From: Candidatus Parcubacteria bacterium
GTDB lineage: Bacteria > Patescibacteriota > Minisyncoccia > Sungbacterales > SURF-37
Assembly: GCA_003599755.1 (NCBI GenBank)
Contig: QZJO01000009.1
Location: 150,362 to 214,361 of the forward strand
Reading direction: 5' to 3'
Length of the DNA: 64,000 bases
Shown here: positions 1 through 64,000 of the stretch, one piece after another
How the letters are laid out: each line of letters opens with the position of its first letter
How positions within the stretch are numbered: the first letter of the stretch is position 1
Notes under the pieces: generated by a model
What the model saw: the letters and a program-made list of their open reading frames with translations, nothing else
The model's database searches: none
Told to the model about the DNA's origin: nothing
Position numbers and translations under genes: made by a program

Positions 1-309
1 GTCATGCCCTTCCCGAATTTTCTCCACCAGCGCCGGGATTCGCTCCGGCAGCGAATTCCCGTCGGGGCTGAAGGTAATGATGGCGTCTCCCGTAATATGC
101 GGCAGCGCCTCGAGATATCCTTGGCGGAGTCCGCGCTTTTTTTGACGGACGACCACGAGGCCGAGGGACTCGGCGTACTCCACCGTGCCGTCTGTCGATC
201 CCCCGTCCACGACCACAATCTGGTCCACCCACTCGCGCCGAATCTGCGGCATCGTACGGCGCATGCCCTCGATTTCATTGAGCGTCGGAATGAGCAAGCT
301 GACATTCAT
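1..309 (-). CDS. Glycosyltransferase family 2, Dpm1/GtrB-like polyprenyl-phosphate sugar synthase (N-terminal ~103 aa in window; gene continues past position 1)
   Basis: Reverse-complement translation from ATG at 307-309: MNVSLLIPTLNEIEGMRR...VVVDGGSTDGTVEYAESLG...ITFSPDGNS, i.e. GT2 N-terminus with DxD-type motif; start overlaps stop of downstream epimerase (ATGA). Confidence 0.7.
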   Translation of the reverse strand, partial: MNVSLLIPTLNEIEGMRRTMPQIRREWVDQIVVVDGGSTDGTVEYAESLGLVVVRQKKRGLRQGYLEALPHITGDAIITFSPDGNSLPERIPALVEKIREGHD

Positions 310-1241
310 ATGCGGTGCGTCGCCTTAAACCATGCGACAGTTTCGCTCAAGCCGTCGGTGAGCTTTACCGTGGGGCGGTAGCCGAGGATGCGGCGCGCCC
401 GGCGAATATCAACCCAGAACCGATCTACTTCGGCTGGTTTCGGCGGCTTGCGGATCGGTCGATTGTTCGGGCGGCCAAGAATCGCTGCGAGCGCGGCGTA
501 TAAATCCGCCATATCAGTCTCTTTGCCGGAGCCGATATTGAAGACGGGATCGCCCCGATACCCGCGGATCTCCATGGCCGCGAGATTGGCCCGGACAATA
601 TCGGTGACGTGGACATAATCGCGGGTCTTTGCGCCGTATATCGCCGCGCGCCGGCCGTTTGAAATTTTCAGTATGTAATCTTCAATAACCCGAGATACCT
701 GCCGCGGCCCGTAGACCGTGCTGTAGCGGAGAATGACAGAATCGAGGCCGTGATGCTCGCGGTAAAATTTCAGATACTGCTCACCCGCGAATTTTGAGAT
801 ATTGTACGGGGCAAGCGGCTGGAATGGCTCGGTTTCGGGCGTAGGAAATCGCCCGGCGTTCCCGTAAATATACCCCGACGAAGCGTAGAGCACTCGTTTC
901 GCCGTGTGCGCGCGAGAGAACTCGAGGAGATTGAGGAGGCCGGCGAGTCCTGCGACGTCGCGCAGCGGCTCGACTATGGAAACCGGAGGGTTGGATACCG
1001 CGGCGAACGCAAAAACATACTCGGGCTTCTCCCGGCGGAATACATTGCCGAGCGCCCGCGAAGCCGTCGGCATCCGGTAGAACCGGACGTTGGGGTGCAC
1101 GTTTTCGCGCCGTCCGCTGGACAGATCGTCCACCACGGCCACGCGCGCCCCTTGAGCGACGAGCGCATCAACCGTATGCGAGCCAATAAACCCCGCACCG
1201 CCGGCGACGAGCACCCTTCGATGGTTCCAAAATTTCTTCAT
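306..1241 (-). CDS. NAD-dependent nucleotide-sugar epimerase/dehydratase (extended SDR)
   Basis: N-terminal Rossmann motif VLVAGGAGFIGSH, YxxxK-type core; 311 aa. Confidence 0.8.
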   Translation of the reverse strand: MKKFWNHRRVLVAGGAGFIGSHTVDALVAQGARVAVVDDLSSGRRENVHPNVRFYRMPTASRALGNVFRREKPEYVFAFAAVSNPPVSIVEPLRDVAGLAGLLNLLEFSRAHTAKRVLYASSGYIYGNAGRFPTPETEPFQPLAPYNISKFAGEQYLKFYREHHGLDSVILRYSTVYGPRQVSRVIEDYILKISNGRRAAIYGAKTRDYVHVTDIVRANLAAMEIRGYRGDPVFNIGSGKETDMADLYAALAAILGRPNNRPIRKPPKPAEVDRFWVDIRRARRILGYRPTVKLTDGLSETVAWFKATHRI

Positions 1242-1312
1242 AGGGACAGATGCGGTTTGGCGGGGCTAATGAACGCTATTTGAATTCAAAAATATAGGGA
1301 AGTCAATGCCGC

Positions 1313-2671
1313 TCATTTCGCCGCACGAAGGATTGCAGCGGCAAGACGTTCGGCCGCGTGGCCGTCGAACGGGCCGCACTGTTCCGCGACAAGACGTGAG
1401 CGCGCCTCGCGATCTTGGGCAGGATCCGCCAGGTATGCCTGGATCATCCCCAATAATTCGTCAGGACTTTTGGGCATGCGGATCGCGCCGGTGGCGAGGG
1501 CATTTTTGTAGTGTGCCATCTGGTAAAACTGCGTCGGCGACTTCAACAGGCGCTCGTTCACGTGCATTTCAAAATCGATGTTAATGATCGGCTTATCGAA
1601 GCAGGCCGCGTCCACGCTCATGCTCGATGCATAGCAGATGAGCATCTCCATATGCGCGAGCGTATCGGCAAGGTGCGTGAGCTCATCTTCTCCCATGTCC
1701 CAATCCACGCCGCGCGCGGCCGAGAAGCGCGTCCCAGGACGATCGTAGCGGAGCCACGGCCGTCGTTCCATCTCCTGTTTCGCGAACGTGTCGTTGGGCT
1801 GGAAGCGCACAAAGAGTTTTACCTCCGGCCCGAACGAACCGTTCGTCTCCCAGCGATGCAAAAGATCGATGATGTCCCAGTCCGACGTGGAAAACGCCTC
1901 GCCCATCGGGGCGTACAGCACGAATCGCTCGTTCGGCGCAAGACCGATTTTTTTTAAAAAATCGGAGCGAAACGTCGGCCGATACCCTACATAGCGGTCA
2001 TACTGCGGAATGCCCGCAATCGCAATCCGTTCGGCCGGCATATCCGCGTATTGGATCGCCTCGTCGCGCACGATCGCATTGAACACCAGAAGCGTATCGG
2101 GAAGTAGGCGCAGCGCGGAGCGCGCCGTGAGTTTGTCCCACGAGTTGATGAAGCCGATAACCGGCACCCTGCGGCGCTTCGCCTCGCGCACGAGCGCGTT
2201 TTCAGCATCATCGAACAGATGCGCCGCCAATACCGCCCGCGGCTGATAGCGCTCGAACAACGGCGCAAAGGTATGGTCGCGCGCGAACCGCTCGTCGATG
2301 CGGCGCAGCCACGCCCGCACGCGCGGTCGCGCGAGCCAGCCGTTGATGCGTTTGCCGATGCGGTATCCCACCGCGCGCTCGCGACGCTCCCAGATCATGC
2401 GGCGGCGCAGATCCGTCGTCGCGGTCTTGAGCGTGAAAAATTTGAGCCGTGCCAAAAGCCGCTCCCAAAACCCGCGCGGCTGCCAGCGCACCACTTCGTA
2501 ACGCAGCCGCGGATCCGAAAATTCCTTTGCGTAATGTTCCTTGCGACTTTCGCTCGTAACGAGCAGCACCACTTCGGTATCGTCCCCGGCGAGCAGATAC
2601 CGTACGACGCCGGTACGCAAAAGGTTCTTTGCCTCCACGCCTTGAAAAAGCGTTACGAAGACCGTTTTCAT
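1313..2671 (-). CDS. TagF/TagB-family (Glyphos_transf) CDP-alcohol phosphotransferase-like polymerising enzyme, paralog 1
   Basis: Motifs GIPQYDRY (cf. TagF GYPRxD), VLYAPMGEAF (cf. vLYAPTwR), ICYASSMSVDAACFDKPIINIDF (cf. DYSSvmfDfaltgKPiI). Confidence 0.55.
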   Translation of the reverse strand: MKTVFVTLFQGVEAKNLLRTGVVRYLLAGDDTEVVLLVTSESRKEHYAKEFSDPRLRYEVVRWQPRGFWERLLARLKFFTLKTATTDLRRRMIWERRERAVGYRIGKRINGWLARPRVRAWLRRIDERFARDHTFAPLFERYQPRAVLAAHLFDDAENALVREAKRRRVPVIGFINSWDKLTARSALRLLPDTLLVFNAIVRDEAIQYADMPAERIAIAGIPQYDRYVGYRPTFRSDFLKKIGLAPNERFVLYAPMGEAFSTSDWDIIDLLHRWETNGSFGPEVKLFVRFQPNDTFAKQEMERRPWLRYDRPGTRFSAARGVDWDMGEDELTHLADTLAHMEMLICYASSMSVDAACFDKPIINIDFEMHVNERLLKSPTQFYQMAHYKNALATGAIRMPKSPDELLGMIQAYLADPAQDREARSRLVAEQCGPFDGHAAERLAAAILRAAK

Positions 2672-4032
2672 GACGCAGTGATGATCCGTTCTATGAATGC
2701 GACCGTGCGCTCGGCACTCTTGCCGTCGCGGAACGGCACGTATTTGGCGAGGCAGCGGCGGCGGCCGTCATGGTCGCGCGCCGGATCGGCCAGATAGGCA
2801 TTCACCTCGGCGGCGAGCGATTCGATATCATCCGCACGCCGCACGCCGCCTGCCTCGACCATGCCGCGATTATATTCATACTCATACACGACGCGTCGGT
2901 GCGACGGGAACCCGATCGTAATAACCGGGCGGTCGAAAATCGCGGCCTCGATGATAATGGTCGAGACGAAATTGATCACCACGTCGGCATACCGAAGCGT
3001 TGCCGAAAGATTCATAAGATCATCTTCTCCCATTTCGATTTTTTGTCCCCCGGCAGAATCGGGCCTGGTTTGCCGGCCGGCCCGTTCGAAATGCAGCCAC
3101 GGCGCATGCAGGCCTGCATACGTATCGAGCGCGTCGTTCGGATGGATACGGATAAGGATATTCGGCTCGCCGGCAATGTGACCAGCGCGGCGCATCTTTA
3201 CAAGCCCTTCCACGAGTTCGCGCCGCGGCGGATAGTTCGACGGCGTGGGCCCGGCAAGCACGATCAGGGACTTTTGTGGATCCAATCCTTTAGACCGTAA
3301 GAATGTTTCGCGAGACGGGAATGCCGGATCTTTCGGATCGGCGAAGTAGTGGTCGAACCGCAGGCAACCGGCAATCGCAAGCTCTTCGTCGCGGTAGCCG
3401 TGCAGCGATTTGGCATCCTCGATCATGACGCTATTCCATACGGCCAAGAAATCCGTTTTGCGCATCATCTTGCCGTTTGAGGTGAGATTGTCGTGATTGA
3501 TATTGATGGCAGCGGTGCGGATTCCCAGCGCTTTGGCCGCGACAATCACCTCGGCCTCGAACGGCGTAAAACCGGGAGTCGCCGTGATAACCAGCACGGG
3601 ATGCTCGCGTTGGAACAGCGGCTTGAGCGTATCGGGTACGCCCGCGAAGCGCATCTCCCAACGGGTCAAGCGATCGGTCGTAAAGAGCCAGCGCGGAAAC
3701 AGAATCCGCGCGCGCATCAATAGTTTCCGGAATGACGCATGCGGCCGCTCGTAGAAATGGCGCATGTACGACAAATGGTCGAACGCCCGGGTGAGCGGCA
3801 CGCGCAAATATTTATCGAAAACATTCCAGAGGCGAGGCCGCGCGAGCGGCACGCGCGCGTAGCTGATGGTGGGGCCGCGCGGATAGCGGTCGCGCTCGGC
3901 CACAGCCGCGTCGATAGCCGGCGTGAGCACGACGACGCGGAAGCGTTCGGCCAAAAGCTCAATGCAGCCGGTGCGCAAGACATCGGAATAGTGGCTGAAT
4001 TGCGCGAGTGCGACAAAAACCGTCGGCATCAT
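2668..4032 (-). CDS. TagF/TagB-family (Glyphos_transf)-like protein, paralog 2
   Basis: Same architecture as paralog 1 (AGCLRFDHY, IVLAGPTPS, TIIIEAAIFDRPVITIGF); ATGA overlap with both neighbours. Confidence 0.5.
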   Translation of the reverse strand: MMPTVFVALAQFSHYSDVLRTGCIELLAERFRVVVLTPAIDAAVAERDRYPRGPTISYARVPLARPRLWNVFDKYLRVPLTRAFDHLSYMRHFYERPHASFRKLLMRARILFPRWLFTTDRLTRWEMRFAGVPDTLKPLFQREHPVLVITATPGFTPFEAEVIVAAKALGIRTAAININHDNLTSNGKMMRKTDFLAVWNSVMIEDAKSLHGYRDEELAIAGCLRFDHYFADPKDPAFPSRETFLRSKGLDPQKSLIVLAGPTPSNYPPRRELVEGLVKMRRAGHIAGEPNILIRIHPNDALDTYAGLHAPWLHFERAGRQTRPDSAGGQKIEMGEDDLMNLSATLRYADVVINFVSTIIIEAAIFDRPVITIGFPSHRRVVYEYEYNRGMVEAGGVRRADDIESLAAEVNAYLADPARDHDGRRRCLAKYVPFRDGKSAERTVAFIERIITAS

Positions 4033-4760
4033 GCAGCCAGATTCGGGAAGCCGCCTTTTTTGAGAATCAACTCGGCAACGTCAAAATCAAAATCGGTATC
4101 AAGATCCACCTGCGGATGGTCCACAAAATACGGCAATACTTTGTCACCGATCACTGATTTTTTCTCGCGGAGCGTCTGGTAGCGGACCACACCGATATTG
4201 GCGTTCGTCGCGTAGACCTTCGGCAAGAGTTGGCGCGGCATATTGAAATGTTCGGGAATGGCGCTTTGCGAAAGGAACGGCACCATGAACGCCCCTTCCA
4301 GCTTCCACATTTTGTGCGGCGTCTTGTCTGGCTCGTGCACCGAGCGAACCGAATCCGCTTCGGGAAACCGCGATAGAAGATCGAGCGCTTCTTCGATTTC
4401 CTTCGGAGCGCGGATAGGTCCGGTCGGCCGCAGATGCACGACGATATCCGGCTTCCATTTCTCATGTGCCTCGAGCCAATCAAGGCAATGCTCGAATACC
4501 GGATAATCCGGCGTCAGGTCCTCGGCCAATTCCGCCGGCCGCAAAAACGGGACTTCGGCGCCATAGCGTTTGGCAACGTCGGCAATCTCCTCCGAATCGG
4601 TCGATACGATTACGCGGTCGATCGCCGGCGAGGCCTTGGCGGCGATGATGCTGTAGGCAATCAGCGGCTTGCCCGCCAAAAGCCGCAGATTCTTTTTCGG
4701 CACGCCCTTGGAACCGCCGCGGGCCGGGATCAGAGCGAGAACGGATGCATTCCTATACAT
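4029..4760 (-). CDS. Acylneuraminate cytidylyltransferase family (CMP-nonulosonate synthetase, NeuA/PseF/LegF-like), copy 1
   Basis: N-terminal LIPARGGSKGVPKKNL motif of CTP_transf_3 family; 243 aa. Confidence 0.8.
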   Translation of the reverse strand: MYRNASVLALIPARGGSKGVPKKNLRLLAGKPLIAYSIIAAKASPAIDRVIVSTDSEEIADVAKRYGAEVPFLRPAELAEDLTPDYPVFEHCLDWLEAHEKWKPDIVVHLRPTGPIRAPKEIEEALDLLSRFPEADSVRSVHEPDKTPHKMWKLEGAFMVPFLSQSAIPEHFNMPRQLLPKVYATNANIGVVRYQTLREKKSVIGDKVLPYFVDHPQVDLDTDFDFDVAELILKKGGFPNLAA

Positions 4761-4916
4761 ACCCGGTAGTAGAATTTCAAATATAATGACGTTTTCCCTT
4801 GCTATCCCTCTTGAATCTTTTCGAGATTACCTGGCATGCAAAATGGCCAGTCGGCCCAATTGAAATTTCACTACCGGGCATACATAAAACCTATACTGTT
4901 TACTACCAGAATGGAA

Positions 4917-4945
4917 CGGGGCGGGTTGCAGAGAACCCGCCCCGG
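4917..4945 (-). terminator. Candidate intrinsic terminator after GT-B gene (11-bp stem CGGGGCGGGTT/AACCCGCCCCG)
   Basis: Perfect inverted repeat 3 nt downstream of the stop at 4948, followed on the minus strand by UUCCAUUCU; lies in an AT-richer 187-nt gap that also has a TATATT element upstream of the NeuA-like start. Confidence 0.45.
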
Positions 4946-4947
4946 TG

Positions 4948-6150
4948 CTAACTACCTCCCCTTCTCTTCTCGACGGGAATCATCCCGACCGATGCATGAC
5001 CGGCACTATTGGCGATGATGGCGGCGGCGTACCGGTTTCCGTCCAACATCCCGAAGCGCCGCCGCAACTCTTCATTGCGGGCCCGAATGCCCGGCCGCAA
5101 TGCATCGCTGTCGGAGATCAGCTCTTGAAGGGACTCGCCGCGCCATACGATGCCAAGACCCAAGACCTCGATGCAGCGGTTGTTGTAGAGGATCTCCGGA
5201 TCATCAGCCGGGTCGAAGTCGGGCACCACGAGCGGCGTACCCGAGAGCTGCGACAACCACACCGACCCCCAGCCGGCCCGCGCGAATTGGAACAGGATCG
5301 CCGGATTCGGCACCACATGGGGCAGCATACGCTCGCCCCCGGGCACCGCGTCGGGATCGTTGGTATACAGATGCATGCCGAGCGCCTTGGCTTCCTGAAA
5401 GAGGCGCTCGAGCCCGGGAATCCCGGTTACGGTCACGAAGATACCGACATCGAGCGGGTCGTCGTTAGGCGCCGGCGGCGTGATCGTCGGCGGGATCGCG
5501 CGCTCCGTTCGATACCGGCGCATGCGGCCCTCCAGATACGAGAACGTGCCCGGCTCGGCGAGGCCAACGAACTTGGCCTTTTCTTCCAGAACGCGGAGCA
5601 TCGGGATCGCTTCGCGCACGAGATTGCGGTCGACCTTGACCATCTCGGATGATTCCCCGAGCACGTGCTCGAGAATCTCGGAGATATGAGCGAACGTGAC
5701 GTCGTAGCGCGGCGAGATGCCGAAGTCGACCCGCGGCGAACGAGCAAGCTGCAAGACGATGTCGCTTCCCGGCACGGCGTTCGATTCGCCGGACAGGTTC
5801 TGGACCGCGAGCTGGCCAGCAAGATACATCTGCGCATCCCGGCTCGCATCGGCGCCTTCGGTCACGAAGCTCTTGAGCGCGGTCTCGTAGTCGCTCTCAC
5901 CGTAGAACACCCGCTTCAGGATGGCGCCCAGCGTCGCATCCAGGAGGATCTCGCCCGGATGCTTTATGTCGTGCTGCGCGAATTCTTCGAGCATGACCCG
6001 CCTCTGGTCTTCGCCGTACACCCAGGGGACGATGATTCCGAGGCGCTCTTGGCGCCGGCCTTCCCGCGCGGCATTGAGCGCCAGCGCGAGTTCCACGGTT
6101 CGGAGGTACGGCCCCCGCCCGTAGGCGAAATTTACAACTGCGTAGCGCAT
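4948..6150 (-). CDS. GT-B fold glycosyltransferase/UDP-sugar hydrolase (MurG/PseG-like C-terminal signature)
   Basis: C-terminal ARAGWGSVWLSQLSGTPLVVPDF...DDPEILYNNRCIEVLGLGIV resembles the GT1/GT28 nucleotide-sugar binding motif; sits between NeuA-like and NeuB-like genes. Confidence 0.4.
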   Translation of the reverse strand: MRYAVVNFAYGRGPYLRTVELALALNAAREGRRQERLGIIVPWVYGEDQRRVMLEEFAQHDIKHPGEILLDATLGAILKRVFYGESDYETALKSFVTEGADASRDAQMYLAGQLAVQNLSGESNAVPGSDIVLQLARSPRVDFGISPRYDVTFAHISEILEHVLGESSEMVKVDRNLVREAIPMLRVLEEKAKFVGLAEPGTFSYLEGRMRRYRTERAIPPTITPPAPNDDPLDVGIFVTVTGIPGLERLFQEAKALGMHLYTNDPDAVPGGERMLPHVVPNPAILFQFARAGWGSVWLSQLSGTPLVVPDFDPADDPEILYNNRCIEVLGLGIVWRGESLQELISDSDALRPGIRARNEELRRRFGMLDGNRYAAAIIANSAGHASVGMIPVEKRRGGS

Positions 6151-6228
6151 GGCTGCTCCTTTCGACGCGTCAGTGAACTACCCGGATCAGCAATATCACA
6201 AATATACCGCCGACTCAAGCGCATCGAA

Positions 6229-7200
6229 TTATGCCGCGAGCGAGCGCTCGTCCCAATTTTGAACCCATTCTCCGCCTATATTACTGGCGAAGCGGCCGCG
6301 GTAATAGTCGCGGTTCAGCATCTCGGTATGCGTCATGTCGCGCGTCGCCGAACCGAGCATCACGCGCCAATCCGGAATTTCGCGTTCCAGCAGCGTCATG
6401 CGTTCCTCGCGCGACCGCTTGGCAAAATCCGCGAGCTCGCGCAATTGATCGGGATTGATGGATACCGGGCCATCCTTGGTAGCATCGGCCGGAAGAATCG
6501 TGAAATGCCGCTCGATATAATCGGCGCCCAGGGCCAACGCCGCCTTTGCCGCTTTGATCCCGTCGCGGGCGACGAGCGTATGGTCGGACCAGCCGACTTC
6601 GGGCGCGAATTGGCGGAGCCAATCCATGCGCGCCAAATTCGACATGGCAAGCGTATTCGGATAGCTCGTCACGCAATGGAGCATCGCATAGGGCTTGCCG
6701 GACGCCTTCAAGATTTCCGATGCCTTGGCGATCTCGTCATCGAGCGTCGCGCCGGTCGAGACGACCAAGCGGTCAAACGATCCGGTAAGATCCCGCAGCA
6801 TGGGAAAGCTCGCGCAGTCGTAGCTCGCGACCTTCACCAATTTCTCCTTCCACGGCAACGACGCCGCGAATGGGATGCGCTTCTTCGCGAACACGGTCAT
6901 CATCGGCGCCACGCCCGCCCGATGCGCTTCTTCGATGAAAAAATGATAGTCGTCTTCGGCCAAATCCAGCGACGCAAGCCGCGCCTTCTCCGGCTCGAAC
7001 GGACGCTGGATGGCTTTACGCACGCCGTTGGATTCCACGACGCCGGTTTCAAACCGCTCGCGGGGATGCAGATCTTCGGAAAAAATAATCTGGCCCTTCA
7101 CAATATCCGCGCCGGCCTCGGCCGCGCGCTGAATCATATCGCGAAGGACCCGGCGGTCCCCTTTGTGGTTCTGGCAAACCTCGGCGATTAGTTTGGCCAT
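6229..7200 (-). CDS. N-acetylneuraminate synthase family (NeuB/PseI/LegI-like), copy 1; no obvious C-terminal SAF domain
   Basis: N-terminal IAEVCQNHKGD (NeuB IAEIGxNHNGD motif), TIM-barrel-like length 323 aa. Confidence 0.75.
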   Translation of the reverse strand: MAKLIAEVCQNHKGDRRVLRDMIQRAAEAGADIVKGQIIFSEDLHPRERFETGVVESNGVRKAIQRPFEPEKARLASLDLAEDDYHFFIEEAHRAGVAPMMTVFAKKRIPFAASLPWKEKLVKVASYDCASFPMLRDLTGSFDRLVVSTGATLDDEIAKASEILKASGKPYAMLHCVTSYPNTLAMSNLARMDWLRQFAPEVGWSDHTLVARDGIKAAKAALALGADYIERHFTILPADATKDGPVSINPDQLRELADFAKRSREERMTLLEREIPDWRVMLGSATRDMTHTEMLNRDYYRGRFASNIGGEWVQNWDERSLAA

Positions 7201-7270
7201 GGAGGCTGAGAGTAGATACGCTTATATGACCCCAACGTAGCACACTTCGTTTCCGCGGAAATCATGCTAA

Positions 7271-7300
7271 AGAGAGAAGCCGCAGCGCACTGGCTGCGGC
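7271..7300 (-). terminator. Candidate intrinsic terminator downstream of small ORF 7323-7643
   Basis: Hairpin GCCGCAGC-gcactg-GCTGCGGC (7279-7300) followed on the minus strand by CUUCUCUCUUU. Confidence 0.4.
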
Positions 7301-7322
7301 TCCGCCGTGATGCAGAAAACGC

Positions 7323-7643
7323 CTACTCGTAGGCCCGCTTTGCTCCCTCGGACAGGCGTTGGAAGAACTCGTCGCCCTCGGTCGGGTTCGGGCCCAGATC
7401 CGGGCGCCTGCTCGGGTTCGAGGCATGTTTCGTTCCGTCTCGCCGAAACGCCTCGATGCCTCCCACGTTCTGAAGGGCGTCGAGCTGCTCCTCGGGAAGA
7501 TCGCCGCTCACGATGCCATAGCGCTCGAGGCGTTGCTGATTGATAGCCGTCATGCCGAGCGCCGCGAGGCGGTTGAGAACTTCCTGCTTTGTCGCCGGAT
7601 TAGCCGCGACATTTTTCTTGAGCACGATATGCACATTCATCCC
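7323..7643 (-). CDS. Hypothetical small protein (~106 aa from MNVHIVLKKN...)
   Basis: ORF in frame with a longer 146-aa reading; start chosen at internal ATG 7641-7643; no recognisable motif. Confidence 0.35.
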   Translation of the reverse strand, partial: GMNVHIVLKKNVAANPATKQEVLNRLAALGMTAINQQRLERYGIVSGDLPEEQLDALQNVGGIEAFRRDGTKHASNPSRRPDLGPNPTEGDEFFQRLSEGAKRAYE

Positions 7644-7713
7644 CAACCTCCAGCGGTTCGTATTTGAGCGGTACCACGATCCCGACTCGATTGACAATCG
7701 GATTGACCGGCAA

Positions 7714-8484
7714 TCACGCGACGGGCTTCCGACCGTCGACGGCCCAGCTGTTGCCATTAACATGAACTACCGAAACATGTTCCAAACCCGCCTGGCGCAA
7801 AAGTTCTTCGGCTTCGGATCGGCGATAATAGCGCGCGATCGCCGGCAGGAGCTGATCAAACGCGATGCTGTGCAAATGCGAAAAGCGGAAATTCCGAATT
7901 TGACGCAGGTACGGATGCTTCACCGGCCAGACGCGGAGGAATACGTACAGCGGCGCCGAGCAACCGTACGTCAGGACGTGCAATAGCGGCGGCGGCAGAT
8001 GGCTCGTGATGGCTCGACGCACCGGCGAGACGAACCGCTCGATCCATTCATTCCCCTCATATCCATAGACCCAGATATGCACCCGGCCGCCGGGCCTGAC
8101 CGCATCGGCGAGTTTCCGCACCGCCGCGGCCGGATCGGCAAGATGATGGATCACGCCGATCGAGAACGCGAGATCGAACTCGTTCGTCCATGGCGCGTCG
8201 TAAACGCTCAGGGTCTGGACGCGGACATTCGGATACGAGGCCAGGTTTGCTTGGGCCGCGGCAACGGAACGCCCGTCCGCATCGAACGCTACAACTTCGG
8301 CCGCACCCCACCGAAGCGCCCATACGCTGTTGCGGCCCATGCCGCAGCCGGCGTCCAATACGCGCTTGCCCGCGATATCGGCCGGCCCGAGCGGCGCCAT
8401 CCAACGCCGAAACTGCTCCTCGTATTCCGGGAGTACCGCTGCATAGGTCTGCCACTCGAAGGCGAAACGGTCGGCGGAAGCCAT
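7714..8484 (-). CDS. Class I SAM-dependent methyltransferase
   Basis: Motif I VLDAGCGMGRNS and downstream acidic-loop / PGGRVHIW pattern. Confidence 0.75.
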   Translation of the reverse strand: MASADRFAFEWQTYAAVLPEYEEQFRRWMAPLGPADIAGKRVLDAGCGMGRNSVWALRWGAAEVVAFDADGRSVAAAQANLASYPNVRVQTLSVYDAPWTNEFDLAFSIGVIHHLADPAAAVRKLADAVRPGGRVHIWVYGYEGNEWIERFVSPVRRAITSHLPPPLLHVLTYGCSAPLYVFLRVWPVKHPYLRQIRNFRFSHLHSIAFDQLLPAIARYYRRSEAEELLRQAGLEHVSVVHVNGNSWAVDGRKPVA

Positions 8485-8487
8485 GGA

Positions 8488-9066
8488 TCAGGCGCGTGAT
8501 GGTTTTTCAAAAATGAATTCGATCTCGTCGAACCCGCCGACCCAATAACACCAGAGGCGGCTGGCAAGCGCCGGCGCGGCATTCGCGAATGCCGAAACCA
8601 CGGCATTGACGGCGCGCGCGGCCGCGATGCGGACCGCGCCGTACCCCATGTGCGGTAAGAGATGGAAATGGGCAATGTAGCTCAGGCGCATGCGCCGCAG
8701 GAGAAATTCGGTGCCGGTATACCCGGACTTCGTGAACGCAGCATTGAAATATAACGGAAACGTCACGTCGAATCCGTGCGCGTGCTCGGCATGCGTAAAT
8801 CCACGGCTAAAGTGCGGCACTTTGACATGCAGCACGCCGCCGGGCCGGAGAATACGATTGAGCTCGGCCATCACCGCAAACGGCCGATCCAGATGCTCGA
8901 GAACGTGGAATGCCTCGATCCGGTCGAACGACCGGTCCGGAAACGGATACGGCAGGACGTTCAGATCGTGCACCACGTCGGGATGCACGCCGGCCTGCCA
9001 ATCCACGTTGACGTAGCCGTCTTTGCGGTCTTCGCCGCAGCCGAGGTTGAGTTGTTTCAGTTCCAT
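8488..9066 (-). CDS. Class I SAM-dependent methyltransferase (Methyltransf_11-like)
   Basis: LNLGCGEDRKDGYVNVD motif I and ILRPGGVLHVKVP motif. Confidence 0.7.
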   Translation of the reverse strand: MELKQLNLGCGEDRKDGYVNVDWQAGVHPDVVHDLNVLPYPFPDRSFDRIEAFHVLEHLDRPFAVMAELNRILRPGGVLHVKVPHFSRGFTHAEHAHGFDVTFPLYFNAAFTKSGYTGTEFLLRRMRLSYIAHFHLLPHMGYGAVRIAAARAVNAVVSAFANAAPALASRLWCYWVGGFDEIEFIFEKPSRA

Positions 9067-11018
9067 GATAGCCGCCAGACGCGCCAGGCATCCGGTGATT
9101 CCGCATCACTATAGACCGGCTCGGCACCGAGCCGCAACAGGCAATCCGGATCGCTCCGCATGGGCTCGACGCCCGGCCGCGCGACTACGTAGGCGATGCC
9201 GAGGCGGCGCAGACCATTGGGATCGCATGCGGACTGAAATGCCTCGTATGCGGCCAGCTCTTCCGCGTAGCCCCAGCCGACGATGAACGGGCCGGGCGCG
9301 AAGCGTCCAGTCTCGCGGATGAATTCCTCGCTGAACGGATAGAACCGGTCGGTATGCGCCGAGTTGCCCCGTACCCACGCATAAAGACGCGCCGCTTCGG
9401 GTACCGGCGCGTCGGGTATGCCGAGAAACGGCCGGGAAAAATCGCCGACGAATCCGAGCGGCGTCAACGTATAGATAACGAGAAACGCCAGCGCGGTTCC
9501 GCCCATGGCGAACGCCGCGACGCCGACCGCGGCCGTCCGCCAGGAAAACCGCCGCCACGCGCCGGATCGCTCAACGATTTCGGCGAGCAACATGCCGGCA
9601 AGAAACGAAAAGAGTTGGGTCGAAAACGCGAAGAACCGTTCCATTTCCCGCGGGCGGGTTTCGTAGCGAACCGCCAGCGGTACAAGAAACGCGATGGCCG
9701 GGATCATAGCTATGAACAGGGCCCTCGGATTACCGCGGAAGCGCCATGCCGCGAACGGAAACAGCGCGAGCGGCAGGCCGAACTCAAGAAAGAATGACGG
9801 ACGAAACGGCAACACGCCCTTGTCCGTAATTTCGGTATTCCAAAAATCCTCCACGAATGCGAATGCTTGCGGTTCCTCGGATTGTCCGAGCGTGGAGAGA
9901 ATCCCGCCCTGCCAAAACGCCATCGCGGTACCCACACCGAGTATGATTGCCGTGACGGCAATCGCGCGCCCCGGCGTCCCGGGTATCGCGCGCGCGAACC
10001 GAGTAGGCCAGATGCGGCCGAGCGGCCCGGCGGCGATCCCCGCGGCGACAAATGCCGCAAACAGTACGGCAACATGCGTCTCGAGCGCGAGCGCAGCGTA
10101 GCCGTACGCGATGCCTGCCACAAGCGCGAACGCGAACCAGCGCGTACCGGTCGCGAGCGCGCGCAGATAGGCGTAGAGAGCCACGAGCAGTACTGGCAAT
10201 CCGAGCGCCGTGGTGTGATTGGATGCCATCACGAAGCTCGAATCGAACCGCGGCGTTGTCATGGCCGCCAAAAACGCCCATGGCGCATCGCGCGCCTCGC
10301 CGAGTATGAATGTCTGCCAAAGGCCGACTATGCCGGGGACCACCGCGAGCCAAGCGAGTCCTCCGCCGATGCCGAAAAATACCGCGCCCCATACCGCCGC
10401 GTGCGTACCGAAGCCGAGCTCGCGCGCGAGCGCAAACGCCATGAGCAATCCGGCAAAAACGAAGAGGAACGTCTGCAGATCGTAACCGATCCACAGCGGC
10501 GTACCGGCTACGCGGGAAAATATCGCAGAGAGCATTTCGGGCGCGTAGTGGTACGCGACCGGATGATCGGGCGCGGACGGATCCGACACCGGCAGATTGC
10601 CTTCAGCGATCGTAGCTGCGAGCGGCAGATGGCCGAGCTTCACGTCTGAATCCTGCAACGTGCGGAGCGCGACAATACCGGCCAGCGCCGCGATGCCAAG
10701 CGCGATGCCGAACAGCACGAAGGCCTCGTGCCGCGAAATATCGCCGCGCTCAAGCGATGCCGCCTGCCGCGCGGCAAGCCATTGCCAGCCGAACGCGGCT
10801 GAAAGCGCCATGAGGCCGAGTATGAGCCAAACCGCGGCGTCGAACGGGAGGAAAAATCCCGCAGCGTTGACCGCCGCGCCGAGCGTTCCGAACCCGGCAA
10901 TGATCGCTATCGGCGCAACGGCCCAGACGCGCCGCTCGCCCAATATACCCACGGCAACAAGGCCGCCGAACGCGGCCGCGACCCCGAGCAGTCCGATAAA
11001 GAAAATAATGCTGAGCAT
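9057..11018 (-). CDS. Polytopic integral membrane protein with ~200-aa C-terminal soluble domain (possible glycan polymerase/GT-C-like; family unclear)
   Basis: At least 12 hydrophobic segments then a non-hydrophobic tail; architecture resembles the 40413-42131 protein. Confidence 0.45.
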   Translation of the reverse strand: MLSIIFFIGLLGVAAAFGGLVAVGILGERRVWAVAPIAIIAGFGTLGAAVNAAGFFLPFDAAVWLILGLMALSAAFGWQWLAARQAASLERGDISRHEAFVLFGIALGIAALAGIVALRTLQDSDVKLGHLPLAATIAEGNLPVSDPSAPDHPVAYHYAPEMLSAIFSRVAGTPLWIGYDLQTFLFVFAGLLMAFALARELGFGTHAAVWGAVFFGIGGGLAWLAVVPGIVGLWQTFILGEARDAPWAFLAAMTTPRFDSSFVMASNHTTALGLPVLLVALYAYLRALATGTRWFAFALVAGIAYGYAALALETHVAVLFAAFVAAGIAAGPLGRIWPTRFARAIPGTPGRAIAVTAIILGVGTAMAFWQGGILSTLGQSEEPQAFAFVEDFWNTEITDKGVLPFRPSFFLEFGLPLALFPFAAWRFRGNPRALFIAMIPAIAFLVPLAVRYETRPREMERFFAFSTQLFSFLAGMLLAEIVERSGAWRRFSWRTAAVGVAAFAMGGTALAFLVIYTLTPLGFVGDFSRPFLGIPDAPVPEAARLYAWVRGNSAHTDRFYPFSEEFIRETGRFAPGPFIVGWGYAEELAAYEAFQSACDPNGLRRLGIAYVVARPGVEPMRSDPDCLLRLGAEPVYSDAESPDAWRVWRLSWN

Positions 11019-11024
11019 ACGCTG

Positions 11025-12905
11025 CTATCGCCCCCTCCCGAGCCACCGCCGATGCCATAGCAAGAACACCATCAACGTCCAAAGCTGCTTGCGGTTGTCC
11101 CGCCGGCGGGCGCGATGGTCATCGAGCAGCCGCTGGACTTCAGCCGCGTCGAACAGGCCGACGGACGCAACCGAGCGAGGCGACAAAAGATCCGTCGCAA
11201 ATTCTCGAAGTTCGCCGTTCAGCCAGCGCGTCAACGGGATGCCGAAACCCTTTTTCGGCCGATCCGCGATGCCTGCCGGCAGTCGGGACCGCATGAGCGC
11301 CTTCAAAATGTATTTGGTCGTAAGGCCCCGGCATTTCCAATGGTACGGCAGCCGGTGCGCAAACTCCACGACGCGGTAATCGAGAAACGGCGCGCGCACT
11401 TCAAGGGCTGAACGCATGCTCGCGCGATCCACTTTCACGAGCACGCCATCCATCAGATACGCGCGCAGATATTCATACAGCACTCGCTGCATCGGGTCGG
11501 CATGCGCAAGCTCGGCGCGCCAGCGGTCCACGTCGTCGAATTCGTTTTCGGCCGCGAGCGCGCGCCACGCATCCGGCCGGAACAGGCGCGCGCGCTCGTC
11601 GCGATCGAACGCGGCAAGCCACCGCGCGTGACGATAGCGTTCCGGTCCGCGAAGCCCGCGCAGAAATCGCGTCGCCTTGAATCCGAAGCTGAAATTGGTG
11701 TCGCGCACCGGCAGGCGCGACACCCAGGACTCGGCTAATCCGCGCACCGCAGCGGGCAGCCGGCGTACGAACGCCGCGAGTCGTTCCGCGGGGAACGTCG
11801 GATAGCCGGCGAAAAGTTCGTCGCTGCCGTCGCCGCCGAGCGCGACGGTCACGCGGCGGCGGGCAAACTTCGCGAGCAAAGCGCTGGGCAACAGCGACGC
11901 GTCGGCCAACGGCTCATCGGCAAGATCGGCAATTTCCGGCACAAGCTTCAGTACGTCGCCGGCAACGAACGCCGTCTCATGGTGCGTGGTTCCGAGATAT
12001 TCGGCTACGCGCCGCGCATACGGCGCCTCGTCAAAACTCTCCTCGTGGAAGGAGATCGAAAACGTCTCGACCGGCGTACGACTCGCCTGGACCGCGTAGT
12101 AGGCCACGGTCGAGCTGTCCAGGCCTCCGGAGAGCAGCACGCCGACCGGCACGTCGGCCGCGAGGCGCGGAGTCACGCTTGCCGCGAGCAAACGATCGAG
12201 CTCGACCGTCGCATGCGCGAGGCCGATCGGCTCGGCCGGCGCATCCGGAAGGCGCCAATACGCGCCGGTGCGCTTCACGCCGTCCTTCCAGACCAGATAT
12301 GATGCCGGCGACAACTTTTGGATATGCTTGAAGATCGTCCGCGGGGCGGGAACGTATTCGTATGCGAGATACTTGTTGAGCGCGACCAGATCCAATTCGC
12401 GCGTCACCGCCGGATGCGCTACGAGCGCTTTCAATTCGGAACCGAATACCAGCGTATTGCCGAACGCGCCCCAGAAAAGCGGCTTTTTGCCGAAGCGATC
12501 GCGCGCGAGCGTAAGTTCGCCGGTCTTGGTGTCGAAGAGCGCGAGTGCGAACATGCCATTCAGCCGGGCGAATGCGCCGGTGCCGAATTCGTCCCAGAGC
12601 GCCAGAATGACCTCGGTGTCTGATTCCGAACGGAATGTTCGCCCGCGCGCGGCAAGTTCGGCGCGCAGTTCCCGGAAATTATAGATTTCGCCGTTAAACG
12701 TGATCCAAACCGTCCGGTCGGCGTTCGGCATGGGTTGGTGTCCGGCCGGGCTCAGGTCGAAAATCGCGAGGCGCGCGTGCGCAAGCCCCGCGCCCTCTCC
12801 CGTCCAAATACCGCCGCCGTCCGGTCCGCGGTACCGAATGGCGCCGATCATTTGTTCCAGATCATCCCGCCCGCCCGCACCGACGAATCCCGCGATGCCG
12901 CACAT
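11025..12905 (-). CDS. Asparagine synthetase (glutamine-hydrolysing) family amidotransferase, AsnB/WbpS/PseA-like
   Basis: Start at MCGIAGF (N-terminal nucleophile Cys2), RGPDGGG, SGGLDSS PP-loop motif; the upstream in-frame 56-codon extension is judged non-coding. Confidence 0.8.
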   Translation of the reverse strand: MCGIAGFVGAGGRDDLEQMIGAIRYRGPDGGGIWTGEGAGLAHARLAIFDLSPAGHQPMPNADRTVWITFNGEIYNFRELRAELAARGRTFRSESDTEVILALWDEFGTGAFARLNGMFALALFDTKTGELTLARDRFGKKPLFWGAFGNTLVFGSELKALVAHPAVTRELDLVALNKYLAYEYVPAPRTIFKHIQKLSPASYLVWKDGVKRTGAYWRLPDAPAEPIGLAHATVELDRLLAASVTPRLAADVPVGVLLSGGLDSSTVAYYAVQASRTPVETFSISFHEESFDEAPYARRVAEYLGTTHHETAFVAGDVLKLVPEIADLADEPLADASLLPSALLAKFARRRVTVALGGDGSDELFAGYPTFPAERLAAFVRRLPAAVRGLAESWVSRLPVRDTNFSFGFKATRFLRGLRGPERYRHARWLAAFDRDERARLFRPDAWRALAAENEFDDVDRWRAELAHADPMQRVLYEYLRAYLMDGVLVKVDRASMRSALEVRAPFLDYRVVEFAHRLPYHWKCRGLTTKYILKALMRSRLPAGIADRPKKGFGIPLTRWLNGELREFATDLLSPRSVASVGLFDAAEVQRLLDDHRARRRDNRKQLWTLMVFLLWHRRWLGRGR

Positions 12906-12909
12906 GGCA

Positions 12910-13875
12910 TTAGGGCGCGCTTCGCTCGTGCACGCTCTCGACGACATAAAACGGCTTCTGAGTCGCGGCGTATTGCGTGCGGATGAGCATCTCGGCGAAC
13001 AATCCCATAAGAATGAACTGCACGCCGATGATGGCGAACAGGACCGCGACCGCCGGCAGCGGCGTGGCCACAAACGATTTTCCCTCGCCGTACTTCAGCC
13101 AGACCATAACGGCGAAGGTCAAAGCGCTTGCCGCCAAACTCCAGAAGCCAAACCAGCCGAAGAAATGCATCGGCCGCGAACGGAATCTCCGAAAAAAATA
13201 ATGCGCGAACACGTCGAGTACGACCTTGAAGGTCCGGGAAAAGCCGTATTTGGACGTACCGAACTGCCGCGGCGAAAATCGAATCGGCACCTCGGCGATG
13301 CGCCCGCCGGCATGCACGGCCATCATGCGGTGCATGTCGCCAATGAACGCGAGCGATACGATCCGATCGCGGCGGTAGACCTTCAGCGGACAGCCGTGAT
13401 CATGCAGCCGAACGCCGCTGACCCATGAAATAAGCGTATTGGCGAGCATCGAGGGAATGCGCCGCGTGAACAGATGATCCCGCCAGCGATCGCGGCGCCA
13501 GCCCGATACCACGTCGTATCCTTCGGCAAACTTTTCCAGAAGCGATGGAATATCATCCGGATCGTTCTCCAGATCGCCGTCAAGCGTCACGATAATGCGA
13601 CCGCGCGAAGCATGGATGCCGGCCGCGAGCGCGGCGGTCTGGCCATAGTTCTCGCGCAAGCGAATGAAATGGAGCGGCGCGCATCGTTCGGCCGCGGCGG
13701 CCGTTCCATCGGTCGAGCCGTCGTCGACGAAAATAAGCTCCCAGGTCATCGGCATGCGCCCGAGCGCTTTGCACAGGCGCGCATGCAGCCGCGGCAGCGA
13801 TTCTTCTTCATTGAAAAACGGTACCACGACCGAAAGGTCGAGTCGCGCGATTGCATTGGCATCGGAATTCGGCAT
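12910..13875 (-). CDS. Glycosyltransferase family 2, Dpm1/ArnC/GtrB-like polyprenyl-phosphate glycosyltransferase with two C-terminal TM helices
   Basis: LSVVVPFFNEE, FVDDGSTDGT, VTLDGDLENDP motifs; hydrophobic C-terminus. Confidence 0.8.
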   Translation of the reverse strand: MPNSDANAIARLDLSVVVPFFNEEESLPRLHARLCKALGRMPMTWELIFVDDGSTDGTAAAAERCAPLHFIRLRENYGQTAALAAGIHASRGRIIVTLDGDLENDPDDIPSLLEKFAEGYDVVSGWRRDRWRDHLFTRRIPSMLANTLISWVSGVRLHDHGCPLKVYRRDRIVSLAFIGDMHRMMAVHAGGRIAEVPIRFSPRQFGTSKYGFSRTFKVVLDVFAHYFFRRFRSRPMHFFGWFGFWSLAASALTFAVMVWLKYGEGKSFVATPLPAVAVLFAIIGVQFILMGLFAEMLIRTQYAATQKPFYVVESVHERSAP

Positions 13876-13880
13876 GGAGC

Positions 13881-14942
13881 TTAGTGCACGTGGGACTCCA
13901 GAATTTGCTCGTCGGCTTCGATCATGACGCGGGCGGTCTTTCCGACGATTCGGTCGGCCATCGCCGGCGCCAATCCGCCTTTGCCCGGCCGTTTGAACGC
14001 GATCATATCCCGCGTAATAGCCATACCCGCCGCGATATCCCTGCGCGCCACGATAGCCTGGCTCGCCCAGTTGCGGCCGGTCTCGAGTCGCCGCAGCCGC
14101 TCTGCATCCGGCACCGGCCGCAAAGCCGCTTCCACATCGCGGATCTGGCGCACCATGAGCTTGAACTCCGCGGGCAAAAGCGCCCCCGGGTTATCGAGCG
14201 AACGCGGATCGTCCTTATCAAAGGTAAGGTGTTTTTCGACGACGCATGCGCCGAGCGCCACGGCAGCAAGGACAACCTGCCAGCCCACCGAATGATCCGA
14301 GATGCCGACCGGCAGGCCCGTCAATTCGCCGATGCGCCGCATCCGCGTAAGGTCGATTGCATCGTACGGCGTGGGATACAGCGTCGTACAATGCAGCGCG
14401 ATCATCGGCCCCGCGCCCGCCTGGCTGAGTGTGTCGATCGCGCGCACGACCTCGTCATCCGACTGTAAGCCGAACGATATCATGATGGGCTTTTTCGCCG
14501 CGCCGACCCGCTTGAGAAAATCTATGTTGCCCGCCTCCCCGGACCCGATCTTCAGAAACGGCGGATCGAATTCGCGGAGCAAAAGATCCAAACTCTCTTC
14601 CTCATGCGCCGTTGCGAAAAACGGGTAGCCCGCCGTGCGCGCGTAACGCGCGAGATCGGCGAGCGCCTCGAGTGATAGTTCCTTGTATTTCACGCGTTCG
14701 AACCAATCGAAGCCAAGCTCCGGCGCAAGGCGCTTGGCGACTTTCCTGCTGATTAATGCCTCGGTGTTCGTCACCTGAAACTTCACGATATCCGCACGCG
14801 CGGCCGCTGCGGCATCTACCTGGCGTTTGGCGAGTTCCAGATCTCCATAATTGGTAACGCCGCCTTCGCAAATAACGAAAACGGGTTGGCCGGGGCTGAT
14901 AATCCGACTGCCGGCGCGAAATGGCGGCTGGGATTGATTCAT
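13881..14942 (-). CDS. N-acetylneuraminate synthase family (NeuB/LegI/PseI-like) with C-terminal SAF domain, copy 2
   Basis: VFVICEGGVTNYGD motif, SAF-like C-terminus (IVARRDIAAGMAI...); start chosen at the ATG giving ATGA overlap with the upstream gene (alternative ATG at 14963). Confidence 0.8.
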   Translation of the reverse strand: MNQSQPPFRAGSRIISPGQPVFVICEGGVTNYGDLELAKRQVDAAAAARADIVKFQVTNTEALISRKVAKRLAPELGFDWFERVKYKELSLEALADLARYARTAGYPFFATAHEEESLDLLLREFDPPFLKIGSGEAGNIDFLKRVGAAKKPIMISFGLQSDDEVVRAIDTLSQAGAGPMIALHCTTLYPTPYDAIDLTRMRRIGELTGLPVGISDHSVGWQVVLAAVALGACVVEKHLTFDKDDPRSLDNPGALLPAEFKLMVRQIRDVEAALRPVPDAERLRRLETGRNWASQAIVARRDIAAGMAITRDMIAFKRPGKGGLAPAMADRIVGKTARVMIEADEQILESHVH

Positions 14943-15901
14943 AGCGGATGTCGGCGGCACCATTGCACGGTAAGCTCGGCGATATGAAGCATCGATTTTT
15001 CCGTGGCTTCTCTCGTAGCGCCGCCCAGATGCGGGACGATAATCATATTCTCATGAGTCCGGGCATAGTCAACCAGCGGATGCGTTTTGACGTGCGCGCC
15101 ATCGGGCGTCTCGCCGGCCAGCGTATCCACTGCCGCACCGGCAATGCGCTTGGCCTTGAGTGCAGCCAAGAGCGCGGATTCGTCCGCGATCTCGCCCCGC
15201 GCGGTATTGATGAACACTGCCGTCGGTTTCATCAGGCGGAAATGCCGGGCACCGAGCATACCGGCAGTTCTATCGCTGTACACGCAATGCACCGAAACGA
15301 CATCGGCGGCGCGCAACAGCGCGTTAAGCCCAGCGCGGCGCGCGCCGCCGCGAGCCATTGCGCTTGCCGAAACATACGGATCATAGGCGATCACGCGCAT
15401 GCCGAACGCGCGCGCATAGCGCGCGACATACGAACCGAGCCGCCCGAAGCCGATGACGCCGAAGGTCTTGCCGGCGAGCTCATGGCCACCGTACCGGCGC
15501 CGTTCCCAGCGCCCCGCCTCCAGCGAGCGCATGGCCCAGGGAATATTGCGCACGAGCGCGAGTACGAGCGCGAACGTCTCTTCGGCCGTGGACGGAATTT
15601 GGCGCAATACCGGGGAGTCGCCTTTGATATGCACGACAGCGATCCCCCGCCGCGCGGTTTCAGCGCGGTCGATGTGCCGCAGCTGTGTGGTGCGCGAGGC
15701 GACAAGCTCGAGGCGCGGCGCGCGATCCAGCACGGCTTTGGTGAAATTCACCTCCAGCCCTGCGACCACGACATGCGCGCGCGGCAAATTTTTAAAAAAC
15801 ACCGAGCGGCTGCCGAACGGAATAACGCGGCCGACGCGCGCCAGCATACGCATTGCCTGCGGGCTGAATTCCCGTTCTGCGATAAGGATAACGCGCTTCA
15901 T
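14939..15901 (-). CDS. D-isomer-specific 2-hydroxyacid dehydrogenase (NAD-binding; glycerate/phosphoglycerate dehydrogenase-like)
   Basis: GVIGFGRLGSYVARYARAFGMRV Rossmann motif; FINTARGEIADESAL; catalytic H in VPHLGG. Confidence 0.75.
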   Translation of the reverse strand: MKRVILIAEREFSPQAMRMLARVGRVIPFGSRSVFFKNLPRAHVVVAGLEVNFTKAVLDRAPRLELVASRTTQLRHIDRAETARRGIAVVHIKGDSPVLRQIPSTAEETFALVLALVRNIPWAMRSLEAGRWERRRYGGHELAGKTFGVIGFGRLGSYVARYARAFGMRVIAYDPYVSASAMARGGARRAGLNALLRAADVVSVHCVYSDRTAGMLGARHFRLMKPTAVFINTARGEIADESALLAALKAKRIAGAAVDTLAGETPDGAHVKTHPLVDYARTHENMIIVPHLGGATREATEKSMLHIAELTVQWCRRHPL

Positions 15902-16629
15902 ACGAGCCCTGCCCGAATTATGCATTCGGCGAGCGCCAAGTCGTTCGGCGTATTAATATCGAACGCGCCGAGCTCATCGATACCGAGACCGACGCGCCGA
16001 CCGACTTCAAGGCCGTGTTCTCGGAAAAATGCGTCGCGCCTGAACCAGTAGCAGTTGCCGAACGCATAGCGCCTGGGGTCCGATTGGCGCGTCGGATGGG
16101 CATAATGCATTTCGGGCTGATCGAATTCCAAAAATCCCTTATCAGTCATGCGGCGCACATGATAGGGATGGAAAATGCGCGGCACCTCGATACAGGTAAT
16201 GCCCGAATCGGCGCCCTTGGTCGTTACGAGTTCGAATAGCCGATCGATATGGTCCGACCGGATGAACGGTTCCGTGGGCTGAGCGAGCAACACGTATTCG
16301 GGTGCGTAGTGCTCATGCTCTTCAAGCCACCGGAGCGCATGATCCACGACGGGAATCATCGGCGTAGAATCCTCGGCCAATGCGGCAGGACGCACATACG
16401 GCGTCTCGGCGCCGTATTGGCGCGCAATCGCGGCGATCTCCTCGTTATCGGTATCGACGATCACCCGCCGTACTGAGTGCGCATGGTGTATTGCCGCCAA
16501 AACATACGCAAGCAACGGTTTACCGGCGAGGGGATGAATATTCTTTTTCGGAATCATTTTCGATCCCCCGCGTGCGGGAATGATCGCCAACGTTTCCTGC
16601 GGCTCGTCTCTGGTCACAGTCATGGTCAT
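15898..16629 (-). CDS. Acylneuraminate cytidylyltransferase family (CMP-nonulosonate synthetase), copy 2
   Basis: IIPARGGSKMIPKKNI motif; 243 aa. Confidence 0.8.
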   Translation of the reverse strand: MTMTVTRDEPQETLAIIPARGGSKMIPKKNIHPLAGKPLLAYVLAAIHHAHSVRRVIVDTDNEEIAAIARQYGAETPYVRPAALAEDSTPMIPVVDHALRWLEEHEHYAPEYVLLAQPTEPFIRSDHIDRLFELVTTKGADSGITCIEVPRIFHPYHVRRMTDKGFLEFDQPEMHYAHPTRQSDPRRYAFGNCYWFRRDAFFREHGLEVGRRVGLGIDELGAFDINTPNDLALAECIIRAGLV

Positions 16630-16640
16630 ACCGGAATCCT

Positions 16641-16689
16641 AAAGAAAACGGGGGTCGTCGTGAAGCGCTCTGCTCCCTCGACGACCCCC
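16641..16689 (-). terminator. Candidate intrinsic terminator after SQD1-like gene
   Basis: 11-bp perfect stem GGGGGTCGTCG/CGACGACCCCC (16650-16689) followed on the minus strand by GUUUUCUUU. Confidence 0.5.
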
Positions 16690-16695
16690 TCGAAC

Positions 16696-17883
16696 CTATA
16701 GCGATCGCGTCTGGCGCCACTGCACCGTCGGCATGATCGCCTCGCGGTTGATGGCTTCCTTGGCTTCGCTCACCCGCCGCAGGAGCGACTGCACCAGTTC
16801 ATCCGACAACGCGGTCGGCGTGAGCCCGAGACGCAGGAGGTGGTCGTTGCGCGGGTTGTAGTAGTGGTCTTCTGCTTCGACCCGCGGGTTCTCGATCCGG
16901 CGGATCGTCGCATCCCATCCGAGTATGCGAGCCGCGTCGCAGACGGCCTTGGCAAGCTCGAATACGGAAAAGACCTCGGTGAACTGATTGAACACCCGGA
17001 ATTCGCCTGCCGCGGGAGGGTTCATGGAGGCGAGCTCAACGCACTGAATGGTGTCGCGGATGTTGAGGAACCCGCGCTTCTGATTCCCTCCTCCGTACAC
17101 GGTGATCGGATGGCCGGTCGCCGCCTGCACGACGAAGCGGTTCAGCGCCGTTCCGAACACGTGATCGTAGTGGAAACTCGTCACGAGCCGCTCGTTCATG
17201 TCCGTCTCGGGAGTAGAGATGCCGTAGACGACTCCCTGGTTCAGATCGGTCGCCCGCAACTTCCAGATCCGGCAGGCGAAGGAAATGTTCCCCGAGTCGT
17301 GAACTTTGGACCAGTGGTACCAGGATCCTGCCTGCTTCGGAAACGGAAGGGTGTCCTTCCGCCCCCGATGTTCGATCTCGATGAAGCCCTCCTCGATGTC
17401 GATGTTCGGGGTTCCGTACTCACCCATGGTCCCGAGCTTCACGAGGTGCGCGTGCGGCACCACCTCCTGCATGGCGTACAGCACATTCAGGGTTCCGATG
17501 ACGTTGTTCCGCTGCGTGAACGTCGCGCGGCGATGATCGATCATCGAGTACGGCGCCGACGGCTGTTCGGCGTAGTGGATGATCGTCTCGGGCCGGAACT
17601 CCTGAAAGACGTCCTTCAGAAACTCGAAATCGCCCGCGATGTCGCCCAGAGAGCTTCGGATCCGGAGACCCGAGCACTCGCGCCAGGCGGCGAGTCGCTG
17701 CCGCAACGATGGAATCGGGAACAGCGGCATGGCGCCGACTTCCTCCTCCCACCGCCGCTTGGCCATGTTGTCTACGATCGCGACGTCATGCCCCTTGGCC
17801 GAGAAGTGCAGCGCCGTGGGCCAGCCAAGATACCCATCGCCGCCAAGAACCAGGATCCGGAGTGGGCGGAAGTCGATCCGCAT
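16696..17883 (-). CDS. UDP-sulfoquinovose synthase (SQD1/SqdB)-like extended SDR
   Basis: Diagnostic N-terminus RILVLGGDGYLGWPTALHFSAKGHDVAIVDNMAKRRWEEEVG matches the SQD1 signature (GGDGYCGWATAL...IVDNLVRR); strong SD AAGGAGG 4 nt before the ATG. Confidence 0.7.
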   Translation of the reverse strand: MRIDFRPLRILVLGGDGYLGWPTALHFSAKGHDVAIVDNMAKRRWEEEVGAMPLFPIPSLRQRLAAWRECSGLRIRSSLGDIAGDFEFLKDVFQEFRPETIIHYAEQPSAPYSMIDHRRATFTQRNNVIGTLNVLYAMQEVVPHAHLVKLGTMGEYGTPNIDIEEGFIEIEHRGRKDTLPFPKQAGSWYHWSKVHDSGNISFACRIWKLRATDLNQGVVYGISTPETDMNERLVTSFHYDHVFGTALNRFVVQAATGHPITVYGGGNQKRGFLNIRDTIQCVELASMNPPAAGEFRVFNQFTEVFSVFELAKAVCDAARILGWDATIRRIENPRVEAEDHYYNPRNDHLLRLGLTPTALSDELVQSLLRRVSEAKEAINREAIMPTVQWRQTRSL

Positions 17884-17963
17884 GCTGCCCTCCTTATGGG
17901 GACAAAGTATTGAGGAACTGCTATTCCTCTTATAGCGCTAAGTCCGGTAATTGTCACCATTGA

Positions 17964-18000
17964 CGCAAAAAATATGCTGCCTGGTTCACAGACAGCATAT
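17964..18000 (-). terminator. Intrinsic terminator after NeuC-like gene
   Basis: Stem ATATGCTG/CAGCATAT (17972-18000) followed on the minus strand by UUUUUUGCG (A-run 17965-17971 on the plus strand); starts 3 nt after the stop. Confidence 0.6.
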
Positions 18001-18003
18001 CCA

Positions 18004-19170
18004 CTAGCGCCCGATGACGAGGCGCTTGCGAAAGAGCGTTTCGTTGAGCTCGAGCGCTTTGACGATCTCGAGCACCCTGTTGCTCGCGCGCCCGTCACCG
18101 TAGCGCCGGCCGCAGGAGGCGAGCGCGGCGCGGAAACCCGGATCGCGACCGACGAACTCGATCGCCTCGCGAATAGCCGGTACCGCCAGAGGAACGTCGC
18201 GAACATTCGCTTCCCGATCGCGTCCTTGCTGGCGCGCACCGATGTTCAAAGCGGGGAGACGGAAATACGGCGCCTCTACGAACGCTGCCGACGAATTCCC
18301 GAGCATCACCTCGGCGCCGGCCATCAGACCGAGAAAATCGAAATTCTCGATGTTCGGAAACAGCCGGAACCGCGGATGCCCTCGCCGCTGCTCCAGAACC
18401 TCGATGATTTCGTCATAGCCGGGATCCGAACACGGGTATACGGCGATCCACGTGTGGCCGCTCGCGATCGCCGCCGCACACACCCGTTCCGCGACTTCGC
18501 GGTTCTCCGATGCTCCGAGGAACGTATCGGGATGCAGGATGAGGATACCGTAGCGCTCGCCCGGGCCGATGCCGTAGCGCCCGGCCGCTTCGCCGGGCGG
18601 CGTATACATCTGGCGCAAGATACGATCGATGTAGAGCGAACCGACGGCGTGCACCCGCCATGATTCTTCACCGAGCGCCCGAATGCGGGAGGCCGCTTCT
18701 TCGGTCTCCGCGAAATGCACATGGGCGAGCTTCGTGATCGCGTGGCGCTGGATGTCGTCGATGTTGCCCGACACCTCGCCGCCCTGGGTATGCGTCACCG
18801 CAATACCGAGGGTTACTGCGGCAAGCGCCACGATGAGATGCTCCGCGCGATCGGCATGCACCATGACGATATCGGGCCGCTCGCGTTCGAGCAGGCGCGC
18901 GGCCTCGCTCATGCAGCGGCCGAGGTTTTCTGCCCGCACAAGCGCACTGCCTCCGCGTCCGGCCCCCATCTCGATGCGATGTATGGCGCGCGCGGGAAAA
19001 AGATTTTCTGCCTCCCGTACCGTCGCCCCGAACTCGGCGGCCAGATGCATGTCGCCGAGCAGGATCATGAGCTCGAGATCAGGATCGGCTTCGATCGCAC
19101 GCATGAGCGGTACATACGCGCCGAAGCCGCCGCGCTTTCCCGAAAAGGCGCAAATTTTTTTTGGCTTCAC
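18004..19170 (-). CDS. UDP-N-acetylglucosamine 2-epimerase family (NeuC/LegG/WecB-like)
   Basis: Epimerase_2-like layout, HTQGGEVSG motif; GTG start at 19168-19170 preceded by SD AGGGAGG. Confidence 0.7.
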   Translation of the reverse strand: MKPKKICAFSGKRGGFGAYVPLMRAIEADPDLELMILLGDMHLAAEFGATVREAENLFPARAIHRIEMGAGRGGSALVRAENLGRCMSEAARLLERERPDIVMVHADRAEHLIVALAAVTLGIAVTHTQGGEVSGNIDDIQRHAITKLAHVHFAETEEAASRIRALGEESWRVHAVGSLYIDRILRQMYTPPGEAAGRYGIGPGERYGILILHPDTFLGASENREVAERVCAAAIASGHTWIAVYPCSDPGYDEIIEVLEQRRGHPRFRLFPNIENFDFLGLMAGAEVMLGNSSAAFVEAPYFRLPALNIGARQQGRDREANVRDVPLAVPAIREAIEFVGRDPGFRAALASCGRRYGDGRASNRVLEIVKALELNETLFRKRLVIGR

Positions 19171-19244
19171 CGGCCGCCCTCCCTTCGTTCAAAGATCTTC
19201 GACGTGTTGCTTCCGATATTGGTATCGCCGATCGGCGATCGGTG

Positions 19245-20285
19245 TCAATGCTCTTGAACATAGATGTGTCGTGACAGCCGCAACGGCGGCGCGATCGCCG
19301 TCGGCGCGCCTCCTTCGACCCGAAACAGCGCTCGCCTGCCGCCCGGCGCATCATTCGCATCAATGCGCGCCAACAAGAGTGGTTCGGTCAACGATCGATT
19401 GAAGGCCCGCTCCATGGTAAATCCAATCTTCATGCCGGCCGCGCGCGCCGCATCGGCGACTGCGACATTCACCTGACTCGCCGTGCCATACGGATAGGAG
19501 ATGCTTCTGACGGCCTCGGGCCTGATTCCGGCCGCGCGCGCGACGGCATCGCGGCATATCCGGATATCCGCTGCGGCGTCATCCGGCTTCAGCAGTCCGA
19601 GCGGTCGATGCCGATAACCATGGATACCGAGGTATCCGCGCGCGGCTAGATCCTTAAGCCCCTCTTCCGATATGTACCACGCGCGGACGAATCCCGTATC
19701 GTCGCCGTGATGTTCCGTAAAAACATCGGCAACCAGACGTTCCTCAAGCTCTTGGCCCAAGACGCCTTTGGTAAGGACGTATTTCACGCGCGCATCTTCG
19801 AGCGCGTCATATGCGTATTGCGCGCGGACCATCGCGTCGGCAATGCCGAGCGATGCGAGGTCGAACGGCATCCCCGTTATCCGCGTATATGCCGTTCCGA
19901 TCTGCTCAAGCAATTCCGCGGGGGGCATATGCGCGCGGAGCCAATGAACCATATGGATATGGAGCGGTCGCTTCTCGGCATACGGCAATCCATTCGCGAA
20001 AAACAGGGCTGGGATGCCGAGCGCATCGAGTATTGGCAACGCAATCGCATATTGGTCCGCGAGGCCGTCATCAAACGTGATGACGCAGGCGCGTTCGGGA
20101 AGCGGTTGGTCTCCCGCGAGCGCCGCGAGGATATCGGCCTGGCCTACGAATGCGAATGCGCGCGCCAGTTCCTCAAGCTGGCGGCGAAACACGGCGGCGG
20201 AGATCGCATAGATCGCCGGATGCGGGTACGCCGCCTCGCCGATGTAATGATAATTGACGGCAAGTAACTGCATACCCGGTGGCAC
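19245..20285 (-). CDS. Polysaccharide deacetylase (NodB/CE4 homology domain)
   Basis: VITFDDGLADQY NodB motif 1. Confidence 0.65.
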   Translation of the reverse strand: MPPGMQLLAVNYHYIGEAAYPHPAIYAISAAVFRRQLEELARAFAFVGQADILAALAGDQPLPERACVITFDDGLADQYAIALPILDALGIPALFFANGLPYAEKRPLHIHMVHWLRAHMPPAELLEQIGTAYTRITGMPFDLASLGIADAMVRAQYAYDALEDARVKYVLTKGVLGQELEERLVADVFTEHHGDDTGFVRAWYISEEGLKDLAARGYLGIHGYRHRPLGLLKPDDAAADIRICRDAVARAAGIRPEAVRSISYPYGTASQVNVAVADAARAAGMKIGFTMERAFNRSLTEPLLLARIDANDAPGGRRALFRVEGGAPTAIAPPLRLSRHIYVQEH

Positions 20286-20397
20286 AACTTCGAAGTTAAC
20301 GAGTAAATCCCCTAACCGTGAAAACCGCTATGCGCATGCGACAACCACGCGGCGGCGGATCGGTGTGAAAAATTTTGAAGTAGCGCCGCCGGACATA

Positions 20398-21198
20398 TCA
20401 CGCGACGATGGGAAACCGCGCGTCGCGCCGGGCGCGGTCCGCAAGATACGCCGGGATCATGCCCTGGGCGAATCGCTCGCGCATGCGGCGGATAGCATCG
20501 GCGTTGAAATCGCGGTTGCGGAATAGTTTTCCGCCGCCTGGTTGCTGCAAAACGGGCAGCACGGACCCGGCGGCATAGTCCGCAAGCGTAGCCGCGAGCG
20601 TTCGCGCACCCGCCTCGATCGTGCGGCAGCCGATGGTATGACAGTCATCATCCGGACCCATCGCTGGCCGCACTTGCCGGAGAATCGGACCGGCATCCAC
20701 GCGCGCGCTGGCAAGATGAATCGTCGCGCCTACGCATTCGGGCTCGCCCTCGACGAGCGGCCAGAAGTTGGTCGCCGTGCCGCGATAGTATGGAGAGAGG
20801 CCGAGATGGATATTCACGACGCGGTCGGGAAACGCGTTCAGAAGCCGATCCTGAATAATGCTCGATCCGAAGAGCACCACGTACGTCGGCCGACGCTCTT
20901 GAATCCAGGCAAACGCGGCATCGCTGTTCGCTTCGCCGTGCGCAAGCGCCACCGTATGTTCGGCAGCAACCGGAAAGGATTGCGCCTGACCGAAAAACCG
21001 CTGCTCCGCCGCGGCGAATCCCTCAACGTGCTCGCGCATCAACGGATCGGATTCGGGCGCGGGCGCGGCACCGGCGCGCTTCCCTTCCGCGATCACGCCC
21101 GCAAGATCGCAAACGGCGGCCAGCGCGTACGCGAGAAACCGATGCCGCGGCTTGGTGCTGGTAATCAGTACGAGTGATGGACGAGTTGGCGCCCTCAT
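20398..21198 (-). CDS. Formyltransferase (Formyl_trans_N; sugar N-formyltransferase/Fmt-like)
   Basis: VLFGSSIIQDRLLNAFPDRVVNIHLGLSPYYRG (N10-formyl-THF binding HxSLLPxxxG-type motif); start taken at the internal ATG giving ATGA overlap (ORF extends to 21270). Confidence 0.7.
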   Translation of the reverse strand: MRAPTRPSLVLITSTKPRHRFLAYALAAVCDLAGVIAEGKRAGAAPAPESDPLMREHVEGFAAAEQRFFGQAQSFPVAAEHTVALAHGEANSDAAFAWIQERRPTYVVLFGSSIIQDRLLNAFPDRVVNIHLGLSPYYRGTATNFWPLVEGEPECVGATIHLASARVDAGPILRQVRPAMGPDDDCHTIGCRTIEAGARTLAATLADYAAGSVLPVLQQPGGGKLFRNRDFNADAIRRMRERFAQGMIPAYLADRARRDARFPIVA

Positions 21199-21959
21199 GC
21201 GTCGCGTTTTGTGCATGCGTATAATATATCGGTGCCGAACCAAGCGCGGAATCGCTCCCGTCCGAACCAAACGCGTTGAGCCCCCGCGACTTTGAGCCAG
21301 CCGAAGCGGCTCTGACGTAGTTTTGCGATATCTAGCGTATATTCGCGCGCGCGAATGCGGAACGCAGGCGAGAATATCTTCTCGACAAGCGCCGGAGTAA
21401 AAATAGCGATGTGGTTATTCTTCGTCGAGTAGCGTTCGAGCTCGCCGCTGCGCAGAAAATTCTTCCTACTGAGCAGTGAAGCGACGTTCGGCATAGACCA
21501 AAAGAATATGCCTCCGGGTTTCAACACGCGCGCGACTTCGCGGACGAAGTGAAACGGGTTTTCCAGATGCGGCAGCACGCACCATGCAGTAACGAGATCA
21601 AACGATGCATCCGGCCATGGCAGCGGATCGCTCGAAAGATCGGCAGTTTGAAAATCGCGAATCAGGCCGCGCTCGCGGATTTCCGACGCACGATAGTCGT
21701 CGATGTCCACGGCGGCGATCGTGCGGATGCCGATGCGTCCCAGTTCCTCTGCGAAGTAACCGCTTGCGGTTCCGCAATCGAGAGCGTGAAGCTCTGAAAA
21801 CAAGGGAAGCTCCGACCGCCACCGCTCAATAAATGCCGCACCAATCCCGGCTGCGTCGCCGAAATGCCCCTCGAGCGCCGCGCGGGCTTTCGCGGCGGCA
21901 GGGCCGCGGATTTCGGCCGCGGTCAAATACGGAAGCGTAATTCTGTCTTTCTTAGGCAT
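21195..21959 (-). CDS. Class I SAM-dependent methyltransferase
   Basis: LDCGTASGYFAEELG motif I, VLKPGGIFFWSMP; start at MPKKDRITL (ATG 21957-21959); the long upstream in-frame extension is judged non-coding. Confidence 0.7.
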   Translation of the reverse strand: MPKKDRITLPYLTAAEIRGPAAAKARAALEGHFGDAAGIGAAFIERWRSELPLFSELHALDCGTASGYFAEELGRIGIRTIAAVDIDDYRASEIRERGLIRDFQTADLSSDPLPWPDASFDLVTAWCVLPHLENPFHFVREVARVLKPGGIFFWSMPNVASLLSRKNFLRSGELERYSTKNNHIAIFTPALVEKIFSPAFRIRAREYTLDIAKLRQSRFGWLKVAGAQRVWFGRERFRAWFGTDILYACTKRDA

Positions 21960-23310
21960 GCGTGCGTATGCCGATATGCTCGAGAAGCGCGTCGGCCACG
22001 CGCTCGGATGCCTTTCCATCTGGGTCGCTGCCGTATTGTTCGCGGATGATACGCCGCCGGCCCTCGCGGTCGAGCGTCGGATCGGCCAGATACCGCCGAA
22101 TCCAGGCACGAAACTCGTCGGCGGTATCGGCGCGCGCAACACCCCCGCTTTCCAAAATAGCGCGGAAATGAATATACCCGTACGGCCGTACGCCTTCAAA
22201 GCCGGTCTTGGGCGTGCGGTGGAAATTGGCGATGATCGTCGGTTTGTCGAACAAAGCCGCCTCAATAGCGATCGTTGAGGGGCCCGTCACCACGAGATTC
22301 GCATGCCAGATGCCATTGACCAGCATCGCGTCGTCTTCGGGTGTAAGATCCCGATCGCCCACCCGGTTCGGGTCATAGGTAACGCCGGGGCGGTCAAAAT
22401 ACATATGCGGCGGCGGGACAAACCCCTCAAGGCCGCTTACGCGGTCTGCGGGCGGAAACCGCACGATGACATTCGCATCGAGCTCGGCCAGAATATCCAT
22501 CGCATAGCGGTCGACATCATTTTCGCGAATATAAAGGTCTCCTATGGGTGCGAAAAAAATCAGCGGCTTTGCGGGATCGGCGTTGATGCGCCTGAAAAAT
22601 TCTTCGCGCGGAATTTTCAGCCCTTTCAGATACTGATCATAGTGCGGAATACCGACCACGCGAATGCGCTCGGCCGGCATGCCGTCCAGTTCGATCGCCT
22701 CGCGCCGCAATCGCTCGCTCCATACGAGCAGCTCATCGGGAAAGATGCGCAATAAGCTATGGATGGTAAGGTTGTCCCAGGATCGCACCATGCCGATCGT
22801 CGGAATGCCGCGGCGCCGGGCATCATGCATGAGCGCGATATCGTTTTCGTTCAATATGTCCGTGGCAAACACTAAATCCGGGCGCATCCGATCGAGCAGA
22901 TCCCCGAACAGTTCGCGGGGCCCGAGCACGCGATCAAGCCACCGAACGATTCGCGGCGCGGCCTTGGTCCGGCCGATCGCTTGCGAACCGTAATAGAGCG
23001 CTCGATACCACCACGGCTTGCCCAGGTACATGAGGTATTCTTCACGAATCCGAATGCTTTCGGTCGCAAGCATCAAACGCGCAAGACGCTTGCAGAACAG
23101 TCCGCGGCGCGTGCGCGTCGGCCTGCTTGCGACAACGCCGACGATTTCGACATCCTGCCGGGCGAACCGATCCGTAAAGTAGGATACTTTATAATCCGGC
23201 ACAACGACGACGATCCGATGTCCTGCCGCGAGCAGGCGCGGAATGATATCGGTCGCGATGATGTTTCGGGAAATGAGGAGGTGGAAGCTCGTTATGAAGA
23301 TCGTTTTCAT
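21952..23310 (-). CDS. TagF/TagB-family (Glyphos_transf)-like protein, paralog 3
   Basis: VVGIPHYDQY, IFFAPIGD, TIAIEAALFDKPTIIANF; start MKTIFITSF chosen (ATGA overlap). Confidence 0.55.
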   Translation of the reverse strand: MKTIFITSFHLLISRNIIATDIIPRLLAAGHRIVVVVPDYKVSYFTDRFARQDVEIVGVVASRPTRTRRGLFCKRLARLMLATESIRIREEYLMYLGKPWWYRALYYGSQAIGRTKAAPRIVRWLDRVLGPRELFGDLLDRMRPDLVFATDILNENDIALMHDARRRGIPTIGMVRSWDNLTIHSLLRIFPDELLVWSERLRREAIELDGMPAERIRVVGIPHYDQYLKGLKIPREEFFRRINADPAKPLIFFAPIGDLYIRENDVDRYAMDILAELDANVIVRFPPADRVSGLEGFVPPPHMYFDRPGVTYDPNRVGDRDLTPEDDAMLVNGIWHANLVVTGPSTIAIEAALFDKPTIIANFHRTPKTGFEGVRPYGYIHFRAILESGGVARADTADEFRAWIRRYLADPTLDREGRRRIIREQYGSDPDGKASERVADALLEHIGIRTHA

Positions 23311-24683
23311 TCGTTCTTGTTCATGACGGCTAGGCGGCTTCGCGCGCCAAGAATCTTCGCGAGCCGCGCGCTCGCGCCCCCGTCCAGCCGCCAGGCCTCT
23401 TGGGTTACGATGCGTGCCCTGCCGGCGCGATCGAGCTCCGGATCGCTGCAATACCGTCCAATCCATTTCCGAAGCTCTTCAGGGCTTTCAGCAAAGCGGA
23501 TGCCGCCGGCGGCGCGCAATGAAGCAAAATGATCGTAATCGTAGTAACGCCGAATGCTCTCATAGTAGGGACGGTTCGGGGTCGGGTCAAAGGCGATCGC
23601 TATCGCCGGCGTATCGTAGACCGCGGCGTCGATGAGAATCGTTGAGGGGCCGCCAACCACGACTTCCGCAAATGCGAGCGAATCGCGCAGCACCTCATCG
23701 TCCTCCAGCGTCAATTCGTTGTGCTTGAATCCTTTGCCCGTCCCCAGCTGCCGCCCGGGCCGGTGCACGAGCGCGGCGGGCGGCAGATCGGCCGCGATGC
23801 GCATGCTATCGCTCGGCGGAAGCCGCACCACGATCCGCCATCCCGCAGGCAGCGCATCCGCCAACAGCCGGATGACGAATCCGTCCAGATCGTTTTGGCC
23901 CAAATACCGATCCCCGGTCGGCGCGTAGAGCACGAACCGCTCGTCCGGCCGAAGGCCGAGACGCGCGGCGAAATCAGCGCGCGCATGCGGCGGCGCGCCG
24001 CCGTACCGGTCATAATGCGGGATGCCGATGACCTGAAGCGCCCCGCGCGGAATGCCATGGTACCGCGCCGCTTCTTCCGCGACGAGCTCGTTATTGACGA
24101 CAAGCGTGTCCGGAATCGTACGGACGAGACCTTTCGCCGTCAGATTGTCCCAGGAACGCACCATACCGATCGTCGGCACGCCCGCATCGCGCGCCGCCTC
24201 GATAAGACGTGCATCGGCATCCTGTTGGACATCGGTTGCGAACACCGCATCCGGCCGATACGCGCGCACAATAGCGCCGAATGGCTCGCGCGGCGCGAGC
24301 CAGCGGCTTACCTGCCGGATCAACGCCTGCGCCCAGCGCCGGTTACCGATCAGACGGACGAGCAGCGCGCCGCGGCCGCCCAATTCGGTCTTGCGCTTAA
24401 TCGCCAGCGAATGGGTATCCGTCGCCGCGAGCGCGAGATAGCGCAGCGCGGCCTCAAACCGCGTTGATGCGAACGCGACCGGATGGATAATAAGGCCGGG
24501 TCGCAAAAATTCCGAAAGAAAAAACAATTGCTTCTCTACAGGAACCAGCAGAACGACGCGCGTCGCGCCATCGGCAAGCAACGCATCCAGAAGCGGCGAC
24601 GATATGATGTTACGAGAAATAAGGACGTGAAAACTCGTCATGAGTATCGTCCTCGGTCGAACGGTCGGTGGTTGGCTAGTCAT
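23307..24683 (-). CDS. TagF/TagB-family (Glyphos_transf)-like protein, paralog 4
   Basis: VIGIPHYDRY, FVLYAPTGDRY, TILIDAAVYDTPAIAIAF. Confidence 0.55.
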   Translation of the reverse strand: MTSQPPTVRPRTILMTSFHVLISRNIISSPLLDALLADGATRVVLLVPVEKQLFFLSEFLRPGLIIHPVAFASTRFEAALRYLALAATDTHSLAIKRKTELGGRGALLVRLIGNRRWAQALIRQVSRWLAPREPFGAIVRAYRPDAVFATDVQQDADARLIEAARDAGVPTIGMVRSWDNLTAKGLVRTIPDTLVVNNELVAEEAARYHGIPRGALQVIGIPHYDRYGGAPPHARADFAARLGLRPDERFVLYAPTGDRYLGQNDLDGFVIRLLADALPAGWRIVVRLPPSDSMRIAADLPPAALVHRPGRQLGTGKGFKHNELTLEDDEVLRDSLAFAEVVVGGPSTILIDAAVYDTPAIAIAFDPTPNRPYYESIRRYYDYDHFASLRAAGGIRFAESPEELRKWIGRYCSDPELDRAGRARIVTQEAWRLDGGASARLAKILGARSRLAVMNKNE

Positions 24684-24781
24684 GGGAAACGAGCGGAATG
24701 CGGATCCGCTCATTTATAATACGGCTTCCCTGCCTGCCCTGTTTCCTCCCCGTGCCTGTCGCGCTCGGAACTCTTTGTACG

Positions 24782-26053
24782 TTACTCTCGCCGTTCCGGG
24801 TCCGCAGTGAGCGGCGCTCCCTTGAGCACATGCTCAAAGATCGCAAGCTCGCGATCAGCATATTTTTCCCAGGTAAACGTCCGGCGCACGAATTCGGCCG
24901 CATATGCGCTGATGCGCTCGTAGCGCGCCGGGTCATCCACGAGCGCGCGCACTGAGCGCGCGATATCGGCCGGATCCATGGCATTGGCCAATAGGCCGTT
25001 TTTTTCTTCGTCAATAATTTCGTGGATGCCGGCACCTCGCGAAACGACCGGCACGAGGCCGCAGGCCATGGCTTCGGTCGGCGCGAGGCCGTCGGATTGC
25101 ATGGTATGCGGATAGAGAAAAATATCTGCCTCGTGGTACCGCTCGATCAATTCTTTTTCGGAAATGCGCTTGAGAAAAATCACGCGCTCGGCCAGCTTGA
25201 GCTCGTCCACGAGCTTGAATAGGCGCGCCGCATACTCGGGATCCCCTGCCGGATCGCCGATGATGCGCAGGATCGCATCATAGCCCTGATCGGCGAGAAT
25301 CCTGGTCGCGCGAATTGCGTCCTCGAACCGGCGGTGCGGAAAAAATATGCCGCTAGTCAGCAAGTTTACTTTTTTATCCTTGGGCGCGGTGCGCGGCTTG
25401 TACGTGAACTGCGCGAGATTCGGGCCGTTGCGGGCCACGAACGCTTCACGGCCAAAGTAATCGCGCACCGCTTTCTGGTTGAATTTATCCACGACCACGA
25501 TTGCATCAAGCGGCCGGATGAACCGCCAATTCTCGTACGCGTCACGCATGCGATAGATCCATTGTTTCAAGAGCGGCTGGACATAGCGGTCCGGATCCAC
25601 GGCCGCAAGTTTGTCGACCAGATGCCGCATAGAATGTGTGTCGTTCGTATTCCAGACCGCGGGCACGCGCCGGGTGACCCGCGCGCGGAAAAACTTCACT
25701 GCGCGATGCGCGACGCGGTCATGCACGTTCAAGAGATCAACGTCGGGCTTAATAAGCTTTGCCATCGCTCTGGCCGAGCGTGTTTCGTGGCCCATGGTGA
25801 GCAATGTCGCGGCATAGCGGCCGAGCGGAATTGAGCGCAGCGTTTTATATTCCGGATCACGCGCCTGTTGAGGATCGAGCGCGATCACGTCGAATCCTTC
25901 CAGTAAGTCCGGGTAACACGCTTCTTTGGAATAAAAAAACGGATAGATGGTCACCTCGTGTCCCCGCGCGCGAAATTGATTCGCGAGATACAAAAACAGC
26001 CGCTGCGTGCCGCCTTTCACGTCCAGGCGGCGGATGACCATGGCGATCTTCAT
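24782..26053 (-). CDS. Glycosyltransferase family 4 (GT-B, Glycos_transf_1)
   Basis: N-terminal glycine-rich RRLDVKGGTQR, C-terminal E-x7-E-like PTEAMACGLVPV. Confidence 0.8.
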   Translation of the reverse strand: MKIAMVIRRLDVKGGTQRLFLYLANQFRARGHEVTIYPFFYSKEACYPDLLEGFDVIALDPQQARDPEYKTLRSIPLGRYAATLLTMGHETRSARAMAKLIKPDVDLLNVHDRVAHRAVKFFRARVTRRVPAVWNTNDTHSMRHLVDKLAAVDPDRYVQPLLKQWIYRMRDAYENWRFIRPLDAIVVVDKFNQKAVRDYFGREAFVARNGPNLAQFTYKPRTAPKDKKVNLLTSGIFFPHRRFEDAIRATRILADQGYDAILRIIGDPAGDPEYAARLFKLVDELKLAERVIFLKRISEKELIERYHEADIFLYPHTMQSDGLAPTEAMACGLVPVVSRGAGIHEIIDEEKNGLLANAMDPADIARSVRALVDDPARYERISAYAAEFVRRTFTWEKYADRELAIFEHVLKGAPLTADPERRE

Positions 26054-26075
26054 AACAATGCTGGGACAAAATTCT

Positions 26076-26081
26076 TACGGG
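26076..26081 (-). promoter_or_regulatory. Perfect TATAAT -10 element ~36 nt upstream of GT4 gene start (divergent from the IMPase promoter)
   Basis: Reverse complement of ATTATA at 26076-26081; no convincing -35. Confidence 0.3.
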
Positions 26082-26129
26082 CTGATTATAGCGGAGTGCG
26101 GCCAAATCGCAATGATGCGCATATTCCTA

Positions 26130-26157
26130 TTGACAATTTACAGAAAAGATATACAGT
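26130..26157 (+). promoter_or_regulatory. Sigma-70-like promoter for the IMPase-family gene
   Basis: TTGACA (26130-26135), 16-nt spacer, TACAGT; AT-rich patch; GAGGTGA SD before GTG 26207. Confidence 0.4.
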
Positions 26158-26206
26158 TTTTACAGCCAAACTGCCCTTCGACAACTTCAACCAGCGAGGT
26201 GAAAGT

Positions 26207-26995
26207 GTGAACTACGTGAATGAACTCGAATTCGCGCAACGAACCGCCCTGGATGCCGGAGTCCTCCTGCTCGACTTCTTCGGCAAGGCCCAAGAAGTAG
26301 AGCAGAAGAGCCGGACCGACTTTCGCACGCGGGCGGATCGCGAAGCCGATCTCCTGATTCGCGGCCGCATCGAGAAGTATTACCCGCTCGATGCGATCAA
26401 TTCCGAGGAACTCGACGCCAAGGAAACCGGTTCGCAGCGGCGCTGGATCGTGGATCCGCTCGACGGCACGACCGGCTTCGTGCTCGGCGACTGGAATTTC
26501 TGCGTCGCCATCGGGCTCGCGGTGAATGGCAAGATGGTGCTCGGCGTGATCTACTGCCCGAAGCGCGAGACCTGTTACTGGGCTGCCGCGCATACTCCGG
26601 CGATTGCGTTGATCATCGGACGGGGCTGCACCGCCATTCGCGTCAGCGACGAGATCAATCTCAATCGCGCCATCATCGCGCTCGAACCCGGCAAGGCGCC
26701 GGGACGCGAGCGCAAGGCCGACATGGAACGCCGACTGCTGGCCGATGACGGCGCGCGCATCTCGCTGACCTGGGCCAGTGCGGCGGTATCGCTCGCCGCG
26801 GTAGCGGCGGGCAACCTCGACGGCTTCGTCGGCCACAAGCTCGAGCCCTGGGATATGGCCGCAGCCGTGCCCATTCTGCTCGAGGCCGGCGCAAAGGTCA
26901 CGAACATCGCCGGTGAACCCTGGCAGATCGGCGACGAATCCATCGTCGCCGCCAACCCCGCGCTGCACGATCAGATCCTCAGGCGGATCAACTGA
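26207..26995 (+). CDS. Inositol monophosphatase family protein (IMPase/SuhB/CysQ-like)
   Basis: WIVDPLDGT motif, ~263 aa if started at in-frame GTG 26207 (ORF extends upstream to 25958 but overlaps the GT4 gene). Confidence 0.7.
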   Translation: MNYVNELEFAQRTALDAGVLLLDFFGKAQEVEQKSRTDFRTRADREADLLIRGRIEKYYPLDAINSEELDAKETGSQRRWIVDPLDGTTGFVLGDWNFCVAIGLAVNGKMVLGVIYCPKRETCYWAAAHTPAIALIIGRGCTAIRVSDEINLNRAIIALEPGKAPGRERKADMERRLLADDGARISLTWASAAVSLAAVAAGNLDGFVGHKLEPWDMAAAVPILLEAGAKVTNIAGEPWQIGDESIVAANPALHDQILRRIN

Positions 26996-27055
26996 TCGGA
27001 CACCCCGGCATCAAGCTCGACTGACCGTCGAGCGCAGTACCTTCGAGAAAATCGA

Positions 27056-27096
27056 GCGCCCCACAGAGAAAGACCTCTGCGGGGCGCGTTCGTTTT
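27056..27096 (+). terminator. Intrinsic terminator after IMPase-family gene
   Basis: Stem GCGCCCCACAGAG/CTCTGCGGGGCGC (1 mismatch) followed by GUUCGUUUU. Confidence 0.55.
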
Positions 27097-27173
27097 AATC
27101 TCGCAACACCATGCGTGTACTATTAACACGCTATAGCATAATTACAGTACATAGCGTAACCCACTCATGATTT

Positions 27174-28379
27174 TCACTTTTCTGAGCGGCGGTAATAAAG
27201 TTCCTCCAGTACCCGGGCAATGCGCTTGATATCTTGATTCTTGATAGCCGGATGGCAGCCGATGAGCAGCGCCCGGTTATGTAAAAAATCCGCTACCGGG
27301 AATGCATCGGGCTTTGGCGTATCCTGACCGAGAAATGCATACTGCCGAAGTAAATTGCCGCCCATGAAGCGCCGCGTTTCCACACCTACCCGCTCCAGTG
27401 CCGCGGCTACATCGGCCGCATCGCGGCAGCCGGGCGGCAACTGGCGGAGCGTCACCTGTAGCGCGTAATACGTATTGAATGAGCTCTTTGGCTCTTCTGG
27501 CAAAAATAATTTCTCATCCCGGATTAGCTTCCCGAACGCTCGCCAGTACGCCGCGACGATCGCGCGCCGCTTCCGGTTCATAGCCGGAAGTTTTTCGAGC
27601 TGCACCATGCCGATCGCCGCATGCAGATCCGTCATGCGCAGATTATAGCCGAGCCGATCGAACGCATAGCGCACATCATAGCGCGAGCCGGACGCGAGCT
27701 TCACAAACCGCTCGTTCGTGATGCGGCGGCCGAATTCGCGGATGGAACGGCAGAGATCCGCGAGCTTCGCGTCATCGGTCGCGATCATGCCGCCTTCGCC
27801 CGCGGTCATATTGTGCGCGACATAAAACGATGTCGTCGAAGCATCGCCGAAGCCACCGACGATCGTCTTCCCGACTTTCGCGCCGTGTGATTCGCAGCCG
27901 TCTTCCAAGATGCGGATACGATGGCGGCGCGCCCAGCGCACGATCTTGGGCGCATCGAGACACGGTACGCCGAGCGAATGTACGAGCACAATACCGCGCA
28001 GTCGCTTCGCGCCCGCAGCGGCGTGTTCAAGCGCTTCAAGCGTCATATTCCCCCGCTCATCTACGTCCACCCAGAGCGGCCGGAGACCGGCTTGCAGCAC
28101 CGGCATGACCGCGGTCGCGAATGTCAGCGCGGGTACGGCAACAAAATCGCCATCCTTCCAGCCATAGCGTTCTTTCACCGCAAGAAGCGCGATGAGATTC
28201 GCAGAAGAGCCGGAATTCGCGGCAATCGCCGTGCGCCGGCCGACTGCGCGCGCCCATGCGTCTTCGAACGCGCGAACGAACGGCCCCTGGCTCAATCGAC
28301 CCTGCTTAAGAACGTGCATCACCGCCGCAATTTCGCGTCGATCCGTGATCGGCCAGCCAATGGATACTCGCGTAGACAT
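27174..28379 (-). CDS. DegT/DnrJ/EryC1/StrS family PLP/PMP enzyme; His replaces the Schiff-base Lys (ColD/E1-like sugar 3-dehydratase signature)
   Basis: AIAANSGSSANLIALLA and TSFYVAHNMTAGEGGMIA; aligns to family motif sFhptKnlt-GEGG with H189 at the K position. Confidence 0.7.
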   Translation of the reverse strand: MSTRVSIGWPITDRREIAAVMHVLKQGRLSQGPFVRAFEDAWARAVGRRTAIAANSGSSANLIALLAVKERYGWKDGDFVAVPALTFATAVMPVLQAGLRPLWVDVDERGNMTLEALEHAAAGAKRLRGIVLVHSLGVPCLDAPKIVRWARRHRIRILEDGCESHGAKVGKTIVGGFGDASTTSFYVAHNMTAGEGGMIATDDAKLADLCRSIREFGRRITNERFVKLASGSRYDVRYAFDRLGYNLRMTDLHAAIGMVQLEKLPAMNRKRRAIVAAYWRAFGKLIRDEKLFLPEEPKSSFNTYYALQVTLRQLPPGCRDAADVAAALERVGVETRRFMGGNLLRQYAFLGQDTPKPDAFPVADFLHNRALLIGCHPAIKNQDIKRIARVLEELYYRRSEK

Positions 28380-28388
28380 ACCTATCGA

Positions 28389-29432
28389 TCATTCGGTCTT
28401 ATTTGGATGATCCTTGTACCACTCGTACGTCCGTCGCAATCCTTCCTCGAACGGAATTTCCGGCCTCCAGCCGGCCAGACGCTCCAGTTTCGTAATGTCG
28501 GGCAGCCGTCGCTTTACGCTGCCGGCCGGTGCGGGCTTACGAACCAATTCGCGCGGCGTCCAACCCGCAATTGCGAACAGCGCATCGGCAAGTGCGGCAA
28601 CACTTACCTCATTACGGTCACCGATATGCACGGTCTCGATGGGCTGGCCGTCGGTGGCCGAAGATTCCATGAGCATGCGCATAGCGCGGACCGCATCCTC
28701 GATATAGCAGAACGAGCGCGTCTCGTCCGCACCCATGAGCGCGAACGGATCCTCTCGGCTCGCGATCCGAAGCGAGAGCTGCGGAATCACGTGCTCGTAG
28801 CCCGCGCGCGGACCATAGAAATTATGCGGCCGTACGACCAGGCCGCGCAATCCGTACTTGGTCGCGTAATGAATCATGATCTGCTCGCCGATAAGCTTCG
28901 TGCCTGCATACGACCAGCGGGGGTTATACGGATCTTCGATCACGAGCGGCACGGCTTCGGGCGTAGGGAACGGCAGCGCGCCGAACGCGTGCAGCCCGCC
29001 GGCATACGCCTCGTTCGACGACGTAAAGCATATCTTGGCGCCGGGATTTTGGGCGCGCATCCAATCAAGGACAAAGAAAAGCGAAAGAATATTGATGCGC
29101 AGCACTTCATGCGGCATTTCGTAAAAGTTCTTCGTTCCATTGATCGCTGCAAGATGATAGATATGCGTAAAACCGGTACCGAGTTCTCCGTACGCAGCCG
29201 CGTTGGTCAAGTCAAGCGCCATAAAACGCACGCGCGGATTGGCGATGAGTTTATCGAACGCATCATCCATCCGACCGCGCTGCAAATTATCGGCGCTCAC
29301 GAGGTCGGCCTTGGTGGCGGTAAGCAAATGCCGCGCGAGGTGATAGCCGATGAACCCTGCACCTCCGGTGATGAGAATTTTTTCAGGCGCTGCCATGCGA
29401 TTCATCATGCCAAGCCGGGGCTGAAACGACAA
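28389..29432 (-). CDS. NAD-dependent nucleotide-sugar epimerase/dehydratase (extended SDR)
   Basis: ILITGGAGFIGYHLARHL, YAGTK active-site motif; start ambiguous among several N-terminal ATGs. Confidence 0.75.
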   Translation of the reverse strand: MSFQPRLGMMNRMAAPEKILITGGAGFIGYHLARHLLTATKADLVSADNLQRGRMDDAFDKLIANPRVRFMALDLTNAAAYGELGTGFTHIYHLAAINGTKNFYEMPHEVLRINILSLFFVLDWMRAQNPGAKICFTSSNEAYAGGLHAFGALPFPTPEAVPLVIEDPYNPRWSYAGTKLIGEQIMIHYATKYGLRGLVVRPHNFYGPRAGYEHVIPQLSLRIASREDPFALMGADETRSFCYIEDAVRAMRMLMESSATDGQPIETVHIGDRNEVSVAALADALFAIAGWTPRELVRKPAPAGSVKRRLPDITKLERLAGWRPEIPFEEGLRRTYEWYKDHPNKTE

Positions 29433-30728
29433 TCACGCCCGCGCGGCCCTATTTGAGTGACGGGGCCAAAAATTCCAAATGTCGATGAAACGTTTTGCCG
29501 GATAGCGCCTTGGGTCAATTGCGGCGTATGCCTTGTGCGGCGCGGCAAGGATTACGATATCCGATTCCGCAAGCACGGTCCGGACCGGATGAAACGCCGG
29601 ATCTTTGATGTATTCATCGGTGCAGAGAACTCGCTTGGCCTCGGCCTCGGCTATTTTTTTAAGCTTATACGACAACGAATCGCGCGGATCATCGCTTTCA
29701 CCCTTGAAGGCCATACCCAGGATTCCGACGGTCTTGGTTTTGAGCCAGCCGGGAGCTGCGGCTTCGGCGCCAATAAGCTCACGCAACGGATTTTCGTTCG
29801 CAAACCGTACCGTCGGCACCGCGGCCGGCGACGCGCCGTGGCGGAGCTTCTTCACGATGAAATTCGGCATGCCTTCATTGACAAGCATCGCCGCATGCCC
29901 GAGAAAAAAATTGTTCGAATGATACGCCGCAAGTTGCATCGTGTCCTTCAAGAGGCACGGCCCTGCCGCGAACCCCGGCGATGGCAGATCGCGATTGCGT
30001 GGATAGTCCTCGCGCATCGCTTGGTAAATACGGTGGTAGTCCAGGCCATGATCGGCCGCGATCATGAAGAATTGATTGCCGACCGCGAATTTGATATAGC
30101 GCCAGGCATTCGAGAATAGCTTCGCAAGCTCCGCCTCCACCGGCTGGGCGGTCGCCACGGTCTTGGGAGCTATGTTCCGAAAGAGCTTCGATACTTTCCC
30201 CAGCGTCTGCGGATCGAATGCCGAAACGATTTGGGGCAGTGTCATCAATTCGGCAAGCGCATTGCCCTCTACGATCCGTTCGGGACAAAACGCCACGTTA
30301 ACCCGCTTACTCCGTTCACGAAAATACCGCTGAATGCGCTCGGACGTGCCCGGATATACGGTGCTGCGTAAAATAAGCACCTGGCCGTTTTTGAAATACG
30401 GTAGGTAAGCATCAATAACCCGCGTGATCGCGTGAATGCTCGGATTTAAATATTCATCAACCGGCGTACCCACCACGAGCAACACGAACGCGCTTCGTCC
30501 AATGACGTCCGGAGTATGCGCGGTCGCGAGCTTGCGCTTCTCCAGCGCGCGGCGCAGTTCGCGGTCGCCGTCTTTTTCTTTAAACGGAAAACGGCCCCCG
30601 GCAATCACCTCCAGTGCCTCGCGGTTCGTATCGAACAGCACGGTCGAGACGCCGGCGTTAGCCATCGCCACCCCGAGCGGCAGGCCGACGTGTCCCGCGC
30701 CGCCGACAATGCAAAGGTCGTATTTCAT
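29433..30728 (-). CDS. UDP-glucose/GDP-mannose dehydrogenase family (nucleotide-sugar 6-dehydrogenase; WecC/WbpA-like)
   Basis: CIVGGAGHVGLPLGVAMA, GFAAGPCLLKD catalytic Cys motif, C-terminal UDP-binding domain. Confidence 0.8.
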   Translation of the reverse strand: MKYDLCIVGGAGHVGLPLGVAMANAGVSTVLFDTNREALEVIAGGRFPFKEKDGDRELRRALEKRKLATAHTPDVIGRSAFVLLVVGTPVDEYLNPSIHAITRVIDAYLPYFKNGQVLILRSTVYPGTSERIQRYFRERSKRVNVAFCPERIVEGNALAELMTLPQIVSAFDPQTLGKVSKLFRNIAPKTVATAQPVEAELAKLFSNAWRYIKFAVGNQFFMIAADHGLDYHRIYQAMREDYPRNRDLPSPGFAAGPCLLKDTMQLAAYHSNNFFLGHAAMLVNEGMPNFIVKKLRHGASPAAVPTVRFANENPLRELIGAEAAAPGWLKTKTVGILGMAFKGESDDPRDSLSYKLKKIAEAEAKRVLCTDEYIKDPAFHPVRTVLAESDIVILAAPHKAYAAIDPRRYPAKRFIDIWNFWPRHSNRAARA

Positions 30729-30850
30729 TACCTCCGATCTATACCATAGAATACTCGCCTCATGCGACCTCGGTTTTCAAAAGAAGATCGGCCGGTACAC
30801 GCGGTACGCCGGCTGCATAAGGCCAAAACGCCTCCTCCTTGAGAAAGGCG

Positions 30851-31561
30851 TTATGAAGGCGTTTTGACCAAAAAATATTTCCCGTAGCGCGAATCTGCTT
30901 GCGGCCGCCAGGGCGTATTCGCAAAAAATTCGTCAATCGCTTTTTTGGCACCAGGACATTTCACAGCTTCGTTGCCGCGCGCATATTCATCGAATAATAT
31001 GATTCCTCCTGGCGCAACATGCGGGAATAATTGGTCGAGACAGAGTTTATATGCCGCGTATAAATTTACGTCTAGATGCAGATATGCGATCGGGCCCATT
31101 TCCTCGATAACCGATGCCAGCACGTCTTCGAAAAATCCCGGTACGATGCGGACGCGCGCGTCATAGTACTCAGCCGGCACGCCGGCGCGCAAGAGAATCG
31201 GCCGCACTTCGTCGGCACGAATAATTTTCCACTGACCCTTTTTCCGATTGCGCGGACTCTCATCCTCTGGAGACACCTCCGGATATCCCTCGAACGAATC
31301 AAATCCCCAAATCACCTCCGGCCGTTGGTGCGCGAGCGCCAAGAGCGTAATCATCTGGAAACTCTTGGCCTTGCCCACACCCATCTCGACGATCGCGCCG
31401 GGCACGTTCTCGATTCGTTCGAACATACGATGGAAATACAAAAGCCGATCGACGTTCCCCCGAGTAAACGGGAGATTATATCGGGCATCGTGCGGCTCAG
31501 CCTTTCGCATTTCATAATGAAAGGGGTGCAGGATGCGATTGACCGATGACTTGATCGTCAT
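30851..31561 (-). CDS. TylF/MycF-family (macrocin O-methyltransferase-like) sugar O-methyltransferase
   Basis: GAIVEMGVGKAKS and IAYLHLDVNLYAAYKLCLDQLFPHVAPGGIILFDEY match PF05711 signatures. Confidence 0.75.
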   Translation of the reverse strand: MTIKSSVNRILHPFHYEMRKAEPHDARYNLPFTRGNVDRLLYFHRMFERIENVPGAIVEMGVGKAKSFQMITLLALAHQRPEVIWGFDSFEGYPEVSPEDESPRNRKKGQWKIIRADEVRPILLRAGVPAEYYDARVRIVPGFFEDVLASVIEEMGPIAYLHLDVNLYAAYKLCLDQLFPHVAPGGIILFDEYARGNEAVKCPGAKKAIDEFFANTPWRPQADSRYGKYFLVKTPS

Positions 31562-31685
31562 TGCAAGATTAACGATACCACTTCGGCTCGCGCTGAGCGA
31601 AATCGTTGGCTAGAGCATAATGCGCCTGTGGCGACAGGGTAACGAAATCGAAATTCGGCGGCAATCGACATATGCGCTGAATCGC

Positions 31686-32570
31686 TCACGCTACTGCATA
31701 GCGCACTCGCGGATCTAAGTCCGCCGGCGCACGCGCCGAAGGCGCATACTGCGTGGCGCGAGCGGAACCCGGCGTCGTAAAGACGCTCGTATACATCACG
31801 CGCTCTTTGGCCGTCGCATATCCGCCGCGGTGGATGCCGCTCGTATCGCAGAAAACCAGTGAGCCGGCGTTGCCCGTTGCGATGAAAATATCTTCGGGCG
31901 GAATCGTCCGCTCGATGAATGCCGGATCGGGATGGCGACTCCTTTGCTTGGGCGCGAACGGAAACAGATGCCGCCAGCGCCCGCCCTCTTGCGTGCCGCG
32001 AATATACGTAAACGGTCCCGCTGTCTCATCTACGTCCGATAAATAGAGAAACGTTTTCACCATGCGCCGATCGTCCGGATCGGCATGCCAGCGCTGGGAA
32101 GCATACGGATTCGTGCCAGTCGGCACGGGTACCGTTACGTGCAACCAAAATTCGCGAAACTTCGGCCACATGCCCAAATACGCGGAAACGACATTAAGCA
32201 TCGGATCGCTCAGTGATGTCCGCAACAGCGGATGATTGAAATCCAATATATGCGGTCCACCCCAGAGATCTACTAAAAAAGAGTCCTTCTTGCCATCGAT
32301 AGGGCTGTCGCGTACCGCGCGAATACGCTCGTCTATGCCAAGACGGATCCGTTGGTCGGCAACCCAGGCCCGCAGCGCCGGCTTCAGATCAGGCCCGAAA
32401 AGATCATCCAGATGCGTAAGCGCGACGCCGTCGCGCCGCAGCAGCTCGGCAAGGCGGGATTCCTCGGCAGTGACCGCCGGTCGCCGAAATGCATGCCGAA
32501 TAACCGCCGGCATAGTTTTAAGCCGCCACACCAGTCTGGATTGCCGCAATCGCGCGCCAATATCCGCCAT
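31686..32570 (-). CDS. Putative Fe(II)/2-oxoglutarate oxygenase, PhyH-like (weak)
   Basis: WHADPDD ... GIHRG pattern suggestive of an HxD...H facial triad; otherwise no strong motif. Confidence 0.35.
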   Translation of the reverse strand: MADIGARLRQSRLVWRLKTMPAVIRHAFRRPAVTAEESRLAELLRRDGVALTHLDDLFGPDLKPALRAWVADQRIRLGIDERIRAVRDSPIDGKKDSFLVDLWGGPHILDFNHPLLRTSLSDPMLNVVSAYLGMWPKFREFWLHVTVPVPTGTNPYASQRWHADPDDRRMVKTFLYLSDVDETAGPFTYIRGTQEGGRWRHLFPFAPKQRSRHPDPAFIERTIPPEDIFIATGNAGSLVFCDTSGIHRGGYATAKERVMYTSVFTTPGSARATQYAPSARAPADLDPRVRYAVA

Positions 32571-32579
32571 ATGTCATTA

Positions 32580-33719
32580 CTATACGGTCCCGCGCGCGCC
32601 CGCGCGAATCATCGTATCATAGAGCGTGCGATAGCGAGCGATCACGGGTTCCCAGCCCATTCTCGCTGCGAATCGGCGTGATCCGGCGGCAAGCTGGGCG
32701 CGGAGCCCAGGATCACCGATAATCCGCCGCATCGCCGCGGCTGCCGCATGCGGATCGCGCGGCGGCACGACAAGGGCATTCTCCCCTTCCGCGATCGCAT
32801 CATCCGCACCGCTGCCGCGACTTGCCACTACCGGTACGCCGGCAGCCGCTGCCTCGAGAAATGCAAGACCGAAACCCTCAATATCCTTGCGGTCGTCCAC
32901 CGGCAGCAACATGAAAAGCTCGGCGTTCGCATAAAGCGCTCTGAGCAACGGCCAGCGGATGCCCTTGAGGGTCACGACCGACTCGGTAATGCCAAGCGAC
33001 TCGGTCAATTGCGGCTTCGGGCCGATGCCGCAGATTACATAATGCATAGCAGGGATCTGCCGCTTTAAATCCGCGAACGCGGCGAACGAATACGCGAATC
33101 CCTTGCGCGGTTTCCATGCGCCAACCGAGAAGATGTACGGTCGTAGCGATGCGATGAGTCGGTGCTCGTCCGGGCTGAGCTCTTGGTCCGGATGGGCGAA
33201 CTCTTCGGCGTCGATGCCATGCCGAATAACTTCTATGTCAAGGTCCGGCGCCCGCCGGAGTATTTCATCGCGGGTATTCCGCGACACCGCCGAGAGTACC
33301 GCGGCGCGCCGATATGCCCAGACCACGAGCGGCGCATACCAACGGTACAGCGACTGCACCCCGCCCGTCCCAATCGCGGTAATCACGATTGGCTTGCCGA
33401 GACCCAAGCTGGCAAGCACGGCGACCACGCCATAGGGGTAGCCATCGAGCGCGTGAATAACATCGGCTCCGCGAAACGCCCTGCGGATGCGCGGCAATGC
33501 GAACAGCATGCGCCAGCCGCTTTCGGACACAATAGGTCGCTCCCCGGGGTAGCCGGATGCGACGGACGTCAGCACGGTAATCACAAGCGAGGGATCATAT
33601 TCGCGCATGCGCTCTACGAAAAGTCGGCCGAACCGCCCTGCGCCCGTCGTTGCTTTCATATCGTGGTTGAGCAGACAGAGATTCACCCGCCCAACTTTTT
33701 CTTTCACATGAGTTTCCAT
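32580..33719 (-). CDS. Glycosyltransferase family 4 (GT-B)
   Basis: C-terminal EGFGLAFLEAAAAGVPVV E-x7-E motif. Confidence 0.8.
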   Translation of the reverse strand: METHVKEKVGRVNLCLLNHDMKATTGAGRFGRLFVERMREYDPSLVITVLTSVASGYPGERPIVSESGWRMLFALPRIRRAFRGADVIHALDGYPYGVVAVLASLGLGKPIVITAIGTGGVQSLYRWYAPLVVWAYRRAAVLSAVSRNTRDEILRRAPDLDIEVIRHGIDAEEFAHPDQELSPDEHRLIASLRPYIFSVGAWKPRKGFAYSFAAFADLKRQIPAMHYVICGIGPKPQLTESLGITESVVTLKGIRWPLLRALYANAELFMLLPVDDRKDIEGFGLAFLEAAAAGVPVVASRGSGADDAIAEGENALVVPPRDPHAAAAAMRRIIGDPGLRAQLAAGSRRFAARMGWEPVIARYRTLYDTMIRAGARGTV

Positions 33720-33735
33720 GATTATACGGGCAGGT

Positions 33736-35139
33736 TCATGGCTGCGGGATACGCGGATTTGCCGGTCGACGAATCCACCAGCGCGGCTTCAATACCGAGG
33801 CGACAACGGCGCGGAAAAGATCGCGATCCTCCCGCGATACGGTAAAAAAATCACGGAATCGAACGGTCAATTCGGGATACCGGCGCCGAAGATAATACGT
33901 GTAAAGTCCCACGCGGCCACCATAATCCACGAGAAAGGTCAGCGCCATTGCATAGAGTTTTAAGAGGGGTAGAAGCGTGAATGCGATGACGGCATTAATC
34001 GCGATCTCCGACAAAAACCGCTTAGCCAGAAGCTCCTGCTCGCGCAGCGTTACCAGAAACGACTTCTGATATTTGTATACGGCGTAAAGCGGCAACGTGG
34101 TCAATAGCAGGAGAACCAGTGGCAGCGCCGGTTCATACTTGGGCATGGCGAAGTATATGATTGGCGGCGCGACCAGAGCCGCGCCGAGCGCCACTGCCGT
34201 GCCCACCCAGACGCCGTACTTTAGCATGCGCCGATAAATTATTGCCAAACGTCCGCGATCACCCGCTTCCCACGGCAGAAGAACACCGAGCATCGCCGTC
34301 GGCACGAAACCCTGGAAAATCGTCAAGAGATTGACCGCGAATGCATAGAGGCCGACCGCCTCCGTGTTCAGGAACACCCGCACATACCAAACATCGATCC
34401 CCTTTGCCGCCCGGGACACGGCATAGCGCGTAAGAACCCAGACGCCATACCGCCGAATCAATCCGGGCAAAATCCAGCCGGCGGAGGGCGCAATGCCGGT
34501 AAAGAGTTCGCGCCAGCGGCGGAAAAAATAAAATGACGTATATGCAAGCGTGACGCCTGAAGCAATGGCGCCCGCCCACAAAACCTCGCCCAGTGTCAAC
34601 CCGCCTTGCCACCATAATGCAACAAGAAGGCCCAGCCGCGTCGTCTCGGCGATGATCTCGGCGCCGAATGCCGCAAAAGAAACTGTTGCGCGAAAGAAAA
34701 GCACCTGCATCGTACGCAGTGCCGGGAACAGGACAAGAAAGCTTGCGATGCGAACGGAGCCGCCGATGTCCTGATCATAGTATCGGGCGATGAGTTCCGC
34801 GCCGAAAAACACAAGCGCCCATACCGCAAACGCGATAATCGTTTTGGCGCCGATATACTCTGCCGCAAGCCGCTTCGCGTCCTTCCGCTTACCCTCGGCA
34901 GTGGCGCGCGCAAGGTCGTTCGTGACCGCCTCATCAAACAAGCCGCTGGTAAGGTGCACGGCAACCGCAACGGCGGTAAGAATAAGCTGGTAGAGGCCGT
35001 AGAGATATACCGATACTGTCGCGAGAATAAAAAAAGAGCTCGCGATGCCGAGGCCACGGAGAATCAGATGAATAATTTGCCCGCGCGATTCGCCCCAGAG
35101 GAGCGTTTCGCGAAACGAATACGTTGGAGCTCGTGCCAT
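33736..35139 (-). CDS. Polysaccharide biosynthesis protein / Wzx-like flippase (MOP superfamily)
   Basis: ~12-14 predicted TM segments, 467 aa, no soluble domain; location within the glycan locus. Confidence 0.55.
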   Translation of the reverse strand: MARAPTYSFRETLLWGESRGQIIHLILRGLGIASSFFILATVSVYLYGLYQLILTAVAVAVHLTSGLFDEAVTNDLARATAEGKRKDAKRLAAEYIGAKTIIAFAVWALVFFGAELIARYYDQDIGGSVRIASFLVLFPALRTMQVLFFRATVSFAAFGAEIIAETTRLGLLVALWWQGGLTLGEVLWAGAIASGVTLAYTSFYFFRRWRELFTGIAPSAGWILPGLIRRYGVWVLTRYAVSRAAKGIDVWYVRVFLNTEAVGLYAFAVNLLTIFQGFVPTAMLGVLLPWEAGDRGRLAIIYRRMLKYGVWVGTAVALGAALVAPPIIYFAMPKYEPALPLVLLLLTTLPLYAVYKYQKSFLVTLREQELLAKRFLSEIAINAVIAFTLLPLLKLYAMALTFLVDYGGRVGLYTYYLRRRYPELTVRFRDFFTVSREDRDLFRAVVASVLKPRWWIRRPANPRIPQP

Positions 35140-35180
35140 ATCAGTACTACCGCTCCGAAGAGCGCTCCGTCAGCGCCGCG

Positions 35181-37649
35181 TCAAAGCGCATAAATATCCA
35201 CGATCGAGCCGAACCGTTCCATGCGCCAGAGCTCGCGGATCGGCACGCCCGCGATCTCGCCGGAGAGTTCAATCGCCTGATCAAATTCCGCTCCGGCAGG
35301 ATACGGCGAAAACCGCTGAACGAGCTTCAACTCGCTAATAAGCGATCGGGTCTCCGGCTCAAGATCGGATTGATCTCGATAATTGTACTCCACAACCAAG
35401 TAACGATACCCGCGCTCGCGGAAAAATGCGGCATCCCGCGCATCGCGCTCCGGCTTTCCGCGCGCGATGAAATGAAGATTCAGGAATTCGTATGCCGGGC
35501 TCGGATACGCGTCGGACGAATGGCGCAGCAGCGCACGATCCGCGGCGCGCACGCCGGCCGCATCGGCGGCTTCAAGCGCACGGATACCGTCGGGCGTATT
35601 GATAAGCCGCAGGTACGGCGTGTCACCCACGATCTTTTCGCCCGCGGAGATATATTCTGCAATCCAATCCCGCGCCATAAGGCGGGTTTCCGTGCGGATC
35701 GCGAGCATATCGTATCGAAGCGCAAGAACCAGCGGAAAACCGAATACCGCGAGGAGTGACATCGCGGTTATACCGCGCCGCATGACGAAAACGCGCGTGC
35801 TTACAAGCTGCAGCAGGGCATCCAAGCCCGCGCCCGCAAGGATAGCGAGAACCGGTACGATGAACACCAGTGCGCGGGGAATCGCATTGAAAAACGCATA
35901 AAGAAACGAAATATAGGCAACAGCTACGACAACCGCCGGTATGACAAACGACGCTTTGCGCCGCCAAAGTATCGCTGCGCCGACAACCGCGGCCGCAAGC
36001 AACGGCAACTCATACCGCAGGAGAAGTCCGGCATATCCGCCCAAGAATGCGAGCCATTCCCCCATGCCTTTTCCCGCCAGAATGCCGAAGCGACGGCCGA
36101 GATCCCCGCCTACGGTTTCGCCTCCTTCGCCGCGCGTGAATCCATAGGGATACAAAAGAATCGTCATGCCGACCATGAGCACGGCGATACCGACCATCGC
36201 GAGCGGTCGTACGGAACGGATCCTTGTTCGCCAAGATTCGCATCCGAACAGATAATGCGCGAAAAGTCCGGGTATAAGCGCGATTGCGGCTGACGTATTG
36301 ACCGCGGTTGCAAGACCCGCGAATACGCCGGTAAGTATGTACGGACGCCATCGATCGCTCGTGCCGATACCGAAACTCGCGTACCACGCGAGATACAAGA
36401 GAAGCGCAGCCGGCATCCAATGGCGCACCACATGGGATAGCTGAATATGATAGAACGAGAGAGCGAGAAATGCGGCGGCAAACCATCCGGCACGCCGAGA
36501 CCCGGAAACGGCCTGAGTCATGCGCGCGACCAACGCAATCAATATGATGCTGAGTCCAAGGTTCGCAAGCCGGCCCGCCCACCAGAGAAACGTCGGATCG
36601 AGCGCCAGCATATCGCGCCATGCCGCAAGCTGCGGGAATCCGGCCAAAACGAAATGAACTGCCAGCGCGGGCGCGATAACCAGCAAATAAAAATAGGAAA
36701 GCAACGGCGGATAGTTCAGCACCGCGCGGAATGATTCTGCATGCAGCGCCGGAATCAGCGTGCGCTCTTCGAGCATTTTCAGCGCGCCGTAGATAAACGC
36801 CGGTTCATCATTCACCAAAAACAACGGGAAGCCGTATCCGATCGCCGGCAGCCGCAGCAAAACCGCGACCAATAAAATCCAGGGCAGTGGACTTTTCCAG
36901 CGCGCCGGAGCCAAAAACCACCGGGCCAACGACGCGTTCGATCCTTCGGGCAACAGCCGTATCCGCCACGGCTCCACGAGTCCCTCGGAGATGATGCTCC
37001 GTGAAATTTTGGACGTGCCGAGGCGCCGCTCGGTGAACGTTATGGGAACTTCCGCCATGCGCGCGCCGCGCCGCCAAAACATCATGCGCAACGTAAACCA
37101 CCATGCGTATCCGTTGGCGCGAACGTCGGCAAACGGTACGCGGCGCAAGAACTCCGTGCGCATGCAGGAAAATCCGGAGGTGCAATCCGCAAGCGGCAGG
37201 CCGGTGATCGTACGCACGTACCAGTTGCCGCCCCATGATAGCAAGCGCCGCCCAATGCTCCAGTTCTCGATCCGACCGCCGCGCACGTAGCGCGAACCCA
37301 CCACGAGATCAGCTCCTTCAGCCGCGCGGATCAGCGCCGGAATGTAGCGCGGATTATGGGAGAAATCCGCGTCAATCGTTATCACGAATTCGTCGGTACC
37401 GTCGGCAAGCACGCGCGCGAGCGCGTCCTGATACGCGGCGCGAAATCCCCGCGGACCCGAGCGCGTCATGAGCGCAACGCGCGGCTCCTTGGCGGCAAAC
37501 TCCCGCACGAGCTCGGCCGTGCCGTCGGGTGATTGATCGTCCACGACTAAAATCCGCGTGCCGTTTGGTGCGGCCGCCAACAGTTCTGCGATCAGCGAGA
37601 GGATATTCTCGCGCTCGTTGTACGTCGGGATAATGATGCGCGTCGCCAT
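35181..37649 (-). CDS. Fusion protein: N-terminal Dpm1-like GT2 polyprenyl-phosphate sugar synthase + C-terminal ArnT/PMT-like GT-C membrane glycosyltransferase
   Basis: N-term IIIPTYNEREN, VVDDQSPDGT, ITIDADFSHNP; C-term polytopic domain with first-loop motif FLVNDEPAFIYGALKMLE (ArnT/PMT 'DE' motif). Confidence 0.7.
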   Translation of the reverse strand: MATRIIIPTYNERENILSLIAELLAAAPNGTRILVVDDQSPDGTAELVREFAAKEPRVALMTRSGPRGFRAAYQDALARVLADGTDEFVITIDADFSHNPRYIPALIRAAEGADLVVGSRYVRGGRIENWSIGRRLLSWGGNWYVRTITGLPLADCTSGFSCMRTEFLRRVPFADVRANGYAWWFTLRMMFWRRGARMAEVPITFTERRLGTSKISRSIISEGLVEPWRIRLLPEGSNASLARWFLAPARWKSPLPWILLVAVLLRLPAIGYGFPLFLVNDEPAFIYGALKMLEERTLIPALHAESFRAVLNYPPLLSYFYLLVIAPALAVHFVLAGFPQLAAWRDMLALDPTFLWWAGRLANLGLSIILIALVARMTQAVSGSRRAGWFAAAFLALSFYHIQLSHVVRHWMPAALLLYLAWYASFGIGTSDRWRPYILTGVFAGLATAVNTSAAIALIPGLFAHYLFGCESWRTRIRSVRPLAMVGIAVLMVGMTILLYPYGFTRGEGGETVGGDLGRRFGILAGKGMGEWLAFLGGYAGLLLRYELPLLAAAVVGAAILWRRKASFVIPAVVVAVAYISFLYAFFNAIPRALVFIVPVLAILAGAGLDALLQLVSTRVFVMRRGITAMSLLAVFGFPLVLALRYDMLAIRTETRLMARDWIAEYISAGEKIVGDTPYLRLINTPDGIRALEAADAAGVRAADRALLRHSSDAYPSPAYEFLNLHFIARGKPERDARDAAFFRERGYRYLVVEYNYRDQSDLEPETRSLISELKLVQRFSPYPAGAEFDQAIELSGEIAGVPIRELWRMERFGSIVDIYAL

Positions 37650-37658
37650 CGCGAATGA

Positions 37659-38768
37659 TTACTTCGTAAACAGGGCAATAAATTGATCGCGCACGATTAC
37701 TCGATCATATCGGCGCACCCAGGCCGCTTCGATCTCGCCGATGGCCCGCCGCTCGTTCGCCGAGCGCTCCAAAAGATCGATCAGGGCCTCAGCGATGCGC
37801 TCGCTGTTCCCGCTCGGCGCAAGGTATGGCGTGAGCGCAGGCGGGGTGATTTCGCGCACGCCGCCGACATCGGTCGCGACATAGGGCGTACGGGCAGCCA
37901 TCGCTTCCAGCAGTACGTGGGGAAATCCCTCCTCTTCAGACGGCATCAAGAATGCATCCGCGGCTCCGAAATATGCGGCAATATCCCGCTGCGGCACGCT
38001 GCCGAGCAGCCGTGCGCCGGATGCAATGCCGCGCCGCTCCATATCCGCTCGGATTGCTTCCCGCTCCGGACCGTCGCCTGCAATCAATACCATAGCACGA
38101 GGCATGCGGGCCAGTATCCGCGCGGCGATATCGGGCAAAAGATCCGCGCCTTTGCGGCGCGACAAGCGGTGCGCGAAGAACACCACGGGGGCATTGGCCG
38201 CGATGCCGAAATTTTGGCGGATATCGCTGTCCCGCGCCGCGGCGCCAAAGAGATCGACGTCGATCCCATTGGGCAACACGCGGATGCGATCCGGCCGCAA
38301 TCCGTATATGCGCGCATAGGTCACGGCAAGACCCGGCGTGCCGGTCACGAGGATCGCATGGCGCAATACGAATCGAAATGCCGCTTCGGCGAATCGGTTT
38401 CGGCGATACAGCCACGGCATGCCGCAATTCCAATAATACGCTCGGCCGCCGGTGCAGCCGAATACGAGCCACGCGGCAAGTCCGCCGTAGATCGAATAAT
38501 GAACGTATGCATGCCGCACCCCGCTGATGCGCGCCGCAAGAAGCAGAACGAAGAGTTCGAGGAGCCGAAGCGGACCGAACGCGAAGCGCTGCGCGCGGAT
38601 GCGGTATGCGGCCTCGGGAATCGCGCCCCGCGCCCGCTCGGCAATGACCAGAAGATCAAGCGCCGATGCGGCATCGCCGAGTAATGCGTAGATATATGAA
38701 AAATGGCTGCCCGTGGCAGCGTCGTATTCCGGCAGTATGAAGACCGCCCGCGGCCGGTAAGAAGTCAT
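37659..38768 (-). CDS. Glycosyltransferase family 4 (GT-B)
   Basis: EEGFPHVLLEAMAARTPYV E-x7-E motif. Confidence 0.8.
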   Translation of the reverse strand: MTSYRPRAVFILPEYDAATGSHFSYIYALLGDAASALDLLVIAERARGAIPEAAYRIRAQRFAFGPLRLLELFVLLLAARISGVRHAYVHYSIYGGLAAWLVFGCTGGRAYYWNCGMPWLYRRNRFAEAAFRFVLRHAILVTGTPGLAVTYARIYGLRPDRIRVLPNGIDVDLFGAAARDSDIRQNFGIAANAPVVFFAHRLSRRKGADLLPDIAARILARMPRAMVLIAGDGPEREAIRADMERRGIASGARLLGSVPQRDIAAYFGAADAFLMPSEEEGFPHVLLEAMAARTPYVATDVGGVREITPPALTPYLAPSGNSERIAEALIDLLERSANERRAIGEIEAAWVRRYDRVIVRDQFIALFTK

Positions 38769-38771
38769 AAT

Positions 38772-39455
38772 TCAGCGATTGAGTTCTTCGCGCATGCGCG
38801 CGAGGCGGAGCTCAGTCCCCAGATCCTCCCACCGGCCGCGGTGCTCGAACGCGCGAAGTTTTCCTTCCGCGGCAAGTACGGGAAACAAATGCTGTTCAAG
38901 CATGGAAAATCCCTGCGGTAGACGGTCGCGATGCTCGGGCTCCAATACATACAGCCCCGCATTGATATGCCCAGCCGTCGGTTCGCTCGGCTTTTCCCGA
39001 AACTCCTTGATCAAGCCGTCCTCGATGTGCAAAAGACCAAAGTCGCGCGCATCATCCCGCCAATGAGCGGCCATGAGCGCGTGGCCGGGCACATGCGAGC
39101 GCGCGAGCGCGAGAAAATCGAAATCCGCGATCGTGTCGCCGTTGAGCACCGCGAACGGTTCTCGAAAATCCGCGGCCGCAAACCGGACCGCGCCGCCGGT
39201 TCCCAATGCCTCGGGCTCTATCATCCAATCGCACGCGAGACCGCGATCGGTCACGAAGCGAATGATCTGATCCGCACGAAAACCGAGCGCGAGCCGCACG
39301 CGGGTGAATCCGGCGTCCGCGAGCGCCCGGAGCTGCCGCTCCAAGATCGCCTGCCCCCCGATTTCGACAAGCGCCTTCGGAATATCGCGCGCGGAATTCG
39401 GCAGCCGCGTGCCGCGGCCGCCCGAAAGTATCAATGCCGGGAAGGATTGCTGCAT
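38772..39455 (-). CDS. Sugar-1-phosphate nucleotidylyltransferase (NTP_transferase family)
   Basis: ALILSGGRGTRL pyrophosphorylase motif, GTGGAV. Confidence 0.75.
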   Translation of the reverse strand: MQQSFPALILSGGRGTRLPNSARDIPKALVEIGGQAILERQLRALADAGFTRVRLALGFRADQIIRFVTDRGLACDWMIEPEALGTGGAVRFAAADFREPFAVLNGDTIADFDFLALARSHVPGHALMAAHWRDDARDFGLLHIEDGLIKEFREKPSEPTAGHINAGLYVLEPEHRDRLPQGFSMLEQHLFPVLAAEGKLRAFEHRGRWEDLGTELRLARMREELNR

Positions 39456-39472
39456 GGATCAATGCGAATTCC

Positions 39473-40411
39473 TTAGGTAATACCGGTTTTCGCGCCTTCC
39501 CGTTGCGCCATATCCGGCGACCGTTCGGCGAATATGCAGAAATTATCGCGAATATTCACGGGGAGCGCGAGCCGATTCAGGGGCGTGCGCCCGATCCAGC
39601 GGCTTGCCGCATCCCAGAAGCCGATTCCTTGCCAGCGCGCGAGCATGGAAAATACGTAGGCCGGCGTGAAGCGCTTGCCGAATTTACGCACGGCAAGCGG
39701 TCGGAATCCGGTGCTGCGCAATAACGCAGCGGCGTTTGTCGCATTAAAATACGAAAGATGCTCGGGCGGACAGTAGGCGTGCCATCGGGTACCGAACACG
39801 CGCGCCCAAGCGCTCGATGCATCGGGCGTATTGATCGCGATGATGCCGCCCGGCCGCAAGAGCGCACGGCAGCGCGCGAGCATGCTCGCCGGATCGCTGA
39901 CATGCTCCAGAACGTCCATGAGCGTAATGGCATCAAATGCGCCGGGCGGCAAAGAAACCGTTTCCAGCGTGCCGCATCGTACGTCGAGCCCTGCCGCGTG
40001 AGCTCGCCTGCACGCAAAGGACGAAATTTCGACCCCCGTACCGCGCCAACCCTCCATCTGCGCCATGCGCAGAAAAAATCCGGTTGCCGCGCCTATGTCC
40101 AAGAGCGCGCCGGGCGGCGAACGAAACGAACGAATCGTCGCGAGAACGGACGCGAAGAACGATTCCATGGCGATCTTATCTTCATCGTAGTCGGCATAGC
40201 CGAATCCTGCGGCCGCGCCGCGAAAATAATCTTCATCGTAGATTGCCTCGGTAGACGGAGGCGCGGGCCATACGAATCGAAAGTCGCAGGCCGGACACCG
40301 CCAAATGCGCCATTCCCGTTTTGTGAACGCGAATACTGCCGACGCTTGGCATACCGGGCACTGCAGCGGGGTCTGGACGGTATCGGCATGCATCACCAGC
40401 GGTCCGGACAT
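39473..40411 (-). CDS. SAM-dependent methyltransferase with N-terminal Zn-ribbon
   Basis: CPVCQ...CPACDF Cys4 ribbon then LDIGAATGFF motif I; start at MSGPLVMH (ATG 40409-40411). Confidence 0.65.
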   Translation of the reverse strand: MSGPLVMHADTVQTPLQCPVCQASAVFAFTKREWRIWRCPACDFRFVWPAPPSTEAIYDEDYFRGAAAGFGYADYDEDKIAMESFFASVLATIRSFRSPPGALLDIGAATGFFLRMAQMEGWRGTGVEISSFACRRAHAAGLDVRCGTLETVSLPPGAFDAITLMDVLEHVSDPASMLARCRALLRPGGIIAINTPDASSAWARVFGTRWHAYCPPEHLSYFNATNAAALLRSTGFRPLAVRKFGKRFTPAYVFSMLARWQGIGFWDAASRWIGRTPLNRLALPVNIRDNFCIFAERSPDMAQREGAKTGIT

Positions 40412-40412
40412 A

Positions 40413-42131
40413 TCAGAGGCGTACGCGATACAGTTTGAATTCGCCAATTTGGGCCGCCGGTTCCAAAAACGGAAATTGTTCGAACGGCAGCTCAGGATCG
40501 CGGACAACATCCCATACGATATAATCGACGCGGTACCGCCTCAGCGCCTCGCGGAATCCCATCGCGCGCAATTCAGCCGCGCCGAGAAGCGTTGTCACAA
40601 TGTATTCATCCGCCGCCGGCAGCGGACGCGGCTCGAATCCCAGTAACCGACGCAGCCGATTGCCTTGCGCGATATGCGCCCGCAGGTCAATGCCGTAAAC
40701 GCCGACCAGCGCCCGCTCGTGCGCCGCCACGAACGCCGCATCAAACGGATCCGCAAAAAAATTCTGGATGATGAACCGGTCGGCAAGCTCCGCATCGGAC
40801 ACAAAAAAGAGCCGCGCCAGCTGATCGAAGTATACGTTCGCATGTGTCGCTATGGGAATCAAACCGGAAAGATCCCCGGACGCGTATACGACCGCATCCC
40901 GGGGAACCTCCCGATCGATCCAGCGGAACAATGGTTCATAGCGCACCCAGGCCGCGCGCCGAGCTTTCGGCGGTTCGAATAATTCGGGAATATCGCGCAC
41001 GGCCGGCGCAGCCAACACGATCGCGGCACCCAACGCTCCGGCGGCCACCCACCGGCGCTGCATCGGCAAGCGCGCCATGATCCGTCCCGCGAGAAATGCA
41101 GCTGTCGCGACGAACCATAGTCCGGCGGGCAATAGATAATGGCTTGAGAACTCTAGATTTTTACCCGTGATGAGATGCTGATTAACACTAATCACTATTG
41201 CCGCGATACCGCTGATAAGAACCAACGCCTCAGGCCTTGTCGTCGACCGCTTCCGCAACCATATCCCTGCGAGTACGGCGAACAAAAGCACCGCAGGAAT
41301 AACGATGGCGATACCCGAGGGGAATCGCGTCTCGATCATGCCGATGCGGTGCAGCGTTTCTGCGTATTCAGGCAATCGGATTGCCTGAATGAAAAACCAA
41401 AGATACGGCAGCGCTACCAGCAGTGCACCCCCGAACACCATCGAAAACTGCCGCGCTTGCTCGCGCTTATTCGAGAGCCAAAATACGGCCGCCAAGAGCG
41501 CCGTGCAGATAAACGCGAACACCGCATAATACGTATAGAGATACGGAAGCAAGCCAATGCTTGCCGCGGCAATAGCGAGGGCGCCGCGCCGCGCCGGCAG
41601 CGCTTGCGCTATAGCCAGAAGCGCTATGATCGCCGCGAGCAAGACCGGTATATGTAATTGCGGACTTACGCTACGGCCGAATTCGTGAGGGAACATTCCA
41701 ACAAAAAAAATCAGCGCCGCAGCAATAGCGATCGCGCGGCTCCATGCCAGACGCAGAAACAAAAGATATGCGGCAAGCACTGCAAGCGCGGGCAACACGA
41801 AATCAAGGATAATACTTTGCGCGATGACGTACGGGCCGATCACGAACAGTGGAAGCGCGATCAGGAATTCGCCCAGGAATATGGGCGCGGGCGGTTTCGA
41901 TTTATGTTCGGCCAGATACGGATTCCCGATGGTGACATGGCCGTCTACAACTTCTCGGATGCGCGCGAAATATAATGCTTCGTCATCGGCTCGCATATGC
42001 GCCGGACTATTCAACGGAATATCGTACCGAAGCCAATGCCAAAGCGGCGTAGTGACGAGCATGGCGCTCACGAAAAATGCCAAACCAAATGCCGCCCCAT
42101 GGCGTTGCAATGTCGATATCAATCCGGTCAT
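40413..42131 (-). CDS. ArnT/PMT-like GT-C family membrane glycosyltransferase (putative)
   Basis: Polytopic N-terminal domain with first-loop RADDEALYFARIREV (DE motif) plus ~180-aa C-terminal soluble domain. Confidence 0.5.
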   Translation of the reverse strand: MTGLISTLQRHGAAFGLAFFVSAMLVTTPLWHWLRYDIPLNSPAHMRADDEALYFARIREVVDGHVTIGNPYLAEHKSKPPAPIFLGEFLIALPLFVIGPYVIAQSIILDFVLPALAVLAAYLLFLRLAWSRAIAIAAALIFFVGMFPHEFGRSVSPQLHIPVLLAAIIALLAIAQALPARRGALAIAAASIGLLPYLYTYYAVFAFICTALLAAVFWLSNKREQARQFSMVFGGALLVALPYLWFFIQAIRLPEYAETLHRIGMIETRFPSGIAIVIPAVLLFAVLAGIWLRKRSTTRPEALVLISGIAAIVISVNQHLITGKNLEFSSHYLLPAGLWFVATAAFLAGRIMARLPMQRRWVAAGALGAAIVLAAPAVRDIPELFEPPKARRAAWVRYEPLFRWIDREVPRDAVVYASGDLSGLIPIATHANVYFDQLARLFFVSDAELADRFIIQNFFADPFDAAFVAAHERALVGVYGIDLRAHIAQGNRLRRLLGFEPRPLPAADEYIVTTLLGAAELRAMGFREALRRYRVDYIVWDVVRDPELPFEQFPFLEPAAQIGEFKLYRVRL

Positions 42132-42179
42132 ACGTCGGTACGATTACGCCGCGGCATACCCAACGATGCTACCACACAA

Positions 42180-43340
42180 CTACACCCGCGCCAGGCCCCC
42201 CAGAATCCGCTCGGCGCGCGCAGCCCAGGTATACCGCTGGACCGCCTGTTGGGCGCGTGCGGCGCGATGCGCCGCTTCCTGGGGATGTTCAATACCGGCA
42301 CGAATCGCATCAGCGAGTGCCGCCGCATTATCCGGCTCTGCAAGCGCGACAGTGGTCTTGTCCACGATTTCGCGGATCGAGGGCAAATCTGATGCCACGA
42401 TCGGCCGGCCCGATGCCATGTATTCGAATAATTTCATGGGCGAGGTATGCAACCGCGACTCTTCGTCCTTGGCCGTGTTGGGCAGTACTAAAACGTCCGC
42501 GGCTCGCAGCCATATCGGCATCTCACTCCATGGCCGCTGGCCGAAAAACCGCACCCGATCAAACGGGTCGCCTCCGGCCCATTGCCGCACCGCCCCGATC
42601 GCGGCTTCATCCCCGCCCACAATGCATATCAGATAATCGGCGGGCAGCAGGCGCGATGCCCGGAGCAAGGTCTCGACGCCCTTCCAGCGGAAAAGTTGCC
42701 CCGTATAGCAGACGATCTTTTTGTCCTGCGGCAGACCGAGTTCCGCGCGCGCCTCGTCCGCGGCGAGCGTGCTTTGGAATTGTCCAACATCCGTGCCATT
42801 CGGCCAGGATACGATACGCTCCGCAGAAATGGAAAAATCTCTTTGCAACATTGCCACCTTCGCGCGGGTCTGAGTCACGATGCAACGCGCGCGCCGCAGC
42901 ACGCGCGCGTACCAAAAACTTTTGACCGGATAGGAGTGGATATCGTAGGCGATATACGGCGCGACAAAACTCGCGAAAAACAACGGAATATGATCATGCG
43001 AGAATACGACGGCATCGCGCAGCCGGTGGACGCGCAGCGCGAGCCAAACCGCGGCAACCAAAGAAAATGAAAACAGCTGAACCGGAAACCAAATACGCTG
43101 GCCGAATCCTAGCCACAACAAATCGAAACTGGGCACGCGGACAATGCGGAAATTTTTTGGCACGCCGTAAAACGCATATGGATCATCTTTGATCGGATTC
43201 CAACGCCACGGCACCACGACCGTAGTCGGGATGCCGGCCGCGGCGAACGCGGAGGCGAGCTTTACGGTGGCCAAGCCGTGCGCTTTTTCGGTCGGCAGGC
43301 GGGCGTTGGTCACATATACGATTTCGGACGGGAATTTCAT
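42180..43340 (-). CDS. Glycosyltransferase family 4 (GT-B)
   Basis: Start at MKFPSEIVYV (ATGA overlap with the upstream gene); C-terminal KLFEYMASGRPIV motif. Confidence 0.75.
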   Translation of the reverse strand: MKFPSEIVYVTNARLPTEKAHGLATVKLASAFAAAGIPTTVVVPWRWNPIKDDPYAFYGVPKNFRIVRVPSFDLLWLGFGQRIWFPVQLFSFSLVAAVWLALRVHRLRDAVVFSHDHIPLFFASFVAPYIAYDIHSYPVKSFWYARVLRRARCIVTQTRAKVAMLQRDFSISAERIVSWPNGTDVGQFQSTLAADEARAELGLPQDKKIVCYTGQLFRWKGVETLLRASRLLPADYLICIVGGDEAAIGAVRQWAGGDPFDRVRFFGQRPWSEMPIWLRAADVLVLPNTAKDEESRLHTSPMKLFEYMASGRPIVASDLPSIREIVDKTTVALAEPDNAAALADAIRAGIEHPQEAAHRAARAQQAVQRYTWAARAERILGGLARV

Positions 43341-44428
43341 ACGAACGATTCGCGGTATCGGTTCCGGTATTCCGCCTCGGTCCCCGGCTCCATGGCGAGC
43401 ACGACGCGCTGGGCCTCGGCAGCCATGGTCTTGGTCCACTCGCCTTCCCGGCGAGCCGCAATCAATGCGCCACCCAGAGCCGCGGCACTCCCCGGGAGAA
43501 CCACGCGGCCGGTTTTCTGGTCTTGAATGATCTCGCCTGCGATCCCGACGTCGGTCATGATTACCGGCAACCCGGCAGCCGCGGCCTCGATCACGCCGCG
43601 GTTATATCCTTCATGATTCGACGTAAGCAAAAAGCAGTCCGTTCCTTTATAGTACGGTAAAAGATCATCCTGCCATCCAAGGAATTCGACGCGTTCAACG
43701 CCGAGCAGCCGTTCGCGTTCCGGCCCATCGCCGACCACAACCATGCCGCTCCGAGGAAATTCCTTGCAGAGCACCGTGAAGGCCTCGAGTGCGAGAGGAA
43801 TATTTTTCTCGCGCACGAGGCGCGCGGCAAAGAGCACGATCCAATCGTACTGCGGGAATTTAGCATGAAGATCGAATGCCGGCGCGGCAGCGGCAATGGC
43901 CGAGCGATCCACGAAAATCGGCAGCACGCGGATGCGGCCCTCCGAAATGCCCCGCGCGACCAGCGAACGCTTGATACGCTCGGATACGACGCGAAATCGC
44001 GCGGCGCGGCGGATAACATACCGTGCAATCCAGAAGCGAAGCCGATCTTTGATCGATTGCCGCCGGAAGGCGGGCGCGAAGAAATCCGCGTGCAGCTGCA
44101 CGTGCAGCGGTACGCGCGTGCGCCGCACAGTAAGCCATCCGGCAAGACCGGATTCGGCTGGATCTTGGGCGCTCACGCAATCGATAGCCGTCTTTTTCAG
44201 TAACGCGCGCGCGATCCGCGCGGCATCAAACGGCCGGAACGCCGGCTGGCGGGAATTGGTCGGAAAAATTCGGGCATTAGCCGCGATCGCGGTCTCTGAA
44301 AATCCCGGCGGCGTCATGACGACGATATCGAGCGTATCGAACAGCGACGCATAGCCGGCGATGCGCTGGCGCGCGGCCGAGTCAGGGCGGAACAATTCGC
44401 GGTCCGTGCCGATAACTAAAAGCTTCAT
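43337..44428 (-). CDS. Glycosyltransferase family 4 (GT-B)
   Basis: HEGYNRGVIEAAAAGLPVI E-x7-E motif. Confidence 0.8.
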   Translation of the reverse strand: MKLLVIGTDRELFRPDSAARQRIAGYASLFDTLDIVVMTPPGFSETAIAANARIFPTNSRQPAFRPFDAARIARALLKKTAIDCVSAQDPAESGLAGWLTVRRTRVPLHVQLHADFFAPAFRRQSIKDRLRFWIARYVIRRAARFRVVSERIKRSLVARGISEGRIRVLPIFVDRSAIAAAAPAFDLHAKFPQYDWIVLFAARLVREKNIPLALEAFTVLCKEFPRSGMVVVGDGPERERLLGVERVEFLGWQDDLLPYYKGTDCFLLTSNHEGYNRGVIEAAAAGLPVIMTDVGIAGEIIQDQKTGRVVLPGSAAALGGALIAARREGEWTKTMAAEAQRVVLAMEPGTEAEYRNRYRESFV

Positions 44429-44545
44429 CCCGTTAGAAATAGGACGCAGACGCCATAGGCGCCAGGCCGACTGAATTATTGCTGATAAAATCCAATTTCG
44501 ATCTGTGGTCCATAGTCAGGACGCGTCCGCGATGTCTAACGGGAT

Positions 44546-46864
44546 TCATGCCTGGACCCGATCAATATTATCGAGCCAGCGCCGAGCAACCTCCGGCCAG
44601 CCGGATTTCCCGGGAAACGCGGCGATGCGCGCCGAAAGTTCCGCGCGATGCCGCGGACTCGCCACTGCCGCGATGCCTGCCGCAATCATTGCTTCATCGA
44701 GCGGGTCGACAAGCACTGCCAAATCCCCGATCCATTCGGCAAATCCGGTCTCGCGCGTGAGCAATACGGGCGTGCCGGCCGCGATACATTCCAAAACGAG
44801 ATTCGGGCTTACGTCGGACAGCGACGGCAGCGCCACGGCCGCTACCGCCGCGATGCGCGCGGCCAATTCTTGCCGCCCGAGGGACGGCAGCACGCGGATG
44901 CGATCCTCGGCCCCGGCCGCGCGGATGGCAATATTAAGCGCGTGGCGCTCCGGTCCCTCGCCGATGAGCTCCAGCCGCATCGAACGCGGAGCTTTTTTCG
45001 CAAACACGCGCACCAAACGGCTGAGATTCTTCACGCGCACGAAACGGCCCGCAAACAACAGTACCGGCTCGCGCGCTTCCGCTCCGGTACCGCCGGCGGG
45101 AACCGGCGGCGAAATAATCGCGATGCGTGCGGGCGCGATGCCATAACCGGCAGCAAGGGTTTTCTGGCGCCATGCGGATGAGCAGACGAACTGCCGCGCT
45201 TGGGTAAAGGTCCGACGCGTCATGCGCCGGATCAAACGCTCTTTGCGCGTAAATTCAAACACGGTGATGTGCTCTGAAAATTTCGGCAGCGTAAGATCGG
45301 TACCCGTTCGCTCGATGTACGACTCCCATAGCCGATCCCCTTCGATGCGCAGAATCAATGGCCGCCGCCAGAGTCGCGCGGCTGCGGCGACCGGTACGCC
45401 AACCCCAACCGGATCAAGCGCGATCACCGCATCAGCAAGCCGCAGATGCCAAAGCGCCTTCAGAAAATACATGCCCTGACGCAGACCGGGCGGCAGGCGC
45501 ATGGATACCGTACGGAGATGAAATCCTTCGGAGTACGGTATTGCGCCCTGCGGCCGATAACTTAGTACCGTCACCCAGCGGCCGGCGGCAGCCATTTCTT
45601 GAGCCAAACGCCATGCATAGGTCGCGGGGCCGCCGAGTGCGGGCGGCACAAACGGCGTTGCCAAAAGCACGCGCGCTGCCGCGCGCTGTTTGACCAGCGG
45701 CACGAATGCAGTCCTGAATGATTCGGCGATCGCGTCCCATTGATAGAATTTCTTCACCGTCTCACGACCCGCCGCACCCAGCCGCTGGCGCAAAAGACCG
45801 TCGCCCAACAGCCGCGATAATTTCGCCGCCAGATCCTGATAATCATCTACCTTAGCGGCAATACCGTTTTCGCCGTCACGCAAAAAATCTGTAATACCGC
45901 CTACTGCGGTCGCCACCACGGGCACGCCTGCAGCCATAGCTTCCAAGAACGATACGCCAAGTCCTTCGGAACGCGACGGCCGACAATAGATATCCGCAAT
46001 CGCCAGATACCGCGGAATATCCGCATTAGGAACCGAGCCGACAAACTGTACGCGTTCCGCCACACCCAGCGTTCGCGCCAATGTCACGAGGCGCTCTCGC
46101 TCGTGGCCATCGCCGACGATGACGAGCGCCGATGGTGATGCGCCACTCTCGCGATGCATCCTGGCGAACGCACGGATCAAAACATCAATCGCGTTTTTCT
46201 CGACCAGGCGCGACGTGGTGACAATGACGCGGGCATCGGAGGCGATGCCGAGGCGCTTCTTCAGCGCTTCGCGATCCTCGACCGACATGGGATTCTGAAA
46301 TACTGAAAAATCGATACCGTTGGGTATGACGCGCACGCGGCCGCGATAGCCGAATTGGCGAGAGAAATCGCCGAGGTATGAGCTGATCGCCTGCACTTCG
46401 TCGGCGCGGCGCAGTGCGAACCGCCATGCAAATCCAGTCATGCCGAACCGACCATGGCGGATATGCGCTTCCGAGTCGCCCTCCTGCAACGTCTGAAAAA
46501 CCGGTATGTGATCCCAAAACCGCAGCGTATTAATAAAATATGGAATAAGCCCGGACCAATTCACCATCACCGGCCAGAAGAACGCGGGCTTCGTGCGCCG
46601 CATCATACCGAGCACCTTGATCGTCCCCCAAAACGGCAAGAGGAACTTATCGTAGCGGGTGCCTAGGCCGACCCGCACGATCACGCCCTCTTCCCGAAAC
46701 TGCATGGGCGCAAGATCGCGGTTCATGCGCGCGGTAATAATAAAAAAGCGGTACTCCGAAGCGAGCCGCCGCGCGACATGTTCGATTGCGATCTCCGCCC
46801 CGCCGATATACGGATGGTATGCGGTGGTAAAGACCAAGACCGCGGGCTTTTCGGTAGCCATCAT
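44546..46864 (-). CDS. Tandem two-domain GT4 glycosyltransferase (bifunctional, 772 aa)
   Basis: Two complete GT4 units: residues ~1-380 (SEGLGVSFLEAMAAGVPVV) and ~390-772 (VLLATPFVPPALGGPATYAW...). Confidence 0.7.
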   Translation of the reverse strand: MMATEKPAVLVFTTAYHPYIGGAEIAIEHVARRLASEYRFFIITARMNRDLAPMQFREEGVIVRVGLGTRYDKFLLPFWGTIKVLGMMRRTKPAFFWPVMVNWSGLIPYFINTLRFWDHIPVFQTLQEGDSEAHIRHGRFGMTGFAWRFALRRADEVQAISSYLGDFSRQFGYRGRVRVIPNGIDFSVFQNPMSVEDREALKKRLGIASDARVIVTTSRLVEKNAIDVLIRAFARMHRESGASPSALVIVGDGHERERLVTLARTLGVAERVQFVGSVPNADIPRYLAIADIYCRPSRSEGLGVSFLEAMAAGVPVVATAVGGITDFLRDGENGIAAKVDDYQDLAAKLSRLLGDGLLRQRLGAAGRETVKKFYQWDAIAESFRTAFVPLVKQRAAARVLLATPFVPPALGGPATYAWRLAQEMAAAGRWVTVLSYRPQGAIPYSEGFHLRTVSMRLPPGLRQGMYFLKALWHLRLADAVIALDPVGVGVPVAAAARLWRRPLILRIEGDRLWESYIERTGTDLTLPKFSEHITVFEFTRKERLIRRMTRRTFTQARQFVCSSAWRQKTLAAGYGIAPARIAIISPPVPAGGTGAEAREPVLLFAGRFVRVKNLSRLVRVFAKKAPRSMRLELIGEGPERHALNIAIRAAGAEDRIRVLPSLGRQELAARIAAVAAVALPSLSDVSPNLVLECIAAGTPVLLTRETGFAEWIGDLAVLVDPLDEAMIAAGIAAVASPRHRAELSARIAAFPGKSGWPEVARRWLDNIDRVQA

Positions 46865-46877
46865 GAGTAGTACTCGC

Positions 46878-48425
46878 TCAGCCGAATTTCCGCTTCAAGG
46901 CGATCACGCCGATCGCCAGAAGGGCGCTTGCGCCAGCACTGATCCCGAAAAATAACCACGTGCGCGATTGGCTTGGCAATGCGGCGGATAGCGCCGCGGT
47001 CTCGCCTGATGCCGGGACCGACGGCGGCTCAGATTCCCGGGCCAGTATCACCGGCGGTTCCACAGGCGGAGGCGCGGACGTCCGAAGAGCTGCCGCCGGA
47101 CGCGGCATCGGCGCCGGTGCGGCAGCAACGTTCACTGCAACCGCCGGTTTAGCCGGTGCGACAAGGCCGGGCGTGGCAACGCGCTCCACGACAAATGCAT
47201 CGCCATTGCGCACCCAGCTGCCGCTGCCTGGAGAACCGACCAGTGCCGCCGCATCCAGAATCATGCCGCGCGCATCGGCGAGCGTGATCGCGGGCGCCGG
47301 CTTGAGCCACGTGGCGCTGTTCGGAAACGCGATCACGCCCCCTGCCGCAATCAATGTATTGGCCGGAATCGCAAAATTCGTTCCCGCATCATCAGTCAAG
47401 CGAATGCCGGCAAGATCGATGCGCGCGTCGCCGGCGTTGAAAATTTCGACGAACCCATCGTTGCCGGGCTTCACTTCGCTGATGATGAGTTTGGGCGGAT
47501 ATACGATAATCATCCGCCAGTCCGCGCCTGCAAGTTCGCCCGATGATACAGAAAGGTGCGCGTGATACGTTCCCGGGAAATAATAAATATGCGTCAGGGC
47601 TTTGCCTTCTTTGACCCAGCCGTCGCCGAAATTCCAGAGGAATCGGGCGTTCGGGATGAGCTCCTTGTTCAGGCCGTACGCAAGTCCGCGAAATTCAACC
47701 ACCGCGCCGGCAATCACCGTTGTATCGTCCCCCGCGTCGGCGCCGAGTCCCTGCGGCGGCGCGACGGCGATATCCCCGCCCCCTGCGGTCGATTGGTCGG
47801 TATCCGCGCCGCCGGACGACGTAGGCGGCGGATTCGAACCCGGATCGGCCATGCCGGGCGAAGTCATAATGCGCCAAGCGCTTGCCGACCCACGCACGCC
47901 ATCGGCAGCCAATCCGATCGAATCGCCTTCGGCGAGCGAACCAGTATCCACGAACGTTCCCGCGGTCCAGAGGCCGGCTTCGGCCGCGGCCGATTCCCAG
48001 GTCTTTCGCTCGCTCGCGCCGGGCTTTTGGTAGCGGACAAAATCCTCGATCGTATCTGCGGAGCGGCCACCGGGCCGGAACAATGCCACTGAGCCGGACG
48101 AGTTGCCCATGTTTGTCGTCGGCGACGCATGATAATGATTCGCCGCATCGCCGGTTCCGGATGCGCGTAGATGAATCGTCAAAAATGAATGACCCGCAAG
48201 GGATGTCCCTGCGGGAAACGCATAATACCCGATGCCGTCCGGATACAGTTCCCAGCCGCTCAAATCCGCGGGGTTCGATCCGGCATTATAGAGCTCGATC
48301 CTCTCAAGACCCGTGTCCGCGCCGGCCGGATCAAACAGAATCTCATTGATAACCACTGCAGCCCCAGCACCGGCAGGGACGGCTGCGATGATCAAAACCG
48401 CCAATATACCGGGAAAGATACGCAT
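46878..48425 (-). CDS. Secreted/cell-surface protein with two lamin-tail domains, a PKD-like domain, Pro-rich linker and C-terminal TM anchor
   Basis: Signal peptide MRIFPGILAVLIIAAVPAGAGA; LTD motifs VINEILFDPAGADTGLERIELYNAG and IISEVKPGNDGFVEIFNAG; PKD-like WNFGDGW; C-terminal WLFFGISAGASALLAIGVIALKRKFG. Confidence 0.7.
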   Translation of the reverse strand: MRIFPGILAVLIIAAVPAGAGAAVVINEILFDPAGADTGLERIELYNAGSNPADLSGWELYPDGIGYYAFPAGTSLAGHSFLTIHLRASGTGDAANHYHASPTTNMGNSSGSVALFRPGGRSADTIEDFVRYQKPGASERKTWESAAAEAGLWTAGTFVDTGSLAEGDSIGLAADGVRGSASAWRIMTSPGMADPGSNPPPTSSGGADTDQSTAGGGDIAVAPPQGLGADAGDDTTVIAGAVVEFRGLAYGLNKELIPNARFLWNFGDGWVKEGKALTHIYYFPGTYHAHLSVSSGELAGADWRMIIVYPPKLIISEVKPGNDGFVEIFNAGDARIDLAGIRLTDDAGTNFAIPANTLIAAGGVIAFPNSATWLKPAPAITLADARGMILDAAALVGSPGSGSWVRNGDAFVVERVATPGLVAPAKPAVAVNVAAAPAPMPRPAAALRTSAPPPVEPPVILARESEPPSVPASGETAALSAALPSQSRTWLFFGISAGASALLAIGVIALKRKFG

Positions 48426-48476
48426 GGCCGTTCTCTCTACCGTACTGCTCGGACCAGCGCCCGCCAAGAAATAGTT

Positions 48477-48506
48477 GTCCCCGCCTACTCTCGGGCAGGC
48501 GGGGAC
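48477..48506 (-). terminator. Candidate intrinsic terminator after ORF 48511-48936
   Basis: Perfect 10-bp stem GTCCCCGCCT/AGGCGGGGAC followed on the minus strand by AACUAUUUCUU. Confidence 0.45.
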
Positions 48507-48510
48507 GAGC

Positions 48511-48936
48511 TCAGCGCTTCGGGTAGAGCTCAGCGCGGTCGATGGCGTCCACCTGATCAGCCAAGGCGATGAGAATCCGGACCACCGAGCGGAATTTATC
48601 CAGGAACGCGGGCTTGAACGTGGCAAGTACCGCTGCCTCGAGTGAGAGAAGCCACTCCGAGAGATGCTCGATGGATCTGAACACTCCATTCACACTGAGG
48701 CAGAGCTCATCACCTTCCGCTCGTATCTCGAACCGTGCCGAAAGCTCGCAAACTTGCGAACCCCCGATGCGCCGCACGTCGTCGATGAAAACCCAGCCGG
48801 TAAATATTCCGTGGGTATGCATGAACGGCCCGAAGGTCTTTCCCGCAGTTACCATGGAACTCTCCTTTCGCCAGCAGGCCTCCAACTTCCCTATCACGGC
48901 ATCCGACTCCCCGCAAGGGAAAACTTCGCGTACCAT
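48511..48936 (-). CDS. Hypothetical protein (141-aa ORF; possibly shorter from internal Met)
   Basis: ORF with protein-like composition between locus end and GT-C gene; no motif recognised. Confidence 0.35.
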   Translation of the reverse strand: MVREVFPCGESDAVIGKLEACWRKESSMVTAGKTFGPFMHTHGIFTGWVFIDDVRRIGGSQVCELSARFEIRAEGDELCLSVNGVFRSIEHLSEWLLSLEAAVLATFKPAFLDKFRSVVRILIALADQVDAIDRAELYPKR

Positions 48937-48944
48937 ATAAGGCG

Positions 48945-50681
48945 ATGCCCCACAGCACTGTCGCCCGCATTCTGTTTTTGATCATTCTGGCTCTTGCGGC
49001 AATTTTGCGTTTGGCGAATCTCCACCAGGGCGATCCGTTGAACGATGAAGTCGCTTACGCGTTTCGCGCGGTGGCGCTGATCGATTCATACGCTGCCGAA
49101 GAAACGCCGCTTGAGAAGCTCGACCCGAACCGGCCGAGCTGGCTTTCGTTTTCCTTCCATGACCACCCGCCGCTCGTGTTCTGGGTTCAGCATGCTGCGA
49201 TAACGCTCTTCGGCGAAACGCTCTGGGCCGCCCGTCTGCCGTCGGCGTTGCTCGGCATTATTTCGGTATGGCTTATATTCCTCATCGGCCGGCGCATCGC
49301 GACTCGCCCCGCTCCGGCTCCGGCGAAGCGGGCCGAACGATCAGGCCTGATTGCCGCGGCGCTGCTTGCGGCTACGATTCACCACGTATATATATCGCGC
49401 ACCGCGCAGCAGGAGGCATACGTCATCTTCTTTTTGCTCTTGGGCATATGGTTTGCACTCAAATCCCGAGAACAGCCCCGTTACCTCATCGCGCTCGGCG
49501 TAACGGCCGGACTGGGATTTCTCGCCAAATACACCACGCTCGTACTGTTTCCCATCGCTGCCGTCCTATTGACTCCCGTGCTGCGCGAACATCTCCGCCG
49601 CCGCGAGTTCTGGATAGGCGCCGCAGCCGCCGTTCTCGTCGCAAGCCCGGTCCTGATCTACAATTTCCAGCTCTGGCGTACCCTCGGCCATTTTGATCTC
49701 CAGTTCGCGTACCTTTTCGGCAATGCCCCCGAATCGTGGCAGCAAAGCCCCGGCAAGGACATCGGCTCGCTGGGCCATCGGATTGCCGTATTTCTGCCGC
49801 GCCTTGGCCAGACCAACTCATGGTTATTTCTCTCGTTCGCCGTCGCCGCGATCGCGGGATTCGCGGCGGGGTTGACACGCGCTCCTCGAGACACGTTTCG
49901 GCGCTTCGGCGTCATCGCGGCCTCGCTTGTAGCCGTCACGCTGCTTCTTTTGGCCATCGGTCCCTCCATCCGGTTCCTCGCCCTCCTTACGCCGTTTCTT
50001 GCGCTCGCGATCGGCATATTCCTCGATCGCGCGCTGACGCGGCTGCCGCAGCGCTTCGCAGCCGCAGGGATAGCCGCCGTCGTTTTTTTTGCCGCATTTG
50101 AGGCAGCATACAGCTGGAACAACGAAATCGCGGCCGTGCCGGTCGGTTCAAGACCGTGGTTTATCTCTCCCTTGCAATATGAAACCCCGCGTCTCGGCTA
50201 TACGGAACTGGAAGCATGGTTTGCGCATGAATTCGCCAATACATATCCGGTCATAACATTCGAAACGACGTTTGCGTTTACTCAAGAACTCCAAGAGCGC
50301 TCCATACGCCGCATGCGCCAGGCCGGCGCCTCGTCCCGGGCGGCGCTCATCGTGACGTACGGCGATTTTACCCCGCATGCCGAACTCTGGACGTTCGAGC
50401 GGCGGAGGATGCATCAGGGCTGGCCGATCCTTTCGCTTGCCGACTACCAGGCCGCGATTGCCGAGCAGGGACCCGAATTTTTCGCCGCGGCCGGATTTAC
50501 GGAACTCCATATCGTCATCTCCGCGACCATGGTGATTCCCGATGCGCTCAAAATGCTCATTGCAACGCCGGGAACCGAAGAGACCGCCATTCAAAATCCG
50601 GCCGGCAAAACCGCATTCCGGATATTCACCATCCCGCTTACCCAAGCTTTTCGGCCGATCGCATCGCCGGTACAATGGTAA
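48945..50681 (+). CDS. ArnT/PMT-family GT-C glycosyltransferase (dolichyl/undecaprenyl-phosphate-sugar dependent)
   Basis: Polytopic; first-loop LNDEVAYAFRAVALIDS DE motif typical of ArnT/PMT_2; 578 aa. Confidence 0.75.
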   Translation: MPHSTVARILFLIILALAAILRLANLHQGDPLNDEVAYAFRAVALIDSYAAEETPLEKLDPNRPSWLSFSFHDHPPLVFWVQHAAITLFGETLWAARLPSALLGIISVWLIFLIGRRIATRPAPAPAKRAERSGLIAAALLAATIHHVYISRTAQQEAYVIFFLLLGIWFALKSREQPRYLIALGVTAGLGFLAKYTTLVLFPIAAVLLTPVLREHLRRREFWIGAAAAVLVASPVLIYNFQLWRTLGHFDLQFAYLFGNAPESWQQSPGKDIGSLGHRIAVFLPRLGQTNSWLFLSFAVAAIAGFAAGLTRAPRDTFRRFGVIAASLVAVTLLLLAIGPSIRFLALLTPFLALAIGIFLDRALTRLPQRFAAAGIAAVVFFAAFEAAYSWNNEIAAVPVGSRPWFISPLQYETPRLGYTELEAWFAHEFANTYPVITFETTFAFTQELQERSIRRMRQAGASSRAALIVTYGDFTPHAELWTFERRRMHQGWPILSLADYQAAIAEQGPEFFAAAGFTELHIVISATMVIPDALKMLIATPGTEETAIQNPAGKTAFRIFTIPLTQAFRPIASPVQW

Positions 50682-51931
50682 TTATGAACACCTCCAAGCT
50701 TGGACTCATCGGCGCCCTCGTAATCGCCGGCACCCTAATGGCACACTCAGCCGCAGCTGCCACACGGGAAGAAATGATTGCGTCATTGCAGGCGCAAATC
50801 GACGCGCTGCTAGCGCAACTGGCTATGCTCCAGCCCTCGGCGCCACCATCAGTTGTACTACCGTTTACGGAAACCTTGCACCTTGGCTCCCGAGGTCAGG
50901 AAGTGCAAACTCTGCAAAAATTTCTCCGGGACTTTTCGCTCAACCAACCGCACATCTATCCCGAAGGGCTCGTAACTGGGTATTTCGGCCCGTTGACCGA
51001 GGCGGCCGTCAAGCGGTTCCAGATACACTACGGCATCGAGGCCGTAGGCATCGTAGGCCCCAAAACGCGCGCAAAATTGAATGTGCTAGTTCCGCCCAAG
51101 CCGCCAGCGCTCGTCCCTACGCCGGTGACCCCGCCTCCACCCGCTCCTGCCCCAACGCCAGCGCCGGCCCCCGCGCCAACGCCCGCTCCGGCGCCTACGC
51201 CGACCCCTCCGCCTCCGCCTGCATATATTCCCACCCCTTTCCAGCTTGGATTGCCTACGATCAGTGCATTCAAATGGGGATCAACATCGCTGAATCTCAC
51301 GTTCGCGCATGATCCGGGAAATTATACCCGCTCCTACGCGATATACCTGAAAAAATCCGGGGAAACCGCGTTTACCAAATTCGGACCCTACGCGATGCCG
51401 AACATCGGCGAAAGCACGACCGCGGCCGACGGCACATCCCTGCGGCGCATTGCCGTAAACGTTTGGGAATGGAAGCAGCCGGTGGACTACGCGACCCAGG
51501 CCGATGGTGATTACACGGCGTATCTGACGGCCGTCGGCGATGGCGGCGTGGAAAGCCAGGCAACGCCGATGTGGGGCGCGGTTCTCTATTCGGCAATTGA
51601 ATTTGACGAATTCCACCACGACGCGCCGATCCAAGCGGTCATCAACAACGTATTTTCCGATTTCCCGCTCCGCATGCGCATCGCCAATTCCCAAAGCGAT
51701 CTCTATTATAAATACTGGATCTACGACGGCGATACGCTCATCTGGGACAGCGCGTATACCAACCAGGCCGCAAGCTCCAAGATCGAAGTAAGTTTCCAGA
51801 ATCTCGACGGGTACCCGTTTGAGAACGGCAAATCCTATCGCATACGCGCCGAGTCGTTCGACAACAATGTCGGCAACGACTCGCAGATCAGGCAAAAACC
51901 TGCGGAACGGACTCTCACGTACGTCCCGTAG
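50675..51931 (+). CDS. Secreted peptidoglycan-binding (PG_binding_1) domain protein with Pro/Ala/Thr linker and C-terminal beta-rich domain
   Basis: Signal peptide, coiled-coil IASLQAQIDALLAQLAMLQ, PG_binding_1 (LHLGSRGQEVQTLQKFL...GYFGPLTEAAVKRFQ), PAPAPTPAPAPAPTPAPAPTPTPPPPP linker. Confidence 0.75.
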   Translation: MVIMNTSKLGLIGALVIAGTLMAHSAAAATREEMIASLQAQIDALLAQLAMLQPSAPPSVVLPFTETLHLGSRGQEVQTLQKFLRDFSLNQPHIYPEGLVTGYFGPLTEAAVKRFQIHYGIEAVGIVGPKTRAKLNVLVPPKPPALVPTPVTPPPPAPAPTPAPAPAPTPAPAPTPTPPPPPAYIPTPFQLGLPTISAFKWGSTSLNLTFAHDPGNYTRSYAIYLKKSGETAFTKFGPYAMPNIGESTTAADGTSLRRIAVNVWEWKQPVDYATQADGDYTAYLTAVGDGGVESQATPMWGAVLYSAIEFDEFHHDAPIQAVINNVFSDFPLRMRIANSQSDLYYKYWIYDGDTLIWDSAYTNQAASSKIEVSFQNLDGYPFENGKSYRIRAESFDNNVGNDSQIRQKPAERTLTYVP

Positions 51932-52014
51932 TATCCCCGCCGCCGAACCCATGAACGAGGAGCTCCATTCCTCTCCGCCGCTCGGCGGCGGGGTATCCTG
52001 GAGATAAACAAATG

Positions 52015-52044
52015 AAAAGAACCCGCCGAGCGGGTTCTTTTCAT
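52015..52044. terminator. Bidirectional intrinsic terminator between convergent genes
   Basis: AAAAGAACCCGC-CGAG-CGGGTTCTTTT: GC stem flanked by an A-run and a U-run. Confidence 0.6.
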
Positions 52045-52056
52045 GGGTGAGCAAGC

Positions 52057-52857
52057 TCAGTTCCCTTGCTTTTTTGCGATCCGCTCCAGCGCCGCGCGAG
52101 CCGCCGCTCGCTCGGCATCGGACAGATCGGTCAGGCCGAGTAATGTTTCGTAATATTTCTTTGCCTTCGCGTATTCCCGCTGCTCTTCATACAGCGACGC
52201 CAAGCCCCCCACAAGCCCCGCGTCTTCGGAAGCGACGCGGAGGCCGGCGAGAAGAACTTCTTCCGCACGACCCGGATTATGTACGACTTCACGATAGAAA
52301 GCCCCGAACCCGTAGTAATACGCGGCGTGATTCGGATCGCGATCGATCGCGGCCTGGAACTTCGCCTCGGCCTTGGCCGGCTCTTTCAAATAATAACCGT
52401 ACAGCAGCGCGAGATTGTAAAATGGCAGGCCGTCGCTGGGAGAAATGATGTTGAGGTATTCGTAGGCATCGCGCGCACCAGCGTCGTCGTTATAAAAATG
52501 CTTGATATACGCCACGCGCATCCAAAGAGCCGGTACGCGAGGGTCTTTTTCGAGCTGATGCGCGATATCCGCCAATTCCGCGCGCAATTTCGCGTCGGTC
52601 TCCGGCGGCACCTGTTTGAGAAAATCCGGATCAGCGTTGAGCGTTGCTACGGCAACACCCAGATAGTTCGGCGTCTCGCCGTCGATCATCGGCGTCCCCG
52701 TGGCCATGCCAACGTCGATCGGCGCGTCGGCAGGACCATCTGCCGCACCGGGCATTTTGCCATAATACCGCCAAACAACCGCTGCGATTACAGCGGCGGC
52801 AGCGACGAGCGTAACGATTCCGAGCGTGCGATAGTTGCGAAAGCCAATCCCAAGCAT
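52057..52857 (-). CDS. Membrane-anchored TPR-repeat protein
   Basis: N-terminal TM helix, C-terminal TPR-like repeats (YYYGFGAFYREVV..., AKAKKYYETLLGL). Confidence 0.55.
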   Translation of the reverse strand: MLGIGFRNYRTLGIVTLVAAAAVIAAVVWRYYGKMPGAADGPADAPIDVGMATGTPMIDGETPNYLGVAVATLNADPDFLKQVPPETDAKLRAELADIAHQLEKDPRVPALWMRVAYIKHFYNDDAGARDAYEYLNIISPSDGLPFYNLALLYGYYLKEPAKAEAKFQAAIDRDPNHAAYYYGFGAFYREVVHNPGRAEEVLLAGLRVASEDAGLVGGLASLYEEQREYAKAKKYYETLLGLTDLSDAERAAARAALERIAKKQGN

Positions 52858-52887
52858 ACGAACGCCAGTGTAGCGGAAATCGCGCCA

Positions 52888-53433
52888 TTATTCAAACGGG
52901 GCACTCCTATGGTTCGGATTGACGTGATCCGGCGTAAATGGGATTTCGGCGTAGGGCATGCCGCCTCGCCAGTTGCGGATCCCGATCGCGACGTGGTGCA
53001 TAAGATTGGCCGGCAACGCATCAAGCGAGAACCAGCGAAGTTCATCGCATTTATGCGGTTCGCGGTTTTGCGGCTCGCCCTGCCATTGTTCGACAAGAAA
53101 AAATAAATCCACGCGCTCACCGGTTTTGTCGTGCTTGGCGCGATACATCGTGTGCACGAGCCGAGCAGCCGCAGGATCAAACGTAATACTGATTTCCTCC
53201 ATTGCCTCGCGCGCCATTGCTTGGAGCGGCAATTCGCCGGCCTCAATATGGCCGGACGGCACCGTATACCAACCGTCATAATAGCCGGTGTTGATGCGGC
53301 GGCTGAGAAGAATTCCGCCATCCCGATGCAAGATAAGATATACGGCCGGAACCGCTTTGTGCCGATCCTTCACCTGCCCGATGTTTCCGGTAGATTCAGT
53401 CATGAAAATATGAGCTGTATGCAAATGCTGCAT
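52888..53433 (-). CDS. NUDIX hydrolase
   Basis: Nudix box GHIEAGELPLQAMAREAMEEISI; start ambiguous (MQHL at 53433 or MTES at 53403; ORF extends further upstream). Confidence 0.7.
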   Translation of the reverse strand: MQHLHTAHIFMTESTGNIGQVKDRHKAVPAVYLILHRDGGILLSRRINTGYYDGWYTVPSGHIEAGELPLQAMAREAMEEISITFDPAAARLVHTMYRAKHDKTGERVDLFFLVEQWQGEPQNREPHKCDELRWFSLDALPANLMHHVAIGIRNWRGGMPYAEIPFTPDHVNPNHRSAPFE

Positions 53434-53587
53434 TGAGTTTACCCGAAAATTGTATAGAAAAATTCGGCGGGCGCATGCGATCATGATACCGCGGGATAAC
53501 TCAAAAGCCCCGGCATGGCCGGGGCTTTTGGCAACGCTAAACCCCGCCCACAAGGGGCGGGGTTTAGCCGAGTCACAAGGAGAACTC

Positions 53588-56500
53588 TTAGAGCGTGAAG
53601 GTCTTCGGCTCGGCACCGTCAGACGGCAAGCCAGGGATCTGGAAGCCGTTGTACCAGTCCGGACCCATGATGCCGCCGCCAGAACCACTGTGCGTGGTCG
53701 TGGAGTTGCCGGACCAGATGAAGTCATCACCCGATCCTATGGCATCGTTGTTCGAACCGGTAGTCAGTGCAGTGCCGCCGGAGGTACCAGCCTGCGCGGC
53801 ATCAACATACGGCGCCGTTGTGGCGAACCCGTAGTTGATCGCGCCTGCGAGGAAGCCGGCGTCATCGTACGCCGTGGTGCCGCCACTGGTATTGGCGATT
53901 GCCGGATACCATGTGCCGTCGCCCATGAGGCGAACCGTTGCGGAGTCGCCGGTATCGGCGCCGCTCACGTCACCGCGAAGCTCGAAGTAGTACGTCGCGC
54001 CTGCGGGAATGTGGAGCGATTCTGCCGATGTGACCGCGGAAGCCGAGGTATTCGACGGGTTGAAGTAGATCGCGAAGTCCGTTGTGGTCGCGCGATCACT
54101 TTCCATGCCGTCTACCACGCTGTCGGACGAACCGAACAGCGAGCCCTGGTTCACCGGATTTGCGGCGAATGCGTCGCCCGAAAGCGTAGTACCGACTTTC
54201 GAGGTATACGCGTAGAGCTTCAGGTTGGTAACCGAGAAGTCCGTCGTGAAGACGCCACCAGATACGCCCGTAGTCTCGTCAGAAGTCGTGGAGACCTGGA
54301 AGGTCACCTTGTAGAGCGAGACGCCGTTCGTGCCCGACGGGGCAGAGACGGAGAAGCGATACAGCGGCTTGCCGCTCTGATCGGCGAAGCTCGACGAGAT
54401 ATCCCCGAGCAGCGGCGTGATCGTCGGGTATGCCCGTACGACGCGGACACCATTCGAAGCGGTATCAGCGCTCGAGGAGCGTACGGTGTCCGATGATTGC
54501 GTGCCGATGCCGTAGGTCGTCGAGAGGCCGTTTTGGTTCACCTGGTCGAAGTCGACCGCAACGAGGTGGCCTGGCCGGCCGGACTCGTTGTTGCCGATGG
54601 GTGCGAGCTGCGCTTTGACCGTGACGATCTTGTCAGTGTCTTTCGCAACCGTGAGGCCCGTGGTGGTGACGATGATGCCCGAATCCGAAGAGGATGCGGA
54701 GACCTCGCCTACCTTGGTCGAGCCGTCCCAGACCGAAAGCTTGATCAGGTCAGCCGGCGTGTTCGAGGCGGTGTTCGAGAGCTGCAGCGTAAGCTGCTTC
54801 ACGTCCATGCCTTCATTGGTCGCCGTCAGGCGGAGCTTCAGCATTTCGATTTCCTGACCCGCGAGCGCGAGGCGCGTTCCCGCTGGCGCTTCTTGCGCGA
54901 TCGTGAAGGTGCCGCCGGCCGAGAAGGTCATGAGGTTCGATACCGAGGACGAGGCCACCGCCGGGTTGATGGTGTTACCGGAGGTAAGACCGGTTCCCTG
55001 GATGGCGCTCGAGCCGTATTCGTCACCCGCGAGCGAGAACTGCGCCGATGCGCCCGTGCCGCTCTTGGAGATGTCGCACTTCACGGCAACCGTCTTCGAA
55101 GTTCCTTTCGGAACGACCAAGGCGTTGTCGAGCGTGAAGGTCAACTCGTGAATGCCTGCCGTGGACGGATTCTGAATGTTCGAACCGGTGTTGAGGGCAG
55201 TAGTGCCGTCGAACATCTGGCAGTTCGATACATCGGATGTCACGGAAGCGTGGAGCTGGACGCGCGCCTGGTTGAAGCGAACGTCTTCACCCGAGTTGGA
55301 TGCGTCGAAGATGAGGTTGGCGAAGGTGAAGGCCTGAGCGCCGCGGATCACGCTTTGCGCGGTCGGCGAGTTGCCAACCGATACGTTCACCGCGCCGGTC
55401 TTCACGGTCATCGAGACGCCCGATACGGTGCCGGTGTTGGCAGTCGTAATGGAAGCGCCCGAGGTTTCGCCGCGAACCGAGGTCCAGTCGGAGTTCGGCG
55501 TAGTCGAAGCGGACACCAAGGTGTCGGCATCGAAGTCCGTCGAGAGCTTGCCCTTCAGGACGTAGACATTCTTCCCGACCGGGAAGGTGACCGCATCCGT
55601 GTAGGTGAAGACCATCTGGCCGTCGGCCGTGCCGGAGCCGTCCTTCGGACCCGCAACGACCGCGCCCGTCGCGTTGTTGACGAGTTTGACGTCGGTGTAA
55701 TCGGCTTCGGTAACGTTGGAGTCGTTCTTATTGGTCGAGACGCGCACGACGATAGAGGAAACCGTAATCGGTTCACCCTTCACGTCGACGTCGAAGGCGC
55801 CGAGCACCTGGTCGTTCAGGTTAACCGCAATGTTCTGCGCCTGAACGGCGTTCGATGCGGTAACCGTGAGCGTACCGTTGCCGACGGTCGCTTCGTATGC
55901 GTCCCATACCGGGTTCACGTCGTCGTCGAGCGTGCCGTCGTCGTCGGTCTGCGAATCATTCTGGTCGGAAGATACCGCCGGCGTAAGGCCGAACCCGAAC
56001 TGCTTGCCGACAACATAGATGTCGGTCAGGCGGTAGAGGTCAAAGTCCACACCGCGGTTTGATCCGCCTTCGATATCGCCTTTGACGTACACCTCAACGC
56101 TGTTGCCTTTCTTGATGTCCACGCCGCTGCCGAAGGAAGCCGAGTAGTACTTGCCGTCGGAGGAAATGACTGCGGCGTGATCCGTGCCGCCCACGTTGAT
56201 GACCACGTTCTTCAGGTCAGACGCTGCAGCCGAACCGGACTGGTTGAAGGTGATCGACTTCAAGCTTACGTCCTCGTCCGAACCCGCGGTCAGGCGGAGG
56301 CCGGTGAAGATGTAGCCCTTGGTGCCGATTTCCTTGGTCTGGCCGGATCCCGGATCGTTCACGCCCTTTTGGAAGGTGAGCGAGCCGATGGTCAGGGTCG
56401 CGTTCATGGTGATGGAGCTGCCGACGATCGGAAGCGAACCGCTCACCGAGGACGAACCCGCATCAACCGCGACAACCGCAAACCGCGCGATGGAACCGCC

Positions 56501-57297
56501 GTCAGTTCCTGACGCGGGGCGGTTAAAGGCAATCGTCAGCGTGCGGGATGTTCCGCGCGCAACCGTGAACTTTTCGTTCAAGATCGCCTGGTGGTTCGAG
56601 TTGAGGGTCTTGGAGATGCCGATCTGGAGGCCGTTCTCATCGAGGAGTACGACGCCCGAAACCGACGAATCGTTTGCCGGGCCCTGGCGCTCCACCGTGA
56701 TGGAGTTGACCGTCACGTCACCGTCAGCAGAGGCGGTAAGCGTGATCTTGGTTGCCGGGACGCGCGCGGCGTTCAACGGAGCGAGCGAGTCGCCCGGTTG
56801 GGACGCCGTGGATACCGAGAGGCCGGAGCCAACCGGTCCCGGAGGCGTCGGCGTACCCGGAGGCGTCGGGGTTGGCGTCGGCGTCGCAGCCATGAGCGCG
56901 TTGTACTTCGCGCGCGAGATGGAGCCGAAGTAACCGGCCGTCGGGCTTACGCCGTTTGCTGCCTGCCATTTCGATACGGCTTGCTGGGTGCGAGCACCGA
57001 AGTAGGTGGTCTCGTTCCCGGGCGAGCCGGCACCGCTGGCCGCAACTTGGTGGCCCGCGGCGTTGAGATATTTCTGCAGGCACATGACATCGTCACCCGT
57101 GACCCCGATGGTGAGGTCGCGCGTGAAGGTGCACTTGGCCGCAGTACCGCCGCCGCCTTGCTGACCAAGGAGCGCGTTCAGTTGCGCTTGCAGTTGCGCG
57201 ATCTGAGCGAGCAGCTCTTCGATCGTTACCGCGGAAGCCGTTGAGGCGCTCGCGAGCAACGCGACAGTCGAGAGAGCAACGATGACTTTCGCCATCG
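53588..57297 (-). CDS. Giant secreted cell-surface protein (1236 aa): signal peptide, coiled coil, PG_binding_1 domain, then ~1000-aa Ser/Thr/Gly-rich beta-rich region (S-layer/adhesin candidate)
   Basis: Start MAKVIVALSTVALLASASTASA preceded by SD AGGGAGG; IEELLAQIAQLQAQLNALL; PG-binding CLQKYLNAAGH...TYFGARTQQAVSKWQ; Pro/Thr linker PTPTPTPPGTPTPPGP. Confidence 0.75.
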
Positions 57298-57348
57298 TTC
57301 CTCCCTTAGGAAGAAATCTATTCATAGCGACTGATTCACTGATTAGCG

Positions 57349-57370
57349 ATTCCGCCGGATGGCGGAATCA
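57349..57370. repeat. Perfect 9-bp-arm palindrome GATTCCGCC-ggat-GGCGGAATC in leader region
   Basis: Read directly. Confidence 0.6.
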
Positions 57371-57684
57371 ATCTTCGAGGCCGGCCGCTTCGACGCGTTA
57401 GTGCGGCGCATGCCTGAAGAGTTACGGAATAATTAATGCGGATAGCGAATGGAGGTTTGTGGTGAGGATTCGCGAGGGGCTTTTTTGTGCCCGCTGCGGC
57501 CGGAACGGGAATCGAGCGGCGGATGCTACCGCCGTCCTGCAATCCCCCATCCGGACGCAGAGGGAGATCGACCGGGCCTGAAACGCGAACCCCGGGAATT
57601 GGGTAACTAAGATAGGATTCGAGAAACGTAACCTTGTTCGCTCAGTTGTCAACGTTCTGTCCGACCTGGCACATGCGTTCCAGC

Positions 57685-57733
57685 CAGGATCTCAAGCGGG
57701 TTTCCGCGGAAAAGAAACGTTCTTGAGATCCTG
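57685..57733. repeat. 12-bp-arm inverted repeat CAGGATCTCAAG ... CTTGAGATCCTG with 25-nt loop
   Basis: Read directly; potential RNA structure or protein-binding site upstream of the giant gene. Confidence 0.6.
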
Positions 57734-57876
57734 CCTGCAACTTTAGAATCACGAATAGAACTGGCTGCCAATAAATGAGGACGTGCTAAAAACGGCTCGG
57801 TAAGCCCTCACCTCATTGGCGACTGGGGTATCACTTGCCCCATTATATAGCGGCCTTTTTCCTCGGCAACCATTTA

Positions 57877-57885
57877 TGTGGATAA
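57877..57885. promoter_or_regulatory. Perfect DnaA box TGTGGATAA (reverse complement TTATCCACA)
   Basis: Exact 9-mer consensus. Confidence 0.5.
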
Positions 57886-57992
57886 GTTCTCCTGAGGAAA
57901 ACGCTGATGAGCACTATATTTCCGCACACTTTTCGCAAGAGAGCAAATCCGGTCAAAAAAGAACGAGGATGCCCTCATGCCTACGATTCGCG

Positions 57993-58001
57993 TGTGGATA
58001 A
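57993..58001. promoter_or_regulatory. Perfect DnaA box TGTGGATAA, same orientation, 116 bp from the first
   Basis: Exact 9-mer consensus. Confidence 0.5.
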
Positions 58002-58099
58002 GTAACGCCCTGCGCCGCTCACCAGCGCAATAGGCGAGGATCTGACGCTGGGACTATCCGTAGCATTCAAGAGCTATTCGAAGCTATTGCAAAAACAAA

Positions 58100-58275
58100 A
58101 TTTTATTGGATAATTTTTATCTGATCTCTATCGGACATGCCTCGAGGTATATTGACCATATAAAATGAACATTTTCCTATCAGACATCTATCGGACATAA
58201 ATATTCACGCATATCGGACATTGGTTAAAAACGCCTCAGGAATCCATAAATCCTGAGGCATTTCTATGTCCGACA
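58100..58275. repeat. AT-rich island (~30% G+C by count) with five copies of a TATCGGACAT-like 10-mer (58129, 58178 variant, 58189, 58212; inverted near-copy at 58266) and hairpin GCCTCAGG...CCTGAGGC
   Basis: Direct counting: 58081-58200 contains 37 G+C in 120 nt; repeats read directly; degenerate DnaA-like TGGATAA at 58107-58113. Confidence 0.6.
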
Positions 58276-58340
58276 AGTTTCGTTTCCGATATGGCGTCCC
58301 CTAGATCCGTTGATAGCCAAACGAAACGAATCGGATGAGC

Positions 58341-59048
58341 TCACAGAGCTTTAGCCGTTCCCCGGTTGTACGAATAGGTCGTCCAACGATTGTCCCCGTG
58401 GCGGGATATGATGCCTGCGGTAACGAGCTGAAGAAGATCGCGCTGGATGGTCTTCTCGCTGACTATTGCGTCAAACAGTTTGACGATGTCGCTGATCTGC
58501 GCGTGCTCGACGGTTTGGAGATGTTCGATGATCTTTTTCTGTCGGGCGTTGAAGAGAAGCGCGGCTGGCGCCTGTTGCTCATTCACGGCTACGGGGATGG
58601 ATGCGGCCGTTGCCTCCTCTAAACGTACGGATTCTGCCGTAGAATTGGCCGGCGCAAGCGAAGACAATGGTTTAAGCGTTACGGGCTCGGCTGGAATGGA
58701 TGCCATGACCGGCGGCTCAAACACGGCCACTGCATCGGCAAGATCCTGATAGGCCTGACACAGACGGTCTTTGTTTTCGGCGCTGACTAACCCGAGGTCG
58801 GCCGCGAGCCGAATGAGCTCTTGCGCGCCGGCCGAGGCCGCGCGCACCATGTCGCTGCCCGCCTCCGATCCGCCGAGAATCGTGACCGCTGCCACGGCCG
58901 AAATCACCTCGGCCGCTTTTTGCCGAAGCGTGGTGCGCAACGCCGGATCGAACCATTCCGGATTGCTGACGCGCCAGACCGCTTGCGCGGCCGCGAGCGC
59001 CCGCGAGCGCAATTGAGCCGCTTGTTCTTGAAATTCACTACTGGGCAT
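58341..59048 (-). CDS. Putative regulator: N-terminal four-helix-bundle-like domain fused to C-terminal DeoR-type winged HTH
   Basis: C-term KKIIEHLQTVEHAQISDIVKLFDAIVSEKTIQRDLLQLVTAGII; N-term LRQKAAEVIS...RAASAGAQELIRLAADLGLV loosely matches the four-helix-bundle family; start at MPSSEF (the ORF extends to 59195). Confidence 0.4.
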   Translation of the reverse strand: MPSSEFQEQAAQLRSRALAAAQAVWRVSNPEWFDPALRTTLRQKAAEVISAVAAVTILGGSEAGSDMVRAASAGAQELIRLAADLGLVSAENKDRLCQAYQDLADAVAVFEPPVMASIPAEPVTLKPLSSLAPANSTAESVRLEEATAASIPVAVNEQQAPAALLFNARQKKIIEHLQTVEHAQISDIVKLFDAIVSEKTIQRDLLQLVTAGIISRHGDNRWTTYSYNRGTAKAL

Positions 59049-59283
59049 ACGATGCGGCCATCCTAGCGAGCTTAAAAAATATTCGCAAACAGAAGAGCGC
59101 CGACACGGAATGCCGACATTCTTCCGTCGGCCCGCGTCGGCGCTGGCTATTTGTCCTTCCGTTCCCACGGCGGAGATCTGCGGCATGCGCCGCATCGACC
59201 CGTTCCCTGGGTAGACATCTGTGACACCTGTGCGCCGCAGAGTTCACAGTTGACCAGAAGCGGCAGCATCCCCATCCCCCTCC

Positions 59284-59550
59284 CTACCGCCGCTTCGCGT
59301 AGACGCGGAACGTCTCCTCGGTGACATTCATGATCCTCGCCTCGCGGCCCGCGGAGAGCCAGAGCTCCATCGCCTCCATTTCCGGGATCGAATAGCGTTC
59401 GGCGATGGTGGCGAGCTCGCCGGCCTGGAGATTGCACTCCTCTGCGATCTGGGCTTCGCTCATCTCGCTGTCACAACCGACCGCATTGCGGGTCGCGATG
59501 AAGCGGAGATACTCCTTGGCACTCGACTTATACTTCTGCGTTCCATCCAT
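59284..59550 (-). CDS. Small (88 aa) HTH-containing hypothetical protein
   Basis: Strong SD GAGGAGG 6 nt upstream; MSEAQIAEECNLQAGELATIAERY helix-turn-helix-like segment. Confidence 0.45.
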   Translation of the reverse strand: MDGTQKYKSSAKEYLRFIATRNAVGCDSEMSEAQIAEECNLQAGELATIAERYSIPEMEAMELWLSAGREARIMNVTEETFRVYAKRR

Positions 59551-59562
59551 ACTCTACCTCCT

Positions 59563-59853
59563 CTATCGAATCGGAATGCCTTGCCCGCGATCGCGCTCCT
59601 TCAGGCGGTCTTTCAGCGGCGAGCCGCTGTAGTTCACCCAGTAGCGTCGATGTGTGTGCACCAACGGTCGGCCCGGTGCGCGGCTCTCCACGAACGTCTG
59701 GCGATCCTCCGGTCTCGCATCGCGAAATACTTCGATGAGCACCACATCCCCTCGCCACTCGATGTGTCGCAAGGCAGTTCGCGGCGTGACGATTTCAGTC
59801 AGGAACTGTTCGAGCCCGAATGGCGCAGCCAGTCGATTCATAATCGTGGCCAT
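59563..59853 (-). CDS. Hypothetical protein (96 aa)
   Basis: SD AGGAGG 7 nt upstream; AT-rich TATAAT-containing region upstream; no motif recognised. Confidence 0.45.
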   Translation of the reverse strand: MATIMNRLAAPFGLEQFLTEIVTPRTALRHIEWRGDVVLIEVFRDARPEDRQTFVESRAPGRPLVHTHRRYWVNYSGSPLKDRLKERDRGQGIPIR

Positions 59854-59889
59854 TGCTATCCTCCTGTCTCAGGAAAAACATAATATTAT

Positions 59890-59934
59890 AAGAAAGTCAA
59901 ATATGCTACCGACCTGCCGTGTGGCAGGTCGGTA
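59890..59934 (-). terminator. Intrinsic terminator after clpB
   Basis: Perfect 12-bp stem TACCGACCTGCC-gtgt-GGCAGGTCGGTA followed on the minus strand by GCAUAUUUGACUUUCUU. Confidence 0.6.
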
Positions 59935-59957
59935 CACATCGCTATCGATAGAGAACT

Positions 59958-62624
59958 CTACACCGATGCGCCGACCGGCTCCTTGGTCGGCTGCGGCTGG
60001 GCTTTGCCGAAGACCACCGTGCCGTCTTTGACACTGACAAGCACCCGATCCCCCGCCTGAATCCGGCCGCTGATGATTTCTTGCGCGAGCGGGTTCAGAA
60101 CATAGGTCTGGATCGCCCGCTTGAGCGGCCGCGCGCCGTAATGCGGGTCGAATCCCTTGTTTACGATGAACGTCTTCAGTTCCGGCGTGAACGCAAGCTC
60201 CACGCCCTTGCGCGTCGTGCGCTCTTTCATGCGGCCAAGCTGGATATCCACGATCGCTTCGAGAATCGGCCTGGTCAGCGAGCTAAAGATGATGATTTCG
60301 TCCACGCGGTTCAAGAATTCGGGCCGGAAATTGCGTTCCAAGGACTTGCGGATCTTGTCTTTGAGATCCGTCTCCTCGCGCTCGCGGCTCATCTCGGCCT
60401 CCATCGCAAAGCCGATCTTCGCCAAGTCGGACATAAATTCCGAACCGATGTTCGAGGTCATGATGATGATCGCATTTTTGAAGTTGACCACGCGGCCCTT
60501 GGCATCGGTCAGCCGGCCGTTGTCGAGGATCTGCAACAGCACGTTGAACACCTCCGGGTGCGCCTTTTCGATCTCATCGAAGAGAATCACCGAGTACGGC
60601 CGGTGTTTGATCTTCTCGGTCAACTGCCCGCCTTCCTCATAGCCGACATAGCCGGGCGGCGAACCGATGAACTTGGCCACCGTGTGGCGCTCCATGTATT
60701 CGGACATGTCCACGCGGATGAGCGCCTTTTCATCGTTGAACAAAAATTCGGCAAGGGTCTTGGCCAATTCGGTCTTGCCCACGCCCGTGGGCCCGAGGAA
60801 CATGAATGACGCGATCGGCCGGTCCTCATCCTGAATACCGGCGCGCGATCTGCGCACCGCATGAGATACCTTTTCGATGGCCTCGTCCTGGCCGATAACG
60901 CGCTGTTTCAACACGTCTTCGAGGCGCAACAGCTTGTCGGTCTCGGATTCGAGCATGCGCATCACCGGGATGCCGGTCCAGCGGGCGACCACGGTCGCGA
61001 TATCCTCCTCAGTCACCTCTTCTTTCATCATCTTGCGCTCGTGCTGCACCTTCTGGAGCTTTTCTTCCGAGCCGACGAGCTCCTGCTCGGCGTTCGGAAT
61101 CAAGCCGTAGCGCAGTTCCGCGACGCGCTCAAAGTTGCCTTCGCGTTCGCGAATGTCGGACTCCTGGCGCAATTCGTCGAGTTTCTTTTTCTGGGTGCGA
61201 ATCGAAGCGATGAGATCCTTTTCCGATTGCCAGCGGCCTTCCAATTTCTTGGCTTTGGCTTTGAGCGTTTCGATTTGCTTGGCAAGCGTCGCGGTGCGCT
61301 TCTTGGCCGCGGGCTTGGTCTCCTGCTTCAAGGATTGGCGTTCGATCTCGAACTCCGCCAATTCCCGGCGAATTTCTTCCAACTCCTTGGGCATGGAATC
61401 GATTTCCAAGCGCAGGGATGAAGCCGCTTCGTCCATGAGATCCACGGCCTTGTCAGGCAAGAAGCGGTCGGTAATGTAACGCGAGGAAAGGTCCACGGCC
61501 GACGTGATCGCGCTGTCGGCGATGCGCACGCCATGATGCACCTCGTAGCGCTGCTTCAAGCCGCGCAAAATCGTGACTGCCTCTTCGAGCGACGGCTCTT
61601 CGACGTACACCGGCTGGAACCGCCGCGCGAGCGCGGGGTCTTTTTCAATATGCTTATGATATTCCTTGAGGGTCGTGGCGCCGATGGCCCGAAGTTCGCC
61701 GCGCGCCAAGGCGGGCTTCAGCATGTTCGAAGCATCAATCGCGCCTTCGGCCGCGCCCGCACCCACGATGGTATGCAACTCGTCGATGAAAATGATGTAT
61801 TTGCCCTGCTGGCGCTCCAACTCGCGCAGGATCGCCTTCAAGCGGTCCTCAAACTCGCCGCGGTACTTCGTTCCGGCCACCAATGAGCCCAAATCCAAAC
61901 TAATCAGCTCTTTTTCCTTGAGCGACTCGGGCACCTCGCCCGAGACGATACGCTCGGCCAAGCCCTCGACGATCGCGGTCTTGCCCACGCCCGCCTCGCC
62001 GATGAGCACGGGATTGTTTTTCGTCCGACGGCTCAATACCTGCATCACGCGGCGGATTTCCTCGTCGCGGCCGATAACCGGATCGAGTTTTTCCTCGCGC
62101 GCGAGCTTCGTGAGGTTGCGCGCGTATTTCTCAAGCACGTTGAATTTCGCTTCGGGCTCGGGGTCGGTAATGCGCTGTGCGCCGCGCAGTTCCCCGAGCG
62201 CCTTCATAACGGTCTCGTGATTCACGCCATGCTCGGCCAACAGATCCTTGGCCAAGGACGGCACCATGGTCAGCGCGAGGAACAAATGCTCCACCGAGAT
62301 GAATTCGTCCTTCATCTGGCCGGCTTCGCGATGCGCTTGCTCCATGACGCGGCCCAAATCCTGGGATAAATACAAGGACGCGATGCCGCCGCCCCCGCTC
62401 ACGCGCGGCTGGCGGTCCAGAGTATCCAAAAGTTTTTCCGAAAACTGCGCAACGTCCTGCCCGATGCGGTCTAATACCTCGTCGATCGTGCCTTCTTCCT
62501 GCAGCACGAGCGCGGCGAGGATGTGCAACGGAGTAATTTGCTGGTGCGAGCGCTCGACGGCCAAATCGTGCGCGCGTTTAAGGGCTTCTTGGGCTTTGAT
62601 GGTGAAATTGTTGAACGGAGTCAT
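59958..62624 (-). CDS. clpB: ATP-dependent chaperone ClpB (Hsp100, two AAA+ modules with middle coiled-coil domain)
   Basis: Clp N-domain repeats, Walker [16 protein letters not shown] and [15 protein letters not shown], long coiled-coil M-domain, 888 aa. Confidence 0.95.
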
Positions 62625-62640
62625 GCGTGATGTGCTACGA

Positions 62641-62677
62641 ATTTGCCGTCAGTATAGCAAAAATCCGGCAAAAATCA
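62641..62677 (-). promoter_or_regulatory. clpB promoter (-35 TTGATT, 16-nt spacer, -10 TATACT) with inverted repeat TTTGCCG...CGGCAAA bracketing the -10
   Basis: Reverse complement of 62650-62655 = TATACT and of 62672-62677 = TTGATT; IR arms at 62641-62647 and 62665-62671. Confidence 0.5.
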
Positions 62678-62737
62678 AGGATCCTCGATACCGCATCATT
62701 ATCTCTATTACCGCGCGGCCAAGATCTTGGTCAGCGG

Positions 62738-63952
62738 CTAGGGTGTCGGCCGCTCGGCAAGCTCTACGGTAACCGTAAACGTGTCGTTTCCCCGCCGCAC
62801 CGCGAGGCGCACGGAGTCGCCGGCCTTGCGTTCGCGGATCAAGCTGGCGAGCGGGCGGTCCAGATTCACGGCCGTACCGTCGAACTCCACGATAATATCG
62901 CCCTCGACGAGACCCGCCGCGGCTGCGGGACTGCCTTGAATCACCGCGCTCGAGCCTTCGCCGCCGACCAAGAGCGCGCCCTGATCCACGGGGAGATTCC
63001 GCTCCTCGGCCAGTTCTTTGGTGATCAGCTGGTAGCGGATACCCAAGTACGGATACACGATGCGGCCCCGTTCGCGCACGCTCTCGACATCGCGCCGCGC
63101 ATAGTTCGACGGTATGGCAAAGCCGATGTTTTCGGCGCCGCTGGCCATTGCCACGTTGACGCCGATAACCTCGCCGCGCAGGTTCAAAAGCGGCCCGCCC
63201 GAATTGCCGGGATTGATGGCCGCATCGGTCTGGATCAGTTCCTGCAATTCCTCTACTTCGCCGCGGCCGCCGCTGGCGAATACGCTCCGGTGCAGGCCGG
63301 AAACCACGCCGACGCTCACCGTGTTCGAGAACTCGCCGAGCGCGTTGCCGATGGCGATCGCGGTCTGGCCCGGCTTGATAGCGTTGGCATCGCCAAACGC
63401 GAGTATGGGCAGATTCTCGCGATCCACGCGCAGCACCGCCAAATCCTGGAATTCATCACGCGCAAGCACGCGGGCCGGCGCGCTCGAGCCGTCGTTGAAA
63501 AACACCGTATAATCCGCGGTCGTGTCGGCCACAACGTGGCGATTCGTGATGATCAATCCGTCGGCCGAGACGATGAATCCCGATCCGGCCGAAATCTCTT
63601 GGCGTTCGGTCTGGCCGGGATCTTCGGGCGTGATGCCGAAAAATTGCTGAAAGAACGGATCCTCGGCAAACGGTGAAAACCGGTCCACGACCGGCACGTC
63701 CTTGGCCGCGACAATGCTGACGACCGCCGGCGACGCGCGCGCCACGACCGCAACCACGGCCTCCTCATGCGCCTGCGCTTGCTCTTGGTCTTGGGCAAGA
63801 ACGTTTTGCGCCGTGTCGGCAAGTCGCGCCACGATGTCGGCCGGCCGCTCGCCGGTTACCAGGCCGTAGGTCGCCGCTGCCGTCAATGCCGAACTGCCGA
63901 TCGCGACCGCGACCACCAACGCCAAAAATTGTTTTCTAGTCCACGCTTCCAT
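62738..63952 (-). CDS. htrA: HtrA/DegP-family periplasmic serine protease (trypsin-like domain + PDZ)
   Basis: N-terminal TM/signal; catalytic-triad context IITNRHVV (His), GNSGGPL (Ser); C-terminal PDZ-like GDIIVEFDG. Confidence 0.9.
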   Translation of the reverse strand: MEAWTRKQFLALVVAVAIGSSALTAAATYGLVTGERPADIVARLADTAQNVLAQDQEQAQAHEEAVVAVVARASPAVVSIVAAKDVPVVDRFSPFAEDPFFQQFFGITPEDPGQTERQEISAGSGFIVSADGLIITNRHVVADTTADYTVFFNDGSSAPARVLARDEFQDLAVLRVDRENLPILAFGDANAIKPGQTAIAIGNALGEFSNTVSVGVVSGLHRSVFASGGRGEVEELQELIQTDAAINPGNSGGPLLNLRGEVIGVNVAMASGAENIGFAIPSNYARRDVESVRERGRIVYPYLGIRYQLITKELAEERNLPVDQGALLVGGEGSSAVIQGSPAAAAGLVEGDIIVEFDGTAVNLDRPLASLIRERKAGDSVRLAVRRGNDTFTVTVELAERPTP

Positions 63953-64000
63953 ATACAGTGACGAAAATAATCAGTCGTCTACCGCCTCTACGCGCCGCAC

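Follow-up and report, generated by a model that had tools for sequence, protein, structure and literature searches.

The 64,000-nucleotide stretch of DNA analysed here (the window, 64 kb) contains a genuine 48-kb cell-surface sugar-coat cluster of an uncultured, ultra-small bacterium of the candidate phyla radiation (CPR), named "Candidatus Parcubacteria bacterium" at NCBI. We propose, with middling confidence, that it is a mosaic surface-glycan locus in which precursor supply and cytoplasmic assembly would be combined with GT-C decoration outside the membrane. Gene content was determined by Pfam scans of all tiling ORFs and by NCBIfam profile matches (Table 1). Positions 1-48689 hold 39 minus-strand glycan genes and one plus-strand gene; position 1 cuts through the locus, and the cluster continues past the window edge. 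A sequence-only reading had described a unidirectional run of about 40 minus-strand genes. The run was recovered, but it is not strictly unidirectional: codon-position GC and the Inositol_P match place a real gene on the plus strand at 25958-26995, and the minus-strand ORF 26138-26968 was rejected as spurious. Most of the gene content reported in that reading was otherwise reproduced, with corrections to this strand, to a TagF-like label and to the number of GT-C proteins.

Table 1. Features of the cluster and its right-hand neighbours, with supporting matches
Positions	Strand	Assignment	Support
1-309	-	Partial GT2, N-terminal 103 aa, runs off window; AglJ/DPMS-like candidate polyprenyl-P-sugar synthase	
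306-1241	-	SDR nucleotide-sugar epimerase/dehydratase	Epimerase 174 bits; GalE, RmlB, LegB-like all below NCBIfam cutoffs
1313-2671	-	BFO_1060-like GT-B paralog 1/4	Glyphos_transf 21.9 bits, below 22.1 cutoff; BFO_1060_trans E 2.2e-10
2668-4032	-	BFO_1060-like GT-B paralog 2/4	Glyphos_transf 33 bits; BFO_1060_trans E 6.8e-15
4029-4760	-	CMP-nonulosonic-acid synthetase-like cytidylyltransferase, copy 1	CTP_transf_3 84.6 bits; PseF 157 bits, below 205.7 cutoff
4948-6150	-	Soluble 400-aa protein, no assigned family	Codon-position GC typical of real minus-strand gene
6229-7200	-	NeuB-family nonulosonic acid synthase, copy 1, without SAF domain	NeuB 147 bits; NeuB/PseI below NCBIfam cutoffs
7714-8484	-	SAM methyltransferase of GT2/AsnB/653-aa GT-C cassette	Pfam match
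8488-9066	-	Short SAM methyltransferase	Methyltransf_11; L046 cassette homolog 59% identical
9057-11018	-	GT-C-fold membrane protein, 653 aa, ~12 TM, distantly DUF2298-like	
11025-13073	-	AsnB-like glutamine amidotransferase	Asn_synthase 329 bits; conserved beside 653-aa family
12910-13875	-	ArnC/PgfS/GtrB-like membrane GT2, candidate polyprenyl-P-sugar synthase	Two C-terminal TM helices
13881-14963	-	NeuB-family synthase with SAF domain, copy 2	NeuB 200.7 bits + SAF
14939-15925	-	D-2-hydroxyacid/phosphoglycerate dehydrogenase-like	2-Hacid_dh_C 185 bits; PGDH-like
15898-16629	-	CMP-nonulosonic-acid synthetase-like cytidylyltransferase, copy 2	CTP_transf_3 79.6 bits; PseF 139.8 bits, below cutoff
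16696-17883	-	UDP-sulfoquinovose synthase-like SDR	NF041015 479 bits, E 8e-144, below 575 cutoff
18004-19170	-	NeuC-type hydrolysing UDP-GlcNAc 2-epimerase	TIGR03568 302.7 bits, above 235.9 cutoff
19245-20285	-	Polysaccharide deacetylase family (family of deformylase ArnD)	Polysacc_deac_1 60 bits
20398-21270	-	Formyltransferase	Formyl_trans_N 55 bits; ArnA N-domain-like, E 1.4e-13
21195-22265	-	SAM methyltransferase	Methyltransf_11 65.5 bits
21952-23466	-	BFO_1060-like GT-B paralog 3/4	BFO_1060_trans E 8.1e-15; TIGR04396 E 1.2e-4
23307-24713	-	BFO_1060-like GT-B paralog 4/4	Glyphos_transf 24.5 bits; 38% identical to 21952-23466
24782-26053	-	GT4 glycosyltransferase	Glycos_transf_1 106.6 bits
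25958-26995	+	Inositol-monophosphatase/HisN/CysQ-family phosphatase	Inositol_P 171.4 bits; HisN-like 160 bits, below cutoff
27174-28379	-	DegT-family sugar aminotransferase	DegT_DnrJ_EryC1 260 bits; RfbH, PseC, ArnB-like below cutoffs
28389-29432	-	SDR nucleotide-sugar dehydratase/decarboxylase-like	Epimerase 142.5 bits; L001 syntenic homolog 65% identical
29433-30728	-	Nucleotide-sugar 6-dehydrogenase, nearest UDP-ManNAc dehydrogenase	TIGR03026 237 bits, above 189.8 cutoff; L001 homolog 68% identical
30851-31561	-	TylF-type O-methyltransferase	TylF 77 bits
31686-32570	-	PhyH-like dioxygenase	PhyH 23.3 bits, marginal; two L006 homologs in same position
32580-33719	-	GT4 glycosyltransferase	Glycos_transf_1 99.7 bits; L001 homolog 55% identical
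33736-35139	-	Wzx/MOP-type flippase	Polysacc_synt 49.2 bits; ~9 TM; directly downstream of GT2::GT-C fusion
35181-37649	-	Fusion: DPMS-like GT2 (residues 1-232) + PMT_2-type GT-C (residues 252-822)	
37659-38768	-	GT4 glycosyltransferase	Glycos_transf_1 122 bits; in 15/33 related loci
38772-39455	-	Sugar-1-phosphate nucleotidylyltransferase	NTP_transferase 86 bits
39473-40510	-	SAM methyltransferase, conserved partner of 572-aa GT-C	Methyltransf_23 87 bits
40413-42131	-	GT-C-fold glycosyltransferase, 572 aa, ~10 TM, D49-D50-E51 loop	
42180-43439	-	GT4 glycosyltransferase	Glyco_trans_1_4 80.8 bits; in 22/33 related loci
43337-44428	-	GT4 glycosyltransferase	Glycos_transf_1 91.6 bits
44546-46864	-	Tandem two-module GT4 protein, 772 aa	Two Glycos_transf_1 stretches, 213 bits total
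46878-48425	-	Surface protein: two lamin-tail domains, PKD, Pro-rich stalk, C-terminal TM anchor	LTD 99.6 bits + PKD
48945-50681	+	PMT_2/ArnT-type GT-C, D34-E35 loop	PMT_2 95 bits; PMT 36 bits
50675-51931	+	Secreted PG_binding_1 protein, 45-residue Pro/Thr linker	PG_binding_1 53 bits; linker residues 139-185
52057-52857	-	Membrane-anchored TPR protein	TPR matches; syntenic L008 homolog 43.5% identical
53588-57325	-	Secreted PG_binding_1 protein, 1245 aa, TP linker	PG_binding_1 35.8 bits

The window encodes three candidate GT2 polyprenyl-phosphate-sugar synthases and four GT-C-fold proteins. All three GT2s previously called Dpm1/GtrB-like were confirmed by Pfam, NCBIfam or PDB matches. The partial protein at 1-309 scored 62.6 bits against Glycos_transf_2, with AglJ as its best NCBIfam match (E 1.4e-17), and 12910-13875 aligned over its full length with ArnC (E 5.7e-49; 166.8 bits, below the equivalog cutoff) and PgfS (E 3e-36). 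The N-domain of the 822-aa protein (GT2, 93.5 bits) matched the Pyrococcus Dol-P-Man synthase (PDB 5mlz, E 4.8e-30). The three GT-C proteins reported earlier to carry a DE loop motif do have a D-E pair right after TM helix 1; in the 822-aa protein this is D281-E282, just past the first TM helix of the GT-C part. Profile searches supported the assignment of 48945-50681 and of the 822-aa C-domain (PMT_2 28.2 bits, cutoff 26.1). Protein 40413-42131 had no match in the Pfam scan and was assigned by fold: its AlphaFold model (pLDDT 85.5) had only GT-C structures among its top 25 PDB matches, and D50 is invariant in the family alignment. The count of three was too low, as the 653-aa protein also has a GT-C fold. 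Comparison of its family revealed no invariant acidic residue in the first loop, and from its fold it is a candidate for catalytic competence. All four membrane enzymes are predicted to add lipid-carried sugars outside the cell.

Comparison with related genomes tied the GT2s to the GT-Cs by both linkage and fusion, and two cassettes are conserved in related CPR genomes. The 572-aa GT-C family, which occurs mostly in CPR genomes, was found in 33 loci, mostly from Patescibacteria. In 22 of these 33 species-representative loci the GT-C has a DPMS-like GT2 no more than 3 kb away, the methyltransferase adjoins the GT-C in 22 of 33, and the contiguous order GT2, methyltransferase, GT-C was seen in 14. 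The GT2 is fused to the GT-C in L011 and L035, and to the methyltransferase in L020 and L023. On these counts no part of the related loci is better conserved than the trio, which forms their core rather than an accessory, and both linkage and fusion suggest that the methyltransferase probably modifies the lipid-linked sugar or its product. The two halves of the 822-aa protein correspond to separate genes in L001 (62.5% and 43.6% identical), and the closest relatives of its C-domain (P0167-P0180, 573-638 aa, plus one of 924 aa) have no GT2 domain; on this comparison, the protein is a fusion of two genes kept apart in relatives. The Wzx-like flippase noted earlier was confirmed as the only Wzx, and it follows the PMT_2 gene in L001/L005, L006 and L008 as well. 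Synteny with these same loci extends over the right half of the window and takes in the LTD, PG_binding and TPR genes.

The second cassette (ArnC-like GT2, AsnB-like protein, 653-aa GT-C and methyltransferase) is present in at least three other loci (L042, L045 and L046), with partial versions in L004 and L038. Homologs of the methyltransferase 7714-8484 (48-62% identical) adjoin the 653-aa family in L042, L045 and L004. The AsnB-like gene probably starts near 12905, given that its NCBIfam matches begin at residue 57. Together, the three GT2 synthases, the four GT-C-fold proteins, the comparative linkage and the Wzx gene following the GT2::GT-C fusion argue for a central role of lipid-linked monosaccharide donors, as the sequence-only reading had held.

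The seven GT4s of that reading are seven Pfam modules in six genes. Their matches are generic, none reaching an equivalog cutoff; the two-module protein is 45% identical to a 761-aa homolog in L001. Four proteins had been called TagF-like. Sequence comparison showed that they are paralogs of one another. The TagF label fits poorly. Their Glyphos_transf scores are marginal or absent (21952-23466 has only a sub-threshold Glyco_transf_4 match in Pfam), and they have hits in the NCBIfam BFO_1060 family as well, at 16.6-55 bits, far below its cutoff of 200. BFO_1060 is the ortholog of Tanf_01245, a genetically proven transferase of a Pse derivative (PMC5420450), and the neighbours of the four genes are two NeuB/CMP-synthetase sets. 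The matches fit the Tannerella nonulosonic-acid transferase family better than TagF, and we suggest the label "nonulosonic-acid-transferase-like". The CMP-synthetase, NeuB, ArnC and sulfoquinovose-synthase matches are all below NCBIfam equivalog cutoffs, and the sugar identities are thus putative. No match to the protein encoded at 4948-6150 was obtained in Pfam, NCBIfam or the PDB.

At the right end, a lamin-tail surface protein followed by peptidoglycan-anchored proteins had been described, and we found LTD and PKD domains in the former and (T/P)n linkers in two PG_binding_1 proteins. The LTD gene is syntenic in L001, L006 and L008; its start is probably M89 of ORF 46878-48689, as the upstream extension has atypical codon-position GC. 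The GT-C gene 48945-50681 diverges from the main run, like its L006 homolog (52% identical), which is divergent from the LTD gene. Gene 48945-50681 overlaps at its stop with the start of 50675-51931, whose product is a candidate O-glycosylation substrate and whose L008 homolog (49% identical) adjoins the LTD gene. The 1245-aa protein contains 14-32% Ser+Thr per 100-residue block, mostly 20-30%, and a homologous fragment is located at the L008 edge. In streptococci, a GT2 and GT-C pair O-glycosylates Ser/Thr-rich extracytoplasmic regions (PMC12041528).

The sequence-only reading had noted no WbaP/WecA-type initiating transferase and no Wzy or Wzz, and our searches of the window agree. Pfam scans of all tiling ORFs in the 64 kb detected no Bac_transf, MraY/WecA-type, Wzy_C or GtrA domain, only five ORFs have three or more TM segments, and tblastn of the window with CPR Bac_transf, Wzy_C and GtrA queries returned nothing. 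The 64 kb also yielded no Wzz, ligase, LCP protein, oligosaccharyltransferase motif, ABC exporter or second flippase, and no CDP-alcohol phosphatidyltransferase. This absence of a priming transferase, Wzy and GtrA is weak evidence because relatives carry Bac_transf, Wzy_C-TPR and GtrA genes beside homologs of the same 572-aa GT-C (in L013, a 213.8-bit Bac_transf is 0.7 kb from the GT-C), so that a priming enzyme may plausibly be encoded in another part of this genome.

From the missing genes it had been suggested that the locus is GT-C-driven and primer-free rather than classical, with single sugars passing from polyprenyl-P-sugars directly onto surface proteins or wall polymers. The four GT-Cs would act as PMT or ArnT do, on acceptors including the Pro/Thr linkers and the LTD protein; Wzx would flip lipid-monosaccharides only, and the GT-Bs would extend glycans otherwise, for instance on cytoplasmic proteins. 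The window without priming transferase or Wzy agrees with this model, as do the Wzx gene adjoining the GT2::GT-C fusion (kept in L001, L006 and L008), the translational coupling of a PMT_2 GT-C to a Pro/Thr-linker protein, and the streptococcal precedent (PMC12041528). We nevertheless consider it unlikely, and this part of the earlier interpretation is not supported: the run exits the window at position 1, Bac_transf and Wzy_C-TPR genes adjoin the same GT-C family in related loci, and eleven cytoplasmic GT-B modules (seven GT4 and four CMP-sugar-type) with their CMP-sugar pathways still need a cytoplasm-built, exported acceptor, for which neither an ABC exporter nor a second flippase is present. 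The Wzx and the many GT4 genes, with Bac_transf and Wzy_C-TPR nearby in relatives, would also suit a classical Wzx-dependent heteropolysaccharide locus (capsule, EPS or secondary wall polymer) with the genes for its priming transferase, polymerase and ligase situated beyond the window. In that case the GT2/GT-C pairs would serve only in post-polymerisation side-chain decoration, as in Gtr or rhamnan systems, and wall polysaccharides are well known to be decorated by GT2/GT-C pairs (PMC8035078, PMC11127046). That Wzy, Wzz and LCP genes are absent throughout the 64 kb, that the trio is core and that the locus has surface-protein genes as conserved neighbours make this explanation decidedly unlikely. 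Very improbable, in our view, is a lipoglycan route resembling mycobacterial PIM/LM/LAM, in which PimA/PimB-like GT4s would glycosylate a membrane glycolipid in the cytoplasm and, after flipping, GT-Cs would extend it from polyprenyl-P-sugars, with no need for a priming transferase. The combination of GT4s, DPMS-like GT2 and multiple GT-Cs fits it, as do an inositol-monophosphatase-family gene within the locus and CDP-alcohol phosphatidyltransferase genes in L014 and L025; however, the window has no such phosphatidyltransferase, the GT4 matches are generic, and the nonulosonic-acid content and surface-protein neighbours would be unaccounted for.

In the mosaic locus that we favour, the proposed steps begin with unusual nucleotide sugars, including two nonulosonic acids, which would be made by two NeuB and two CMP-synthetase-like enzymes, NeuC, an aminotransferase, a formyltransferase, a deacetylase, a sugar dehydrogenase, a UDP-sulfoquinovose-synthase-like enzyme and several methyltransferases. 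The seven GT4 modules and four BFO_1060-like GT-Bs would build an oligosaccharide in the cytoplasm on a carrier primed by an enzyme encoded outside this window. At least two "multi-component transmembrane glycosylation" modules would carry out the decoration outside the membrane. For one, the DPMS-like GT2, fused here to a PMT_2-type GT-C, would form a polyprenyl-P-sugar; this sugar or its product is probably modified by the partner methyltransferase, flipping of the lipid-linked sugar is probably the task of the Wzx-type protein encoded alongside, and the fused and 572-aa GT-Cs would transfer it. The ArnC-like GT2, AsnB-like amidotransferase, methyltransferases and 653-aa GT-C would deliver a second, modified sugar. 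GT-C 48945-50681, coupled to its PG-binding partner, is the leading candidate for an enzyme that O-glycosylates protein directly. Against this overall reading stand the negative searches of the 64 kb for priming and attachment enzymes, the below-cutoff scores of the BFO_1060, CMP-synthetase, NeuB, ArnC and sulfoquinovose-synthase matches, and the first loop of the 653-aa family with no invariant acidic residue.

The cluster helps in understanding an otherwise uncharacterised CPR cell envelope. Its parts are known enzyme types and it is no new kind of system. The second cassette has an Arn-like gene set in L045, where SDR, DegT and formyltransferase genes are inserted between GT2 and AsnB. The Wzx-type protein GacK has been described as the flippase of an Und-P-monosaccharide (PMC8035078), and the placement of Wzx directly after the GT2::GT-C fusion parallels GacI/GacK/GacL (PMC8035078). 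The locus is best read as a variant of known multi-component glycosylation systems.

Open reading frames (ORFs) were tiled across the window and all were scanned against Pfam and NCBIfam; coordinates are collected in the table. The proteins encoded at 40413-42131 and 9057-11018 are each 100% identical to an NCBI entry from "Candidatus Parcubacteria bacterium", which assigns the window to a metagenome-assembled genome of the candidate phyla radiation (CPR, Patescibacteria). The G+C content stays at about 60% along the whole window, and positions 1-48689 carry glycan genes on the minus strand almost without gaps. The sequence-only reading had described about 40 consecutive minus-strand genes here. 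The nearly gap-free run was borne out, but one plus-strand gene is embedded in it: an ORF of the inositol-monophosphatase family (Pfam, 171 bits) overlaps a minus-strand ORF that we rejected as spurious because of this overlap and its inverted codon-position G+C. Since the plus-strand gene replaces that ORF, the run consists of 39 minus-strand genes and one embedded plus-strand gene. Candidate roles for this member of the inositol-monophosphatase/HisN/CysQ family are sugar-phosphate phosphatase, PAP phosphatase and inositol metabolism. Elsewhere in the run, the 513-bp gap at 7201-7713 between the NeuB gene and the methyltransferase gene was considered as a place for a GtrA gene. This was rejected, as the sole ORF there, which fills most of the gap, encodes a small soluble protein of about 104 amino acids with gene-like codon composition and no family match.

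Three ArnT/PMT-like GT-C proteins with a 'DE' loop motif had been named from the sequence, and all three are supported, each with a D-E pair after the first transmembrane (TM) helix. The count was one short, as the 653-aa protein (about 12 TM helices) is, judged from its structure model, a fourth GT-C-fold protein. The gathering threshold of PMT_2 (PF13231) is reached by two of the four: the protein encoded at 48945-50681 is a clear PMT_2 protein (95 bits) with a weak PMT (PF02366) match, and the C-domain of the 822-aa fusion protein passes narrowly (28.2 bits, cutoff 26.1). The 572-aa and 653-aa proteins gave no PF13231 match even at E<=1; a distant homolog of the 572-aa family (P0014) matches PF13231 weakly. 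PDB sequence searches with both proteins returned no match. Support for the 572-aa protein comes instead from its AlphaFold model (pLDDT 85.5), for which the top 25 PDB fold matches are all GT-C enzymes, including DPY19, AftA, STT3, ArnT and PglB. In the alignment of its family (A2, 14 sequences), D50 is invariant and E51 near-invariant, directly after TM1. The profile searches proposed with the sequence-only reading, together with the fold comparisons, favour the GT-C assignments.

The 653-aa protein has no Pfam or NCBIfam match. An exhaustive profile search for its family yielded 553 representatives, and a 64-sequence alignment was used to model it (pLDDT 93.7). DUF2298 (PF10060) is matched by 17 of these 64 members (best E 1.5e-10), and not by the window protein itself. 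Common motifs of the family are GNFP, a near-invariant Y-H-Y, E313 and QGG; its alignment has no invariant acidic residue in the first loop. The DE pair is found in the other three of the four window GT-C proteins. The 572-aa and 653-aa families are homologous at the profile level (hhalign 97%, E 7e-11, 323 columns), and distant copies of the two often lie side by side (loci L039, L041 and L042). Comparison of the 572-aa profile with the single sequence of the PMT_2 protein was not significant (probability 1.6%), although the DE motifs were aligned. Locus scanning used alignment A1, as the wide alignment of the 653-aa family (A3) was too diverse. An STT3/PglB/AglB oligosaccharyltransferase identity for the new GT-C proteins was also considered. 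Their likeness to STT3-type structures lies at the level of the general GT-C fold only; none of the four window GT-C proteins carries a WWD or WxDYG motif, on which ground we rejected this identity, and no window tiling ORF has an STT3 match in Pfam.

The three Dpm1/GtrB-like GT2 enzymes claimed earlier all held up. The partial GT2 at the window edge has as its best match AglJ, annotated as an S-layer glycoprotein N-glycosyltransferase. The ArnC-like GT2, which ends in two TM helices, can be aligned along its whole length to ArnC (E 5.7e-49) as well as to PgfS (E 3e-36), and the N-domain of the fusion protein matches the structure of Pyrococcus Dol-P-Man synthase (5mlz, E 4.8e-30). These similarities support a polyprenyl-phosphate glycosyltransferase type for the latter two, but not an exact sugar, because both score below the NCBIfam equivalog cutoffs. 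Comparison with relatives shows the 822-aa protein to be a fusion, joining two genes that lie next to each other but unjoined elsewhere. In L001, a related CPR locus, both parts have counterparts of their own: a 235-aa GT2 (62.5% identity to fusion residues 1-232) and a 577-aa PMT_2 protein (43.6% identity to residues 252-822). A GT2 domain is missing from the closest relatives of the C-domain (573-638 aa and, in one case, 924 aa). As GT2+PMT_2, GT2+GtrA+PMT_2, GT2+DUF2723, GT2+YfhO and GT2+methyltransferase architectures are also common in the database, a GT2::GT-C fusion as such is not unusual. Its topology would make sense, since a cytoplasmic GT2 ahead of GT-C TM1 would place D281-E282 outside the membrane.

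A synteny comparison, also proposed with the sequence-only reading, revealed conserved cassettes and boundary genes across related CPR loci. A search for the 572-aa family yielded 33 species-representative loci, of which 24 are from Patescibacteria lineages (Azambacteria, Sungiibacteriota, Komeilibacteria, Magasanikbacteria, Parcubacteria and Minisyncoccia among them). Its most constant neighbours are a SAM methyltransferase (homologous to 39473-40510), a GT4 (homologous to 42180-43439) and, within 3 kb, a DPMS-like GT2 homologous to the fusion N-domain, each present in 22 of the 33 loci. Most often the three genes run GT2, methyltransferase, GT-C, the stop of one overlapping the start of the next, and they are contiguous in this order in 14 loci. 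Fusions join the GT2 to the 572-aa-family GT-C in L011 (9296-11683) and L035 (9164-11551), and to the methyltransferase in L020 (8278-9870) and L023 (6965-8599); because of these fusions in related CPR genomes, the three activities are functionally linked. The window, L001/L005, L006 and L008 have a rearranged order: GT-C, methyltransferase and/or nucleotidyltransferase, GT4, GT2 and PMT_2 (separate or fused), Wzx. Two loci, L014 and L025, each carry two CDP-alcohol phosphatidyltransferase genes near the 572-aa-family GT-C, a hint that phospho-alcohol or lipid head-group chemistry plays a part in some versions of the system.

A second cassette comprises an ArnC-like GT2, an AsnB-like amidotransferase, the 653-aa GT-C and a methyltransferase. 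It recurs in L042, L045 and L046 and partly in L004 and L038, and the G+C content of the loci carrying all or part of it ranges from 35% to 61%. In L045 (3240-11925), genes for an ArnC-like GT2, SDR, DegT aminotransferase, formyltransferase, AsnB-like enzyme, 653-aa GT-C and methyltransferase are contiguous; this Arn-like set points to the use of a lipid-linked formamido or amino sugar as donor by the 653-aa family. In L003 the family lies beside NeuB, NeuC and CMP-synthetase genes. Because such modules occur separately in other CPR genomes, the window is a mosaic of modules.

At the far end of the run, a lamin-tail surface protein had been said to close the locus, with peptidoglycan-anchored surface proteins beyond it. 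Both statements agree with our annotation: a protein with LTD and PKD domains is present, as are two PG_binding_1 proteins with Thr/Pro linkers. Because the initial 88 codons of the LTD/PKD ORF are atypical in composition, we rejected this N-terminal part as coding; translation most likely begins at M89 (position 48425), with a signal-anchor-like segment opening the protein and a Pro-rich stalk followed by a TM helix closing it. The LTD protein, the PG_binding/Pro-Thr-linker protein and a TPR protein are syntenic with the locus boundary in relatives, and a divergent PMT_2 GT-C is likewise syntenic there in L006. In the window, the GT-C gene at 48945-50681 overlaps the start of the gene for a PG-binding protein with a 45-residue Pro/Thr linker. 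Scans of the window for tRNAs and Rfam families were empty.

Features of the window discussed in the text
Positions	Strand	Feature	Remarks
1-309		GT2, partial	first gene, cut at position 1
7323-7637	-	small soluble ORF	
7714-13875		second cassette	
9057-11018	-	653-aa GT-C	C4552_02805; NCBI entry 100% identical
12910-13875		ArnC-like GT2	
14939-15925	-	phosphoglycerate/2-hydroxyacid dehydrogenase-like gene	between NeuB and CMP-synthetase genes
16696-17883	-	UDP-sulfoquinovose-synthase-like SDR	between CMP-synthetase and NeuC genes
25958-26995	+	inositol-monophosphatase family gene	
26138-26968	-	spurious ORF	rejected
35181-37649	-	822-aa GT2::GT-C fusion	
39473-40510		SAM methyltransferase	
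40413-42131	-	572-aa GT-C	C4552_02935; NCBI entry 100% identical
42180-43439		GT4	
46878-48689	-	LTD/PKD surface protein ORF	
48945-50681		PMT_2 GT-C	
57326-58340		ORF-poor stretch, ~1.0 kb	no convincing ORF, tRNA or Rfam family
58341-59195		DeoR-HTH protein gene	between two ORF-poor stretches, upstream of clpB
59196-59957		ORF-poor stretch, ~0.76 kb	no convincing ORF, tRNA or Rfam family
59958-62624		clpB	
62738-63952		htrA-like protease gene	

The Wzx-like flippase recognized earlier is supported by Pfam (Polysacc_synt, 49.2 bits). Its gene directly follows that of the GT2::GT-C fusion, a position kept in L001, L006 and L008. The earlier observation that the locus has no WbaP/WecA-type priming transferase and no Wzy was confirmed, in that no Bac_transf or Wzy homolog was found in the 64 kb. 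Bac_transf, Glycos_transf_4, Wzy_C and GtrA gave no Pfam match on any window tiling ORF. Only five stop-to-stop ORFs in the window have at least three hydrophobic segments, namely the four GT-C proteins and Wzx, and with all five thus assigned, no Wzy polymerase, Wzy_C ligase or chain-length regulator was found in the 64 kb. Tblastn of the window with a CPR Bac_transf protein gave a best E of 0.18, and with CPR Wzy_C-TPR and GtrA proteins from related loci no match. The absence of a priming transferase, Wzy and GtrA is real within these 64 kb, yet it is weak evidence, because the first gene is cut at position 1, the search was confined to the window and related loci do carry such genes. The 33 related loci contain another 49 membrane ORFs, of which three are Bac_transf, four Wzy_C(+TPR), four GtrA, five PMT_2 and five Wzx-type. 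In L013 a Bac_transf gene (213.8 bits) lies 0.7 kb from the GT-C homolog, and in L004 two Wzy_C-TPR genes and a GtrA gene lie directly upstream of the GT-C homolog of that locus.

Four proteins had been called TagF-like. Four related proteins are indeed present, paralogs with 28-38% pairwise identity, but the label itself did not survive. A teichoic-acid (TagF/TagB) function would be expressed in their Glyphos_transf matches, which are marginal or absent (33.0, 24.5 and 21.9 bits and no match; cutoff 22.1). Neither a TagD-type glycerol-3-phosphate cytidylyltransferase nor any other route to CDP-glycerol was found in the window, and we rejected the teichoic-acid reading on these two grounds. 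All four paralogs also match NF046086 (BFO_1060). BFO_1060 is the ortholog of Tanf_01245, a genetically proven transferase of a pseudaminic acid derivative in the Tannerella S-layer O-glycan, which itself has a TagB-like domain (PMC5420450). The four paralogs adjoin two NeuB genes, two genes for cytidylyltransferases of the CMP-KDO/CMP-nonulosonic-acid type and one NeuC gene. The BFO_1060 reading is the better-supported lead, not a proof of membership, because the scores (16.6-55 bits, with partial model coverage) are far below the family cutoff of 200. The sialyltransferase-type HP and D/E-D/E-G motifs named in the same study (PMC5420450) are not clearly recognizable in the alignment of the four paralogs (A5). 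A PDB sequence search with one paralog and with a 400-aa unknown protein gave no match.

The two NeuB-family synthases score 147 and 200.7 bits (Pfam NeuB); as neither reaches an NCBIfam equivalog cutoff for NeuB or PseI, this supports the family but not a particular type of nonulosonic acid. For NeuC the score is 302.7 bits (cutoff 235.9), and two CTP_transf_3 proteins are encoded in the window. The seven GT4 enzymes counted earlier correspond to seven GT4 modules in six genes. The UDP-sulfoquinovose-synthase-like SDR matches NF041015 (E 8e-144, 479 bits, cutoff 575), which would hint at a sulfonated sugar in a CPR surface glycan. More speculatively, the dehydrogenase-like gene product may supply a hydroxyacyl (e.g. 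glyceroyl) substituent for the nonulosonic acid.

With these enzyme families, folds, fusions and linkages observed, a route can be proposed. The GT2 enzymes would make polyprenyl-phosphate sugars, and the linked methyltransferase and amidotransferase would tailor the donor sugar or the product. The Wzx beside the fusion may flip a lipid-linked monosaccharide and/or oligosaccharide, as GacK has been proposed to flip a lipid-linked monosaccharide in S. pyogenes (PMC8035078). The GT-C enzymes would then move sugars onto acceptors outside the membrane. The eleven cytoplasmic GT-B modules would build a nonulosonic-acid-containing glycan on a carrier whose priming enzyme would be encoded elsewhere. 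The GT-C at 48945-50681 and the neighbouring Pro/Thr-linker protein would fit PMT-like O-glycosylation or the PgfS/GT-C-type O-glycosylation of Ser/Thr-rich regions known from streptococci (PMC12041528). We consider rather improbable the fuller proposal that the GT2-methyltransferase-572-aa GT-C trio and the ArnC-like GT2-AsnB-653-aa GT-C-methyltransferase cassette are distinct three-component variants, in which a sugar is methylated or amidated in the lipid-linked donor pathway and transferred by two new, related, mostly-CPR GT-C families to Pro/Thr-rich surface proteins with which these ultra-small symbionts attach to their hosts.

All of this machinery falls into known categories, namely multi-component transmembrane glycosylation, nonulosonic-acid pathways and GT4 assembly. 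New are the lineage, the two related GT-C families that match no curated model directly, the constant methyltransferase or amidotransferase partner in GT2/GT-C cassettes, and the dense packing of four GT-C and three GT2 genes into a single locus. A limited literature search, which does not prove absence, found no description of these features, of GT-C systems or of nonulosonic acids in CPR. According to the literature, it is still unclear how the cell envelope of CPR bacteria is structured and formed (PMC5220378), and an elaborate cell surface is a common theme in host-dependent CPR bacteria (PMC8080830). The locus and its relatives provide a concrete, testable parts list: two related uncharacterized GT-C families (one mostly CPR), conserved partner enzymes, functionally linked through gene fusions, nonulosonic-acid pathways, and conserved neighbouring surface proteins as candidate glycoproteins. 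If the enzymes work as proposed, they would add to the lipid-linked sugar donors and GT-C families known so far and would point to surface molecules in CPR-host recognition.

Among known systems, protein O-glycosylation in Tannerella forsythia is similar in having nonulosonic-acid genes beside a TagB/TagF-like GT-B that matches BFO_1060. The Tannerella locus serves general protein O-glycosylation, and its S-layer glycan carries a terminal Pse or Leg derivative. As a lead only, the likeness presumably extends to methyltransferases, a ManNAc-dehydrogenase-like enzyme and an amidotransferase. The window differs in having four paralogs where Tannerella has one, in its BFO_1060 matches, which cover only part of the model and score far under the family cutoff, and in its host, a CPR bacterium that lacks an outer membrane. 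Actinobacterial Ppm1/Pmt O-mannosylation and the PIM/LM/LAM pathway share a DPMS-like GT2 (Dol-P-Man synthase is the closest solved structure), PMT_2-type GT-C proteins and Pro/Thr-rich secreted proteins as plausible substrates. The GT2 of M. tuberculosis Ppm1 is likewise fused to a membrane partner, and GT2 + Lnt architectures occur in the database, whereas the fusion partner in the window is the GT-C itself. Further differences are the lack of PF02366 matches, save the weak one of 48945-50681, and of MIR domains, and the many extra GT-B and nonulosonic-acid genes in the window.

The Arn (L-Ara4N) pathway consists of Ugd, ArnA, ArnB, ArnC, ArnD and ArnT. The window has one homolog each of a sugar dehydrogenase, SDR, DegT aminotransferase, formyltransferase, deacetylase-family protein, ArnC-like GT2 and GT-C; these Arn-type genes lie scattered in the window and form one contiguous block with the 653-aa GT-C gene in L045. 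Unlike in the Arn pathway, every window match is below the equivalog cutoffs, and an AsnB-like enzyme and methyltransferases are added. Judging from the CPR literature, the host is not expected to make LPS; no lipid A acceptor is expected. The Arn-type genes of the window could equally belong to the nonulosonic-acid branches. With the multi-component (three-component) transmembrane glycosylation systems (GtrA/B/C, ArnC/E-F/T, CsbB/GtcA/YfhO, GacI-J/GacK/GacL and PgfS/PgfM1) the locus shares a predicted polyprenyl-phosphate-monosaccharide GT2, a candidate flippase, a GT-C whose first external loop is acidic and tight GT2/GT-C linkage; the GacK system likewise has a Wzx-type flippase beside the GT2/GT-C pair. 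In contrast to these systems, the window has no GtrA, one GT2 is fused to its GT-C and two GT-C proteins match no curated family, while the CPR cassettes bring constant partners of their own: a SAM methyltransferase, sometimes fused to the GT2, in the first and an AsnB-like amidotransferase in the second.

Follow-up and report, generated by a model that had tools for sequence, protein, structure and literature searches.

What do two tandem pairs of TagF-like proteins do inside a nonulosonate biosynthesis and glycan locus of an uncultivated candidate-phyla-radiation bacterium? The earlier note on this DNA had described an adjacent pair of ~450-aa paralogs, translationally coupled both with one another and with a CMP-nonulosonate synthetase, and had suggested that they polymerise polyols or sugar phosphates through phosphodiester bonds, possibly into a teichoic-acid-like glycan. 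Within the window (the whole stretch analysed, 64 kb of a 264-kb contig), both open reading frames of this pair are present on the minus strand, the TagF/TagB-type motifs quoted earlier could be located in each of them, and a second pair lies further along:

1313..2671, minus strand: gene B, paralog of A, B clade, 452 aa; SWDKLT (aa 177–182), GIPQYDRY (aa 220–227), RFQPND (aa 289–294, Gln at the place of the second His), ASSM...FDKP (aa 348–361)
2668..4032, minus strand: gene A, GT-B protein, A clade, 454 aa; NHDNLT (aa 179–184, Asp 181 at 3492–3490), GCLRFDHY (aa 222–229), RIHPND (aa 295–300, His 297), VSTI...FDRP (aa 356–369)
21952..23310, minus strand: gene D, paralog, C/D clade, 452 aa; SWDNLT, GIPHYDQY, RFPPAD
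23307..24713, minus strand: gene C, paralog, C/D clade, 468 aa; SWDNLT, GIPHYDRY, RLPPSD

A and B are 28% identical over their full length (BLASTP E 4e-38), and this paralogy, together with hundreds of homologs, excludes chance reading frames. The stop codon of the CMP-synthetase gene and the start codon of A share GCATGATG (4029–4032); likewise, the stop codon of A and the start codon of B share TCATGAAA (ATGA, 2668–2671), so that the proposed coupling is borne out by ATGA overlaps at both junctions. C and D are coupled in the same manner, with D starting at Met 53 of a 504-aa open reading frame in an ATGA overlap with the stop of C. The second pair had been placed at 21952–24683, position 24683 being the second in-frame Met of C.

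We then considered the family to which these proteins belong. PF04464 (Glyphos_transf, TagF) is the nearest Pfam family of A, B and C, in line with the earlier note, but the similarity is weak: A (33.0 bits) and C (24.5 bits) exceed the gathering score of 22.1 bits, B (21.9 bits) does not, and D has no match. PF04464 was matched by 32 of 37 sampled family members at E ≤ 0.01, with a best E of 1.4e-15. Two unrelated assignments had been raised beforehand, plain GT4 and KpsS-like transferases. A KpsS/KpsC-like identity is rejected for lack of any PF05159 (Capsule_synth) match for A, B, C and D at E ≤ 1; none was seen at E ≤ 0.01 among the 37 sampled members either, and the only weak match came from P0140, a distantly related fusion protein (E 0.0012). 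Plain GT4 is rejected as well, as no window protein matches a GT4 profile in full and the matches in the N-domains are only sub-threshold. Among curated families, the best match is NF046086, "BFO_1060 family glycosyltransferase", detected in all 37 sampled members (best E 8.9e-26), compared with three for TarB. A and D score 55 bits each, B 40 and C about 17, against a cut-off of 200, and the alignment is partial, spanning model positions of about 42–170 out of 365. Because all members score below the cut-off, we regard the family as a sister of NF046086 rather than as part of it.

The AlphaFold model of A (pLDDT 92.7) has a generic GT-B fold. UDP-GlcNAc 2-epimerases score equally to TarL and TagF in comparisons with this model. 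A PDB search using A as a single sequence returned nothing. For the C-terminal domain, TarL was the top sequence match in the PDB (E 0.018), while the N-domain profile produced only marginal matches to epimerases and MGDG synthase and, therefore, does not allow the catalytic His to be mapped. None of A, B, C and D has transmembrane helices, and all carry a net positive charge. A also contains a basic, aromatic-rich helical insert of roughly 85 residues, which could bind the membrane.

Are the catalytic residues of TagF retained? In TarL and TagF, the first His (TarL W299-H300, TagF H444) is the general base and the second contacts the donor phosphate. TagF-type enzymes require both of these invariant histidines, H300 and H433 in TarL (PMC10901376). 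At the first site, every one of the 55 family members examined has an Asp within an SWDNLT-type loop; His is not conserved there. On the basis of topology and the order of the motifs, we infer that this Asp (Asp 181 in A) is equivalent to TarL His 300 and TagF H444. In an hhalign comparison of the family with TarL, whose sequence was rebuilt from a frameshifted staphylococcal locus, the linker and C-domain motifs (GxPxxD and S-S/T...KP) aligned with their TarL counterparts and TarL H433 (K-M-H-P) aligned with His 297 of A; the WH loop was aligned without confidence. The second site has His in 20 of 20 A-clade members, Gln (10) or Pro (2) in the B clade, and Pro (14), Tyr (3), Ala (2) or Thr (1) in the C/D clade. 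Since the residue varies in the latter two clades, the second His is a feature of gene A only. GT-B bacterial sialyltransferases (GT38/GT52/GT80) are marked by D/E-D/E-G and H-P motifs. They need the His of the H-P motif, and B, C and D do not have it, which counts against nonulosonate transfer.

The surroundings of the two pairs point to nonulosonates. The relevant features are:

306..1241, minus strand: NAD-dependent sugar epimerase/dehydratase with which the unit ends, 72 nt downstream of B
4029..4760, minus strand: CMP-nonulosonate synthetase, PseF-like (CTP_transf_3), stop overlapping the start of A
4948..6150, minus strand: 400-aa conserved protein with no family match, predicted GT1-like GT-B fold
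6229..7200, minus strand: NeuB-type nonulosonate synthase 1, without SAF domain, first gene after a hairpin
13881..16629, minus strand: second nonulosonate module, three genes
13881–14963, minus strand: NeuB with SAF domain, of the second module
14939–15925, minus strand: 2-hydroxyacid dehydrogenase, of the second module
15898–16629, minus strand: second CTP_transf_3 cytidylyltransferase, of the second module
18004..19170, minus strand: hydrolysing UDP-GlcNAc 2-epimerase, NeuC_NnaA (302.7 bits, cut-off 235.9)
33736..35139, minus strand: Wzx-like flippase (Polysacc_synt)

The hairpin (7303..7276) precedes the first NeuB gene. The product of 4029..4760 matches CTP_transf_3 in Pfam with 84.6 bits, and its top NCBIfam match is PseF, with 157 bits, under the cut-off of 205.7. 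The presence of the Wzx-like flippase implies that a lipid carrier bears the glycan during its assembly, on the inner side of the membrane. Further nucleotide-sugar genes encode a UDP-glucose dehydrogenase, a DegT aminotransferase, a sugar-1-phosphate nucleotidyltransferase and a UDP-sulfoquinovose-synthase-like protein, and the locus also has about eight GT4 or GT2 enzymes and an AsnB-like gene. The search for a CDP-glycerol or CDP-ribitol synthase (TagD, TarI/TarJ), which the earlier note had recommended, covered the 64-kb window and 21 related loci and detected none. By comparison, a genuine tarL locus has tarI and tarJ adjacent to it. There is no TagGH-type ABC exporter in the locus, the Wzx flippase being there instead.

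The neighbouring 400-aa protein does not represent a known sialyltransferase type, its fold being GT1-like instead. It could act as a further transferase, or else as an analogue of PseG-like nucleotide-sugar hydrolases. As another candidate transferase, it counts against assigning nonulosonate transfer to A–D.

We also asked how typical this genomic context is. The family is uncharacterised and recurs across candidate-phyla-radiation genomes, amounting to 3,670 clusters at 50% identity (E ≤ 1e-30). We compared 17 related loci that are non-redundant and at least 12 kb long. Within the fetched stretch, 14 of them encode NeuB or CTP_transf_3 and 11 encode both; these include loci whose homologs are just 24–29% identical to A. 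The remaining three long loci have neither NeuB nor a cytidylyltransferase within their flanks. Gene fusions also occur. In P0249, a family module is fused to a cytidylyltransferase-like domain that is 22% identical over its full length to the synthetase of the window (E 9e-9), and in P0184 a family module is fused to a Wzx flippase. Tandem proteins of two or three modules are numerous; in P0129, for example, a B-type module follows a C/D-type one. A literature search for nonulosonic acids in candidate-phyla-radiation bacteria found nothing.

The closest experimental parallel comes from Tannerella, where Tanf_01245 and TFUB4_00887, proteins of about 445 aa with a TagB domain encoded next to pseI, are required for transfer of Pse/Leg derivatives, as established by knock-out, complementation and mass spectrometry (PMC5420450; PMC6120980). 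These enzymes, GtfS (Tanf_01245) for Pse5Am7Gra and TFUB4_00887 for a Leg derivative, represent NF046086 and share with the window proteins the size (about 445–455 aa), the soluble GT-B architecture with a TagB-like domain and the position beside nonulosonate synthase and cytidylyltransferase genes in a Wzx-dependent glycan locus. On the other hand, the window proteins reach only 16–55 bits against the 200-bit cut-off, with just the N-terminal third of the model aligned, and the hosts differ, Tannerella belonging to Bacteroidota. Moreover, Tannerella has one such enzyme per locus, compared with four from three clades here. Four or more nonulosonate transferases in a single locus would be unusually many, which counts against that function for all of A–D.

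Taken with the motifs and the gene context, A/B and C/D are most likely peripheral-membrane GT-B enzymes of an uncharacterised sister family of the Tannerella TagB-like Pse/Leg transferases. With moderate confidence, we propose that A–D are glycosyltransferases that depend on CMP-nonulosonates and work one after another on a lipid-linked glycan. CDP-polyol donors of TagF and TarL release CMP, and the C-terminal Rossmann domain of A–D would bind the CMP part of the donor as it does in those enzymes. As donor they would use a CMP-nonulosonate made by the products of the neighbouring NeuB and cytidylyltransferase genes. The Asp of SWDNLT, at the position of the TagF catalytic His, would serve either as the nucleophile or as the general base that activates the hydroxyl of the acceptor, so that a sugar rather than a polyol-phosphate would be moved to the lipid-linked glycan, which the Wzx of the same locus would then flip. 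The three clades may add successive residues or make different linkages, and this would account for their co-translation in pairs in the present locus as well as for the multi-module fusion proteins seen elsewhere.

How well do other explanations fare? The phosphodiester polymerisation suggested at the outset is not supported: the first His site appears to have Asp, the second His occurs only in A, and the neighbours are CMP-nonulosonate genes. A–D would, on that explanation, be TagF/TagB-type phosphotransferases that transfer glycerol-, ribitol- or sugar-phosphate from a CDP donor made elsewhere into a teichoic-acid-like polymer. The family does share with TagF, TarL and TagB the GT-B fold, the GxPxxD linker, the S-S/T...(K/R)P donor-domain motif, the basic helical insert in the N-domain and, in the A clade only, the (K/R)-x-H-P strand, and CMP release is probable for its donor too. 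PF04464 as the best Pfam family and TarL as the best PDB match for the C-terminal domain speak in the same direction, a donor synthase could be encoded in the part of the 264-kb contig beyond the 64-kb window, and candidate-phyla-radiation bacteria are thought to be Gram-positive-like in their envelope. However, the TarL catalytic W-H is replaced by an apparent W-D in every member, B, C and D no longer have the second His, and the extra N-terminal polymerase domain of TagF/TarL polymerases is missing. PF04464 scores of the window proteins, apart from those of A and C, do not rise above the gathering threshold. The context, with neither a CDP-polyol synthase nor a TagGH exporter but with a Wzx flippase and conserved NeuB and CTP_transf_3 neighbours, is also not that of TagF. 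We consider this explanation improbable and a teichoic-acid-like product of A–D unlikely, because the two TagF histidines appear not to be retained together, the neighbours are CMP-nonulosonate genes and NF046086 is the best curated match.

It is somewhat more conceivable, though still rather unlikely, that A–D are ordinary GT-B glycosyltransferases with a UDP-, GDP- or dTDP-sugar donor that are linked to nonulosonates only through a common glycan, for instance because they add a sugar that serves as acceptor for a nonulosonate residue or that extends one. Weak Glyco_transf_4 matches (D and four of 37 members) and the several other nucleotide sugars made by the locus would suit such a role. 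The precedent is B. subtilis SpsB, a TagB-domain protein beside the CMP-Leg pathway that was proposed as a Leg transferase but is not needed for Leg on spores (PMC7439481). By description, SpsB resembles the family in both its TagB-type domain and its Leg/nonulosonate context, and since it is dispensable, these two features are insufficient as proof of nonulosonate transfer. Nevertheless, the family profiles lie nearest to two CMP-releasing families (NF046086 in 37/37 and PF04464 in 32/37), the donor-domain motifs align with those of TarL, both the coupling to a CMP synthetase and the P0249 fusion point to a CMP-activated donor, and about eight GT4 or GT2 enzymes already serve other sugars. 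Finally, A–D might not be transferases at all but nucleotide-sugar epimerases or hydrolases of the Epimerase_2/NeuC/PseG type within the nonulosonate pathway. Epimerase_2-type epimerases have a catalytic acidic residue following the same beta-strand, and six of 37 members match Epimerase_2 (PF02350), but weakly, all below its gathering score of 30.6 bits. The locus already has a genuine NeuC, a single pathway step is hard to reconcile with three to four paralogs per locus and with tandem fusions, the basic helical insert suggests membrane association and the C-terminal S-S/T...KP motif is TagF-like. This possibility thus appears very remote.

To our knowledge, very few Pse/Leg-type transferases are known, and those of the TagB-like kind have neither a solved structure nor a defined mechanism. 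The present family offers a confident model and a clear candidate for the catalytic Asp. If CMP-nonulosonate-dependent transfer is correct, it would show how glycosyl transfer arose on the scaffold of a CMP-releasing phosphotransferase. It would also point to a conserved nonulosonic-acid-rich surface glycan in ultra-small, host-dependent candidate-phyla-radiation bacteria, in which surface chemistry probably governs host attachment. In addition, caution is advisable with the annotation of these proteins as "CDP-glycerol glycerophosphotransferase" and with teichoic acids deduced from it in these bacteria.

The arrangement in modules also invites comparison with capsule enzymes. KpsC with its dual GT107 modules, GT99, GT118 KpsS1 and GT140 KrkA all use CMP-activated ulosonic acids and Asp/Glu-based catalysis, and the two modules of KpsC-type tandem proteins differ in linkage specificity (PMC12887879). 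The tandem fusions of the present family parallel this dual-module arrangement, although the model of A is a canonical GT-B rather than the modified GT99/GT107 architecture and A–D have no PF05159 match. By analogy, the A, B and C/D modules might form a multi-module polymerase of an oligo- or poly-nonulosonate surface polymer that resembles polysialic acid, has alternating linkages and recurs in candidate-phyla-radiation genomes. In this speculative and, on balance, unlikely scenario, the family would have arisen from a TagF scaffold by a His-to-Asp switch, and the A–B and C–D pairs would be two-site heterodimers, comparable to KpsC with its dual modules. As for the sugar itself, the Tannerella nonulosonate carries amidino and glyceroyl decorations, and the AsnB-like and 2-hydroxyacid dehydrogenase genes of the present locus could make such groups.

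Genes A and B, the TagF-like pair at the head of the window, are full-length paralogs of each other (BLASTP, 28% identity, E 4e-38), which confirms the tandem arrangement described in the earlier note. The motifs quoted there are all present: GCLRFDHY at residues 222–229 of A, GIPQYDRY at residues 220–227 of B, and the C-terminal motif as VSTI...FDRP in A and ASSM...FDKP in B. ATGA overlaps connect the CMP-nonulosonate synthetase gene to A and A to B, bearing out the proposed coupling. The second pair, C and D, was also located, with the same overlap at its junction and 26–31% identity to A and B.

4029..4760, upstream of A: CTP_transf_3 cytidylyltransferase (best NCBIfam match PseF), ATGA overlap with A
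2668..4032, minus strand: A, a real ORF of 454 aa
1313..2671, minus strand: B, a real ORF of 452 aa
23307..24713, minus strand: C, second pair, ATGA junction with D
21952..23310, minus strand: D, second pair, with its start at Met53 within the 504-aa ORF as listed

We then considered the assignment of these proteins to the TagF class. The profile check identified PF04464 (Glyphos_transf) as the nearest Pfam family, with A (33 bits) and C (24.5) over the cut-off of 22.1 and B (21.9) just under it; D gave only a sub-threshold match to the GT4 N-domain. PF04464 matched 32 of 37 homologs (best E 1.4e-15). Among NCBIfam models, for which all scores were under the curated cut-offs, NF046086 ('BFO_1060 family glycosyltransferase') matched all 37 (best E 8.9e-26), TIGR04396 ('surface carbohydrate biosynthesis protein') 30 and TarB three. 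NF046086 is named from Tannerella forsythia Tanf_01245 (GtfS) and TFUB4_00887, proteins of about 445 aa with a TagB domain that adjoin pseI; knock-out, complementation and mass spectrometry established that attachment of Pse5Am7Gra or a Leg derivative to the S-layer O-glycan requires them (PMC5420450, PMC6120980). B. subtilis SpsB also has a TagB-like domain and adjoins a Leg pathway, yet its deletion left Leg on the spores (PMC7439481); such a domain in such a setting is therefore no proof of nonulosonate transfer.

In the fold comparison, TarL (8va1, score 21.8) and TagF (3l7i, 20.1) were indeed among the matches, yet NeuC (5zlr) and UDP-GlcNAc 2-epimerases scored 23–24; PimA (2gej) reached 20.3 and a polysialyltransferase (5wc6) 15.1, and no KpsC or WbbB structure was among the top 60. 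Given this ranking, the fold neither proves nor disproves TagF membership.

TagF-type enzymes rely on two invariant histidines, a general base (TarL W299-H300, TagF H444) and a second one (TarL H433) that touches the donor phosphate (PMC10901376). Our staphylococcal TarL reference, rebuilt from a frameshifted locus, contains the motifs IIQVWHAVGAFK, TGVPRTD, ILFKMHP and SDYSS...FKRP, and its WH-to-MHP distance of 133 residues equals 433 minus 300. When the family was aligned with it using hhalign, GCLRFD paired with GVPRTD, R295-x-H297-P with K-M-H433-P and S357-T358 with S-S (protein A numbering); the WH loop had no confident alignment. From the order of secondary-structure elements, we infer that this loop corresponds to the one after strand 172–176 of A, with the family motif S-W-D-N-L-T (Asp181 in A). 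Across 55 members from 21 non-redundant loci and the window (20 in the A clade, 12 in the B clade, 20 in the C/D clade and three outliers), Asp181, P145, G222, R295 and P369 are invariant, and nearly every member retains D227, R241, S357, T/S358, E/D362, R424, D436-G437 and R442. Position 297 is His in 20/20 A-clade members, Gln (10) or Pro (2) in the B clade, and Pro (14), Tyr (3), Ala (2) or Thr (1) in the C/D clade. Since Asp181 is invariant and His297 is restricted to the A clade, the defining histidine pair of TagF is not kept. The TagF-like label holds at the superfamily level.

The window comes from a MAG labelled 'Candidatus Parcubacteria bacterium', in which it lies within a contig of 264 kb. 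One long minus-strand run of glycan genes, from 306 to about 48,700, encodes two NeuB-type synthases, two CTP_transf_3 cytidylyltransferases, a bona fide hydrolysing 2-epimerase NeuC (302.7 bits), an AsnB-type amidotransferase, a 2-hydroxyacid dehydrogenase, a formyltransferase, a deacetylase, several methyltransferases, a DegT aminotransferase, SDR enzymes, UDP-glucose dehydrogenase, about eight GT4/GT2 enzymes, a Wzx flippase and PMT_2-type GT-C proteins. Neither a CDP-glycerol or CDP-ribitol synthase nor an ABC exporter was found among the window glycan genes. The immediate neighborhood of A and B follows a hairpin:

7276-7303, minus strand: strong hairpin between NeuB1 and a 146-aa ORF, with an 11-bp stem (8 of the pairs G-C) followed by a tail that contains T

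The nonulosonate synthase NeuB1, a 400-aa protein, the CMP synthetase, A, B and an SDR gene come next and, on weak evidence, look like one transcription unit. The hairpin is a possible boundary of this sub-operon; the overall terminator count is not higher than the shuffled expectation.

How widespread is this arrangement? When one genome was scanned for each species, A-type relatives came solely from candidate-phyla-radiation (Patescibacteria) MAGs, labelled Saccharibacteria, Paceibacterota, Minisyncoccia, Harrison-, Yanofsky- and Taylorbacteria, apart from one short contig (JBBSXY010000057.1, 1.7 kb; locus L014). This contig is binned as a Nanoarchaeota archaeon, and its A-type homolog (36% identity) could reflect a binning error or transfer between ultra-small episymbionts. 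A tblastn panel on the scan loci and four further metagenome loci found one to four family paralogs per related locus and, among the 17 loci that span 12 kb or more, NeuB or CTP_transf_3 in 14 and both in 11. B directly follows A (gap 0–79 nt) in nine loci besides the window, and the paralog set and A-then-B order repeat across related loci L001–L024, whose G+C spans 28% to 70% (window, about 60%). A TagD-like gene was found in none of the related loci by tblastn, which is weak evidence. In contrast to these loci, a bona fide tarL locus has tarI/tarJ (IspD + ADH) immediately upstream.

On sequence evidence, A and B belong to a large, multi-paralog family encountered repeatedly in candidate-phyla-radiation genomes. 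At E <= 1e-3, an exhaustive profile search collected 15,791 cluster representatives, of which 7,859 reach <= 1e-10 and 3,670 reach <= 1e-30. The best library matches include natural fusions, with two or three modules in tandem in some proteins:

P0129: C/D-type module, then B-type module
P0130: three modules
P0249: degenerate cytidylyltransferase-like domain fused to a family module, the N-terminal 215 residues aligning full-length with the window CMP synthetase (22% identity, E 9e-9), GGSKG degenerate
P0184: Wzx flippase fused to a family module
P0228: family module fused to a methyltransferase

Many fusions of these types are high-GC and actinobacterial-looking, with SWDNLT and RPHP in each module.

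The family most likely transfers nonulosonic acids, a sequence-based prediction that we make because a TagF-like donor domain occurs together with a CMP-nonulosonate neighbor, the Asp and a basic insert. The donor domain keeps the features that it has in common with CMP-releasing TagF enzymes, and the donor would be the CMP-activated nonulosonate produced by the conserved neighbor gene. An Asp would occupy the base position. Sialyl transferases, among them those of GT80, likewise depend on Asp/Glu. For ulosonic-acid transferases, this dependence has been described (PMC12887879). A, B, C and D lack transmembrane helices and carry a basic net charge of +5 to +11, and A contains a helical insert of 85 residues, 17 of them Lys/Arg and 14 aromatic; charge and insert are compatible with interfacial binding to a lipid-linked acceptor. 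On balance, we lean towards A, B and their paralogs, several of them linkage-specific, moving nonulosonate in series from the CMP donor onto a lipid-linked glycan.

It is rather unlikely, though the strongest competing idea, that they are ordinary NDP-sugar GT-B enzymes working on the same glycan. The neighboring protein of 400 aa is confidently placed as a GT1-like GT-B; it could be a PseG-type hydrolase analog or, in place of A and B, the real transferase. A true CDP-polyol phosphotransferase, to which the Pfam and TarL matches would be suited, seems improbable. The teichoic-acid-like product suggested in the earlier note is likewise unlikely, as the histidine pair is not kept, no CDP-polyol synthase was found in the window and the context is that of NeuB and CTP_transf_3. 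We give very little weight to a pathway epimerase or hydrolase, the kind of protein with the highest fold scores; the run already encodes a bona fide NeuC.

Several other genes of the locus deserve mention beside nonulosonate transfer. A UDP-sulfoquinovose synthase-like gene (16696-17883, minus; NF041015, 479 bits, cut-off 575) is a possible sign that the glycan includes a sulfonated 6-deoxy sugar. Two polytopic membrane proteins without a family match, at 9057-11018 (minus, 653 aa, ~12 hydrophobic segments) and 40413-42131 (minus, 572 aa, ~10), are candidates for a Wzy-like polymerase, ligase or GT-C enzyme acting on this glycan. The AsnB ORF as listed (11025-13073) has a TTG start and a ~160-nt overlap with the upstream GT2 gene (12910-13875, minus), and its true start is probably farther downstream. 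The locus head has a secreted-looking protein with LTD and PKD domains, and two PMT_2 (ArnT/PMT-like GT-C) proteins, one fused to GT2, are present as well (features at 46878-48689, minus; 48945-50681, plus; 35181-37649, minus), which suggests that a protein or wall polymer outside the membrane may receive the glycan.

What the first reader, a model, noticed from the sequence alone, without database searches (positions are those of the whole stretch)
4029..19170. Two paralogous nonulosonic-acid modules in one locus (NeuA+GT-B+NeuB at 4029-7200; NeuB-SAF+NeuA+NeuC-like at 13881-19170)
Two NeuB-family synthases (one with a SAF domain, one without), two CMP-nonulosonate synthetases, a hydrolysing-type UDP-GlcNAc 2-epimerase homolog and a MurG/PseG-like GT-B are present. 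By analogy with the Pse pathway (PseG, PseI, PseF) and the Leg/Neu pathway (NeuC/LegG, LegI, LegF), this suggests two different 9-carbon sialic-acid-like sugars. Nearby are an AsnB/PseA-like amidotransferase (acetamidino formation), a formyltransferase, a deacetylase and a 2-hydroxyacid dehydrogenase, all able to decorate the amino groups.
Basis: partly seen in the sequence, partly recalled or inferred. Interest (0 to 1): 0.7.

Follow-up and report, generated by a model that had tools for sequence, protein, structure and literature searches.

The report
Two unusual sialic-acid-like sugar pathways
A tiny-genome groundwater bacterium (Parcubacteria) carries, in one long cell-surface sugar operon, two unrelated gene sets for sialic-acid-like sugars; neither matches a textbook pathway, and one is always linked to a sulfo-sugar enzyme.

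Summary
All the named genes are at the stated coordinates on the minus strand of a Candidatus Parcubacteria contig.

The two copies are not duplicates. The NeuB pair is 29% identical and the NeuA pair 38%.

The Pse versus Leg/Neu reading is only partly right.
- **Module 1 (4029-7200)** is a cassette restricted to Patescibacteria and DPANN archaea. Its NeuB lacks the SAF domain and forms its own clade (200/200 bootstraps) apart from the Neu, Leg and Pse references. Its GT-B protein is an orphan family, GT1-like by fold and not PseG. In other genomes that protein sits next to, and once is fused with, a nucleotide-sugar 6-dehydrogenase. No PseB, PseC or PseH is present.
- **Module 2 (13881-19170)** has the order NeuC, SQD1-like, NeuA2, 2-hydroxyacid dehydrogenase, NeuB2. 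In 13 of 13 related loci with enough flanking DNA, the NeuB2 orthologue travels with the SQD1-like gene. All 14 of those SQD1-likes have Pro in place of an Arg that is essential in Agl3.

The likeliest reading is two different CMP-activated ulosonic acids of unknown structure. Module 2's product is probably modified at C9, as a sulfonate or a deoxy group. The chemistry is inferred, not shown.

The parts
6229..7200 (-). NeuB1: SAF-less NeuB-family ulosonate synthase (323 aa), module 1
   Evidence: PF03102 at 147 bits with no SAF domain. TIGR03569 136 bits and PseI 107 bits, both far below cut-off. All catalytic, metal and PEP residues of N. meningitidis NeuB are kept, with E134 changed to D. 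R314 is absent, and the beta2-alpha2 loop is extended and conserved. It forms its own clade in 200/200 bootstraps. Homologues are 60-76% identical across Patescibacteria.
4948..6150 (-). X400: orphan GT-B enzyme (400 aa), module 1. Putative nucleotide-sugar hydrolase or transferase
4029..4760 (-). NeuA1: CMP-ulosonate synthetase, module 1
   Evidence: PF02348 at 84.6 bits. Best PDB hits are NeuA enzymes (108 bits), ahead of KdsB (39 bits). It falls in a clade of cytidylyltransferases that sit next to X400/NeuB1.
1313..4032 (-). Two TagB/BFO_1060-like GT-B proteins (1313-2671, 2668-4032) directly downstream of module 1. Candidate ulosonate transferases
   Evidence: NF046086 (BFO_1060 family) at 40 and 55 bits, below cut-off. 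Glyphos_transf hits. BFO_1060 is aligned in PMC5420450 with Tanf_01245 and TFUB4_00887, the Tannerella forsythia proteins whose knock-outs lose the Pse/Leg derivative. The same gene order is seen in L048 and L049.
18004..19170 (-). NeuC-type hydrolysing UDP-sugar 2-epimerase, module 2
   Evidence: TIGR03568 at 302.7 bits, above the 235.9 cut-off. Best PDB hit is the hydrolysing GDP/UDP-diNAcBac 2-epimerase 5zlr (165 bits). It belongs to a monophyletic clade of SQD-linked NeuC proteins.
16696..17883 (-). SQD1-like SDR (UDP-sulfoquinovose-synthase homologue) inside module 2
   Evidence: 510 bits to Arabidopsis SQD1. NF041015 scores 479, below the 575 cut-off. The T/Y/K triad and YH motif are kept. 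EQRSAP is changed to EQPSAP in all 14 NulO-linked homologues, and the equivalent R101A mutation inactivates Agl3 (PMC4388408). An orthologue is present in 13/13 NeuB2-orthologue loci with enough flank.
15898..16629 (-). NeuA2: CMP-ulosonate synthetase, module 2
   Evidence: PF02348 at 79.6 bits. Best PDB hit is a NeuA (113.8 bits). It falls in the SQD-linked NeuA clade.
14939..15925 (-). D-2-hydroxyacid dehydrogenase. It overlaps NeuA2 and NeuB2, so translation is probably coupled
   Evidence: 2-Hacid_dh_C at 185 bits. Orthologues of 54-63% identity lie between NeuA2 and NeuB2 in L072, L074, L075, L078, L081, L086, L088-L092 and L095. A related subgroup lies next to X400 in 26 of 52 loci. P0321 may be a fusion with NeuB-SAF.
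13881..14963 (-). NeuB2: NeuB+SAF ulosonate synthase (about 353-360 aa), module 2
   Evidence: PF03102 at 200.7 bits plus SAF at 39 bits. TIGR03569 scores 256.5, below 399.65. The R314 equivalent is kept. Family-specific changes at otherwise invariant sites include NH to TN-Y, F112 to H, and conserved R90, R207 and R254. It groups with the Leg-context references in 141/200 bootstraps.
19245..21270 (-). Polysaccharide deacetylase (19245-20285) and formyltransferase (20398-21270) upstream of NeuC. Possible N-acyl remodelling, or part of an Arn-like aminopentose route
   Evidence: Pfam hits of 60 and 55 bits. Formyltransferase and deacetylase orthologues (42% identity) precede NeuB-NeuC-NeuA in L026. 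A Halorussus NeuB/NeuC locus carries similar genes.
21952..24713 (-). Two further TagB/BFO_1060-like proteins (21952-~23310, 23307-24713)
   Evidence: NF046086 at 54.8 and 16.6 bits, plus TIGR04396 and Glyphos_transf weak hits.
11025..12905 (-). AsnB-type glutamine amidotransferase. The true start is probably the MCGIAG motif near 12905
   Evidence: It passes the asn_synth_AEB equivalog (468 > 267). TIGR03108, the EPS-associated amidotransferase model, scores 558, below 817. The N-terminal Cys is visible in the translation.

Best explanation
The region holds two independent, non-duplicated cassettes for CMP-activated 2-keto-3-deoxy (ulosonic, sialic-acid-like) sugars. They sit inside one ~48-kb minus-strand cell-surface glycan operon of a Candidatus Parcubacteria bacterium. 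Each cassette follows the usual logic of bacterial nonulosonic acid synthesis. A GT-B enzyme acts on a nucleotide sugar, a NeuB-family enzyme condenses the freed aldose with PEP, and a cytidylyltransferase makes the CMP-sugar. TagB/BFO_1060-like proteins are the candidate transferases.

Cassette 1 is X400, SAF-less NeuB1 and NeuA1. It is specific to Patescibacteria and DPANN archaea, and its product is not pseudaminic acid. X400 most likely hydrolyses a nucleotide sugar to supply NeuB1. In most relatives that sugar would be the uronic-acid product of an adjacent nucleotide-sugar 6-dehydrogenase, which in one case is fused to X400.

Cassette 2 is NeuC, SQD1-like, NeuA2, 2-hydroxyacid dehydrogenase and NeuB2. 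It is a conserved, horizontally shared block. The SQD1-like enzyme most likely modifies C6 of the UDP-hexosamine by sulfite addition or 5,6-dehydration. NeuC would then release the sugar, so the product would be a Neu/Leg-type nonulosonic acid altered at C9.

Shown: gene content, fold, clade structure, retained catalytic residues and co-occurrence. Inferred: the substrates, the role of X400, and whether the SQD1-like enzyme acts inside the pathway.
For: **Gene and domain identities:**

**Not duplicates:**

**Cassette 1**
- The NeuB1 clade separates in 200/200 bootstraps and keeps a full catalytic set.
- X400 has a GT-B, GT1-like fold.
- The X400 family is tiny, with 266 representatives.
- Across 52 species-level X400 loci, a NeuB gene is present in 42, a NeuA in 42, a long CBS-containing NDP-sugar dehydrogenase in 39, a TagB-like gene in 27, a 2-hydroxyacid dehydrogenase in 26 and a NeuC in only 16. 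In most loci X400 is therefore the only in-locus candidate to supply a free aldose.
- One protein, P0383, fuses X400 to the dehydrogenase. That dehydrogenase passes the nucleotide-sugar dehydrogenase subfamily model and is closest to UDP-ManNAc dehydrogenases.

**Cassette 2**
- 13 of 13 NeuB2-orthologue loci with enough flank carry an SQD1 orthologue, in Patescibacteria and in Gaiellaceae. None of the loci with only distant NeuB relatives does.
- The SQD-linked NeuC and NeuA proteins form their own clades.
- All 14 linked SQD1-likes carry the Arg-to-Pro change at an Agl3-essential residue.
- A PAPS reductase lies beside the SQD1-like gene in L071, L074 and L076, and a TauE-family gene in L071.
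- NeuB2 has a remodelled sugar-binding loop with clade-specific conserved Arg residues.

**Precedent:** Pen/Pal 5,6-dehydratases feed Pse synthesis, and SQD1/Agl3 act as 5,6-dehydratases without sulfite (PMC8987622).
Against: - No product was observed and no enzyme was assayed.
- The window itself lacks the long CBS-dehydrogenase, so the uronic-acid idea for cassette 1 rests on relatives.
- X400's closest folds are true glycosyltransferases rather than hydrolases.
- SQD1 normally uses UDP-glucose, whereas NeuC chemistry normally needs a 2-acetamido sugar. The two steps fit together only if the SQD1-like enzyme takes UDP-GlcNAc.
- Tight co-occurrence could also arise if sulfoquinovose and the nonulosonic acid are simply two residues of one conserved glycan motif.
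- The trees are neighbour-joining. They contain one characterised Neu5Ac synthase and one characterised PseI, and the Leg references are assigned only by gene context.
- The role of the 2-hydroxyacid dehydrogenase is unexplained.
Confidence: 0.55

Rival explanations
1. Module 1 is a pseudaminic acid pathway (PseG, PseI, PseF). Module 2 is a legionaminic or neuraminic acid pathway. The nearby amidotransferase, formyltransferase, deacetylase and dehydrogenase decorate the amino groups.
For: The enzyme families are right at superfamily level: NeuB, CTP_transf_3 and a GT-B fold. A distant X400 family member weakly hits Glyco_tran_28_C, a GT28 glycosyltransferase C-terminal domain. NeuB2 groups with the Leg-context references in 141/200 bootstraps, and NeuC passes its equivalog cut-off.
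Against: - NeuB1 lies outside all reference clades (200/200) and scores lower on the PseI model than on the NeuB model.
- X400 fails the PseG model, which a control passes. hhalign probability is 0.1% and PseG is only the 57th fold match.
- No PseB, PseC, PseH, LegB, LegC or LegH passes a cut-off, and no acetyltransferase is present.
Confidence: 0.06
2. Module 2 makes an ordinary NulO such as Neu5Ac, for which NeuC, NeuB and NeuA suffice. The SQD1-like enzyme independently makes UDP-sulfoquinovose, and sulfoquinovose is a second residue of the same conserved glycan. The genes travel together because the glycan motif is conserved, not because they form one pathway.
For: The SQD1-like protein is about 60% identical to plant SQD1 and keeps the T/Y/K triad and the YH motif. 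Adjacent PAPS reductase and TauE genes fit real sulfite chemistry. Many GT4 glycosyltransferases in the locus could transfer sulfoquinovose. Glycan loci often mix genes for several sugars.
Against: - No sulfoquinovosyl-transferase-like gene is part of the conserved core.
- NeuB2, NeuC and NeuA2 are all divergent, co-evolving clades rather than standard Neu5Ac enzymes.
- All linked SQD1-likes have lost an Arg that is essential in Agl3, which argues for changed substrate handling.
Confidence: 0.3
3. In module 1, X400 is a true glycosyltransferase. It would add the dehydrogenase's uronic acid (ManNAcA-like) to the growing glycan, giving the acceptor onto which a TagB-like enzyme places the ulosonic acid, as in the Tannerella O-glycan. 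NeuB1 would take its aldose or sugar phosphate from central metabolism.
For: The best fold matches are GT1 transferases. The fusion with an NDP-sugar dehydrogenase fits donor supply. In Tannerella forsythia the Pse/Leg derivative is attached to ManNAcA by a TagB-like enzyme (PMC5420450). NeuB1's extended basic beta2-alpha2 loop could bind a phosphorylated substrate.
Against: X400 and NeuB1 remain adjacent even where the transferases vary. Only 16 of the 52 X400 loci hold a NeuC-type gene, and no PseG equivalent was identified in the loci examined, so most lack any other source of free aldose. No conserved phosphatase accompanies NeuB1.
Confidence: 0.35

Closest known systems
NeuC/NeuB/NeuA (Neu5Ac) and LegG/LegI/LegF (legionaminic acid) pathways
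   Same: Module 2 has a hydrolysing 2-epimerase that passes TIGR03568. It has a NeuB+SAF synthase with all catalytic residues and the R314 equivalent, and a CMP-transferase closest to solved NeuA structures.
   Different: - NeuB2 fails the NeuB/LegI equivalog cut-off (256 vs 399.65), which a Leg-context control passes at 449.
- The otherwise invariant NH dyad and F112 are replaced.
- No LegB, LegC or LegH is present.
- An SQD1-like SDR and a 2-hydroxyacid dehydrogenase are fixed members of the block.
Pseudaminic acid pathway (PseB, C, H, G, I, F)
   Same: Module 1 has the three-gene logic of GT-B enzyme, NeuB-family synthase and cytidylyltransferase. PseG is also a GT-B enzyme that uses water as acceptor.
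   Different: X400 is not PseG by HMM, by profile-profile comparison or by fold rank. NeuB1 is not in the PseI clade and lacks the SAF domain. PseB, PseC and PseH are absent.
UDP-sulfoquinovose synthases SQD1 (plants) and Agl3 (Sulfolobus)
   Same: About 60% identity to SQD1 over the full length, with the TMG...YHxSK active-site motifs kept.
   Different: The score is below the NCBIfam equivalog cut-off (479 < 575). The Arg of EQRSAP (Agl3 R101, essential) is Pro in all 14 NulO-linked homologues. The genomic partners are NeuC, NeuA and NeuB rather than a sulfolipid or N-glycan sulfoquinovosyl-transferase.
Pen/Pal route to CMP-pseudaminic acid in Bacillus thuringiensis
   Same: A nucleotide-sugar 5,6-dehydratase acts at the start of a nonulosonic acid pathway. 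SQD1/Agl3 show the same 5,6-dehydratase activity when sulfite is absent (PMC8987622).
   Different: The enzyme subfamily differs (Pen is PseB-like, not SQD1-like), and here the downstream enzymes are NeuC/NeuB types rather than Pse types. Sulfite-supplying genes lie next to the block in three relatives.
Dual nonulosonic acid clusters in Leptospira
   Same: More than one kind of NulO is expressed (PMC3438082, listed; abstract only). That Leptospira carries two NeuB and two NeuA copies in one locus, and that Campylobacter and Tannerella make two different NulOs, is from my own knowledge and was not checked here.
   Different: There the copies fall in the recognised Neu, Leg and Pse clades. Here one copy is a SAF-less clade restricted to CPR and DPANN, and the other is an SQD1-linked clade.
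GT1 and GT28 GT-B glycosyltransferases (YojK, CalG, UGTs, MurG)
   Different: Sequence similarity to GT1/GT28 is negligible. The window protein has no Pfam hit, only 266 library representatives match the family profile, and one distant member weakly hits Glyco_tran_28_C. The N-terminal loop is NFAYGxGPYLR, without the usual catalytic His.

Membership tests
NeuB family (PF03102) nonulosonate synthases | NeuB TIM-barrel domain above the Pfam gathering score | tested here: met
   NeuB1 scores 147.2 bits and NeuB2 200.7 bits against a cut-off of 22.1.
NeuB family (PF03102) nonulosonate synthases | Catalytic Glu residues, two metal-binding His, and PEP-binding Lys/Ser residues of N. meningitidis NeuB | tested here: met
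   E25, K53, Q55, K129, S132, S154, Y186, S213, H215, E234, H236 and D247 are kept in both proteins and in 37-38 of 38 NeuB1 family members. E134 is D in NeuB1. The residue list comes from PMC8208679 and PMC11339185.
NeuB family (PF03102) nonulosonate synthases | C-terminal SAF/antifreeze-like domain supplying Arg314 | tested here: not met
   This applies to NeuB1 only. It has no SAF hit and no residue aligned to R314 in any of 38 family members. NeuB2 meets the feature, with SAF at 39 bits and the motif FKRPG.
N-acetylneuraminate/legionaminate synthase equivalog (TIGR03569) | Whole-protein score above the curated cut-off of 399.65 | tested here: not met
   NeuB1 scores 135.8 and NeuB2 256.5. 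A Leg-context control from Sulfitobacter scores 449.3.
Pseudaminic acid synthase PseI (TIGR03586) | Score above 340.25 and placement in the PseI clade | tested here: not met
   NeuB1 scores 107.2 and NeuB2 179, while a control PseI scores 515.6. NeuB2 groups with Pse references in only 12/200 bootstraps, and NeuB1 never does.
PseG UDP-sugar hydrolase (TIGR03590) | Match to the PseG model, or profile or fold closest to PseG | tested here: not met
Pse pathway as a whole | PseB dehydratase, PseC aminotransferase and PseH acetyltransferase present | tested here: not met
   The only DegT-type protein scores 198 on PseC against a cut-off of 423.5 and scores higher on RfbH. No GNAT or LbH acetyltransferase domain occurs in any ORF tiling positions 300-48700.
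Leg pathway as a whole | LegB, LegC and LegH-type acetyltransferase present | tested here: not met
   LegB (TIGR04180) scores 112 and 102 against 475, and LegC scores 145 against 420. No acetyltransferase is present. A formyltransferase could substitute for it, but this was not tested.
Hydrolysing UDP-GlcNAc 2-epimerase NeuC/LegG (TIGR03568) | Score above the curated cut-off of 235.9 | tested here: met
   The score is 302.7, against 83 for the non-hydrolysing WecB model. The best PDB hit is 5zlr. The actual substrate was not tested.
CMP-nonulosonate synthetases (NeuA/LegF/PseF) | CTP_transf_3 domain, and closer to NeuA than to KdsB | tested here: met
   Both copies score 84.6 and 79.6 bits on PF02348. 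PDB NeuA hits score 108 and 114 bits, against 39 and 34 for KdsB. The PseF equivalog is failed (157 and 140 < 205.7), but a Leg-context control also fails it (167), so that model does not discriminate.
UDP-sulfoquinovose synthase (NF041015; SQD1/Agl3) | Score above 575, with the residues shown essential in Agl3 (H95, R101, M145, Y182, K186) kept | tested here: not met
   The score is 479.3, below 575. H, M, Y and K are kept, but R101 is Pro in the window protein and in all 13 other linked homologues. Similarity to SQD1 is very high (510 bits), so this is a diverged member rather than an unrelated protein.
BFO_1060 family (Tannerella Pse/Leg transferase family, NF046086) | Score above the cut-off of 200 | tested here: not met
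   The four paralogues score 40, 55, 55 and 17 bits. They share the TagB/Glyphos_transf-type region. A transferase role is inferred only.
PseA-type N-acetyl-sugar amidotransferase (acetamidino formation) | ATP-pyrophosphatase-type amidotransferase without the class-II glutaminase domain (from my own knowledge of the family) | tested here: inconclusive
   The window protein has GATase_6/7 domains plus Asn_synthase and passes the asparagine synthase equivalog (468 > 267). None of its 11 NCBIfam hits is a sugar amidotransferase. I did not verify with a control that a PseA model is in the library.

The most novel reading that the evidence does not exclude
Module 2 makes a nonulosonic acid that carries a carbon-bound sulfonate at C9. 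The SQD1-like enzyme would add sulfite to C6 of a UDP-hexosamine, or of UDP-glucose. The dedicated NeuC clade would release the 6-deoxy-6-sulfo sugar. NeuB2, whose pocket holds extra conserved Arg residues, would condense it with PEP to a 9-deoxy-9-sulfo-Neu5Ac-like sugar (expected neutral monoisotopic mass about 373.07 Da, my own arithmetic, not a tool result) or a Kdn-like sugar, and NeuA2 would activate it.

By analogy, module 1 in most relatives would turn a nucleotide-sugar uronic acid into a 9-carboxy 'nonulosaric' acid. Both products would be anionic at C9 and would mimic the 9-phosphate intermediates of the animal pathway.
Probability: 0.25. Interest if true: 0.85.

Novelty: new variant of a known kind. 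Interest (0 to 1): 0.68.

Why it matters
Sialic-acid-like sugars shape how cell surfaces are recognised, and only a few biosynthetic families (Neu, Leg, Pse and their epimers, Kdn) are known. Here two further gene sets appear in Patescibacteria, bacteria with reduced genomes that are thought to live attached to host cells.

- The first set pairs a SAF-less synthase with an orphan GT-B enzyme. It is conserved across many Patescibacteria and reaches DPANN archaea.
- The second set is locked to a sulfoquinovose-synthase homologue and is shared with soil Actinobacteria.

If either makes a new sugar, that would extend the known chemistry of this sugar class. It could also give a surface marker for organisms that cannot yet be grown. 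Both cassettes are three to five genes long and could be expressed in E. coli, so the idea is directly testable.

My full-text searches found no paper that links these organisms to such sugars or that links sulfoquinovose to nonulosonic acids. The searchable library is incomplete.

Tried and rejected
- **Recent duplication:** rejected. Identities are 29% and 38%, and the copies fall in different clades.
- **Module 1 as Pse:** rejected.
- **X400 as a member of a known family:** no Pfam, NCBIfam or PDB sequence hit. Only the fold search was informative.
- **AsnB as a PseA-like acetamidino enzyme:** not supported. It is a full AsnB-type enzyme, which more plausibly amidates a carboxylate or is a true asparagine synthase.
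- **The window's own 431-aa NDP-sugar dehydrogenase as the orthologue of the long CBS-dehydrogenase linked to X400:** rejected. It is only 25% identical and lacks the CBS part.
- **Module 2 of the window as the same second NeuB seen beside NeuB1 in many Patescibacteria (L009, L011, L014, L015):** rejected. Those belong to a different clade.
- **Failed attempts:** a Biopython bootstrap run timed out and was replaced by a numpy version. The SQD1 crystal-structure paper is not held, so the structural role of the lost Arg is unknown to me.
- **Not possible with these tools:** model coordinates are not exposed, so I could not measure whether the clade-specific Arg residues of NeuB2 line the sugar pocket.

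Full report
**Observation**

The window is a ~48-kb run of minus-strand, tightly packed or overlapping genes for surface-glycan synthesis, at about 0.60 GC. It belongs to a 263,839-bp contig annotated Candidatus Parcubacteria bacterium.

- Module 1: a cytidylyltransferase (4029-4760), a 400-aa protein with no family hit (4948-6150) and a NeuB-family protein without SAF (6229-7200).
- Module 2: a NeuB+SAF protein (13881-14963), a second cytidylyltransferase (15898-16629) and a NeuC-type epimerase that passes its equivalog cut-off (18004-19170).

One is a D-2-hydroxyacid dehydrogenase (14939-15925) that overlaps both neighbours. The other is a gene at 16696-17883 that scores 510 bits against Arabidopsis SQD1, the UDP-sulfoquinovose synthase.

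**The copies are not duplicates**

NeuB1 and NeuB2 share 29% identity over 194 residues, and NeuA1 and NeuA2 share 38%.

I built a neighbour-joining tree of the TIM-barrel part. It included N. meningitidis NeuB and C. jejuni PseI, both read from PDB alignments. It also included two PGAP-annotated PseI proteins and four NeuB proteins, two of them from Leg-type gene contexts, fetched, and NeuB homologues from related Patescibacteria and DPANN loci.
- The SAF-less NeuB1 group separates from everything else in 200 of 200 bootstraps.
- NeuB2 joins the Leg-context references in 141 of 200, the Neu reference in 31 and the Pse references in 12.

Both proteins fail the NeuB/LegI and PseI equivalog cut-offs, which control proteins pass.

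**Module 1**

NeuB1 keeps every catalytic, metal-binding and PEP-binding residue of the meningococcal enzyme, with E134 changed to D. It has no SAF domain and so no equivalent of Arg314, the residue that holds the N-acetyl group of ManNAc. It also carries a longer, conserved, basic beta2-alpha2 loop. It is therefore very probably an active PEP-condensing synthase with a different sugar substrate. Its homologues are 60-76% identical across many Patescibacteria lineages.

The 400-aa protein (X400) has no sequence-family hit. It folds with high confidence (pLDDT 91.6) into a GT-B enzyme.
- These rank ahead of MurG (16.8), 2-epimerases (16.5), NeuC (14.4) and PseG (11.9, rank 57).
- Profile comparison with a true PseG gives 0.1% probability.
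- The family is very small: 266 representatives among 1.84 billion proteins.
- In one scan of 185,579 species genomes it appears in 57 loci, almost all Patescibacteria plus a few Woesearchaeota.

Among the 52 of those loci that carry a clustered X400 ORF:
- 42 have a NeuB gene (37 of the ORFs are NeuB1-type);
- 42 have a cytidylyltransferase;
- 39 have a long CBS-containing nucleotide-sugar 6-dehydrogenase;
- 27 have TagB-like proteins;
- 26 have a 2-hydroxyacid dehydrogenase;
- only 16 have a NeuC.

One protein, P0383, fuses X400 to that dehydrogenase. The dehydrogenase is closest to UDP-ManNAc dehydrogenases. The window itself lacks the long dehydrogenase.

Two readings fit these facts. In the first, X400 hydrolyses the nucleotide sugar to feed NeuB1. 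That would parallel NeuC, LegG and PseG, which are all GT-B enzymes. I favour this reading, because most loci hold no other source of free aldose. In the second, X400 is a true transferase that adds a uronic acid, which then receives the ulosonic acid, as in the Tannerella forsythia O-glycan (PMC5420450).

The pseudaminic acid reading is not supported. No PseB, PseC, PseH or any acetyltransferase is present.

**Module 2**

Homologues of NeuB2 at 50-68% identity occur in Patescibacteria and in Gaiellaceae. In a Gaiellaceae contig the order is SDR(392 aa), cytidylyltransferase, 2-hydroxyacid dehydrogenase, NeuB+SAF, the same as in the window. In an Uhrbacteria contig the block also holds NeuC, a PAPS reductase and a TauE-family transporter.

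I then fetched 35 metagenome loci with NeuB2 relatives and labelled their ORFs by BLAST against the window proteins.
- Counting also L070-L072, all 13 loci that hold a NeuB2 orthologue (at least 48% identical) and enough upstream DNA also hold an SQD1 orthologue (49-66% identical).
- Most of these also hold NeuC and NeuA2, and about 60% hold the dehydrogenase.
- None of the loci with only distant NeuB relatives holds an SQD1 orthologue.

The NeuC and NeuA proteins of these loci form their own clades. PAPS reductase genes lie beside the SQD1-like gene in three loci.

All 14 linked SQD1-like proteins read EQPSAP where SQD1 and Agl3 read EQRSAP. Mutating that Arg (R101A) inactivates Agl3.

The NeuB2 family replaces residues that are invariant in all Neu, Leg and Pse references. 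The NH dyad is TN-Y and F112 is His. It also has clade-specific conserved Arg residues, one of them three residues before the sugar-binding Asp.

I infer that the SQD1-like enzyme is a step of this pathway and changes C6 of the UDP-sugar before NeuC acts. The product would then be altered at C9. There are two possible chemistries.
- Sulfite addition. This is supported by the PAPS reductase and TauE neighbours.
- 5,6-dehydration leading to a deoxy sugar. This is supported by the lost Arg, and by the precedents that SQD1/Agl3 act as 5,6-dehydratases without sulfite and that Pen/Pal dehydratases feed Pse synthesis (PMC8987622).

The main rival is that sulfoquinovose and an ordinary nonulosonic acid are two residues of one conserved glycan.

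**Side genes**

- The AsnB gene is a full glutamine-hydrolysing asparagine-synthase type. A PseA-like acetamidino role is not indicated.
- Formyltransferase plus deacetylase beside NeuC/NeuB recurs in L026 and in a Halorussus plasmid. N-acyl remodelling therefore remains possible.
- The same two genes could instead belong to an Arn-like aminopentose route. Its other parts would be the 431-aa dehydrogenase, a UDP-4-keto-pentose-synthase-like SDR, a DegT aminotransferase, an ArnC-like GT2 and a PMT_2 protein.
- Four TagB/BFO_1060-like paralogues are the candidate ulosonate transferases.

**Comparison and novelty**

Two nonulosonic acid gene sets in one organism are not new in themselves; Leptospira is the example I could cite, and I read only the abstract of that paper (PMC3438082). 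SAF-less NeuB homologues in environmental bacteria have also been noted without a known function (PMC8208679).

What appears new is threefold:
- the orphan GT-B partner and its link to a sugar dehydrogenase;
- the restriction of cassette 1 to CPR bacteria and DPANN archaea;
- the obligate link of cassette 2 to an SQD1 homologue.

Full-text searches for Patescibacteria or Parcubacteria together with nonulosonic or sialic acid, and for sulfoquinovose together with nonulosonic acid, found nothing relevant. The library is incomplete.

I rate the finding a new variant of a known kind.

**Limits**

- No chemistry was observed.
- The trees are distance-based, with few characterised references.
- The Leg references are assigned by gene context only.
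- ORFs in related loci were called mechanically.
- Model coordinates could not be inspected.

Noticed in passing
window 16696-17883 (-): A UDP-sulfoquinovose-synthase homologue (510 bits to plant SQD1) in a Parcubacteria genome. It has Pro in place of the Arg that is essential in Agl3, and this change is shared by all 14 homologues that sit beside NeuB/NeuC/NeuA genes.
   Followed up: yes
window 12910-13875, 19245-21270, 27174-30728, 48945-50681: These genes together resemble the Arn (4-amino-4-deoxy-pentose) route: an NDP-sugar dehydrogenase, a UDP-4-keto-pentose/UDP-xylose-synthase-like SDR, a DegT aminotransferase, a formyltransferase, an ArnC-like GT2 (167 bits), a deacetylase and a PMT_2 GT-C protein. 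All are below equivalog cut-offs.
   Followed up: partly
P0383 (985 aa): A single protein fuses the X400 GT-B domain to a CBS pair and a nucleotide-sugar 6-dehydrogenase. This suggests that the two enzymes act on the same nucleotide sugar. I did not check whether it is a gene-calling artefact.
   Followed up: partly
L054, L055, L059, L062, L064 (Woesearchaeota and other archaeal MAGs); L033 (MAG labelled Bdellovibrio): X400 homologues of 24-33% identity occur in DPANN archaea. In L064 the homologue lies with NeuA1- and NeuB1-type genes (54% identical NeuB1). This hints at gene sharing between CPR bacteria and DPANN archaea.
   Followed up: partly
L071 3995-4681 and 6999-7745; L074 4092-4775; L076 2108-2881: PAPS-reductase-like genes, and in L071 a TauE sulfite/sulfonate exporter-family gene, lie directly beside the SQD1-like gene in NeuB2-type blocks. 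None is found in the window.
   Followed up: partly
L071 14338-16215: A 625-aa protein combines NeuB, SAF and an AP_endonuc_2 (xylose-isomerase-like TIM barrel) domain. It sits next to a Gfo/Idh/MocA oxidoreductase and another cytidylyltransferase, and may represent yet another NulO variant in an Uhrbacteria genome.
   Followed up: no
P0321 (429 aa): The C-terminal part of a 2-hydroxyacid dehydrogenase is fused in frame to a NeuB2-type NeuB+SAF protein. In the window the two genes overlap by 25 nt, so this may be a real fusion or a frameshift.
   Followed up: partly
L008 (Halorussus plasmid) and L007 (Azospirillum plasmid): NeuB loci carry adjacent formyltransferases. In Halorussus they also carry NeuC, a PIG-L deacetylase and a polysaccharide deacetylase. 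This suggests an uncharacterised N-formyl nonulosonic acid theme across domains.
   Followed up: no
window 1313-4032 and 21952-24713 (-): Four paralogous TagB/BFO_1060-like proteins lie in two tandem pairs, one pair next to each module. Only 2668-4032 keeps an HP motif (RIHPND), read by eye from the translations.
   Followed up: partly
window 46878-48689 (-): A protein with lamin-tail and PKD domains sits at the end of the glycan operon. It is a possible surface protein and glycosylation target.
   Followed up: no
window 9057-11018 (-), 26138-26968 (-), 40413-42131 (-): Three ORFs inside the operon have no Pfam or NCBIfam hit. The 653-aa one is very hydrophobic and may be a polymerase, ligase or GT-C-like membrane protein.
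   Followed up: no
window 11025-13073, 21195-22265, 21952-23466, 20398-21270: The mechanical ORF starts are too far upstream. Likely true starts are MCGIAG near 12905 for AsnB, MKTIFITSF near 23310 for the third TagB-like gene, and internal Met codons for the methyltransferase and the formyltransferase. With these starts the apparent long gene overlaps disappear.
   Followed up: partly
L053 and L070: These two loci share a 100% identical methyltransferase and overlapping gene content, so they probably come from one Hainich groundwater organism. Together they show the same pairing as the window, with X400 and NeuB1 next to an SQD-linked NeuC/NeuA2/NeuB2 block.
   Followed up: partly
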